From an uncultured Gemmatimonadota bacterium (GTDB lineage Bacteria; GCA-2686955), in contig CAZBBK010000054.1 of NCBI GenBank assembly GCA_964490075.1, positions 1 to 40,845 on the forward strand: 40,845 bases of DNA, given 5' to 3'. The notes under the pieces are model-generated. The model worked only from the letters and a program-made list of their open reading frames with translations, made no database searches and was not told the origin of the DNA. Position numbers and translations under genes: made by a program. Shown here in pieces: positions 1 to 40,845 of this stretch; position 1 is the first letter of the stretch, and the number at the start of each line of letters is the position of its first letter.

Positions 1-464
1 GGAGCCACGGTTTCTCAACCGTGGAAGGACCTTTTGGTTGATATTGATACAATATCGGCCGCTGCGCTTCAATGGAGCCACGGTTTCTCAACCGTGGAAG
101 GGGTCCGTTGGCTACCCCTGCTGCTGGGGATGGGAGGCTTCAATGGAGCCACGGTTTCTCAACCGTGGAAGGTTCACAAATAGACGCATGGAGTAGGGCG
201 CTCTCCTAGCTTCAATGGAGCCACGGTTTCTCAACCGTGGAAGGGAAGTATCTCTAATAAAGCCCGCTGCACAGTTCTCCTAGCTTCAATGGAGCCACGG
301 TTTCTCAACCGTGGAAGGTCGTACTTCCCAACGGGGTCGGGGCACTTTGGCTTTGGCTTCAATGGAGCCACGGTTTCTCAACCGTGGAAGGAACAATAGC
401 TGTGCATACGCGCATAAGACACTTTGAAGCTTCAATGGAGCCACGGTTTCTCAACCGTGGAAGG
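1..464 (-). CRISPR. CRISPR array, cut by the window edge: 6 full repeats plus 1 partial, and 6 spacers of 35-38 bp. Repeat on the minus strand is CCTTCCACGGTTGAGAAACCGTGGCTCCATTGAAGC
   Basis: Identical 36-bp repeats at 66, 137, 209, 283, 356 and 429, partial at 1-28. Each has an 8-bp stem CCACGGTT/AACCGTGG. The 3' ATTGAAGC end is typical of I-G (I-U) repeats. The array lies next to cas2. Confidence 0.98.
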
Positions 465-673
465 GGCACCCCGCCAAACCCTTGCGGCGCACCGGCCCCG
501 AGACCGGTTCGCGAGCGCTCCGGTGGGAGGGGGGCGGCTTGACCGTGGGGGGGATCGGGACCGGGCGGGGAGAGGGCATCGAGTCCTTTGGGTGGCAAGA
601 GGTTGCGGGGCTTTCGAGCGCTCCCGGGGGTTTGGGAGGTCACCGGAGCGCTCGAAGCCCGTTTTGGGAAGGC
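465..673 (-). promoter_or_regulatory. CRISPR leader
   Basis: Non-coding gap between the cas2 stop and the first repeat. CGAGCGCTCC motif at ~512-521 and ~615-624, inverted copy at ~645-654. Confidence 0.75.
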
Positions 674-967
674 TCATCCTACCACAACCGCCCGCCGATC
701 GGGGTCGGAATAGGGCTTGCCGATCGCCTTGATGGCGGCGTCGTTCTTGCCGCCCGGGGGGCCGAGGGGGACGATGAGGACCTGGTCTTCGTCGTGGTGA
801 ACCACGGGCGTCAGAGCGTCGATGAGCTGGGCCCGTTCGAGATCGGAGAGCTCGCAACGGAACACCGAGTACTGGATGCGGTCTCCGTACTCCTGCATGG
901 TCTTGTAGATAGAGCGCCAGCGTTTCGGCTCGGCGATGTCGTAGGCGACGACGTAGGCGTTGCGCAT
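674..967 (-). CDS. cas2: CRISPR-associated endoribonuclease Cas2
   Basis: YVVAYDI...IQYSVFRCEL motifs; 97 aa; directly downstream of cas1. Confidence 0.97.
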   Translation of the reverse strand: MRNAYVVAYDIAEPKRWRSIYKTMQEYGDRIQYSVFRCELSDLERAQLIDALTPVVHHDEDQVLIVPLGPPGGKNDAAIKAIGKPYSDPDRRAVVVG

Positions 968-972
968 GGGAG

Positions 973-2622
973 CTACCTGGTCTGGAAGGGTCGGTAGTCG
1001 TCGATTTCGCCGAGGAGGAAGCGTCCCAGCAGCCGCGCCTGGACCTCGACGATGCGCCGGTAGCTGATCCGGTAGCCGAAGATCGGATGGGTGACCAGCT
1101 CGTCGATGCGGCGTGTGTAGGCCTGGATCAGGGCCTTGCGGGCGCGCTCTTTCAGGGCGACTCCGGTGCGTCCGCCGACGAAGTCATCGGGCTTGATCTC
1201 GCCGTTGTTGATCACCCGCAGCACGGTGGAGTCGGCGACGATCGGGCGCAGCTCCTCCATCAGGTCGAGCGCCAGAGACGGTCGGCCGTAGCGCGGATGG
1301 TGGTAGAAACCGAGCATCGGATCGAAACCGACGGCGGCGACACTCACCGTGACGTCCTTGGCCAGCAAGGCGTAAACAAACGAGAGCAGGGCGTTGACCG
1401 GATCGCGGGGCGGGCGTTTGTTGCGACCTTCGAACGAGAACCCGCCGTCGAGGTCGCGACGCTTCAGCATCTCCGGGAATCCCTCGAAGTAGGTCCGCGC
1501 CGCCGATCCCTCGACGCCGAGCAGCGTCTCGCTGTTCTTCGCCTGCCCGGCCCGCCGCGCCGAGGCGCTCAGGCGCGCCAGGAGCTTTTTGGCACCGCCG
1601 CCGTGGTTGCGTCGGAGCAGGGTGCGCTGGTTCTTGATCTTGGCGGCCACGAAGCTCCGCGCCAGCTCCAGCGACCGGTTCTCGTCGGCCGCCGCCGCGT
1701 ACTGCGCCTGTCGCAGGCGGACGTTCTTGTGGGCGAGCCCCGTCACCATCGAGTAGAACCAGCCTCCGCGGCTGAAGTAGAGCACCGGGATGGCGCGCGA
1801 GCTCAGCTCGCGGATCGCCGCGGTGCTGACCTGCACTCCCCCGAACACACAGAGATCGCTCACGTCGATCAGGCGCAGATCGGCGCGCTTCTCGCCCCTC
1901 TGCGTCACCCGCAGGCGACCGGCGCGCACCCCGACCGCGCAGCCCTGCTCCTGCACGTAGACCGGAAGGGGATCGTCGCGCGCCGGCATCAACCGCCGAG
2001 GCTGCCGGTCGGCGCCGTTGGTCAGCAGACCGACCTCGTCCGGCAGACAGAGCGGAGCCAGGGAGCAGCCGCGGCACTTCGGACTGTCCACCAGGGGCGG
2101 CGGCGCGGTGTCGGACGCGGCGACCTCCAGTGCGGCAGCGCGCGCGGCGAGCGTGCGTGCCTCCAGGTCGGCGTCGACCGGGATGTCGACCCGTGCCTTC
2201 GACCCGGCGTAGTAAACGGTCGCCTCGGGCACCGAGTAGCCGTGCGCTCGCAGCAGCAGCGCGGCGGCGCCGACCTGCACGCGGTCGGCAGGCCAGAGCT
2301 CGTCCTCGCCCTCGGGCTTGCGGCCCTTCTTGTAGTCGACCGGGCGCACCGCCTCCCCCTCGCCCTCGACCAGGTCGATGCGTGCCGTGAGGCCGAGCTC
2401 CTCGTCCGCGAGGTGCAGTGATCGGGTCGCGGCGGGTGCGTCGCCGTCGTCCGGCGGAGGTGGAGATGGGGTGTCGACCCTGCGGTGCACCGTCTTGCCC
2501 TCGACCGTATCGGCGCTCTCGCACCACTCCTGGTCGACCCACTCCAGGTAGAAGAGCCGCGGGCAGTAGACCGACTCGTTCAGCATGCGTGCCGGCAGCA
2601 GGGCCGGTGGGCGGACCCTCAT
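973..2622 (-). CDS. cas1: Cas4-Cas1 fusion (type I-G/I-U style)
   Basis: N-terminal Cas4 (CPRLFY, RIDLVE..PVDYKKG, CRGCSLAPLC Fe-S motif). C-terminal Cas1 (GVEG, NKRPPRDPVNALLS, GFYH, LALDLMEELRP). ATG 2622 follows SD AAGGAGG, so it is preferred over the longer ORF-track start. Confidence 0.96.
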   Translation of the reverse strand: MRVRPPALLPARMLNESVYCPRLFYLEWVDQEWCESADTVEGKTVHRRVDTPSPPPPDDGDAPAATRSLHLADEELGLTARIDLVEGEGEAVRPVDYKKGRKPEGEDELWPADRVQVGAAALLLRAHGYSVPEATVYYAGSKARVDIPVDADLEARTLAARAAALEVAASDTAPPPLVDSPKCRGCSLAPLCLPDEVGLLTNGADRQPRRLMPARDDPLPVYVQEQGCAVGVRAGRLRVTQRGEKRADLRLIDVSDLCVFGGVQVSTAAIRELSSRAIPVLYFSRGGWFYSMVTGLAHKNVRLRQAQYAAAADENRSLELARSFVAAKIKNQRTLLRRNHGGGAKKLLARLSASARRAGQAKNSETLLGVEGSAARTYFEGFPEMLKRRDLDGGFSFEGRNKRPPRDPVNALLSFVYALLAKDVTVSVAAVGFDPMLGFYHHPRYGRPSLALDLMEELRPIVADSTVLRVINNGEIKPDDFVGGRTGVALKERARKALIQAYTRRIDELVTHPIFGYRISYRRIVEVQARLLGRFLLGEIDDYRPFQTR

Positions 2623-2717
2623 GACAACCTCCTTCGAATCGGGGCTCGGCCCGGCGGCGCGAGCTCCATCAGGGGAATCGGCGGGACGGCCGATTCCTTG
2701 CATGGGCGGCTGACCCA

Positions 2718-2746
2718 TTGACACCCCGTCGCGGCCGGGGTACAAA
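2718..2746 (+). promoter_or_regulatory. Putative sigma70 promoter for the cas10 operon
   Basis: TTGACA (2718-2723), 17-nt spacer, TACAAA (2741-2746) in the divergent intergenic gap. Confidence 0.55.
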
Positions 2747-2937
2747 CAACGATCGCATGACACCCTGGAGGCACAGAGGCTCCGCGCCCGCTGCCCCCAC
2801 CCAGGCGGAGTGAGATTGGTGGTCAGAACCGAGCGTTGCATCACTGACGAGCCACGCCGACGGCGTTGGGCGAGATCGCGCTCTCTGGACTGTCTCAGCC
2901 CCCGGCAGGTCGCCGGCCATCGAGGACCGGCAGCGTG

Positions 2938-4572
2938 ATGGTCGTTGCCGGCAAGCTATCGGGCATCCAGCGCTTCCTCTTTGCCACGGCCGAGACGGGC
3001 GGTGCCCAGGCCAAGCGCCTGCGCGCGAGATCCTTCATCATTTCGCTCCTGGCCGAGACCGCCGCCCTTCGGGTCCTGCGTGCCCTCGACTGGCCGGCGG
3101 ACGACGCCCACTATCCGCTCCGCGCCGCGGGGAAGTTCCTGCTCTCGGGTCGACCCGGTCGCGCCGTCGACGAAGCTCTCGAAGCCGAGAGCCGTTTCAT
3201 CCGCGACTGGTTGGCGCGGCATACCAACGCTGAGATCCAGTTCACGCTGGCCGTGGGGCGCTCAACCGCGAATCAGCGAGACGCCTACCGGCGGGCTCAG
3301 GAGACGCTGCACGCCGCCAAAGGGCGACCGTGGGCGCCCGACCCGGGTGCCGCCTGGGATCCGTCTCGCCTGGTGCTCGGTCCTCTGGACACACCCTGCG
3401 TCCTCTGTCGCCGTGACCGTGCCACCGAAGACGAACGCGATCCGGACACGGGTGAGCTGCGACGCGTGTGCCTTTGGTGTGGGGTCACACGGACCCTCGG
3501 CCAAAGACTGCCATCGAGTCGTTGGCTCACCCTTCGCCGGGATCCGATCGGCGACGACCTGGATCTCCTCGGGTGCGGCGTGGGCGTGCACCGGGATCCG
3601 CCCGGAGTTGTCGAGGAGACCACGCTGGCGGTGATGAACCTCCAGAATCCGCGGCGCCGTCCGTCCTGGTGCCCGGTCGGACGATTTCTGGAGCGCCGCT
3701 TGATGGCCCACGTGCCCACCGACGATCACGGCCGTCCGGTGGAGTTCGTCGAGATCGCCCGCGCCGCGCGAGGCGACCATCTTCTCGGTGTGCTCGTGGC
3801 CGATGCCGACTCCCTGGGGGTCGCCATCGACTCCGCGCTGACGGGAGAGACGGATCTCACTGCCCTGACCAACCTCAGTCGCTCCCTGGACGCGTTCTTC
3901 GCCGGTTTCTTGAAGTCGAAGATCGAACACCAGGACGGCGGATGGCGACACGTCTACACCGTCTTCTCGGGTGGCGACGACCTGGTCATGGCGGGGCCGT
4001 GGGATGTGATGTTCGAGCTGGCGGGCGAGCTTCGGGACTGGTTTCGGGAGCACCTGGGTCGCCACGGATTGACGATCAGCGCCGGTCTCGCGCTCATCAA
4101 GCCCAAGCGTCCCATCAAGGCCGCGGTGGCGGAGGCGGAACGTCTCCTGGAAGCCGCGAAGACCGTGGCCGACCCGGCAGGCGCAACTCCGAAAGACCAA
4201 TGTGCGGCTTTTGGGCAGATCTGGAAGTGGGACAATCACCAGACGATCCTGGCCGCCGCGCTTCGGTTGGTCGGCTGGGTGGATTCGGGCCAGATGCAAC
4301 GGGGATGGCTGCACACGCTGCTTGCTCTCGTCGAGGCCCGACATCCCGATGTTTCGTCCGGCGCGTCGGCTGCACCAGAGCCCGACCCCCTGGCGACGGC
4401 GAGGCTCGCCCATCATGTCGCGCGCAACTATCGTCGAGGATCCGAGGCGCGGGGTTGGGCAGAGAGACTTGTTCGCAGTTTCGACGATGCGTCGCATCCA
4501 GAGGTCCGATACCTGCCGGCAGCTCTTCGCCATGCGTTGACCGCGACACGGGCGGCTGGCGAGGGGACGTGA
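2938..4572 (+). CDS. cas10: Cas10/Csm1-like large subunit lacking the N-terminal HD domain
   Basis: Palm1 AGKLSGIQRFLF..KRLRARSF; CxxC..CxxC zinc finger; Palm2 LVADADSLG and YTVFSGGDD; LTISAG. Start is uncertain (2866-2938). Confidence 0.9.
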   Translation: MVVAGKLSGIQRFLFATAETGGAQAKRLRARSFIISLLAETAALRVLRALDWPADDAHYPLRAAGKFLLSGRPGRAVDEALEAESRFIRDWLARHTNAEIQFTLAVGRSTANQRDAYRRAQETLHAAKGRPWAPDPGAAWDPSRLVLGPLDTPCVLCRRDRATEDERDPDTGELRRVCLWCGVTRTLGQRLPSSRWLTLRRDPIGDDLDLLGCGVGVHRDPPGVVEETTLAVMNLQNPRRRPSWCPVGRFLERRLMAHVPTDDHGRPVEFVEIARAARGDHLLGVLVADADSLGVAIDSALTGETDLTALTNLSRSLDAFFAGFLKSKIEHQDGGWRHVYTVFSGGDDLVMAGPWDVMFELAGELRDWFREHLGRHGLTISAGLALIKPKRPIKAAVAEAERLLEAAKTVADPAGATPKDQCAAFGQIWKWDNHQTILAAALRLVGWVDSGQMQRGWLHTLLALVEARHPDVSSGASAAPEPDPLATARLAHHVARNYRRGSEARGWAERLVRSFDDASHPEVRYLPAALRHALTATRAAGEGT

Positions 4573-4578
4573 AGCAAC

Positions 4579-5187
4579 ATGGTTGACAATCGGCATAGAG
4601 GCGGCGGAGGCGACCGGGGCCAGCGAAGGCGGAGGCAAGGCGAACCAGACCGGCGAGAACCGACGTTGGAAGAGCTCTGGCCCGAATTTTTGCGCGACGG
4701 GTTCCTCGACGCCGCCGGGAATCTGCGCTGCGAGTACGTCGAGAGAGATCGAGTCGACCGCCTGGTCCGCGCCATGAGCCGGGCGAAGCCGGCACTGACC
4801 ATGCACCAGGCGCGACGCTTCTTCCAGCACTGCCGGGCGATCGAGGCTCGCCTGCGAGCGAGGATCTCGACCTGGGACGCCGAGCTGGCCAGCTTCCGCA
4901 GGCTCGACGTGGCCGCGGCGGACGCCGTCGGCACGGCGATGCATCCGCGCAAGGTCGAGCGTGTGGTGGCCGGCTCGAAGTTCTTTCTGCGTATCGGCAT
5001 CCACGTCTGGAGTCTGGACGGCCAGGTGCACCGCGACGGAGAGGCCGGCGGAGCCGCGCTGGTGGCGTTCGTCAAGGAGGGCCTGGCGGCGCTCGAACGG
5101 ACGGGGATCGGTTCCGGCATCAGCAAGGGGTCGGTCGAGATCGAGCTCGAGGATCTGAAGGTCGACCAACAAGCGTTCAGCCTGTGA
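4579..5187 (+). CDS. In-frame chimera of Csm2 (Cas11) N-terminus and Csm3 (Cas7) C-terminus
   Basis: LTMHQARRFF resembles Csm2. It is followed abruptly at ~4930 by Csm3-like HPRKVERVVAGSKF and a G-rich loop GIGSGISKG. Lies between cas10 and csm4. Confidence 0.7.
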   Translation: MVDNRHRGGGGDRGQRRRRQGEPDRREPTLEELWPEFLRDGFLDAAGNLRCEYVERDRVDRLVRAMSRAKPALTMHQARRFFQHCRAIEARLRARISTWDAELASFRRLDVAAADAVGTAMHPRKVERVVAGSKFFLRIGIHVWSLDGQVHRDGEAGGAALVAFVKEGLAALERTGIGSGISKGSVEIELEDLKVDQQAFSL

Positions 5188-5203
5188 AATGGGCGAGGCC
5201 GCG

Positions 5204-6157
5204 ATGCAGCTATACCGGATCCGCGTGATCCCCGAGTCGCCGTGGCTGACGCCATGGCAGTCGGACACCCTGGCGGGGCTGCTCTGCTGGGCGTGCGCCC
5301 GGACCGAGGGGGAAGGGGTTCTCGAGCAGGAGATCATCGGACCAGGCCTGAACGGGTCGCCGCCCTTCGTGACCTCAGATGCCTTTCCCGGCGACTGGCT
5401 CCCGATTCCTGCGACCGCCCGACTGGCGACGTGGGCGGCTCCGGAGCGAAAGCCGGACAAGCGCGCCCTCTGGGTGGAGCGCGCCGCCTTGGTGCGACTT
5501 CAACACGGAGATCGGCCCCGGATCGACGACCTGATTCCGAACAGTGGAGTCCACGAATATCTCCAACTTCGCAACACCATCGACCGTTCGAGCGACACCG
5601 CCGCCATCGACGGGGGGCTCTATCCGACGACCGAGCGAGTGTTGGGAGTCGATGACCGAGGCCGCCCCCTCTCATATTTGTCGGTCTACCTCCGCGTCCG
5701 ACAGGAGAGCAAGGATCTCCTGATGCGGCTCTTCGCGGAGCTGGCGGGGTGGGGCTTCGGCGGCGATCGCTCGGTAGGGAAAGGACAGTTTCGGCTCGGG
5801 TCCGATCTCGAAGCGCTCGACGATCTCGATGCCGTGGCTGCCCCGACCGGCTGCGTCGTACTCTCGACATTCCAGCCCAGCGCGGATGATCCGACCAAGG
5901 GGTCCTGGGACGCCTTCACGAAGTACGGCAAGCTTGGCCCCGACTACGGCTTCGAAAACGTGTTCAAGCGCCCGCAGATCATGATGCGTCCGGGCGCGTG
6001 CTTCGCTCCGAACGCTGCCGCGGGATGGGTGGGAAGAGCAATTCCGATGAGCGAGCTCTTGTCGCCGGAGGTCTGCTCTCAGCTCGTGGCGCGCCAGACC
6101 AATGTGGTCCACTGGGCTTTCGGAATCGCGTTGCCGATGCCGTGGCCGTGGAGGTGA
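5204..6157 (+). CDS. csm4: Csm4 (Cas5 family RAMP)
   Basis: PWQSDTLAGLLCW, SDAFP, RNTIDR, GFGGDRSVGKGQF, TKYGK and GACF motifs. Alternative start at 5189. Confidence 0.88.
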   Translation: MQLYRIRVIPESPWLTPWQSDTLAGLLCWACARTEGEGVLEQEIIGPGLNGSPPFVTSDAFPGDWLPIPATARLATWAAPERKPDKRALWVERAALVRLQHGDRPRIDDLIPNSGVHEYLQLRNTIDRSSDTAAIDGGLYPTTERVLGVDDRGRPLSYLSVYLRVRQESKDLLMRLFAELAGWGFGGDRSVGKGQFRLGSDLEALDDLDAVAAPTGCVVLSTFQPSADDPTKGSWDAFTKYGKLGPDYGFENVFKRPQIMMRPGACFAPNAAAGWVGRAIPMSELLSPEVCSQLVARQTNVVHWAFGIALPMPWPWR

Positions 6158-6161
6158 CACA

Positions 6162-6638
6162 ATGAGCATGACCGTCGTTTGTTCCGTGGGGACGAGTGCA
6201 GCCAAGGGCATCTGCCACCCTGCGAAGCTCGCCGATTGGGTCGCCCAGCACGGTGACCCGGACGCCGCGGCCGCGCGGATCTACGAGAGCTTCCGCGCCG
6301 TGGAACCGCAGGGCGACGCTCTCCCCACCACCCTCTCCGCGGAGATACACTGTTTCAGTGGAAGAGTGGCGCTTGCTCGTCTGGCGCGCGGTCCGGGAGG
6401 ACGAGGTCGGACCCGGCTACCCGGCTTGCATCCAGGTCGATCCTCGCAACGAGCGGCACCGGTTCTCCCCATTCACGCGCATGGAGATGCATCGATGAAG
6501 GTGCGTCTGGTCTCCGCCCGGCTCGACGAGCACCTGGCGCAGCCCACCGACGCCGCATCCCACGGCCAGCCCGAGACAACGAACCACGACCCCGGCGAGC
6601 CGGCGCGATGGATGCGCGACGAAGGGCACCTCCCGTGA
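6162..6638 (+). pseudogene. Truncated CARF (APE2256/Crn1-like) gene, mosaic with other gene remnants
   Basis: SD GGAGGTG, then MSMTVVCSVGTS...SAEIH, the N-terminal signature of this family. Similarity stops at ~6350. Confidence 0.65.
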
Positions 6639-8092
6639 GTATCGCGCTCCGCGTGCGAACCCTGCATGGTCGCCCCCGCCCGACCCGCTGGCGCCCGGGA
6701 GATCCTCGCGACGAACGCGCGATCCCCTCACCCTGGCGCATCCTTCGCGCCTTGGCGCTGGCCGGCACCCGCCTCGACCCACCCGCGCCGACCGCGGCGC
6801 TGCGCCACCTGCTGCTCGACACGCTGGCGCCGCCCCCGCACTACCATGTGCCGCCGGTGACGGTCCCGGCGGAGCCCCGCGAGATCGTCGTCACCTGGCC
6901 GGACGTGGAGCTGCCGCCGTCGCAATGTCCCTTGCTGGATCTGTTGCTAGATGCGCTGGGCTGTCTGGACCCCGACCAGACCTGGCTCGAGGCCCGCCTA
7001 GCCGAGCCGCCGGCCTCCCCCTTCGATGCCTGGCCGCTGGCGCCCGGCGGCACTACGACGACTGCGCGCCGCTCCCGCCTGGCGCTGATGAGCGAGCAGG
7101 AGTGGGCGCTGTGGCGCGACGCGGTGACGCCGCGCCTCGCCCGCCGTTCGGCGCCGGAGCTGCCGGTCGATCGCTGGGCCGCCCTGACCCTGCCGATCGA
7201 GCGCTTGCAGAGCGACGGCTGGTGGAACCCGCCGGGCGCCAAGGCGGTGGACTACGCTTTTCGTGGGGTCGCTGCTCCGGAGCAGGGCGACAGTCGGGCC
7301 TCCCGCGCCACCGTCGATCCGAGCGTGGCGGTGTTCGCGCTGCGCTGCGCGGAGCTGCCGTTGCTGACCCGGGCGCTGGAGATCGGCGACATATTTCGCA
7401 AGGCGCTGATGGCCTGGAGCCGCGACGAAGACGGTCTCTCCCACCCGGTGTTCACGGGGCGTGATCGACTCGGCCGGCCGCGCGCCGATCAGCATCGCCA
7501 CGCCCACCAACTCTGTCTCGATATCGATGGGGACGGGCGGATCGACCACCTGCTGGTGTGGGCGCCCGAGGGGCTCGACGAGGACGCGTGTCGCGCGCTG
7601 CGGCGCGGCGACCGGCTCTGGGGACCCGAGGGGCTTCGTCTGTCGCTGGAGCTGGTGGGGCTGGAGCAGGCGGCGGCCCTCGACGCCGGCGCAAACTGTC
7701 GCTGGCCGCCGCTGGCATGCGTCCGGGATTGGGTCTCGTCGACCCCTTTCGTTCTGATGCGCCATCCGAAGCGTCGCCGCTCCGGGGAGCCGAAGCACGA
7801 CGCTCGCGGCATGTGGATCGACGGCCCGCGGTGGCAGCTCCTGACGGAGCTACGCCGGCGCGGGCTTCCGGAGCCACGCGAGATGCACGAGCTGGAGAGA
7901 ACATCGCTCGGCGAAGGCGCCGTGCCCTGGACCGACTTCAGCACCCGGCGCCCCGGCGGCGGGCGTCGCTACGGAGCTCCGACCGGCTTCGCGCTGCGCT
8001 TCGAGGAGCCCATCACCGGTCCGCTGGCGCTCGGGTTCGGCGCGCACCAGGGGCTGGGGCTCTTCCTCCCAGCCGGCGGCGACGGGCAATGA
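6635..8092 (+). CDS. csb2: Csb2 (Cas5-Cas6 fusion of type I-G) with a degenerate Cas5 half
   Basis: PSPWRILRAL, HRHAH..DGRIDHLLV, WVSSTPFVLMRHPK, and C-terminal GPLALGFGAHQGLGLF (Cas6 G-rich loop). GTG start overlaps the upstream stop (GTGA). Confidence 0.88.
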   Translation: MSIALRVRTLHGRPRPTRWRPGDPRDERAIPSPWRILRALALAGTRLDPPAPTAALRHLLLDTLAPPPHYHVPPVTVPAEPREIVVTWPDVELPPSQCPLLDLLLDALGCLDPDQTWLEARLAEPPASPFDAWPLAPGGTTTTARRSRLALMSEQEWALWRDAVTPRLARRSAPELPVDRWAALTLPIERLQSDGWWNPPGAKAVDYAFRGVAAPEQGDSRASRATVDPSVAVFALRCAELPLLTRALEIGDIFRKALMAWSRDEDGLSHPVFTGRDRLGRPRADQHRHAHQLCLDIDGDGRIDHLLVWAPEGLDEDACRALRRGDRLWGPEGLRLSLELVGLEQAAALDAGANCRWPPLACVRDWVSSTPFVLMRHPKRRRSGEPKHDARGMWIDGPRWQLLTELRRRGLPEPREMHELERTSLGEGAVPWTDFSTRRPGGGRRYGAPTGFALRFEEPITGPLALGFGAHQGLGLFLPAGGDGQ

Positions 8093-8120
8093 CCCGAGGG
8101 GCCACACCGGGCCCCGGGTC
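8091..8120 (+). terminator. GC-rich hairpin after csb2 (possible terminator)
   Basis: GACCCGAGGGGCC...GGCCCCGGGTC imperfect inverted repeat; no U-tract. Confidence 0.3.
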
Positions 8121-8161
8121 CGTTACCCTGAACCGAGCTCAGCCCCCACCGGAGCCCCCAA

Positions 8162-9601
8162 ATGCCCAACCCCGCCTCCGCTCCGAGGCGCCGCCCCGGG
8201 TTCTCGAGCCCGGCGCTGCGTCCTCTCCTGGTCCCTGTGGCTCTGTCTCTGGTCCTGCCCATGCCCGCCCTCGCCAACCCTCTCCAGGTCGATGGCCGCC
8301 AGATCGTCGATGCATCCGGTCGCCAGGTCATCCTCCGTGGCGTCAATGTTTCCGGTGCCGCGAAGACCCCGCCCTTTCTGCCGCTGACCGAGACCCACTG
8401 GTTCGACAATCTGCGGGCGTGGGGCTTCAACCTGGTGCGATTGCTGCTCTCGTGGGAGGCGCTCGAGCCGCGACCCGGGGTCTACCGGGAGGAGTACCTG
8501 GACGCGATCGCGGCACTGGTCGATGGCGCGGCGGCACGTGGGCTCCACGTGGTGCTCGATATGCATCAGGATCTCTACGCCCGCCCCTTCGGCGGCGACG
8601 GCGCGCCCTCCTGGGCGATTCCCTCCGACGTCGACTGGCGTGGCTTCGAGCCGAAGCGGATCTGGCCCCTGAACTACGCCACGCCCGAGGTCACGCGCTG
8701 CTTCGAGGCCTTCTGGGCCGACGAGGACGGGATGCAGAGCGCCTACCTGGATGCGTGGAAACAGGTGGCGGCGCGGCTCGCCGGCCATCCGGCGCTGATC
8801 GGCTACGACCCGATCAACGAGCCCTGGGTCGGTTTTCTCGGCGCCCGCCACGCCGACCGCGATCTGTTGCAACCCTTCTACGACCGCTTCCACGCCGACG
8901 TGCGCGCGGCGCTCGATCCCGACGCGATCCTCTTTCTGGAGCCCAACGGCTGGACCGTCTCCGGCTCGCTGGCACCCTCGTTCCGTCCTTTCGACTACGA
9001 AAATGTGGTGCTGAATGTGCACTGGTACGACACCTTGCCGATGGCGACCGGGGTCTACTCGCCGCTGGGACGCTGGCGCTCGGCGATCGCCTTCGCGCGC
9101 ATCGACCGCTGGGGAGCGCGGCTGGGGCTGCCGGTGTGGGTGTCGGAGTTCGGGATCGGCTTCGATGCGCTCGGCCGCGCCGCCTATCTGAACGACCAGT
9201 ACGAGCTGCTCGATGCGCACCGGTTCCACTCGGCGCAGTGGGAGTACGAGCCGGGCTGGGCCGATCGCGGCCTGTGGAACGGCGAGGACATGTCGATCCT
9301 CGACGAGAACGACGAGCCGCGCAACCTCGAGCAGATCGTGCGGCCCTTTCCCAGAGCCGTCCCCGGGCGCCTCTTACGCGTCAAGTTCCGTCGCTGGAAC
9401 CGGCGCTTCCTATTGCGCTACGAATCCGACGGCAGCGGCAGCGGCGAAGCCGAGATCTTCGTCGCCGCCGAGATCCAGTACCCGGACGGCTTCGAGGTCC
9501 GTGTGTCGGACGGCACCTGGGACTACTCGCCCGAAGACGGCATGTTGCGTCACTATCCGGCCGCGGGTGTCTTCGAGCACGAGGTGGTTCTGCACCGCTG
9601 A
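8162..9601 (+). CDS. Secreted GH5 glycoside hydrolase, endoglycoceramidase-like
   Basis: Signal peptide; GRQVILRGVN, GFNLVRL, DMHQD, INEP (acid/base), SEFG (nucleophile); C-terminal RPFPRAVPG beta domain. Confidence 0.88.
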   Translation: MPNPASAPRRRPGFSSPALRPLLVPVALSLVLPMPALANPLQVDGRQIVDASGRQVILRGVNVSGAAKTPPFLPLTETHWFDNLRAWGFNLVRLLLSWEALEPRPGVYREEYLDAIAALVDGAAARGLHVVLDMHQDLYARPFGGDGAPSWAIPSDVDWRGFEPKRIWPLNYATPEVTRCFEAFWADEDGMQSAYLDAWKQVAARLAGHPALIGYDPINEPWVGFLGARHADRDLLQPFYDRFHADVRAALDPDAILFLEPNGWTVSGSLAPSFRPFDYENVVLNVHWYDTLPMATGVYSPLGRWRSAIAFARIDRWGARLGLPVWVSEFGIGFDALGRAAYLNDQYELLDAHRFHSAQWEYEPGWADRGLWNGEDMSILDENDEPRNLEQIVRPFPRAVPGRLLRVKFRRWNRRFLLRYESDGSGSGEAEIFVAAEIQYPDGFEVRVSDGTWDYSPEDGMLRHYPAAGVFEHEVVLHR

Positions 9602-9607
9602 GCACGC

Positions 9608-10375
9608 TCAGCGCAACGAGGCCACCGCCCCCAGGTAGCGCCCCGGCTCCCGGTCCAGCACCCCGAGCCTTCTGAGCGCCCCCTTCAGCCACGCGCGTCC
9701 CCCGGCGCCGATCCACCGGAAGGGGACCAGCCCCTCCCAGCGCCGCGCCGGCTCCGGGCGATACACCGCCATCCGCACCGGCTCCATCTCCTGGTGCCGC
9801 AGCAGCGCCGCCAGCGAGCGCTCCGAGAATGAGTGCAGATGCCCGTCGACCGGGAACTCCCCGTGGCAATGGGGGCAGATCACGCGGGCGATCCGCTGCT
9901 CGAAGGGCACCGTCACCACCAGCTCTCCGCCACGGCCCACGCGCCCTACCTCTTGCAGCGCCCTTCCCACCTCCTCGACGTGCTCCAGCACCTCGACCAT
10001 CGTCACCCGGTCGAAGCTTCCCTCCCGAAAAGGCAACGCCTCGGCCCGCGCGCAGACCGCCGGACCGCCGGCGCGCGCACCCGAGCGCGCGGCCCGCTCC
10101 GCCACCAGGTCGACACAGACCACCCGCGATCGCGGCCGTCGCGCCATGCACCCGGCGAGGTGTCCGTCCCCCGACCCCAACTCCAACACCCTGCCCAGCG
10201 CCCCCTCGGGCAGCAGCGACTCGGCGAACGCACAGCGCTCCGCCTCGGCCGGATCGTCTTCCGGCACGAATCGCCGGCGCCGCGCCTCCACCCGGTAGTA
10301 GCCGCCCCAGTCCGGGCCCCCTGCGGCCTCGGAGACTCCCGGTGCGCCCGGATCGCTTTGCATCGTCTGGCTCAT
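9608..10375 (-). CDS. Class I SAM-dependent methyltransferase with CxxC insert
   Basis: LELGSGDG motif I, ALPFREGSFD, EVLEH, CPHC..GHLHSF. Confidence 0.85.
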   Translation of the reverse strand: MSQTMQSDPGAPGVSEAAGGPDWGGYYRVEARRRRFVPEDDPAEAERCAFAESLLPEGALGRVLELGSGDGHLAGCMARRPRSRVVCVDLVAERAARSGARAGGPAVCARAEALPFREGSFDRVTMVEVLEHVEEVGRALQEVGRVGRGGELVVTVPFEQRIARVICPHCHGEFPVDGHLHSFSERSLAALLRHQEMEPVRMAVYRPEPARRWEGLVPFRWIGAGGRAWLKGALRRLGVLDREPGRYLGAVASLR

Positions 10376-10427
10376 CCCTATCCCAGATCGACCGGCGGCC
10401 ACCTGGCTTGAACCCGCCCTGGGTGAG

Positions 10428-10633
10428 CCGCACCCCGTCACATCTCCCCACTCTCGATCGAGAGTGGGGAGCCATGACGCAAATCCGGTCATCGCTGCGC
10501 GTTCATCGCGATGAACGGCGAGTCATGACCGATATAGCGTCGTAACTCCGCACTCTCGATCGAGAGTGGTGAATTGTGGCGGGAAATGCCGTCATATCTC
10601 CCCGCTCCGACGATGGAACGTAAGGTTGTGTCG
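10428..10633. repeat. Array of four ~51-bp palindromic units; 10428-10603 is an exact direct repeat of 11732-11907
   Basis: Unit anchors at 10437, 10488, 10539 and 10591. Palindromes CCCCACTCTCGATCGAGAGTGGGG and GTTCATCGCGATGAAC. Confidence 0.92.
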
Positions 10634-10670
10634 TGGCGCGACGGACTTCCGCCGTCTTCGCCCTCCGGGC

Positions 10671-11453
10671 TCACGCGCCCCGGGGGCGGCCCACGGCTTC
10701 CTCGATCGCCAGGCGAACGCGAAGCGCGCGTTCGAGCGCGGGATCGAGCGGAATGGCCTCGGCGCGGGCCATCTGGCGGTCGGATCGGCGCAGGACCCAG
10801 CCGAGCTCTCTTCTCGTGATGCCGGCGGCGCGTCCGACGCGGGCGGCGAGCGCCCGAGCAGCGACGGCGGGGGCCGCCTGGTCCGAGAGATCGGGGTCGG
10901 CGGCGAGCACGAAGGTGGCGGCGGCGACCACGCGGGATGCGCCGAGCTGGCGCACTTCGGCCGGCGGGAGGGGGCGCCGATCCTCTTTGCGCAGGCCGAC
11001 GATCCGGCACGCCTCCGGAAGGGAGAAGCGCGGCAAGGCGGAGGCGATGCGCAGGGTGAGGCCGGGCAGCGCCCTCGCCCCGACGAGATCGGCGAAGCAG
11101 CTTCCGGTCCACAGCGCGTGATGCTCCGCGAGGCGATGGCGCGCGGGCTGCTCGAGCAGATACCGCACCAGCCATTGCATGTGGTGGCGCGAGTCCACCG
11201 GTTTGGTGAAGCTGCGCTCGAGCGGCACGGCGGCGAGGCGGCGCAGCGTTCGGGACAGGCCCCGCGCGCGCACCGTGGTGAGGGCACGCTCGCAGAAGAG
11301 CACGATGTGCGCGTGGTCGTCCACCAGGCAGAAGAGCACGAGCTCGCCGCCGGCGATCCGTGCCAGCGTGTGCAGGGCGGCGCGACGCCGGGCCTCGGTC
11401 GGGAACATCGGATGGCGGCCATCCGACGACAGTCTGATGTGCCACGGTTGCAT
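10671..11453 (-). mobile_element. RAYT/TnpA-REP-like HUH (Y1) transposase with C-terminal HTH-like extension, copy 1 (260 aa)
   Basis: FCLVDDHAHIV (HUH), VRYLLEQP (catalytic Tyr; family consensus YIxxNP), LWTGS. Flanked by palindrome arrays. Confidence 0.8.
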
Positions 11454-11731
11454 GGGACCGGGTGCGCGCAAGGCCCGTGCCGGGCCCTCGCGGCAGCGCG
11501 GAGCCCCAGACGCTGCGCCGATTCCGGTGCCGCGCGGCGGCTCGAGCGGGTGAGCTGGGCAAGAGCCGACCCCCGCGGCGCCCAGATTGACCCCTCGCGC
11601 CCGCTCCGCCGGCGCCTCCGCCGACACTTCCGCCGCGTTCGCCGCGCTCTGCCCTCGCGCCGGCCGTCCCCCGCGCCGGGCTCCCCACACCGACACCCCT
11701 CCCCACCCGCCCTTCCGACCCGCAAGAGCCA

Positions 11732-11937
11732 CCGCACCCCGTCACATCTCCCCACTCTCGATCGAGAGTGGGGAGCCATGACGCAAATCCGGTCATCGCT
11801 GCGCGTTCATCGCGATGAACGGCGAGTCATGACCGATATAGCGTCGTAACTCCGCACTCTCGATCGAGAGTGGTGAATTGTGGCGGGAAATGCCGTCATA
11901 TCTCCCCACTCCGGCCCCGGAACGCGATCTTGTGTCG
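11732..11937. repeat. Second copy of the 51-bp palindromic array, upstream of RAYT copy 1
   Basis: 176 bp identical to 10428-10603 at offset 1304; the fourth unit then diverges. Confidence 0.92.
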
Positions 11938-11970
11938 GAGATCGCCGCCGCCCCCGCGCTCCGCCGGTGC

Positions 11971-13122
11971 TCAGCCCCCGCCTGCGCCCCCGCCTGCCCC
12001 AGTCCCCGCGTGCTCCTCTTCCGCCAACCGTTCCAGCACCCCGAGCCCCCGCTCCAACTGCTCCATGCTGGTCGCGAAGCTCAGCCGAAAGTGCGTGCTG
12101 CGGCGGCTGAAGCTGCTGCCCGGCACCACGATCAGCTTCTCCTCCAGCGCCCGCTCGCAGAAGCTCATGTCGTCGCCCCAGGGCACCCGCGGAAAGGCGA
12201 AGAACGAGCCCCCCGGGGTCGCCAGCTCGTAGCCCGCCCCGCGCAGCCTCGCCACCACCAGGTCGCGTTTCCGCCGGTAGTCGTCCACCTCGGCGCTCAT
12301 GTCGACGTCGAAGGCCGCCAGCGCACCGCGCTGCACCAGCGTCGGCGGGCAGGCGTAGAGAAACTGTTGCAGGGTCCGCATCCGGTCGATCAGCTCCGCG
12401 TGCCCCGCCGCCCAGCCGAGCCGCCACCCCGCCATCCCAAAGCTCTTGGAGAAGCCGCCGACCAAGAGCGACCCCTCGCCGAGCAGAGGCTTGATCCCCA
12501 CGTGCGGGCCGTCGTAGACGAAGTCCTCGTAGAGCTCGTCGCTCAGCACCGGCACCCCGCGCTCGCCGCAGAGCTCGGCCACCGCCCGCAGCTCCTCCGC
12601 CCCGTGCACCGCCCCGGTCGGATTGGCCGGACTGTTGAGGATCACCAGCTTGGTCGAAGCGCCCAGGAGCGGCGCCAGGTCGGCGGCGCGCAGCCGAAAG
12701 TCGGGGTAGAGGTCGTAGGGGACCGGCACACCGCCGACGATGCCGACCAGCTCGTGGTAGATCACGAACCAGGGATCGGGCACCAGCACCTCGTCGCCCG
12801 GGTCGACCAGCGCCAGCAGCGCCAGCGTGATCGCGCCCGACGCCCCGCAGGTCATCATCACCGCCTCGTCGGCTCCCAGCCGATGGCGCTCCACCAGCCG
12901 CGCGCGCGTCGCCGCCACCAGCTCGTCGAAACCCTGCGTCGCGCTGTAGCGACCGCAGCCCTGGTCGATCGCCGCGCGCGTCGCCGCCCGGATCGGCTCC
13001 GGCACGTCGAAATCCGCCTGTCCGATCGACAGGTCGATCGCGTCCGGAATGCGCCGCCCCTTGTCGAAGAACTCGCGCACCCCCGAGGCCCGGATCCTGC
13101 GGTTTCTGTCGGCGAGCTGCAT
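11971..13122 (-). CDS. PLP-dependent class I/II aminotransferase (candidate aromatic amino acid aminotransferase)
   Basis: LSIGQADF, NSPANPTG, SDELY, GFSKSFGMAGWRLG. Divergent from the ior operon; substrate inferred from context only. Confidence 0.9.
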   Translation of the reverse strand: MQLADRNRRIRASGVREFFDKGRRIPDAIDLSIGQADFDVPEPIRAATRAAIDQGCGRYSATQGFDELVAATRARLVERHRLGADEAVMMTCGASGAITLALLALVDPGDEVLVPDPWFVIYHELVGIVGGVPVPYDLYPDFRLRAADLAPLLGASTKLVILNSPANPTGAVHGAEELRAVAELCGERGVPVLSDELYEDFVYDGPHVGIKPLLGEGSLLVGGFSKSFGMAGWRLGWAAGHAELIDRMRTLQQFLYACPPTLVQRGALAAFDVDMSAEVDDYRRKRDLVVARLRGAGYELATPGGSFFAFPRVPWGDDMSFCERALEEKLIVVPGSSFSRRSTHFRLSFATSMEQLERGLGVLERLAEEEHAGTGAGGGAGGG

Positions 13123-13266
13123 CGCGGGTCGCGGCCTCGGCGCGGTTGTGGTGGTTGAAGGAGCGTCCCCGATACCCTAGCATTTCGGCACCCCGAAGCG
13201 CCCTCCCGGTCGCCCCCCCATTCCCCCGCGGCCGGGCCCTGGCGCCCCCGAAAACACGGAGGTCGC

Positions 13267-13761
13267 GTGGACCAGGTGCCGGTCGAGAAGAGGTTCTCCG
13301 TCCTCTGCGAAATCACCCGCGCCCAGCACTTCGCCTGGCGCGAGGCGGTGCGCGAGTGCTGCCCAGACACCGAGATCGGCGCCGTGATCGAGCGCATGTG
13401 GCGCATCACCGGCGAGCAGACCGCCCGCGCCTACCTGAAGCGCCTCGATCCCGACCGCCCCCTCGCCCCGCAAGTCGCCCGCAGCATCGCCTGGTCCAGC
13501 CAGTGCATGGGCGAGGATGCCGCCGTCGAGATCGAGGGCGACCAGGCCCGGGTCCGCCACCGGGCCTGTCCCTGGGTCGACTGGCACCGCAAGCTCGGCC
13601 TGCTCGACGAGGACCGCCCCGGCTGCGACGCCTGGTTCGAGAGCATGACCCGCCTGATCAACCGCGAGCTCGGCACCCGGCTGCGCTTCGAGACCGCCGC
13701 CAGCCTGCCCGAGGGCGGCGACTGCTGCCTGCGCCGTCTCTGGGTCGATGAGGACGAGTAG
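13267..13761 (+). CDS. Small Cys-containing protein (V4R / ATC-hydrolase-like)
   Basis: HRACPW..RPGC..SLPEGGDCC pattern; first gene of the operon; GTG start after GGAGG. Confidence 0.6.
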   Translation: MDQVPVEKRFSVLCEITRAQHFAWREAVRECCPDTEIGAVIERMWRITGEQTARAYLKRLDPDRPLAPQVARSIAWSSQCMGEDAAVEIEGDQARVRHRACPWVDWHRKLGLLDEDRPGCDAWFESMTRLINRELGTRLRFETAASLPEGGDCCLRRLWVDEDE

Positions 13762-13776
13762 TCGGGGCGGCGCTCC

Positions 13777-16700
13777 ATGACGAGCGCTCCGCCCGAACCG
13801 GCGCCGGAGCCCGCGCCCCGCGATCCCCTGCTCGACGACCGGGCCGACCTGGTCGCCGCCCTGCTCGGCAACGAAGCGATCGTGCGCGGTGCCCTCGAGG
13901 CCGGCGTCGGCTTCGCCTCCGGCTACCCCGGCACCCCCTCCTCCGAAGTCACCGACTCGCTGGCGCGCGTCGCCGCCGAGCGCGGCATCGTCTTCGAATA
14001 CTCCATCAACGAGAAGATCGCCCTCGAGACCGCCTTCGCCGCCTCGCTGGCCGGCACCCGCGCCATCTGCGCCATGAAGCACCTCGGCCTGATGGTCGCC
14101 GGCGACCCCCTGTCGACCATCCCCTACGTCGGCGTGCGCGGCGGCCTGGTGATCGTCAGCGCCGCCGATCCCTCCTGCCTGACCAGTCCCAACGAGCAGG
14201 ACCAGCGCCACCTCGGCCCGATGCTGCACCTGCCGGTGCTCGACCCCTCCACCCCCCAGGAGGCGCGCGACCTCACCCTGCTCGCCTTCGACCTCTCCGA
14301 GGCCAGCCGCCTCCCCGTGCTGCTGCGCATCACCACCCGCGCCGCCCACAGCCGCGCCGCCGTGCGCTGCGGCCCCCTGCGCCTCCCCCGCGTCGCCGGA
14401 TTCGCCCGCGATCCCGCCGCCCTCACCCCGATCCCGATCAACGCCCGCCGCATGCGCCTCGAGATCCCGGTCCGCCTCGAGCGCGCGCGCGACCTCATGG
14501 CCGACGCCGGCCTCTTCCAGCGTCGCGGCACCGGCCCACACGCCATCATCGCCGCCGGCGTCCCCGCCGCCACCACCGCCGACCTGCTCGACGAGCACGG
14601 TGCCGTCGGCGAGGTCGTGCTGGCCACGTTGCGCGGGCTGCATCCCCTCCCGGAGAAGGAGTTGGGAGATTTGTTGGACGAGGTCGATGAGATCCTGGTG
14701 GTCGAGGAGCTCTCGCCTTATCTGGAGGACGCGCTGGCTGCCCTGGCGGGCAGGCGCTGCGCCCAGGTGCGGATCCTCGGGAAGCGCACCGATCACCTTC
14801 CCACCCCTTTCGAGTACCAGCCCCACATCATCCAGGCCGCGCTCCACGCCGCCTGGGGCCTGGTGCCCGAGCCGGCCCCGGCCGAGGCGCCCCTCGAGCT
14901 GGCCCCGCGCCCCCCCTCCCTCTGTCCCGGCTGCCCGCACCGCTCCACCTACTTCGCCGCCAAAGTCGCCTTCGACGGCGACGACCAGCACCTCTACTTC
15001 AACGACATCGGCTGCTACACCCTCGGCTACGGCGCACCGCTGCAGACCGTCGACGCCCTGCTCTGCATGGGTGCCGGCTTCACCCTGGCGGCTGGCGTGG
15101 CGCGCGTCAGCGGCCGGCGCAGCGTCGGCTTCATGGGCGACTCGACCTTCTTCCACTCCGGCATGCCGGCGCTTCTCGACGCCGTCAAAGAGGGGGTGGG
15201 GATGGTGGCGGTGATCCTCGACAACCAGGTCACCGCCATGACCGGCTTCCAGGAGAGCCCGACGGTGCGGCAGCGCGAGGGGCGCAGCGAGCGCGACGTC
15301 GACATCGCCGGCGTGGTGCGCGCGCTGGGCGCCGAGCAGGTCGAGGTGATCGATCCGACCAACCTGTCGGCGTCGATCCGCGCCTTCGAGCGGGCTCGCG
15401 ACGCGCGCGGATTGAGCGTGGTGATCGCCCAGGCGCCCTGCCCCGTTCACCAGGCGCGCGAGCGCGGCGGCGGCGCGGCGGCCCGGGTCTTCGAAGTCGA
15501 CCAGGAGCGCTGCCGGAGCTGCGGTCGCGAGGGTTGCGGCATGCGCTGCGATCAGCCGCCCACGCCCGGTCTGGAGCGCCAGCTGGCGCGCGGCCAGGCG
15601 CTGCAAGTCGATCCGGCGCTGGGCGCGAGCGCGCTGCGCGAGGCCGAGCCGCTGGAGCGCGCCGGTGTCGCCCCCTGCGCTACCCGCTGCCCCCTTAGCC
15701 TGTGCGTGCAGGGTTACGCCGGTCATATCGCCGCCGGGCAGCTGCGCGAGGCCTTCGAGCTGATCATGAGCCGCTGCCCCTTGCCCGACTCGGTCTGCCG
15801 GGTCTGCCACCGTCCCTGCGAGGCGGCTTGCGTGCACGCCGAAGTGGGCGAGCCGGTCGCCATCAACGACCTCAAGCGTTTCGTCATGGACTGGGCCGCG
15901 GATCGCGACGACTGCGCCTACCAGCCGGAAACCGAGCCGGAGCACGGGCGCGCCGTGGCCGTCGTCGGCGCCGGCCCGGCCGGTCTGGCCGCCGCCCACG
16001 ACCTGCGCCTGCGCGGCTACGAGGTGCGGCTCTTCGACGCCGCCGCCGAGCCCGGGGGCCTGCTGCGCAGCGGCATTCCGGCCTTTCGCCTGCCGCGCGC
16101 GGCGCTGCGCCGCGATGTGGCGCGCATCCTCGGTCTCGGCGTGGAGTTCGAGGGGGGGCGCCGGCTCGGCGACGACCTGCAGCCGGCCGAGCTGCTGGAG
16201 GCGGGCCACGAGGCGATCTTCCTGGCGCTCGGCGCGCACCGCTCGTCGCGTCTCGAGCTGGAGGGCGCGGACTGCGCCGAGGCGCCCGTCGTCGTCGATG
16301 CCCTCGACTACCTCGCGCAAGGAGCGGCCGCGCTTCCGGGGGCCGCGGCGGCGGCGCGGGTGGTCGTCATCGGCGGCGGCAACGCCGCGGTGGACGCGGC
16401 GCGCTGCGCGCGCCGTGCCGGTGCCGAGCAGGTGCGGATCGTCTACCGGCGGCGCCGCCACGAGATGCCGGCCCTCCCCGACGAGATCGACGCGGCGCTG
16501 ATCGAGGGGGTCGAGATCATGGCCCAGCTCCAGCCGCGCGAGCTGGGGACGCGGCGGCTCTGGTGCATGCGCACCGAGCCGGGGGTCGAGGACGCCAGCG
16601 GCCGCGCCACACCGCGCGTGGTGCCGGGCGGCGAGATCCGCGTCGAGGCCGACCTGGTCATCGTCGCCGCCGGTCAGAGTCCCGAGACCGCATCGCTGGC

Positions 16701-17274
16701 GGTCGGCGACGAGCCGCTGGAGCGCCATCCCGACGGCTCTTTGGTGGTCGACGAGATCTCGCTGGCCACCAGCCATCCGCGCATCTTCGCGGGCGGCGAC
16801 GTGGTGCGCGGCGAGCGCACGGTCACCGCCGCGATCGCACTGGGGCAGCGCGCCGCCTGGGGGATCGACCGGGCCCTGCGCGGATCCGAGGCCGCCGACC
16901 GCAGGCCGCCCCCGCTGCGCACCGGCGACGAGGGCGATTGGCCGCGTCCCGGGCCGCTGCGCTCGCGTTTCCTCCACGAGGGGGCGCGGGCGCGCCGCCG
17001 CCCGCCCGAGATCGCCCTCGAGGAGCGTCTCGCCGGCCAGGGCGAGGTGCACGGTGCGCTGGCCGCGGCGGCGGCCCGCGACGAAGCCGCGCGTTGCCAG
17101 GCCTGCGGGCGCTGCGGCAACTGCCGCGCCTGTCTCGATCTACTCGGCTGTCCGGCCTTCTACATGGAAGAGGGGCGGATCCAGATCGACCCGGGGCTGT
17201 GCAGCGGCTGCGCGGTCTGCGCCCAATTCTGCCCGGGCGGTGCCATCCGGCCGCGGGTGGAGCAGGGGTCGTGA
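13777..17274 (+). CDS. iorA: Indolepyruvate oxidoreductase alpha subunit with an inserted GltD-like FAD/NAD(P) module
   Basis: LLGNEAIVRGA, YPGTPSSE, NEKIALE, MKHLGL, CPGCPH, DIGCY, GDSTFFHSG. Then PCATRCP..VCRVCHRPCEAAC, GAGPAG, GGGNAAVD, FAGGD. Ends in a 2x[4Fe-4S] ferredoxin domain. Confidence 0.92.
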   Translation: MTSAPPEPAPEPAPRDPLLDDRADLVAALLGNEAIVRGALEAGVGFASGYPGTPSSEVTDSLARVAAERGIVFEYSINEKIALETAFAASLAGTRAICAMKHLGLMVAGDPLSTIPYVGVRGGLVIVSAADPSCLTSPNEQDQRHLGPMLHLPVLDPSTPQEARDLTLLAFDLSEASRLPVLLRITTRAAHSRAAVRCGPLRLPRVAGFARDPAALTPIPINARRMRLEIPVRLERARDLMADAGLFQRRGTGPHAIIAAGVPAATTADLLDEHGAVGEVVLATLRGLHPLPEKELGDLLDEVDEILVVEELSPYLEDALAALAGRRCAQVRILGKRTDHLPTPFEYQPHIIQAALHAAWGLVPEPAPAEAPLELAPRPPSLCPGCPHRSTYFAAKVAFDGDDQHLYFNDIGCYTLGYGAPLQTVDALLCMGAGFTLAAGVARVSGRRSVGFMGDSTFFHSGMPALLDAVKEGVGMVAVILDNQVTAMTGFQESPTVRQREGRSERDVDIAGVVRALGAEQVEVIDPTNLSASIRAFERARDARGLSVVIAQAPCPVHQARERGGGAAARVFEVDQERCRSCGREGCGMRCDQPPTPGLERQLARGQALQVDPALGASALREAEPLERAGVAPCATRCPLSLCVQGYAGHIAAGQLREAFELIMSRCPLPDSVCRVCHRPCEAACVHAEVGEPVAINDLKRFVMDWAADRDDCAYQPETEPEHGRAVAVVGAGPAGLAAAHDLRLRGYEVRLFDAAAEPGGLLRSGIPAFRLPRAALRRDVARILGLGVEFEGGRRLGDDLQPAELLEAGHEAIFLALGAHRSSRLELEGADCAEAPVVVDALDYLAQGAAALPGAAAAARVVVIGGGNAAVDAARCARRAGAEQVRIVYRRRRHEMPALPDEIDAALIEGVEIMAQLQPRELGTRRLWCMRTEPGVEDASGRATPRVVPGGEIRVEADLVIVAAGQSPETASLAVGDEPLERHPDGSLVVDEISLATSHPRIFAGGDVVRGERTVTAAIALGQRAAWGIDRALRGSEAADRRPPPLRTGDEGDWPRPGPLRSRFLHEGARARRRPPEIALEERLAGQGEVHGALAAAAARDEAARCQACGRCGNCRACLDLLGCPAFYMEEGRIQIDPGLCSGCAVCAQFCPGGAIRPRVEQGS

Positions 17275-17888
17275 GCGGCGTGAGCGCGCCCAGTCGTTTC
17301 GCTTTGCTGGTGGTCGGGATCGGCGGCCAGGGAGTGCTCACGGTGTCGAGGTTGGTCGGCGAGGCGGCGATGGCCGGTGGGGTCGACGCGGTGCTGGGGC
17401 AGCTCCACGGCATGTCGCAGCGCGGCGGCAGCGTGCAGTCGAGCGTGCTGCTGGGACCCGGGCGGACCTCCTTCGTGGCGGCGGGCGGAGCGCGGGTGGT
17501 GCTCGGGCTCGAGCCTCTGGAGGTGGTGCGCGCCCTGCCGGCCATGGGCCCCGCCACGGTGGTGGTGACCAGCACCGGTCGCATCGTCCCCCACACCCTG
17601 ACCCAGCAAGGCCGCGACTACCCCGAGCTGGCGCCCCTGCTCGACGAGGTGCGGGACCGGGCCGCACGGCTGATCGAGCTTGATGCCCCGGCCCTGGCGC
17701 GCGCCGCCGGCACCGGCCGCGCCCTGAACAGCGTCATGCTCGGGGCCCTCGCCGGGCTCGAGGTCCTGCCGGCGGCGATCAGCGACGAGGCTCTCGTGGC
17801 GGCGATCGAGAGTCGCTTTCCACCCGGTTTCCGGGACATCAACCGGCGTGCTTTCGCGTTCGGCAGGGAGGCCGTGCTGGCGGCATGA
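17271..17888 (+). CDS. iorB: Indolepyruvate oxidoreductase beta subunit
   Basis: GIGGQGVL, HGMSQRGGSV, NSVMLGAL, INRRAF. GTG start overlaps the iorA stop. Confidence 0.93.
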   Translation: MSGVSAPSRFALLVVGIGGQGVLTVSRLVGEAAMAGGVDAVLGQLHGMSQRGGSVQSSVLLGPGRTSFVAAGGARVVLGLEPLEVVRALPAMGPATVVVTSTGRIVPHTLTQQGRDYPELAPLLDEVRDRAARLIELDAPALARAAGTGRALNSVMLGALAGLEVLPAAISDEALVAAIESRFPPGFRDINRRAFAFGREAVLAA

Positions 17889-19957
17889 GCTATCGAATCG
17901 GCATCGACGTGGGCGGCACCTTCACCGATCTCTTCCTCGGGGTCGAGGGGGGGGAGGCCCGCACCCTGAAAGTCCTGTCCACCCCCGCCGACCCCTCCGA
18001 AGGGGTGCTCGAAGGGCTGCGCCGGGCCGCCCAGAGCCAGGGCGTGGAGATCGAGGCTTTCGCGCGCGACACCGAGCTGATCGTGCACGGCACCACCGTC
18101 ACCACCAACGCCGTGCTCACCCGCGGCGGCGCGCGCACCGCCCTGGTGACCACCGAAGGGGTGCGCGACGCGCTGGAGATGCGGCGCGGGGTGCGCGAGC
18201 GGCAGTACGACAACCGTTACCAGAATGTCGAGCCCCTGGTGCCGCGCTGGCTGCGCCTGCCGGTGGCGGGGCGGCTGGGGCCGCTGGGCGAAGAGCTCAC
18301 CCCGCTCGACACCGAGGCCGTGCGCCGGGCGGCGACCGAGCTGCGTCAGGCCGGCGTCGACGCGGTCGCCATCTGCTTCATGCACGCCTATGCGAATCCC
18401 GGGCACGAGCAGGCGGCGGCGCGCATCGTCCGCGAGGAGCTGCCCGGCGCCTTCCTGAGCATCTCCAGCGAGGTGCTGCCGACGGTGCGCTTCTACGAGC
18501 GGGTCTCGACCACCGTGCTGGGGGCCTTCGTCGGCCCGGTGCTGGCCGACTACCTGGAGAGCCTCACCGGGCGCCTCGCCGGAATCGGCTTCCGCGGCGT
18601 GCTCCTGATCATGCAGTCGAACGGCGGCGTGGCGGCGCCCGAGCTGAGCGCCGCCCAGCCCGCCGGAACCCTGCTCTCGGGGCCGGCCGCCGGTCCGCGC
18701 GCCGCCGCGGCCTTCGCGGCGGAGCAGGATTCCGAGGACTGCATCCTGGTCGACATGGGCGGCACCAGCTTCGACGCTTCGCTGGTGCGCGCCGGCGTGG
18801 CCGCGCTCTCCACCGAGGGGCGCATCGACCGCCTGTGCAACGCCTTGCCGATGCTGGAGATCACCACGATCGGCGCGGGTGGCGGCAGCATCGGCTGGAT
18901 CGACGAGGGGGGACTGTTGCGCATGGGGCCGAGCTCGGCGGGCGCCCTTCCCGGTCCCGCCTGCTACGGGCGCGGTGGCACGCGCCCGGCCTGCACCGAT
19001 GCCGACCTGCTGCTCGGCTACCTCGATCCCGAGTTCTTCGCCGGGGGCAAGCTGCCCCTCGAGGTGGAGCGCGCGCGGGCGGCGATCGACGAGGCCATCG
19101 CCACGCCGCTGGGCATCGGGATCGAGGAAGCGGCCGCCGGCATGTACCGCGTCATCAACGCCAACATGGCCAACGGCGTGCGCGAGATCACGGTCAAGCG
19201 CGGCCTCGATCCGCGCGAGTTCGTCATGGTCGTGGCGGGCGGCGCCGGGCCTCTGCACGCCTGCATGATCGCCGCCGAGCTGGAGATCCCGACCCTCCTG
19301 GTGCCGAGCAGCGCGTCGGTGCTCTGCGCCACCGGAATGTTGCTCTGCGATCTGCAGCACGACTACGTCCGCTCCTGTGTCGTCGAGCTCGACGACGCGG
19401 CCGTCGGCCGAGTGGCGGAGCTGGTCGCGAAGATGAGCGCCGAGGGGGAGCAACAGTTGCGGCTGGAAGGGGCGCCGGCGATCGAGCACCAGGCATTCCT
19501 CGATCTGCGCTATCTGAAGCAGTACCACGAGGTCACCGTCGAGCTGCCGGCCGCCGCCCTCGAGGCGGGCGATCTCGGTGCCGTCGCGGACGCCTTTCAC
19601 GCCGAGCACAATCGGCTCTACGGCTACGATCTCGCCACGCAAGAGGCGCCGCTGGAGCTGATCAGCGTTCGCCTGCGCTCGCTCGGGCGCACCGAAAAAC
19701 CGTCGCTGCCGCGTCTCCAGCGAGGCGCCGTCGAAGTCTCCGGCGCGTTGAAGACCCGGCGCTGCACCTACGTGCCGGAGCTGAACAGCTACCGCGAGGT
19801 CCCGGTGCTGGACGGGCACCGGCTCGCCGCGGGGAACCGTTTCGAGGGTCCCGCTCTGGTCGAGAGAATCGACACCACTGTTTTCGTGAGCGCCGCCTTT
19901 CGCGCCGAGGTCGACGCCCTGGGCAGTCTGCTGCTGAGTCGCAAGGCGAGCGACTGA
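17885..19957 (+). CDS. Hydantoinase/oxoprolinase A subunit (ATP-binding), IaaC-like by context
   Basis: IDVGGTFTD, HGTTVTTNA, SGPAAG, DMGGTS, GAGGGS, PGPACY. Confidence 0.93.
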   Translation: MSYRIGIDVGGTFTDLFLGVEGGEARTLKVLSTPADPSEGVLEGLRRAAQSQGVEIEAFARDTELIVHGTTVTTNAVLTRGGARTALVTTEGVRDALEMRRGVRERQYDNRYQNVEPLVPRWLRLPVAGRLGPLGEELTPLDTEAVRRAATELRQAGVDAVAICFMHAYANPGHEQAAARIVREELPGAFLSISSEVLPTVRFYERVSTTVLGAFVGPVLADYLESLTGRLAGIGFRGVLLIMQSNGGVAAPELSAAQPAGTLLSGPAAGPRAAAAFAAEQDSEDCILVDMGGTSFDASLVRAGVAALSTEGRIDRLCNALPMLEITTIGAGGGSIGWIDEGGLLRMGPSSAGALPGPACYGRGGTRPACTDADLLLGYLDPEFFAGGKLPLEVERARAAIDEAIATPLGIGIEEAAAGMYRVINANMANGVREITVKRGLDPREFVMVVAGGAGPLHACMIAAELEIPTLLVPSSASVLCATGMLLCDLQHDYVRSCVVELDDAAVGRVAELVAKMSAEGEQQLRLEGAPAIEHQAFLDLRYLKQYHEVTVELPAAALEAGDLGAVADAFHAEHNRLYGYDLATQEAPLELISVRLRSLGRTEKPSLPRLQRGAVEVSGALKTRRCTYVPELNSYREVPVLDGHRLAAGNRFEGPALVERIDTTVFVSAAFRAEVDALGSLLLSRKASD

Positions 19958-19971
19958 GAGAGGAACGCGCC

Positions 19972-21717
19972 GTGCCCCGAGTCGACAAGGTCCTCGCCGC
20001 CATCATCGGCAACGCCCTGAAGGCCATCACCGACGAGATGAGCCTGACGATGGAGAAGACCACCCGCTCGCCGATCCTCTGCGAGGCCAAGGATTTTGTC
20101 ACCGGCCTCTACGACGCCGAGGGGCGCATGCTGGAGCAGACCGAGAACCTGCCGATCCTGAGCTTCTCGCTGAGCCCGGTCTGTCGCCATATCGCCGAGC
20201 GTTTCCGGGGCGAGGTCTACCCGGGCGACGTCTTCTTCCACAACGATGTCTTCAGCTTCGGCAACCAGAACAACGATGTCGCCGCTTTCAAGCCGATCTT
20301 CTTCGAAGACGAGCTGGTGGCGTGGTCGGCGGCCAAGGGCCACCAGGCCGACATCGGCGGCGCGGTGCGCGGCGGCTACAACCCGGCCGCGACCGAGGTC
20401 TGGCAAGAGGCGCTGCGCATCCCGGCGGTCAAGGTGATCGAGCGCGGCGAGCTGCGGCGCGACGTCTGGGACCTGATCTTCGCCAACATCCGGCTCGACA
20501 TCGTCCAGGACGACATGCGCGCCGAGATCGGTGCCTGCACGGTGGGCGAGCGCCGGCTGCAGGCGCTCTTGGGGAAGTATGGACTGCACTCTTTCGAGGA
20601 GCACAAGGAGTATCTCTTCGATGCCTCGCGCAAGATGATGCAGGCGGAAATCCGCGGCATCCCCAACGGGAGCTACCGGGGGGAAGCGACGGTCTATTTC
20701 GACGGCAAGACACCGGGGTCCACCTACCAGATTCGGGTCCGCATCAGGGTCGACGACGAGCACATCGTATTCGACTACTCCGATAGCGACGCCCAGACCG
20801 ACGGCTTCGTCAACGGCACCTACACCTCCAGCGCGTCGGCGACCATCCTCACCTTCCTGCAGATGGTGAACCCCGACATCCCCCACAACGACGGCATGAT
20901 CCAGCCGATCGACATCATCATTCCCGAGGGTACCATCCTCAACGCGGCCTACCCGGCGGCGACCACCTTCGGCAACCATCTCTGTCCGCCCAACGCCGAT
21001 GCCATCATCCGCGCCCTGCATCCGGTGATCCCCGAGCGGGTGGGAGCCGGGTGGAATCAGCTTCTTTGCTCGCTCTCCACCGGCCACCATCCTCGTCGCG
21101 ACGACACCTATGTCGACATCCTCTTCATGGGGCTCAAGGGCGGATCGGGCGCCATGGACGGCGTCGACGGCTACGACCACATCGGCATGATCGACGCCTC
21201 GGGCGGCCTGCTCGACCAGGACTACGAGATGTTCGAGCACATGACGCCGCATCATCTGGTGCGTCACGAGTATCTGTGCGACTCGGCGGGCGCGGGACGC
21301 AATCGCGGTGGACTGGGGGTCGAGACGGTCTACCGTGTGGGCAGCGACGACACTCAGATCGTCACCTTCGGCGACGGCGACGTCGAGCCGGCTTTCGGTC
21401 TCTTCGGCGGCCGGTCGGGGTCGCTGAACCGGATCGAGCTGCGGCGGCCGGACGGCGAGGTGACGCGACCGACCAGCAAGGACCTGCTGAGCGGCGTGAA
21501 ATCCGGAACCGTCTACCTGCAGCACGCCGGTGGCGGCGGCGGCTTCGGCGATCCTCGCGAGCGGCCCGCGGCGAAGGTCGCGGCCGAGGTTCGCGACGGC
21601 ATCATCTCGCTGCAGAGCGCCCGCGACGACTATTCCGTGGCCCTCGACCCGGACTCCTTCGAGCTGCTGGAGGAGGAGACCGAGCGGCTGCGGGCCGAAA
21701 AGAAGGAGAGCGACTGA
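19972..21717 (+). CDS. Hydantoinase/oxoprolinase B subunit, IaaE-like by context
   Basis: RSPILCEAKDF, PGDVFFHND, HQADIGG, DSAGAGRNRGG, GGGGGFGDP. GTG start at 19972. Confidence 0.93.
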   Translation: MPRVDKVLAAIIGNALKAITDEMSLTMEKTTRSPILCEAKDFVTGLYDAEGRMLEQTENLPILSFSLSPVCRHIAERFRGEVYPGDVFFHNDVFSFGNQNNDVAAFKPIFFEDELVAWSAAKGHQADIGGAVRGGYNPAATEVWQEALRIPAVKVIERGELRRDVWDLIFANIRLDIVQDDMRAEIGACTVGERRLQALLGKYGLHSFEEHKEYLFDASRKMMQAEIRGIPNGSYRGEATVYFDGKTPGSTYQIRVRIRVDDEHIVFDYSDSDAQTDGFVNGTYTSSASATILTFLQMVNPDIPHNDGMIQPIDIIIPEGTILNAAYPAATTFGNHLCPPNADAIIRALHPVIPERVGAGWNQLLCSLSTGHHPRRDDTYVDILFMGLKGGSGAMDGVDGYDHIGMIDASGGLLDQDYEMFEHMTPHHLVRHEYLCDSAGAGRNRGGLGVETVYRVGSDDTQIVTFGDGDVEPAFGLFGGRSGSLNRIELRRPDGEVTRPTSKDLLSGVKSGTVYLQHAGGGGGFGDPRERPAAKVAAEVRDGIISLQSARDDYSVALDPDSFELLEEETERLRAEKKESD

Positions 21718-22832
21718 TGGATCTGCGGCTGACAGAGATCCAGGAGGCCGTGCGCGACACATTTCGCGAGTTCGCCGAGCGCGAGGTGCGGCCCCAGGCC
21801 GATGCCCTCGATGCCGAGCCGCGTTTTCCCGCCGAGCTCTTCGCCCGGGCCGGCGAGCTCGGTCTGTTCGGGATGCGCTACCCCGAGCCGGAGGGCAGCG
21901 GCGCCGACGCCCTCTGCTACGTGCTCGCCATGGAGGAGATCGCGCGCGGCAGTCTGGCGGTCGCGGCGGCCTGCGCCATGCAGTCGCTGATGGGAACCTA
22001 CCTGGTGCACCGCCACACCGAAGGCGAGATCCGCGCGCGCCTGGTTCCGCCGATGCTGGCCGGCAAGATCGTCGGCACCATCTGCATGACCGAGCCCGAC
22101 GCCGGGAGCGATCTGGCGGCGGTGAGCACGCGTGCCGAGCAGCGGGGCGGAGAGTGGCGCATCACCGGCGGCAAGACGTGGATCACGTCGGCGCCGGTTG
22201 CCGACGTATTTACAGTATTGGCGCGCACCGGGCCGAAGGAGCTGTCGTTCTTTATGGTCGAAAAGGGGGCGCATGGGCTGTCGGTCGGTCGCGCCATCCA
22301 CAAGACCGGGGTGCGCGCGTCGCTGACCTCGGAAGTGTCGTTCGACGATGCTCCCGCGACCTGCCCGCTCGGCGAGCCCGGCGAAGGGATGGGCACCCTG
22401 CGCGAGATCCTGGCCGAGATCCGGGTGATGACGGCCGCGCTGGCGGTTGGTGTGGCGCGCGCCGCGTTCGAGGATGCGTCCGCCTATGCCGCCGAGCGTC
22501 GCCAGTTCGGTAAGCCGATCAACCGATTCCAGCTGGTGCAGGAGCACCTGGCCGAGATGGCGGTCGATCTCGAGGCGGCGCGGCGCATGACCTACTGGGC
22601 GGCGTGGCGTGGCGACCAGGGTCTGGAGAACGCGCACCAGGCATCGATGGCCAAGCTCTTCGCGTCGGAGGCGGCGCTGCGAGTCTGCGACCGGGCCTGC
22701 CGGGTGCTGGCCAGCTACGGTTTTGCCTCCGAGTACCCGGTCGAGCGCTACCTGCGCGACGTGCGTTTCACGCTGATCGGCGGGGGCACGTCGGAGATCC
22801 TGCGCGTCAACATTGCCAGAGGATTGTCGTGA
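21717..22832 (+). CDS. Acyl-CoA dehydrogenase, IaaF-like by context
   Basis: [40 protein letters not shown]. Confidence 0.93.
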
Positions 22833-23266
22833 TGAGCGTCGATCGAGCTCGCTCCCGAGAGGAGCGGCGGCTGAAAGTGCTGGTGGCCAAGCCGGGGTTG
22901 GACGGCCACGACGTCGGCGCCAAGATCGTCTGCCGGGCGTTGCGCGACGCCGGCTTCGAGGTGATCTACACCGGGCTCAGGCAGTCCCCCCGGGCGATCG
23001 CCACGGCGGCGCTGCAGGAAGATGTCGACGCGGTCGGCCTGTCGATCCTCTCCGGCGCGCATCTGCCTCTGTGCCAGGCGGTCGCTGCCGCGCTGGCCGA
23101 GGCCGGCATCGAGGAACGGGTGCGCTGGTTCGTCGGCGGCACGATCCCGGAGCGCGACCACGCGCCGCTGCGGGCCCTGGGCGCCTCGGACATCTTCCCC
23201 ACCGGCACCGATTTCGCCGAGATCGCCACTGCCATCCGCCGCGCGGTCGAGGAGGGGCAATCATGA
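22832..23266 (+). CDS. Cobalamin-binding small subunit of an acyl-CoA mutase, IaaG-like
   Basis: [10 protein letters not shown] (DxHxxG), GLSILSG, FVGG. Confidence 0.95.
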
Positions 23267-24879
23267 GCCGCAAAGAGCAGGGCGAGCCGCGTCCCGTGGT
23301 CTGGGAATCTGGGATCGAGATCCAGCCGGTCTACGACGCAGCCGACGTGCAAGTCTCGGGCGGCCTCGACGCGGTCGGCGAGCCCGGGCGTTTTCCCTTC
23401 ACCCGCGGGATCCACCCGCGGATGTACCGGCAGCGCCCCTGGACCATGCGACAGTATTCGGGCTTCGGCACCGCCGCTGAAACCCACGAGCGTTTTCTCT
23501 ACCTGATCCGCAACGGTCAGACCGGCCTGAACGTCGCGTTCGACCTGCCCACGCAGTGCGGACTGGACAGCGACGATCCCCTGGCGACGGGCGAAGTGGG
23601 GCGGGTCGGCATGGCGGTCGACTCGCTGGCCGACATGGAGGAGGCCTTCGCCGACATCGACCTGAACCGGATCACCGTGTCGCTCACCATCAACGGCGCC
23701 GCGGCCGCGATCATGGCGATGTACTTCGCCATGGCACGCAAGCGTGGCTACCCACTCTCGGAGCTGCGCGGCACCGCCCAGAACGACATCCTCAAAGAGT
23801 TCATCGGTCGCGGCACCTGGATCTACCCGGTCGCGGAGTCGGTGCGCCTGGTCGGCGACACGATGGAGTTCTGCGCGCGCCACGTGCCGCGCTACAGCCC
23901 GGTCAGCGTCTGCGGCTACCACATCCGCGAGTCGGGAGCGACTCCGGCCGAGGAGATGGCCTACGGCCTGGCCATTGCCCGCGCCTACATCGACCATGCC
24001 CTGGAGCGCGGGCTGGCGGTCGACGAGTTCGCCAAGGGGATCTCCTTCAACTTCGACATCCACGGCAATCTGTGGGAGCAGGTGGCGAAGTTCCGGGCCG
24101 GGCGCCGGCTCTGGGCGCGGATTCTGAAAGAGGAGTACGGCGCCGAAAATCCGCGCTCGATGCAGATGCGCATGATCGCCGGCGGCGGGGGCGGCGGTTT
24201 GACGATCGAGGAGCCCGAGAACAACATCACCCGCGGCGCCACCTACGCCATGGCCAGCGCGCTGTCCGGCACCCAGACCATGGCGCTCTGTTCCTACGAC
24301 GAGGCCTACACCATCCCCAGCGAGCACGCCGCCCTGCTCTCGCTGCGCACCATGCAAATCCTGATGCTGGAGACCGGCCTCTGCGACACCGTAGATCCGC
24401 TGGCCGGCTCGTGGTTCGTGGAGACCACCACCAACCAGATGGAGCGCAAGATCCTGGAGATCATGGAGCGGGTCGAGGAAGAAGGTGGCATCGTGCAGGC
24501 GGTCGCCGAGGGCCGGGTGCAGGCCGAGGTCAACCGCCACGCCTACCTGCGCGAGCAACAGATCCGCGCCGGCGAGGTCAAGAAGGTCGGCGTGAACTGC
24601 TGCAAGAGCGACGACGCGGCGGCGACCCGCGAGGTGGAGTTTCATCCCTACCGGGCCGAGGAGGCCGAGAAGCAGATCGCCCGGCTCGAGAAAGTGCGTA
24701 CCGAACGTGATGCGGGGGAGGTCGCGGCGGCTCTGGAGCAGGTGCGGCGGGCGGCGGCGGCCGGAGAAAACGTGATGCCGAGCATTATCGACGCGGTGGA
24801 GATCTACGCCACCGTGGGTGAGGTCTGCGGCGCCCTGCGCAGTGTGTTCGGCGACTACCAGGAGCCGGTGAGGTTTTGA
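23263..24879 (+). CDS. Acyl-CoA mutase large subunit (MCM family) with a divergent substrate pocket, IaaH-like
   Basis: [47 protein letters not shown]. Confidence 0.93.
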
Positions 24880-26090
24880 GCGTGACCGAGGCCAAGCCGA
24901 TCGTCGTCTCCGTGGAGCAAGCGCTGTCGATGTCGTACGCGACCCTGCGCCTGGTCCATCTCGGCTACCGGGTGATCCGCGTCGAGCAGACGCCGGTGGC
25001 GGGGCGGGCGTCGCGCGGCGATCCCAACCGATTCATCGGCCGGCCGGTGGCGGGCGAGGATCGCAGAAGCTACTTCGTGGCGCCGAACGCCGGCAAGGAG
25101 GCGATCGCCCTCGATCTGCAGCAGGCGGCGGGACGCGAGCTGCTGGCGCGGATGGTGCGCGATTTGCCGGTCGACATCTTCTGCACCAACACGCTGCCGG
25201 CGCGCCACCAGAAGCTGGGCATCGACCACCAGACGCTGGCGGAGCAGCGCCCGGAGCTGATCTGGTGCTGCATCTCGGCGATGGGACTGGCGCATCCCGC
25301 GGTGCCGGGCTACGACCCGGTGCTGCAGGCCCTGTGTGGCTACATGGATCTGACCGGTCACCCGGGCGGGACGCCGCTGCAGTGCGGGCCGCCCCTGATC
25401 GACCTGAAGGCGGGCGACGAGGCCTTCGCGCAGATCATGATCGCCCTGCTCGAGCGGGAGCGGCGCGGTGTTGGTGCCTGCATCGACGTGTCGATGGCCC
25501 AGGCGGCGGTGTCGTGGCTACACACTTTTTTGCCGATGCTCGACATGGGCAGCCCGCCCGAGGAGCTGCGCCGCTCCGGCAACGAGCACCGGCAGTTCAT
25601 CCCCGTGAACGCCTACCGCACTTGCGACGGCCACGTCTATGTCGCCATCGGCTCGGACGCCCAGTGGACACGCTTGGTCGCGCGGCCGCTCTTCGGCGCG
25701 CTGGCGCAGGAGCGTTTCGCGAGCAACGAAGGGCGGCGCGCCGCCAAGGCCGATCTGCACGCGGCGATCGAGGCGATCACCTCACGACACACTCGGGCGC
25801 GGATCAGCACCGAGCTGGAGGCGGCGGCCATCCCCCACGCCCCGATCTCGGCGATCGAGGAGGTCGCGGAGCTGCCCTTCGTGCGCGACACCGCACTCCG
25901 GACGGTCGCTCCCGACGGCCGCGAGGTGCGGCTGCCGCCGCCGGCGCTGAGCACGCCGCATCTCGAGTCGATCTCGGGCGAGCTGCCTTTCGCGCCGGCC
26001 TACGGCGAGCACACCGAAGCGCTGCTCGGCGAGCTGGGGGTCGGCGCCAGCGAGATCGCCGAGCTGCGCGGTGCGGGGGTGGTGGCATGA
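24876..26090 (+). CDS. Class III (CaiB/BaiF) CoA transferase, IaaL-like by context
   Basis: VIRVE..GDPNR, NAGKEAIALDL, PGYD..LQA, PPLIDL (catalytic Asp position), APAYGEHT. Confidence 0.9.
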   Translation: MSVTEAKPIVVSVEQALSMSYATLRLVHLGYRVIRVEQTPVAGRASRGDPNRFIGRPVAGEDRRSYFVAPNAGKEAIALDLQQAAGRELLARMVRDLPVDIFCTNTLPARHQKLGIDHQTLAEQRPELIWCCISAMGLAHPAVPGYDPVLQALCGYMDLTGHPGGTPLQCGPPLIDLKAGDEAFAQIMIALLERERRGVGACIDVSMAQAAVSWLHTFLPMLDMGSPPEELRRSGNEHRQFIPVNAYRTCDGHVYVAIGSDAQWTRLVARPLFGALAQERFASNEGRRAAKADLHAAIEAITSRHTRARISTELEAAAIPHAPISAIEEVAELPFVRDTALRTVAPDGREVRLPPPALSTPHLESISGELPFAPAYGEHTEALLGELGVGASEIAELRGAGVVA

Positions 26091-26971
26091 GCGGCTACGG
26101 ACTGCGGCGCTTGCCCTATCGGCGGCCGAGCTCGGTGGCCGAGGCGCTGGAGGAGCGGCTCGGCAGCGCCGGCGCCCGCTACGTCGCGGGAGGCACCGAT
26201 CTGCTGGTGCGCATCAAGGGTGGGGTCGAGCGGCCGGCGCTCCTGGTGTCGCTGCGGGGCATCGAAGAGCTGCGGTCGATCGTCGTGGAGGATGAGACGA
26301 CCACGATCGGCGCCCTGGCGACCTTGAGCGAGATCGGCGCCGCCCCCGAGCTGCGCGCGCGCCACCCGGTGCTCCGCGAGGCGATCCGCGGCATGGCAAG
26401 CGTCCAGATCCGCAATGTCGCCACCCTGGGTGGCAACATCTGCCGTGCCTCCCCCTGCGCCGACGGCGCGCTGCCCCTGATGGTGCTCGGCGCGCGGGCG
26501 CGCATCGCCGGCCGCGGCGCCGGGGAGCGCGAGGTCGCCGTCGAGGAGCTCTTCACCGGCCCCGGCGAGACCTGCCTGGAGCCGGGCGAGCTGCTCACCT
26601 CGATCGTCGTTCCGCGCGCCGCGCAGCCGCGCCGCGGCGTCTGCCTGAAGCAGGGGCGGGTGCGCGTCGATCTCGCCTTCGCCAGCCTCGCCGCGCAGCT
26701 GCGCCTGGCCGCCGACGGCGAGACCTGCGAGCAAGCGCGCGTCGCCGCCGGCGCCGTGGCACCCACACCGCTGCGCCTGGCGCGGGTGGAGACACTTCTG
26801 GAGGGCGAGCGCATGACCCCCGAGCTGCTGCAACGCGCAGCGGAAATCGCGCGCGACGAAGTGCGGCCGATCAGCGACCTGCGCGCGTCGGCCGACCACC
26901 GGCGCCACATCTCCGGCGTGCTCTGCCGGCGCGCCCTGGAGCGGATCCTGGGGGGGAGGGGCGAGTCATGA
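26087..26971 (+). CDS. Xanthine dehydrogenase family FAD subunit
   Basis: AGGTDL, QIRNVATLGGN, ASPCAD, RPISDLRAS. Confidence 0.93.
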   Translation: MSGYGLRRLPYRRPSSVAEALEERLGSAGARYVAGGTDLLVRIKGGVERPALLVSLRGIEELRSIVVEDETTTIGALATLSEIGAAPELRARHPVLREAIRGMASVQIRNVATLGGNICRASPCADGALPLMVLGARARIAGRGAGEREVAVEELFTGPGETCLEPGELLTSIVVPRAAQPRRGVCLKQGRVRVDLAFASLAAQLRLAADGETCEQARVAAGAVAPTPLRLARVETLLEGERMTPELLQRAAEIARDEVRPISDLRASADHRRHISGVLCRRALERILGGRGES

Positions 26972-27471
26972 GCGACCCGGCGCGCAGCAGTATCCGCTTC
27001 ACACTGAACGGCGCCGAGGTCGCCGCCCAGGTCGAAGGCAGCGAGCCCTTGACCGATCTCCTGCGCGACACCTTCGGCCTGGTGGGCACCCGCGAAGGTT
27101 GCGGCAAGGGAGAGTGCGGCGCCTGCACCGTGCTGATCGACGGCCTGGCCGTCAACGCCTGCCTGACGCCGGCGCAAGAGGTCGAGGGCCGCGCCGTGGT
27201 CACCATCGAAGGGCTGGCCGGCCCCGCGGGACGGCTGGCTCCGATCCAGCGCGGTTTCGTGGAGCGGGGCGGCATCCAGTGCGGATTCTGCTCGCCCGGC
27301 ATGATCCTGGCGGCGCAGGCGCTCCTCGAGCGCAGCGATGCGCCGGCGGAGGAGGGGATCCGCGAGGCGCTGGCCGGCAATCTATGTCGCTGCACCGGCT
27401 ACGTACAGATCGTGCGCTCGGTGGAGCGCGGCGCGGAGATCCTGCGCGAGGAGCGGAGGCGCGATGTCTGA
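26968..27471 (+). CDS. Xanthine dehydrogenase family 2Fe-2S subunit
   Basis: GCGKGECGACTV, QCGFCSPG, GNLCRCTGY. Confidence 0.95.
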   Translation: MSDPARSSIRFTLNGAEVAAQVEGSEPLTDLLRDTFGLVGTREGCGKGECGACTVLIDGLAVNACLTPAQEVEGRAVVTIEGLAGPAGRLAPIQRGFVERGGIQCGFCSPGMILAAQALLERSDAPAEEGIREALAGNLCRCTGYVQIVRSVERGAEILREERRRDV

Positions 27472-29863
27472 GACCCGCTACCTGGGCCGGGACGCGCCGC
27501 GCCCCGACGCCGCCGCCAAGGCCACCGGCCAGGCCCACTACATCCACGACATCGAGCGGCCCGGGATGCTGCACGCGGCGATCAAGTTCTCCGAGCACGC
27601 CCATGCCCGCATCCTCAACGTCGACACCAGCCGCGCCGAGAGGCTGCCGGGGGTGCGCACGGTGATCAGCGCCGCCAACACGCCCGAGATCCGCGTCGGC
27701 TTCCTGCGCGACAATCTCGCGCTGAAGTCGGACAAGGTGCGACAGTTTCGCGACGAGGTGGCGGCGGTCGCGGCGATCGATCCCGACGTGGCCGCCGAGG
27801 CGGTGTCGCTGATCGACGTAGAGTACCAACCGCTGCCCGGGGTCTTCGATCCACGCGAGGCTCTCGAAGAGGACGCGCCCCTGGTCCACGAGCGCAACGC
27901 CGATGGCAGCGGGCGCGCCGGCAACCTGCTCGATCTGACCTTCCGCCACGACTCCGGTGACATCGAGGCCGGCCGGCGCCAGGCCCTCCACGCCGTCGGG
28001 GGCGAGTTCAGCACGCCGATGATCCAGCAGACCTGCATGGGCACCGCCGGCTGTGTCGCCGAGTTCGACCCTTCCGGCAATCTGACCATCTGGGCAAAGA
28101 CCCAGATTCCCTTCCTGGCGCAGCGCGACTTCAACCAGGCGCTGGCGGCCATGGGGCTGAAGGGCCGGAACGCCCGGGTGATCGTGCCCTGCATGGGCGG
28201 CGGCTTCGGCACCGGGCTCGACACCCACGTCTACGAGTATATCTGTATCTTGCTGGCCCACCGCAGCGGCGTCCCGGTGAAGATCCTCTACGATCGGGAC
28301 CAGGAGTTCGCATATCTGTCGCCGCGGCAGAGCGCACGAGTGCGGATCAGCCAGGGTTGCGACGCCGCCGGGCGGCTCACTTATCGGGATGTCGACGTGC
28401 TCCAGGACAACGGTGCCTACACCTCCTGGGGCGCGACCTACCCGAGCGTCATGATGCTGCCGGCGACCTCCCTCTACCGGGTCCCCCACATCCGTTTCGA
28501 TACCAAGATCGTCTACACCAACAACACCTACTGCCAGGCGATGCGCGGCTACGGCAATCCCGAGCTCACCTGGGCGCTCGAGAGCAATCTCGACGATCTG
28601 GCGGCCGCGGCCGGGATCGATCCGTTCGAAATGCGTCTGATCAACTGCAACGAGCCGGGCGAGACCACGCCGATGGGGCTGCGGGTGAGCTCCTGCGGCC
28701 TGCGCGAGTGTCTGCAAGGTGTCGCCGACCGGCTGCAGTGGCGCGAGCGGCGCGGCAGGTCGAGCGCGCCGGGCAAACGGCGCGGTGTCGGGCTGGCCTC
28801 GCTGATGCACGTCGGCGGATCGGGGCGGATCTACCGCAGCGACGCCAGCGGCATCATTTTGCGCCTGGACGACTACGCCAACGTCTACGTCTACTCGGGC
28901 GGTGTCGAGATGGGACAGGGACTGCACTCGGCGCTCGCGCTCGGTGTCGCCGAGTGCCTCGGCGTGCGCCCGGAGCAGGTGCACATCAACCAGACCGACA
29001 CCGCCACCTGCCCCTGGGATGTCGGCACCCACGCCAGCCGCGGGGCCTTCACGGCGCTCAACGCGGCCCACATGGCCGCGACCAGGCTGCGCGAGCGGCT
29101 CTTCGAGCTGGCGACGGAGATCTACGCCGGCGAGGTGGAGCGAAGCTGGAAGCGCTACCAGAAGAAGCACGCCACGGCCAAGCGCGGCGACATCGACTAC
29201 ACGGCGCTGGCCGGCGACCCCCAGGCGTTCGAGCTGGCCGGTGGCTTCCTGTTCCTGGAGCAGGCCGCCGCCGAGCCCTGGGCGCGCATCGAGCTGGGGC
29301 GCTTCCTGCGCGCGCTGCACTTTCGCGAGGGCCGCTCCACCATGCTCACCGAAGAGGCATTCTACGACCCGCCCAGCGAGCTCCCCGACTGGGAGCGGGG
29401 CAAAGGAAATATGTCGGCGACCTATGCCTACGGCACCCAGGGCGTGGAGCTCGAGGTCGACGAAGAGACCGGCGAGGTGCGAATTCTCAAGATGGTCGCC
29501 GTGCACGACGTTGGCAAGGTGCTGAACCGGCAGACGCTGGAGGGGCAGACCTACGGCGCGCTCGCCCAGGGCATCGGCTACGCCCTCTTCGAGGAGGTGC
29601 TGACGGAAGGCGGCCGGATCCTCAATCCCAACTTCACCGACTACAAGATCCCGACCATCGAGGACCTGGCCTTCCCGATCGAGCTCGACTTCATCGAAAG
29701 CGACGATCCCCACGGCCCCTTCGGCGCCAAGGGGGTCGGCGAGCCCGGGCTGGTGCCGACCGCGCCGGCGATCGGCAACGCCATTTGGGACGCGCTGGGC
29801 GTGCGGATAAACGATCTGCCGATCACGCCCGAGAAGATCTTGTGGGCGCTGCGCGCTTCCTGA
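27464..29863 (+). CDS. Xanthine dehydrogenase family molybdopterin subunit
   Basis: KATGQAHY, MGGGFG, AMRGYG, EMGQG, THASR, GAKGVGEP. Confidence 0.95.
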   Translation: MSETRYLGRDAPRPDAAAKATGQAHYIHDIERPGMLHAAIKFSEHAHARILNVDTSRAERLPGVRTVISAANTPEIRVGFLRDNLALKSDKVRQFRDEVAAVAAIDPDVAAEAVSLIDVEYQPLPGVFDPREALEEDAPLVHERNADGSGRAGNLLDLTFRHDSGDIEAGRRQALHAVGGEFSTPMIQQTCMGTAGCVAEFDPSGNLTIWAKTQIPFLAQRDFNQALAAMGLKGRNARVIVPCMGGGFGTGLDTHVYEYICILLAHRSGVPVKILYDRDQEFAYLSPRQSARVRISQGCDAAGRLTYRDVDVLQDNGAYTSWGATYPSVMMLPATSLYRVPHIRFDTKIVYTNNTYCQAMRGYGNPELTWALESNLDDLAAAAGIDPFEMRLINCNEPGETTPMGLRVSSCGLRECLQGVADRLQWRERRGRSSAPGKRRGVGLASLMHVGGSGRIYRSDASGIILRLDDYANVYVYSGGVEMGQGLHSALALGVAECLGVRPEQVHINQTDTATCPWDVGTHASRGAFTALNAAHMAATRLRERLFELATEIYAGEVERSWKRYQKKHATAKRGDIDYTALAGDPQAFELAGGFLFLEQAAAEPWARIELGRFLRALHFREGRSTMLTEEAFYDPPSELPDWERGKGNMSATYAYGTQGVELEVDEETGEVRILKMVAVHDVGKVLNRQTLEGQTYGALAQGIGYALFEEVLTEGGRILNPNFTDYKIPTIEDLAFPIELDFIESDDPHGPFGAKGVGEPGLVPTAPAIGNAIWDALGVRINDLPITPEKILWALRAS

Positions 29864-29880
29864 GGCCGCGAGAGGTCGGT

Positions 29881-31596
29881 TCAGTACACCGTCCGCCAAC
29901 CCGCCCGAATCACCCGCACCTCGACGATCTCCTCCTCTTCCCCGGCCCGCAGCGCCAGCAGGTAGTCGCCCAGATCGCTCTCTTCCGGCACCGTGAACTC
30001 CACCCTCCCCTCCCACGAGCCCTGGGCCGGCAGTTGGGCGCGGCCGCGGCGGGCGATGGCGGTGGGGAACTCCTCCTCTTCGGCGGGACCGAAAGCGAGC
30101 GAGAGCGGTACCTCGCGGGGAGCGCCGCTCAGATTGCCGGCCAGCACATGCAGCTCGATGGTGGTGCCGGCGGCGAGCGCCACGGTGCGCGGCACGACGT
30201 AGAGCAGATCACGTTTTCGTTGATCGAAGGGATAGGGGCCGATGTCCAGGCGGGTGCCGTCGGGGTCGCGGAAGCCCGCCGGGGGCGAGGGATCGCCGGC
30301 ATCGATGGCGGGGGAGCCGGGGCGCAGACGGAAATCGTGCTGATCGGCGTCGAAGAAGAGCGGATCGGCGTGGATATCGTGGGTGGTGTCGGAGGGGAAG
30401 CCGGAGTAGTTGCCGTCAGTGTTGGCGTGCAGGAGGTTGAAGCGGGCGTCGTAGCCGGTGGCGGAGAAATGCAGCGCCGGAGCTCCGCCATTGGCGACGA
30501 CGATGTTGTTGGAGGCGTAGCCGTAGCCGCCGAGGACGGCGGCGCCGCCGGTGGCGACGGAGGCGGTCTCGTTGGGGTGGGATTCGGAGTAGTTGTTGTA
30601 GAATAGGTTGTTGCTGATGGTGGCTTCGAGGCCCCAATCGATGTAGAGGGCGGCGCCGCGGCCGCCGCGTTGGTAGGGGTCGATCGTGTCTCCGTCTTGC
30701 GGGAGCGCGCGGTTATTGACGAAAGTGTTGTGGGTGGCGCGGATGCCGGTTCCCGGATCGTGGGCGTGCGCCTCGATGGCCCCACCCGTCCCAGCCCAGT
30801 TCCCTTCGAACCAGTTGTCGCGAATTGTGCTGCCGCCGGCGCAGGATATGGAGCCTCCGCTGCCAGATCTCAGCCGTTGCTCGATTTGGCGGTTATTGAG
30901 GAAGACACAGTCTTCGACCAAGAACAGCTCAGGGGTAGTGGCCGAGGCCAGGGCTTGGGCGATGACCGCTCCGTGTGTCACAGTCGAATCCCCGGGCGAT
31001 TGGTTATCTTTGAACCAACAGTTGCTTACTTTCCAACGCCCATCGCCGAGTCCTCGACCCGAGAGCGAGACCGGGTTGGTGACCCGGTTATCCTCGATAC
31101 GACAGCTTTCCATGAGGCCATCGGAGACATAGCGTGCCAGGATGCACGCTCCAGTGTTCACCCACATCCCGGACGGACCTTTGCGGGGTGACCACGATTC
31201 GAAGACCACGTCGACGAAGTGGATGTCGATTCCGAATGAATACACGCCTCGGTATCCCTCCGGTTGAACGCGAAGCCCGCGCAACAGATTCGGGCTTGCG
31301 ACGGTCCGATCGATGTGGACTACGTGCTGATCAGGGTTGGTTCCTGCGACCAGGGTTTCGTGGCTTCCTCCCAATCCGATAATCGAGAGCCCTTTTCCAT
31401 CCCACGACAGGTTCTCGCGATAGGTCCCGGCGTCGACCAGGATAGTATCGCCATCGCTGGCCGCCTCGATCGCGAGCTGGATGCGATCGAACTCATGGCA
31501 AGGCCCAACCCGCAGGGTCGCCGCCCTGGTCACGGCAGGCGTGACCAGGACGGCGACCGCGAGCAGCGCCGTGCGATCGATGTGTCGCCGCGGCAT
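29881..31596 (-). CDS. Secreted right-handed beta-helix (pectin-lyase-like) protein, paralog 1
   Basis: Signal peptide; IQLAIEAASDGDTILVDAGTY; GG(A/S)I/NN repeats; ADPLF..DFRL..SPAIDAG..DIGPY. Confidence 0.85.
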   Translation of the reverse strand: MPRRHIDRTALLAVAVLVTPAVTRAATLRVGPCHEFDRIQLAIEAASDGDTILVDAGTYRENLSWDGKGLSIIGLGGSHETLVAGTNPDQHVVHIDRTVASPNLLRGLRVQPEGYRGVYSFGIDIHFVDVVFESWSPRKGPSGMWVNTGACILARYVSDGLMESCRIEDNRVTNPVSLSGRGLGDGRWKVSNCWFKDNQSPGDSTVTHGAVIAQALASATTPELFLVEDCVFLNNRQIEQRLRSGSGGSISCAGGSTIRDNWFEGNWAGTGGAIEAHAHDPGTGIRATHNTFVNNRALPQDGDTIDPYQRGGRGAALYIDWGLEATISNNLFYNNYSESHPNETASVATGGAAVLGGYGYASNNIVVANGGAPALHFSATGYDARFNLLHANTDGNYSGFPSDTTHDIHADPLFFDADQHDFRLRPGSPAIDAGDPSPPAGFRDPDGTRLDIGPYPFDQRKRDLLYVVPRTVALAAGTTIELHVLAGNLSGAPREVPLSLAFGPAEEEEFPTAIARRGRAQLPAQGSWEGRVEFTVPEESDLGDYLLALRAGEEEEIVEVRVIRAGWRTVY

Positions 31597-31607
31597 CGCT
31601 CTCTCTT

Positions 31608-33715
<2,108 letters not shown>

Positions 33716-33933
33716 GGTTACTCCTCTGTGTCTTCCCGCGGGCGTCGAGGATCGACCGGCCGGTCGGCGCCCTTCTCGTTGCGCGCCGGCCCTGGCGATT
33801 CCGCGCCCGCCGTGTGTGCGAGGAGTGTGAGTGGCCGGGGAGATTCCGTCAACCGGGTTTCTGGGCCAAAAACGAGCTGGCGCTTGCGCCGCGCCTTGCA
33901 CTCGTGCGCTGGGGGTTGGAGCGAGATGGGCGC

Positions 33934-34077
33934 CGGCAGTGCTCTCCTGACTGGTTTTTCGGCGGCTTGATCATGGACCTCGAGGAATTGCCGGGCCGGC
34001 CGGTCGATATCGCCACCGAGGCATCATTGCACCCGAGCATCCGGGAACGCATTCTCGGCGAGGCGGTTCCTCTGTGA
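33934..34077 (+). pseudogene. C-terminal remnant of a minimal nucleotidyltransferase (MNT antitoxin)
   Basis: GGLIMDLEELPGRPVDIATEASLHPSIRERILGEAVPL* fits an MNT C-terminus. The GS..SDxD N-terminal half is absent. Confidence 0.7.
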
Positions 34078-34105
34078 AGGACGAACGGGCCTACGAGGAA
34101 GCCCC

Positions 34106-35818
34106 TCAGTACTCTTCCCGCCAACCCGCCCGAATCACTCGCACCTCGACGATCTCCTCCTCCTCCCCGGCCCGCAGCGCCAGCAGGTAGTCGCCCAGAT
34201 CGCTCTCTTCCGGCACCGTGAACTCCACCCTCCCCTCCCACGAGCCCTGGGCCGGCAGTTGGGCGCGGCCGCGGCGGGCGATGGCGGTGGGGAACTCCTC
34301 CTCTTCGGCGGGACCGAAAGCGAGCGAGAGCGGTACCTCGCGGGGAGCGCCGCTCAGATTGCCGGCCAGCACATGCAGCTCGATGGTGGTGCCGGCGGCG
34401 AGCGCCACGGTGCGCGGCACGACGTAGAGCAGATCACGTTTTCGTTGATCGAAGGGATAGGGGCCGATGTCCAGGCGGGTGCCGTCGGGGTCGCGGAAGC
34501 CCGCCGGGGGCGAGGGATCGCCGGCATCGATGGCGGGGGAGCCGGGGCGCAGACGGAAATCGTGCTGATCGGCGTCGAAGAAGAGCGGATCGGCGTGGAT
34601 ATCGTGGGTGGTGTCGGAGGGGAAGCCGGAGTAGTTGCCGTCAGTGTTGGCGTGCAGGATGTTGAAGCGGGCGTCGTAGCTCGAGCCGGGGAAATGCAGC
34701 GCGGGGGCCCCGCTGTTGGCGACGACGATGTTGTTGGAGGCGTAGCCGTAGCCGCCCAAGACCGCGGCACCGCCGGTGGCGACGGAGGCGGTATGGTTGG
34801 GGTGGGATTCGGAGTGGTTGTTGTGGAAGAGGTTGTTGCTGATGGTGGCTTCGAGGCCCCAATCGACGTAGAGGGCGGCGCCTCGGCCGCCGCGTTGGTA
34901 GGGGTCGTAGGGTTTGTAGCCTTCTTGTGGTAGGGCGCGGTTGCCCGCGAAGGTGTTGTAGGTGATGCGGATTGCGGTCCCGGGATCGTGGGCATGCGCC
35001 TTAATGGCGCCGCCTCTATTCGACCAATTTCCTTCGAACCAGTTGTAGCGGATGCAGCTGCCACCGGCGCAGACAATAGCACCGCCGCTGCCTGAAACCA
35101 GAGGATGTTCGATCTGTCTGTTATTGAGGAAGACGCAGTTCTCCACCAGGAAGAGCTCTGGCGTGGCGTAGGAGACCAGAGCCTGGCCGCCGACCACGCC
35201 TTTGGTGATCGTGGAGTCGCCGGGCGAGTGGTTGCGCTCGAACCAGCAGTTGCGCACTTGCCAGCGGCCCCCTCCGTTGCCCAGACCTGAGACCCAGACC
35301 GGGTTGATGACTTGGTTGTTTTCGATACGGCAGCTCTCCATGAGACCGCTGATCGCATGTGCGGAGTAGATGCAGGCTCCATTGCCCCCGCCTCTACCGT
35401 GCGCTTGGCGTCTCCAGCCTTGGATAACGATATCGACCAGTCTGGTGGAGACATCGAAGAACTCAATGCCAAGGCCACCATTAGGTACAATATTCAGCCC
35501 CTGGATGCAATTCGTGAAGCTGTCGTTGTATTCCACGCGCACCGTGCTCTCATCTGGATTGGCATTGCTGAGAACCGTCTGCGCACTTCCCCCCAAGCCC
35601 ACAATCGAGATCCCCTTGCCATCCCACGTCAGGTTTTCCACGTAGGTTCCGGCCTCGACCAAGATACTGTCGCCATCGCTCGCGGCATCGATCGCCGGCT
35701 GAATAGCATCGAACTCATGGCATGGCCCGACCCGCAGGGTCGCGGCCCCGGTCACGGCAGGGGTGACCAGGGCGGCGACCGCGAGCAGCGCCGTGCGGTG
35801 GGTGTATCGCCGCGGCAT
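34106..35818 (-). CDS. Secreted beta-helix protein, paralog 2
   Basis: Colinear with 29881-31596; start MPRRYTHR at 35818. Confidence 0.85.
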   Translation of the reverse strand: MPRRYTHRTALLAVAALVTPAVTGAATLRVGPCHEFDAIQPAIDAASDGDSILVEAGTYVENLTWDGKGISIVGLGGSAQTVLSNANPDESTVRVEYNDSFTNCIQGLNIVPNGGLGIEFFDVSTRLVDIVIQGWRRQAHGRGGGNGACIYSAHAISGLMESCRIENNQVINPVWVSGLGNGGGRWQVRNCWFERNHSPGDSTITKGVVGGQALVSYATPELFLVENCVFLNNRQIEHPLVSGSGGAIVCAGGSCIRYNWFEGNWSNRGGAIKAHAHDPGTAIRITYNTFAGNRALPQEGYKPYDPYQRGGRGAALYVDWGLEATISNNLFHNNHSESHPNHTASVATGGAAVLGGYGYASNNIVVANSGAPALHFPGSSYDARFNILHANTDGNYSGFPSDTTHDIHADPLFFDADQHDFRLRPGSPAIDAGDPSPPAGFRDPDGTRLDIGPYPFDQRKRDLLYVVPRTVALAAGTTIELHVLAGNLSGAPREVPLSLAFGPAEEEEFPTAIARRGRAQLPAQGSWEGRVEFTVPEESDLGDYLLALRAGEEEEIVEVRVIRAGWREEY

Positions 35819-35829
35819 CGCTTTCTCCT

Positions 35830-36001
35830 CTACTCGCAGGGTGGATCGGGAGGCAGCGTGCAGGCGTCCCCGTTCCAGGAATTGCCGGTGCGGAAGCGTT
35901 GCACGCGGCAGTTGATGTCTTGCGCGGTGTTCAGCAGTGCCTGGTAGGTGTCGTATGTCTTGGGATCGTAAACGCCCCAATTCTGCGTGTTCTCCTGGTA
36001 C
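35830..36001 (-). pseudogene. 3' remnant of a second copy of the glycoside hydrolase gene
   Basis: YQENTQNWGVYDPK...PPCE* aligns with the C-terminus of the 31608 gene; homology ends at ~36001. Confidence 0.88.
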
Positions 36002-36092
36002 AGCGCGTGGAGCGATCGTAGCCTCATTGAAGTCGGCGCGAGATGAGAAGTCGCCGATCGGTTCTGCCTTGTTGGCTTGGTGTTCGACCAGA

Positions 36093-36119
36093 CTGGATTC
36101 CGGCTTCCGCCGGAATGAC
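36093..36119. repeat. Isolated REP-like palindrome GTCATTCCGGCGGAAGCCGGAATCCAG (minus strand)
   Basis: ATTCCGGC/GCCGGAAT stem with GTC..CCAG flanks, a widespread short intergenic repeat form. Confidence 0.65.
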
Positions 36120-36203
36120 GGGGAAGTGGGGGTCGACGGGTGGATCGGGGGCCGCGTCTGATTGCGGATGGGCAAACGGCCCTGCTGCACGGACCGGGCG
36201 GGT

Positions 36204-36359
36204 AGGGCAGGCCTGCGGGCGCGCCACGGTCTGCGCACACCCGACGCGATCCATCTCGCCAGCGTCATCGAGGTCGGCGCCAAGGCCTTCGTGACCGCCG
36301 GCCGGCGGCTCCCGAAGATGAAGGAGATCGCCGTCTTGCTGATGGCCCCAGACCGCTAG
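36204..36359 (+). pseudogene. C-terminal remnant of a PIN-domain (VapC-like) toxin
   Basis: LRARHGLRTPDAIHLAS..AFVT..RL; the N-terminal DT motif is absent. Confidence 0.72.
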
Positions 36360-36772
36360 ATCGAGGTCCTCGGCGGACCGTCGCCCTCGGTTCCGTTCTC
36401 GCCTCCGTTGCCCTTGTAGGAAAAGCCCACGCCGTCGATCTCGGCCCGAAACTCGATCGTCTCGCCTTTGTCGTTGCGCTTGATGGAGCGGAAAAGCACG
36501 CGATACTCGTTTTCCGACTCCGCGAAGACGACCAGCCACTCGGAGCGCGAGACCTGCCCCCGCAGACCGATAGTCTCGGAGATCAACTGCCACTGCGCGG
36601 CGCCCTGCTCGCCGACGAAGATCGCGTGCGGCTCGCCGTCCACCACCGTCAAGCGCACCCGCACCTCGTCGTTCGGTTCCGGTCCGGAGGGCAGGCTGCA
36701 GCCGGCGACCGCCGCCACGATCAGCAGCGCCAGCAGGCGGTGAATGGGGGAGGGGTGGGCGATTGGGCTCAT
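36356..36772 (-). CDS. Hypothetical lipoprotein
   Basis: Hydrophobic stretch ending in lipobox VAGC. Confidence 0.6.
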   Translation of the reverse strand: MSPIAHPSPIHRLLALLIVAAVAGCSLPSGPEPNDEVRVRLTVVDGEPHAIFVGEQGAAQWQLISETIGLRGQVSRSEWLVVFAESENEYRVLFRSIKRNDKGETIEFRAEIDGVGFSYKGNGGENGTEGDGPPRTSI

Positions 36773-36826
36773 CGGAGGGGTCCTGTCGTTCGCGGGTCAT
36801 CTCGACCGTGGCCGCAAGCAATCGGT

Positions 36827-38551
36827 TCAGAACCATAACCCGAGCCTGGCGTGGTCGGGGCGCGGTTCAGGGAGAGGCCAGGGTCCGGACAGCGTCGCCG
36901 GGACCCTGACGGAAGCGCGGCAGACCTCGCCGCCGGGGGTGAGCAGATCGACGCGCAGCTGCTTACCGCGCACTCGAAAGTGGGTCGACGGCTGCCGGGA
37001 ATCGAGCCGCGACACCGGCACGAATCCCATCTTCAGGCTGTCGAGCGCCTTCGGCACATTATCGGCGCCCGTGTTGCCCCAGACGATACAATTGGTCAGG
37101 TCGACCGCGGCGCGCGTGGCCTGAATCCCGCCGTAGGCATTGGTGGTGCCGCTGGTGGCCGCGTTGCCCGTGATGGTGCAGTTCTCGAAGGTCGCCAGCT
37201 CCATGTCGTCGCCGAAGATGGCCCCGCCGGTGGCAGTGTCGCCACCGGTTGCCCGGTTGCCGCTGATGATGCAGTTGACGAAGCTCGCGCGGTCCATGGC
37301 CTCGCCATGAAAAGCGCCGCCGGCCGCGGTGTCGTCTCCGGTGGCGCTGTTGCCGCTGATGACGCAGCCTTTGAGCTCCAGATTCGACCAGACGTGGGCG
37401 GTGATTGCTCCACCGGAGGCCCATCGTCCCCGCGCCTCGTTGCCGGTGATGCGGCACTGCTCGAGCCTGGCCGATTCGTGATCAGGGGGGGCCAGTCTGA
37501 TGTTGAGGCCCGCTCCTTGCGCATCCTCTCCCTGCACGAGATTGTCGCGAATCTCGACCCGGCGCAGGTGCGGGTCCGCGTAGCGGCGGATCTCGATCCC
37601 GCCGCCGCCTCTCACGGCGAAGTTGCCTCGCACCTTGGAGTCCTCCAGCAGCAACTCTCCGCCAACGTGCAAGACACCTCCGCCGCTCCGGTCTGCCCGA
37701 TTGTTGCTGATCTCGCAGCCGCGTAGGACCCGGGATGCCCCAAAGACTATCACACCGCCACCGCGCCCGATCCACTCCCAGTACCCGTCTTCCCCCTTGG
37801 CGCTGTTCCCAGTGATCACGCAGTCGATGAGCTGGGCATCGTCCGGGCCCCAGATCAGCAGGCCGCCGCCGCCTCCGTTGACGGCCGTGTTGCCTACGAT
37901 GGTGCACCCGCGCACCGTGATCTGACTAAGGAGGCTCAAACCGCCGCCATCTCCGTCTTGCACCGCGTTGTTCAAGATCAGGCAGCGCTCCAATCGTCCC
38001 CCTCGGGCGCTCCAGTAGATGCCGCCGCCGTCGCCCCTGGTGACTTGGTTGTCAGAAATCACGCAGTCCTCGATCACCGGTTCGCCGCCGAAAACGTAGA
38101 CGCCGCCACCATCGCTCCAGTTGACGCGATTCTCGGTGATCCAGCAGCGGCGGACGGTCGCCGCGGAGCCGGAGCAGCTCAGGCCTCGCCCTTCGCCCAT
38201 GCCTCGGTGCGTCAGCGTCAGTCCTTCCAGGACCATTAGCGAGTCGTTCGCCCCAAGGTAGAATACCGATCCCGCGTAGCGGTGGCCCCCATCGGCCACC
38301 GTCGCCGCGATCACCTCGGGATCGTTCGGATCGGTGCCGCGAATCACGATCGACTTCCACCAGACATTGGTCATTGAGTCCTGGTAGGTCCCCGGCTGCA
38401 CCAGAACCGTGTCGCCGTCGTCCGCGGCGTCGACCGACCCCTGAATCGTCGGCCAGTCCCCGGGCACGTGAATCGTGGTCGCCCCCGCGAATCCGGCGCT
38501 CAGCCACACCGCCGCCAGCGCGGCCACCGGCTTCTTCCATTCCCCGCGCAT
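36827..38551 (-). CDS. Secreted beta-helix protein, apparently truncated at ~37065 and fused to a foreign fragment
   Basis: Signal peptide; TIHVPGDWPTIQ..GDTVLV; many GGG/NxA repeats up to NCIVWGN; then an unrelated tail MGFVPV..THFRVR..LRVDLLTP. Confidence 0.8.
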   Translation of the reverse strand: MRGEWKKPVAALAAVWLSAGFAGATTIHVPGDWPTIQGSVDAADDGDTVLVQPGTYQDSMTNVWWKSIVIRGTDPNDPEVIAATVADGGHRYAGSVFYLGANDSLMVLEGLTLTHRGMGEGRGLSCSGSAATVRRCWITENRVNWSDGGGVYVFGGEPVIEDCVISDNQVTRGDGGGIYWSARGGRLERCLILNNAVQDGDGGGLSLLSQITVRGCTIVGNTAVNGGGGGLLIWGPDDAQLIDCVITGNSAKGEDGYWEWIGRGGGVIVFGASRVLRGCEISNNRADRSGGGVLHVGGELLLEDSKVRGNFAVRGGGGIEIRRYADPHLRRVEIRDNLVQGEDAQGAGLNIRLAPPDHESARLEQCRITGNEARGRWASGGAITAHVWSNLELKGCVISGNSATGDDTAAGGAFHGEAMDRASFVNCIISGNRATGGDTATGGAIFGDDMELATFENCTITGNAATSGTTNAYGGIQATRAAVDLTNCIVWGNTGADNVPKALDSLKMGFVPVSRLDSRQPSTHFRVRGKQLRVDLLTPGGEVCRASVRVPATLSGPWPLPEPRPDHARLGLWF

Positions 38552-38663
38552 CGATCCACCTTTCTCCCCAGGAGCAGCCTGGCCGAGCGTTCATCGAGCT
38601 GTACGCGCTCGGATCGCCCCAGGGCTTGCGTCGATGATAACCGTTCGCCTGGCGGCGGAGCGC

Positions 38664-39446
38664 TCAGGGTCCGCGCCGCTCGCCCGCGACCTCCTCGAGC
38701 GCCAGGCGGACCTGGAGCGCGCGCTCGAGACGGGGGTCGGGCCGCGTTCGCGCGGCGCGGCGCAGCTGGCGATCGGAGCGGCGAAGGGCCCAGGCCAGCT
38801 CGTCGTGCGCGATGCCGGCCCGGCGGCCCACGTACCCCGCGAGCGGGCGCGCCGTGGCTTCCGGCGCGCCGCGTCCGGTCAGCTTTGGATCGGCCGCGAG
38901 CACGGCGGCGGCGGCCGCGACGACCCTGACGGCACCGAGCGCGCGCACCCGCTCCGGCGGCGGGGGGCGCAGATCGTCCTCGCCGAGGCCGACCAGCCGG
39001 CAGGCCTCGCTCAGGCGAAAGCGTGGCAGAGCCTGAGCGATGCGCAGACCAAGTCCGGGCAGCACGCGCGCCCCCGCCAGGTCGGCGAAGCAACCACCGG
39101 TCCACAGCGCGGGGTGTGTCGAGAGGCCGTGGTGCCCCGGCTGCTCGAGCACGTATTTCAGGAGCCAGTGCATGTGGCGTCGCGACTCCACCGCGCGCAA
39201 ATGGGTGGCTTCGAGCGGCACCGCCGCGAGCCTGCGCACGGTCCGCGAGATCGCTCGCGCGCGAATCGTCGCCGCGGCGCTTCCGCAGTAGAGCACCACG
39301 TGCAGGTGGTCGTCGACGAGACAGAAGATGGCGATCTCGCCGCGGGCGACTCGGGCCAGCGCGTGCAGGGCCGCTCTGCGCCGTGCCTCGGTCGGGAACA
39401 TCGGATGGCGACCGTCCACCGACAGCCGCAAATGCCAGGGCTTCAT
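38664..39446 (-). mobile_element. RAYT-like HUH transposase, copy 2 (260 aa)
   Basis: FCLVDDHLHVV, KYVLEQP. Same length as copy 1 and colinear with it, but clearly diverged. Confidence 0.8.
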
Positions 39447-39684
39447 GAAGACGCCCGGGCCGCGCAACACCCGTGCCCGCATTGCGCAAGGGTACCGGCG
39501 ACCCCACCACGTCGCGCCGTCCATGCCAGCGCGCGCCGGCCCATTCCACGGCGTCCCCGCGCTCCGGCCGAACCACGGCGCGGAGCCGTGGCCGCGGGGC
39601 AGACCTCGACCCCCGATCAGCAGACTCTGACCCGCGGCGCGCAGCCCGGTGCCGCGCCCGCTGGTCCGCCAGCGATGGGCAGCG

Positions 39685-39885
39685 ACCGGTCACAACTCGC
39701 AGCTCCTCACGCCGAGCCGCCACTTGTGACCGAAATCCGGTCGCAACTGCAGACTCCACATTCAGAGGTGCGACTTGCGGCCGGAATCCGGCCCTAACTC
39801 TCAACTCCATATCCAGAGTCGCGACTCGTGACCGAAATCCGGCCGCAACTCCGCACTCCGCGGTCGAAACGCCGAGTTGTGACCG
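39685..39885. repeat. Array of four 51-bp imperfect palindromic units upstream of RAYT copy 2
   Basis: Unit anchors at 39689, 39740, 39791 and 39842; junction consensus TTGTGACCG-AAAT-CCGGTCGCAA. Confidence 0.88.
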
Positions 39886-39953
39886 CACCGGGGCCGCCCC
39901 GCGCGCACCCACCGCCCGGCGCGCCCCACCGATCGCGCTACCATCCCCAGACC

Positions 39954-40304
39954 ATGGCCCGACCCGTCTACTCCACCGAGCACGGCCGGCTCTGTCCGCG
40001 CTGCGGGCGACCGGCGAAGCAGTGCGGCTGCTCTTCGAGACGCGCCGCCGCCACGCCCCCGAACGACGGCGTGGTGCGCGTGGGGCGCGAGACCAAGGGG
40101 CGCAAGGGCAAGGGGGTGACGGTGGTCACCGGCGTGCCTCTGGCCGGGGAGGCGCTCGCGGCGCTGGCCGCTGAGCTCAAACGGCGCTGCGGCAGCGGCG
40201 GCGCGGTGCGCGGCGCGCGGATCGAGATCCAGGGCGATCACCGCGATCGAATCGTCGCCGAGCTGAGCCGCCGCGGCTGGACGGTCAGGCGCTCCGGAGG
40301 TTGA
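39954..40304 (+). CDS. yciH: SUI1/YciH translation factor
   Basis: VYSTE..CPRC..C, DGVVRV.RETKGRKGKGVT, LKRRCGSGG, IEIQGDHR. Confidence 0.93.
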   Translation: MARPVYSTEHGRLCPRCGRPAKQCGCSSRRAAATPPNDGVVRVGRETKGRKGKGVTVVTGVPLAGEALAALAAELKRRCGSGGAVRGARIEIQGDHRDRIVAELSRRGWTVRRSGG

Positions 40305-40359
40305 CGGGCGTTTCGATTTAGCGCGCCTCTACGCAAGGATCGGCCGGTACGGGACAGAA

Positions 40360-40421
40360 CCTGCCCACGCCCCTGCCCGACTCCTTTGCCCGAATCGGGC
40401 ATGGGCATGGGCATGGGCACG
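40360..40421. repeat. Hexamer repeats with inverted arms: GCCC-containing units facing (GGGCAT)x3 GGGCAC
   Basis: Seen directly in the intergenic region after yciH. Confidence 0.6.
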
Positions 40422-40635
40422 CGAAGAGGCGCCGTCGAGACCGCCCCCAAGCCGCGCAGGAGTCCCGAAGGCCCGCGAACTCCCGTTGGGCCCGCGGTTC
40501 TTCGCGAAGTGCGTCGCTCGAGAAGCGCCATATCGAAACGCCAGAAAGGGGAAGCCCCCCTTGACGTCCCCCGAACACCCGTTCACGCTGAAAACGCTCC
40601 CAAGAAATAGCTTGCGACTACCCAAGGAGGGCCCC

Positions 40636-40845
40636 ATGATCGCTCGTCGCTCGTCGCTCGTCGCTCGTCGCTCGTCGCGCTAACCATTGCTCTGTCAATG
40701 GCTTCAGCGCTGGCCGGCACCTTCCATGTCTGCAAGGACTGTCAGACCTGTGCGCACGGCTCCGACCCTTGCTTCACCGATGTGCAAGCGGCCCTGGACG
40801 CCGCCCCCTACGACCCCAACGGCGTGGAGATCATCATCCACGAAG
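40636..40845 (+). CDS. 5' part of a secreted protein (probably beta-helix type), frameshifted by a heptamer tract; runs off the window
   Basis: SD AAGGAGG and ATG 40636. The shifted frame reads ALTIALSMASALAGTFHVCK..FTDVQAALDAA..VEIIIHE. Confidence 0.65.
40640..40674 (+). repeat. Simple sequence repeat (TCGCTCG)x5 just after the start codon
   Basis: Five perfect units. Confidence 0.97.

What the first reader, a model, noticed from the sequence alone, without database searches (positions are those of the whole stretch)
11971..29863. Candidate anaerobic tryptophan to indolepyruvate to indoleacetyl-CoA ring-opening cluster (iaa pathway with an IOR entry)
Seen: tightly coupled iorA-iorB-hydantoinase A-B-ACAD-B12 subunit-mutase-CoA transferase-Xdh FAD/FeS/Mo, with a divergent aminotransferase. 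Known: anaerobic indoleacetate degradation in Aromatoleum/Azoarcus uses a Mo hydroxylase (IaaIJK), ATP-dependent hydantoinase (IaaCE), CoA transferase (IaaL), B12 mutase (IaaGH) and decarboxylating acyl-CoA dehydrogenase (IaaF), in similar order, plus a CoA ligase (IaaB). Inference: aminotransferase plus IOR supply indoleacetyl-CoA directly from Trp, which would explain the absent ligase. The beta-oxidation genes (thiolase, hydratase/dehydrogenase) are not in the window.
Basis: partly seen in the sequence, partly recalled or inferred. Interest (0 to 1): 0.78.

Follow-up and report, generated by a model that had tools for sequence, protein, structure and literature searches.

The report
Ligase-free tryptophan-to-indoleacetyl-CoA ring-opening operon
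This is an operon for oxygen-independent breakdown of the indole ring of tryptophan, in which the usual ATP-consuming activation step is apparently replaced by an unusual indolepyruvate oxidoreductase carrying a built-in NAD(P)H-flavin module; the same design recurs in many uncultured bacteria.

Summary
Window 13267-29863 (+) holds 12 translationally coupled genes, with a divergent aminotransferase at 11971-13122 (-).

Nine genes are orthologues of the Aromatoleum iaa genes C, E, F, G, H, L, I, J and K. Identities are 35-70%, the C-E-F-G-H order is shared, and best hits to the window hold for 8 of 9 genes, confirmed in reverse for K and L. The acyl-CoA dehydrogenase carries the published IaaF signature (GGG in place of YEG).

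- "iorA" is a 1165-aa protein with an NfnB/GltD-type FAD/NAD(P)H/FeS module inserted into IorA's ferredoxin domain.
- A small ATC-hydrolase-like gene lies at 13267-13761.

No IaaB-type ligase was found in the genome. The whole set, including the aminotransferase, recurs in a sister genus. Iaa-linked IorAs form a supported clade: 6 of 6 members with readable flanks sit beside iaa genes. Ligase and IOR were mutually exclusive in the loci examined. The genome also encodes class I benzoyl-CoA reductase with Dch/Had/Oah, and BoxB.

I rate it a new variant of a known pathway, of moderate interest.

The parts
11971..13122 (-). Class I/II PLP aminotransferase (383 aa), divergent from the operon. Proposed Trp -> indolepyruvate step.
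   Evidence: Pfam Aminotran_1_2, E 6.7e-62. No NCBIfam equivalog cut-off reached. A 61% identical copy lies co-directionally at the 3' end of the same cluster in G002 (L099:16321-17409).
13267..13761 (+). Small (164 aa) ATC_hydrolase/DUF6125-like protein and first gene of the operon. Role unknown.
   Evidence: Pfam PF14196, E 2.4e-9. Atlas first hit 0.96, an ATC-hydrolase family cluster. 59-60% identical copies lie in L099 (after the Mo subunit) and in L103 (directly before IorA).
13777..17274 (+). IorA (residues 1 to about 582) with an NfnB/GltD-like module inserted into its C-terminal ferredoxin domain. The module holds Fer4_20 at 619-710 and FAD/NAD(P)H at 724-1037. The remainder of the 2x[4Fe-4S] domain lies at about 1107-1158. 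Proposed indolepyruvate:NAD(P)+ oxidoreductase (CoA-acylating), alpha subunit.
   Evidence: Pfam POR_N, TPP_enzyme_C, Fer4_20, Pyr_redox_2 and Fer4. TIGR03336 IOR_alpha 595.3 bits (cut-off 650.9) over profile positions 5-556 of 595; PRK12771 422 bits over residues 619-1158. PDB: NfnB 4ylf_B, 5jca_L and GltD 2vdc_G match residues 618-1037. The canonical IorA of L116 aligns to residues 18-582 and 1113-1158.
17271..17888 (+). IorB (205 aa), the IOR beta subunit.
   Evidence: Pfam POR, E 8.5e-28. NF005323 172.6 bits (cut-off 238) and TIGR03334 154 bits (cut-off 205.8). Its start overlaps the IorA stop by 4 bases.
17885..19957 (+). Hydantoinase/oxoprolinase A subunit, IaaC-type. Proposed ATP-dependent opening of the 2-oxindole lactam, together with the B subunit.
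   Evidence: Pfam Hydant_A_N, Hydantoinase_A and Hydant_A_C. 57% identical to the Aromatoleum sp. locus L005 homologue. Best hit of that protein in G000.
19972..21717 (+). Hydantoinase/oxoprolinase B subunit, IaaE-type.
   Evidence: Pfam Hydantoinase_B, E 2.1e-139. 70% identical to the L005 homologue. PDB scores: caprolactamase beta 326 bits, acetophenone carboxylase 90 bits, acetone carboxylase 66 bits.
21717..22832 (+). IaaF-type decarboxylating (2-aminobenzyl)malonyl-CoA dehydrogenase (371 aa).
   Evidence: Acyl-CoA_dh N, M and C domains. 'IGGGTSEI' stands in place of YEG, the signature given in PMC8360864. 56% identical to the L005 homologue. The motif occurs in 12 of 12 iaa-syntenic loci and 1 of 68 other loci.
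22832..23266 (+). B12-binding small subunit of the mutase, IaaG-type.
   Evidence: TIGR00640 141.1 bits, over its cut-off of 57.45. A DxHxxG motif is read as 'DGHDVG'. 53% identical to the L005 homologue.
23263..24879 (+). Acyl-CoA mutase large subunit, IaaH-type. Proposed (2-aminophenyl)succinyl-CoA <-> (2-aminobenzyl)malonyl-CoA.
   Evidence: Pfam MM_CoA_mutase, E 7.9e-187. TIGR00641 584.6 bits, over its cut-off of 303.8. 64% identical to the L005 homologue.
24876..26090 (+). Family III CoA-transferase, IaaL-type.
   Evidence: Pfam CoA_transf_3, E 6.2e-68. 51% identical to the L005 homologue. Reciprocal best hit: 422 bits against 136 for the next hit.
26087..26971 (+). FAD subunit of the Xdh-family molybdenum hydroxylase, IaaI-type.
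   Evidence: Pfam FAD_binding_5 and CO_deh_flav_C. 35-38% identical to the L005 homologue, of which it is narrowly the best hit in G000 (127 bits against 120).
26968..27471 (+). 2x[2Fe-2S] subunit of the molybdenum hydroxylase, IaaJ-type.
   Evidence: Pfam Fer2_2 and Fer2. 46% identical to the L005 homologue, but a paralogue on C15 scores higher (50%).
27464..29863 (+). Molybdopterin subunit of the hydroxylase, IaaK-type. Proposed C2 hydroxylation of the indole ring.
   Evidence: Pfam Ald_Xan_dh_C, MoCoBD_1 and MoCoBD_2. 42% identical to the L005 homologue. Reciprocal best hit: 463 bits against 258. The nearest solved structure is 4-hydroxybenzoyl-CoA reductase alpha, 1rm6_A, 338 bits.

Best explanation
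The unit is a catabolic operon that takes tryptophan to 2-aminocinnamoyl-CoA without oxygen and without a CoA ligase.

Proposed steps:
1. The divergent aminotransferase makes indolepyruvate (inferred).
2. The IorA-fusion/IorB enzyme oxidatively decarboxylates indolepyruvate to indoleacetyl-CoA. It passes the electrons through its FeS chain to the inserted NfnB/GltD-like flavin module and on to NAD(P)+, rather than to free ferredoxin (inferred from domain content).
3. The Xdh-type Mo enzyme hydroxylates C2 of the indole ring.
4. The ATP-dependent hydantoinase-type A/B enzyme opens the 2-oxindole lactam to (2-aminophenyl)succinyl-CoA.
5. The family III CoA-transferase shifts the CoA.
6. The B12 mutase rearranges the product to (2-aminobenzyl)malonyl-CoA.
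7. The GGG-type acyl-CoA dehydrogenase oxidises and decarboxylates it to 2-aminocinnamoyl-CoA.

Steps 5-7 follow the pathway as described in the parts of PMC8360864 that I read. Steps 3-4 are as I recall them from Ebenau-Jehle 2012, which I could not read. Orthology of these genes to iaa genes is shown here.

Beta-oxidation and ring reduction are encoded elsewhere in the genome. The class I benzoyl-CoA reductase cluster sits on contig C22.
For: Orthology to iaa genes:
- 35-70% identity to an Aromatoleum sp. iaa locus, with the C-E-F-G-H order conserved.
- Best hits to the window for 8 of 9 genes, confirmed in reverse for K and L.
- GGG motif present. It occurs in 12 of 12 iaa-syntenic loci and 1 of 68 other acyl-CoA dehydrogenase loci.

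IOR belongs to the unit:
- Start and stop codons overlap.
- The same 13 genes lie on one contig in a different genus, with the aminotransferase and the small gene moved to the 3' end but kept.
- In an IorA tree of 83 rows, the window sits in a clade of 9 (SH-aLRT 100). All 6 members with readable downstream DNA are beside iaa genes; the other 3 contigs end too early to tell. Outside the clade, only 2 of 74 rows (L115, L008) are beside iaa genes.

Ligase replacement:
- An IaaB-like ligase lies beside iaa genes in 4 loci (L005, L006, L009, L010), none of which has IorA.
- The 8 IorA-bearing iaa loci have no IaaB-like hit (20 sequences examined).
- G000's best IaaB match is 25% identical.
- PMC8360864 (Fig. 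1 legend) states that the pathway starts from indoleacetyl-CoA.

NAD(P) link:
- Residues 618-1037 match NfnB and GltD structures.
- FAD and NAD(P) Rossmann motifs are conserved in 14 fused homologues.
- The module is inserted into IorA's ferredoxin domain.

Downstream route:
- TIGR02260 scores 672 bits and TIGR03200 scores 544 bits, both over their cut-offs. BcrA/D, Dch and Had genes lie alongside on C22.
Against: - No activity, expression or metabolite data exist, and no RNA run holds the stretch.
- IorA (595.3 against 650.9) and IorB (172.6 against 238) stay under NCBIfam's equivalog cut-offs, so substrate identity is inferred from family and context. IORs generally accept several arylpyruvates (general knowledge).
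- The aminotransferase is of a generic class. It is absent from the iaa-IOR loci of other lineages (L105, L106, L116, L008).
- The FAD and FeS subunits of the Mo enzyme are only 35-46% identical to the Aromatoleum homologues, and the FeS subunit is not a best hit.
- No transporter or regulator is in the window.
- The genome has a second IorA on C31 and a possible tryptophanase-like gene on C1, so other Trp routes may exist.
- NAD(P)+ as acceptor rests on homology only.
Confidence: 0.68

Rival explanations
1. The operon degrades imported indoleacetate (auxin), as in Aromatoleum. The IOR only tops up the pool or serves general arylpyruvate oxidation (Phe, Tyr, Trp), so that Trp is not the dedicated substrate.
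For: - The nine iaa orthologues act from indoleacetyl-CoA onward, whatever its source.
- IOR enzymes are broad for arylpyruvates (general knowledge).
- The aminotransferase is generic and missing from other lineages' clusters.
- Generic AMP-ligases exist in G000 (C122 and C9, 25% identity to IaaB).
Against: - There is no IaaB-type ligase, no IaaM-type binding protein and no transporter in the window, nor as a close homologue in the genome.
- Ligase and IOR exclude each other in the loci examined.
- A specialised iaa-linked IorA clade exists, and G000 keeps a separate IorA on C31.
Confidence: 0.14
2. The cluster handles a different heterocyclic or aryl substrate. The IOR-type enzyme would act on another aryl-2-oxoacid, for example a phenylglyoxylate-type acid as in the NAD+-linked phenylglyoxylate oxidoreductase (recalled). 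The iaa-like enzymes would process a non-indole analogue.
For: - No equivalog cut-off is reached for IOR, hydantoinase, CoA-transferase or Mo enzyme.
- Variant clusters exist that combine a GGG-type dehydrogenase with very different hydantoinase pairs (L011, L012, L101: 28-39% identity), so the scaffold is used for more than one chemistry.
- IOR-like iadA/iadB genes of unknown role sit in the aerobic iad auxin locus (PMC12852158, passages).
Against: - The window's hydantoinase pair is of the IaaC/E type (57% and 70%), not the divergent type.
- The IorA core matches IOR_alpha far better than other 2-oxoacid oxidoreductase models: 595 bits against 70 or less.
- All nine iaa functions are present together.
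Confidence: 0.1
3. The neighbourhood is a chance juxtaposition: an unrelated IOR operon merely lies next to an iaa-type operon.
For: None beyond the general fact that neighbouring genes need not cooperate.
Against: - IorB and HydA overlap by 4 bases.
- Linkage is kept in a second genus and in metagenome loci of several arrangements.
- A Flavobacteriales MAG places a 1123-aa fused IorA between the CoA-transferase and the Mo-enzyme genes.
- An iaa-linked IorA clade exists.
Confidence: 0.02

Closest known systems
iaa operon of Aromatoleum aromaticum / Azoarcus evansii (anaerobic indoleacetate degradation). Source: PMC8360864, of which I read the abstract, the introduction with the Fig. 1 legend, and discussion part 1. 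Ebenau-Jehle 2012 and Schuhle 2016 were not readable here.
   Same: - Orthologues of IaaC, E, F, G, H, I, J, K and L lie in one operon with C-E-F-G-H in the same order.
- IaaF GGG signature is present.
- A B12 DxHxxG motif is present.
- The pathway intermediate indoleacetyl-CoA is the common entry point.
   Different: - There is no IaaB ligase, no IaaA thiolase-like gene, no IaaM binding protein and no IaaQ/R regulators in the window.
- The CoA-transferase lies before rather than after the Mo-enzyme genes.
- An IOR pair, an aminotransferase and an ATC-hydrolase-like gene are added.
- The host is a deep FCB-group lineage, not a betaproteobacterium.
Indolepyruvate:ferredoxin oxidoreductase (IorAB) of anaerobic archaea and bacteria
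   Same: - Two-subunit alpha/beta layout.
- POR_N and TPP-binding domains, and a POR gamma-type IorB.
- Strong match to TIGR03336 and TIGR03334.
   Different: - A module of about 530 residues, NfnB/GltD-like with two [4Fe-4S] sites plus FAD and NAD(P)H sites, is inserted into the ferredoxin domain of IorA.
- Scores stay below the equivalog cut-offs.
- The predicted acceptor is NAD(P)+ rather than ferredoxin.
NfnB / GltD / SudA-type NAD(P)H:FeS flavoprotein modules (PDB 4ylf_B, 5jca_L, 2vdc_G)
   Same: Fer4_20 two-cluster domain followed by FAD and NAD(P)H Rossmann folds, 205-233 bits to these chains.
   Different: - Here the module is not a free subunit. It is embedded in a TPP enzyme.
- No NfnA-type partner is in the operon, so electron bifurcation is not implied.
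Tryptophan degradation proposed for Ferroglobus placidus (Aklujkar et al. 2014). I saw only the reference entries; the content is recalled.
   Same: As recalled: aminotransferase plus IOR feeding an iaa-like route to 2-aminobenzoyl-CoA. PMC8360864 confirms that F. placidus has a predicted iaa operon with an IaaF orthologue.
   Different: - That host is archaeal.
- Whether its IOR is clustered with the iaa genes, or fused to a flavin module, I could not check.
- Its cluster carries an ETF paralogue. None is in this window.
iad auxin-degradation locus of Variovorax (PMC12852158, passages)
   Same: It carries iadA/iadB genes annotated as iorA/iorB next to auxin-degradation genes.
   Different: It is an aerobic Rieske-dioxygenase pathway. 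It has no hydantoinase, mutase or Mo enzyme. The role of its IOR-like genes was not stated in the passages I read.

Membership tests
iaa (anaerobic indoleacetate degradation) gene cluster | Clustered orthologues of IaaC/E (hydantoinase-type), IaaF, IaaG/H (B12 mutase), IaaL (CoA-transferase) and IaaI/J/K (Mo hydroxylase) | tested here: met
   Synteny and 35-70% identity to Aromatoleum sp. locus L005. Best hits to the window for 8 of 9 genes; in reverse for K and L.
iaa (anaerobic indoleacetate degradation) gene cluster | IaaF subclass signature: GGG replaces the YEG active-site motif (PMC8360864, discussion and Fig. 5 legend) | tested here: met
   '[13 protein letters not shown]' at residues 350-362. 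The motif occurs in 12 of 12 iaa-syntenic loci and 1 of 68 other loci.
iaa (anaerobic indoleacetate degradation) gene cluster | Indoleacetate-CoA ligase IaaB | tested here: not met
   There is no AMP-binding gene in the window. The best match in G000 is 25% identical. None was found in the 8 IorA-bearing iaa loci.
iaa (anaerobic indoleacetate degradation) gene cluster | IaaA thiolase-like gene, IaaM binding protein and IaaQ/R regulators in the cluster | tested here: not met
   None is in the window. An IaaA-like thiolase (37% identity) lies on C37. No IaaM or GntR match was found.
iaa (anaerobic indoleacetate degradation) gene cluster | Turnover of indoleacetate/indoleacetyl-CoA to 2-aminobenzoyl-CoA | not testable with these tools
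   Needs enzyme assays or growth tests.
Indolepyruvate:ferredoxin oxidoreductase (IorAB) | Score over the NCBIfam equivalog cut-offs for IOR_alpha and IOR_beta | tested here: not met
   TIGR03336 scores 595.3 against 650.9; the match stops at profile position 556 of 595, where the insertion begins. TIGR03334 scores 154 against 205.8, and NF005323 scores 172.6 against 238.
Indolepyruvate:ferredoxin oxidoreductase (IorAB) | Domain set: POR_N, TPP-binding domain and 2x[4Fe-4S] domain in alpha; POR gamma-type domain in beta | tested here: met
   The ferredoxin domain is split by the insertion.
Indolepyruvate:ferredoxin oxidoreductase (IorAB) | Ferredoxin as electron acceptor; preference for indolepyruvate | not testable with these tools
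   Domain content suggests NAD(P)+ instead.
NfnB/GltD-type NAD(P)H:FeS flavoprotein module | Fer4_20 two-cluster domain plus FAD and NAD(P)H binding folds | tested here: met
   Pfam Fer4_20 (E 2.4e-16) and Pyr_redox_2 (E 3.7e-29). PRK12771 scores 422 bits, under its cut-off of 516. PDB matches at 205-279 bits. Cysteines and glycine motifs are invariant in 14 fused homologues.
Coenzyme B12-dependent acyl-CoA mutase | Mutase N- and C-terminal domain models over cut-off; DxHxxG in the B12 subunit | tested here: met
   TIGR00641 scores 584.6 (cut-off 303.8) and TIGR00640 scores 141.1 (cut-off 57.45). 'DGHDVG' is present (the motif itself is recalled).
Caprolactamase / ATP-dependent hydantoinase-oxoprolinase family | Hydantoinase_A and _B domains; caprolactamase equivalog cut-off | tested here: inconclusive
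   The Pfam domains are met. The CapA and CapB equivalog scores of 662.7 and 385.4 are under the cut-off of 1000. It is a family member but not a caprolactamase equivalog.

The most novel reading that the evidence does not exclude
The 1165-aa protein would define an uncharacterised class of 2-oxoacid oxidoreductase: an indolepyruvate:NAD(P)+ oxidoreductase. An NfnB-type flavin module, inserted into IorA's ferredoxin domain, wires the TPP site directly to pyridine nucleotide. Together with the iaa enzymes, it would form a ligase-free, oxygen-independent route for complete tryptophan mineralisation. That route would be widespread in uncultured respiratory bacteria; named source records include Planctomycetes, Acidobacteria/Vicinamibacterales, Krumholzibacteriia, Deltaproteobacteria and Flavobacteriales. 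A bolder form holds that the NfnB-like flavin also takes the high-potential electrons of IaaF, whose physiological acceptor is unknown according to PMC8360864. I put that form at about 0.07.
Probability: 0.4. Interest if true: 0.7.

Novelty: new variant of a known kind. Interest (0 to 1): 0.55.

Why it matters
Only the ligase-dependent auxin route of denitrifying betaproteobacteria has been studied biochemically. This operon type suggests that many uncultured bacteria feed tryptophan itself into that route, saving the ATP of the ligase step.

The entry enzyme carries an inserted NfnB-like module. That gives a directly testable case of a 2-oxoacid oxidoreductase coupled to NAD(P)+ within one polypeptide. 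Such coupling would explain how respiratory bacteria without a low-potential ferredoxin sink can use this enzyme family.

Source records name these proteins only 'FAD-dependent oxidoreductase' or 'indolepyruvate ferredoxin oxidoreductase alpha subunit', so the pathway is probably overlooked in metagenome-based carbon and nitrogen budgets. The cluster could also help identify the still unknown electron acceptor of IaaF.

Tried and rejected
- Ebenau-Jehle 2012 (PMC3370604) is not held. Schuhle 2016 and Aklujkar 2014 were seen only as reference entries. I therefore cannot say whether IOR-linked iaa clusters are already mentioned there.
- Searches for a printed description of an IorA-GltD/NfnB fusion found nothing (0 papers; 3 papers hold at least 2 of the terms, 2 listed, neither describing one). 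One search listed no paper on an IOR-linked iaa cluster. This covers only the held library.
- The promoter and terminator scan of 11700-30200 gave no more sites than shuffles do (1 against 0.7, and 4 against 3.6), so it is uninformative.
- No tRNA gene and no CRISPR-like array were found in the window.
- Sequencing runs: no RNA holder is listed. There are 4 DNA holders from one study, labelled marine metagenome. I did not lay reads.
- I tried to assign the beta-oxidation genes by homology to the Flavobacteriales operon (L008). This gave only weak, scattered hits in G000, so the module remains unassigned. The best lead is the IaaA-like thiolase plus a 695-aa ECH protein on C37.
- The Atlas search for the small ATC-hydrolase-like protein confirmed the family but gave no function.
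- I did not run structure or complex predictions. The tools return no coordinates, so FeS-chain geometry could not have been read.
- Tryptophan 2,3-dioxygenase family: no hit in the 95%-complete genome. The Beta_elim_lyase hit on C1 (487-aa open frame) was not resolved as tryptophanase or otherwise.

Full report
**What is there**

The window is a whole 40,845-base contig (C54) of a 5.7-Mb, 68% G+C, 95%-complete genome in 136 contigs.

Pfam and NCBIfam scans, together with a start-codon survey, give one co-directional gene string:
- an ATC_hydrolase-like gene (13267-13761)
- a 1165-aa IorA-type protein (13777-17274)
- IorB (17271-17888)
- hydantoinase A (17885-19957) and B (19972-21717)
- an acyl-CoA dehydrogenase (21717-22832)
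- a B12-binding subunit (22832-23266)
- a mutase large subunit (23263-24879)
- a family III CoA-transferase (24876-26090)
- Xdh-type FAD (26087-26971), 2Fe-2S (26968-27471) and Mo (27464-29863) subunits

Eight junctions overlap by 1-8 bases and the other three gaps are 5, 14 and 15 bases. A class I/II aminotransferase (11971-13122) is divergent across 144 bases.

The flanks hold unrelated genes: Cas4-Cas1 and Cas10, a GH5 glycosidase, a methyltransferase and beta-helix proteins. No regulator or transporter is among them.

**Is it an iaa cluster?**

PMC8360864 is the source I could read; I saw its abstract, introduction with the Fig. 1 legend, and discussion part 1. It describes the Aromatoleum iaa operon. 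The pathway starts from indoleacetyl-CoA made by the ligase IaaB and runs through IaaL, IaaGH and IaaF. The paper gives a sequence signature for the IaaF subclass: GGG in place of the YEG active-site motif. The window's dehydrogenase reads [13 protein letters not shown] at that place.

A scan of one genome per species with an alignment of its homologues returned 80 loci.
- In the 12 loci where the dehydrogenase is 51-68% identical (L001-L012), 11 also carry a B12 subunit and a hydantoinase B.
- In the other 68 loci (43% or less), none carries a hydantoinase and 4 carry a B12 subunit.
- GGG occurs in 12 of those 12 and in 1 of the 68.

One of the 12 is an Aromatoleum sp. genome (L005). Its locus reads: GntR regulator, thiolase-like gene, AMP-ligase, hydantoinase A, hydantoinase B, dehydrogenase, B12 subunit, mutase, FAD, FeS, Mo, CoA-transferase, periplasmic binding protein. 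That agrees with the gene functions named in that paper's Fig. 1 legend and with the alphabetical gene names; figures are not held, so I did not see the drawn operon.

| Gene | Identity to the window protein |
|---|---|
| hydantoinase A | 57% |
| hydantoinase B | 70% |
| dehydrogenase | 56% |
| B12 subunit | 53% |
| mutase | 64% |
| CoA-transferase | 51% |
| FAD subunit | 35% |
| FeS subunit | 46% |
| Mo subunit | 42% |

The L005 proteins find the window genes as best hits in this genome for 8 of 9 genes; the FeS subunit prefers a paralogue on C15. The window's Mo subunit and CoA-transferase find the IaaK and IaaL positions as clear best hits in that genome: 463 against 258 bits, and 422 against 136 bits.

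Against solved structures:
- Hydantoinase B is nearest caprolactamase beta (326 bits) and far from acetophenone and acetone carboxylase (90 and 66 bits).
- The Mo subunit is nearest 4-hydroxybenzoyl-CoA reductase alpha (338 bits). That enzyme acts on a CoA thioester.

**What differs from the known operon**

The window has no IaaB-type ligase, and the genome's best match is 25% identical. There is also no IaaA, IaaM or regulator in the window. An IaaA-like thiolase (37% identity) lies on C37 next to a 695-aa enoyl-CoA hydratase-domain protein. In place of these genes the operon has IOR.

**Does IOR belong to the pathway?**

Four lines of evidence say yes.

1. Conservation in a sister genus. In a genome of another genus of the same family (G002, contig C168), the same 13 genes lie on one strand at 45-78% identity. 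The aminotransferase and the small gene have moved to the 3' end but are kept. A third genome has fragments of the same cluster.

2. Recurrence in metagenomes. A metagenome scan with an alignment of fused IorA homologues returned 80 loci, mostly ordinary IorAB.
   - Iaa genes flank IorA in 5 of them: L105 and L106 in the window's order, L116 with an unfused IorA, and L101 and L115 rearranged.
   - A Flavobacteriales MAG (L008, 37% G+C) carries a 1123-aa fused IorA and IorB between the CoA-transferase and the Mo-enzyme genes. The operon there also includes beta-oxidation genes.

3. A dedicated IorA clade. In a tree of 83 IorA cores, the window falls in a clade of 9 with SH-aLRT 100.
   - The 6 members with readable downstream DNA are all iaa-linked.
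   - The other 3 (L102, L103, L104) sit on contigs that end at or just after IorA/IorB.
   - Outside the clade, 2 of 74 rows are iaa-linked (L115; and L008 on a long branch). IOR was therefore recruited more than once.
   - The tree used the quick method, and several rows, including the window's, have a deviant amino-acid composition.

4. Ligase and IOR exclude each other. Among the window and 19 loci examined, an IaaB-like ligase lies beside iaa genes in 4 (L005, L006, L009, L010), none of which has IorA. The 8 IorA-bearing ones have no IaaB-like hit. The remaining loci have neither, or are cut off.

The published pathway begins with indoleacetyl-CoA, and IOR chemistry yields exactly that thioester from indolepyruvate (established knowledge of the family). 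Replacement of the ligase by aminotransferase plus IOR is therefore the simplest reading.

**The unusual IorA**

- Residues 29-583 match IOR_alpha (595.3 bits). This is under the cut-off of 650.9 because the match stops at profile position 556 of 595.
- Residues 619-1158 match an NAD(P)-binding GltD-like subfamily, PRK12771 (422 bits).
- Residues 618-1037 match NfnB (4ylf_B, 5jca_L), GltD (2vdc_G, 6s6s_G) and the N-terminal modules of larger FeS enzymes.
- A canonical, iaa-linked IorA (L116, 614 aa) aligns to residues 18-582 (47% identity) and then to 1113-1158 (48% identity). The roughly 530-residue flavin module is therefore inserted into IorA's own ferredoxin domain.
- In 14 fused homologues the cysteine motifs and both glycine-rich nucleotide motifs are invariant.

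The protein collection holds fused proteins 52-76% identical. The named source records are MAGs labelled Planctomycetes, Krumholzibacteriia, Acidobacteria/Vicinamibacterales, Deltaproteobacteria and Proteobacteria. Their sources name them 'FAD-dependent oxidoreductase' or IOR alpha subunit. For six of them the longest-contig length equals that of a dehydrogenase hit (84354, 11312, 57374, 430572, 25173, 16849). This suggests, but does not prove, shared contigs.

I infer that the module carries IOR's electrons to NAD(P)+. A 'VYRRR' stretch after the second Rossmann strand resembles the NADPH-type motif of GltD/NfnB as I recall it, which hints at NADP+. Distant fused or adjacent IorA-GltD forms without iaa genes also exist (L109, L120, L140, L151), so the fusion idea is not limited to this pathway.

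**Downstream and physiology**

- Contig C22 encodes a class I benzoyl-CoA reductase subunit B (672 bits, over cut-off) with two BcrA/D ATPases and a second HGD-D protein. Beside these lie a dienoyl-CoA hydratase-type gene, a Zn-dehydrogenase-type gene and the ring hydrolase Oah (544 bits, over cut-off).
- BoxB (742 bits, over cut-off) is on C47, and an aa3-type oxidase is on C37.
- The organism therefore looks like a facultative degrader of aromatics via benzoyl-CoA, which fits the expected product 2-aminobenzoyl-CoA. The beta-oxidation genes between the two modules are not identified with confidence.

**Lineage and habitat**

- Among the 30 relatives sampled, only three genomes share the family and one more the class.
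- RpoB is 82-88% identical to five unnamed clusters. It is then 67% or less to anything else.
- Named relatives (62-64%) are Latescibacteria, Eisenbacteria, Zixibacteria and Gemmatimonadota. This places the genome in a deep FCB-group lineage.
- The stretch is held by four DNA runs of one study labelled marine metagenome.

**Comparison with what is known, and novelty**

The downstream chemistry is the known iaa pathway, and IOR is a known enzyme family. As I recall, an aminotransferase/IOR entry to an iaa-like route was proposed for Ferroglobus placidus (Aklujkar 2014). I could not read that paper or Schuhle 2016, so prior mention of IOR-linked iaa clusters cannot be excluded.

Three things appear to be new:
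- the clustered, ligase-free architecture in bacteria of many phyla
- a dedicated iaa-linked IorA clade
- the insertion of an NfnB-like NAD(P)H module into IorA

My searches of the held library found no description of such a fusion and no listed paper on an IOR-linked iaa cluster.

I rate it a new variant of a known kind. Confidence in the pathway reading is about 0.68, and interest is moderate (0.55). All functional statements beyond orthology and domain content are inferences awaiting enzyme assays.

Noticed in passing
window 973-4572: Type III CRISPR-Cas genes at the left end: a Cas4-Cas1 fusion (973-2844, -) and a Cas10/Csm1-like gene (2866-4572, +). The ORFs following them have no Pfam hit. 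Tandem Repeats Finder saw no repeat array in the window.
   Followed up: partly
window 29881-31596 (-), 36827-38551 (-); L099:17474-19987; G000 C37 (L186:1568-3880, 7912-8979, 10594-12936): Large beta-helix / NosD / Chlam_PMP-repeat proteins flank the cluster here. Similar proteins lie next to the G002 cluster and next to the IaaA-like thiolase on C37. A 93-base tandem repeat (37154-37367) lies inside one of them.
   Followed up: no
window 10490-11970: About 1.4 kb between the methyltransferase and the aminotransferase holds three overlapping long ORFs on both strands. None has a Pfam hit, and the coding frame is unresolved.
   Followed up: no
L008:1-21119 (Flavobacteriales MAG): A one-strand operon combines the following genes: an HGD-D/BcrAD-type pair (the ATPase fused to a ketopantoate-reductase-like domain), 3HCDH+ECH, hydantoinase A/B, RidA, an IaaF-type dehydrogenase, an OB-fold/thiolase pair, a B12 mutase, a CoA-transferase, a 1123-aa fused IorA, IorB and a Mo-enzyme FeS subunit. 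It is possibly a complete Trp-to-benzoyl-CoA-level pathway in one locus.
   Followed up: partly
L011, L012, L101: Variant clusters keep the GGG-type dehydrogenase, the B12 mutase (large subunit not found in L012) and, in L011 and L101, a CoA-transferase. Their hydantoinase A/B pairs are very different (28-39% identity to the window's). L101 combines this with a fused IorA. They may act on a different heterocycle.
   Followed up: no
G000 C22:16000-24200 (L187), C47:36136-37539: The same genome carries both the anaerobic class I benzoyl-CoA reductase pathway, with a sigma-54 activator nearby, and the aerobic BoxB epoxidase.
   Followed up: partly
L109, L120, L140, L151: IorA proteins fused or adjacent to a GltD-like module occur in other branches of the IorA tree without iaa genes nearby. 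NAD(P)-linked IOR variants may therefore be more general than this pathway.
   Followed up: partly
G000 C31:38114-39712 and C17:5372-8794: The genome holds a second, divergent IorA (41% identity, 833-aa open frame) and a second hydantoinase A/B pair (28-35% identity to the Iaa homologues). Their roles are unknown.
   Followed up: no
PMC12852158, gene table in section 28: The aerobic iad auxin-degradation locus of Variovorax lists iadA/iadB as iorA/iorB-like genes. This is a second, independent association of IOR-type genes with auxin catabolism.
   Followed up: no
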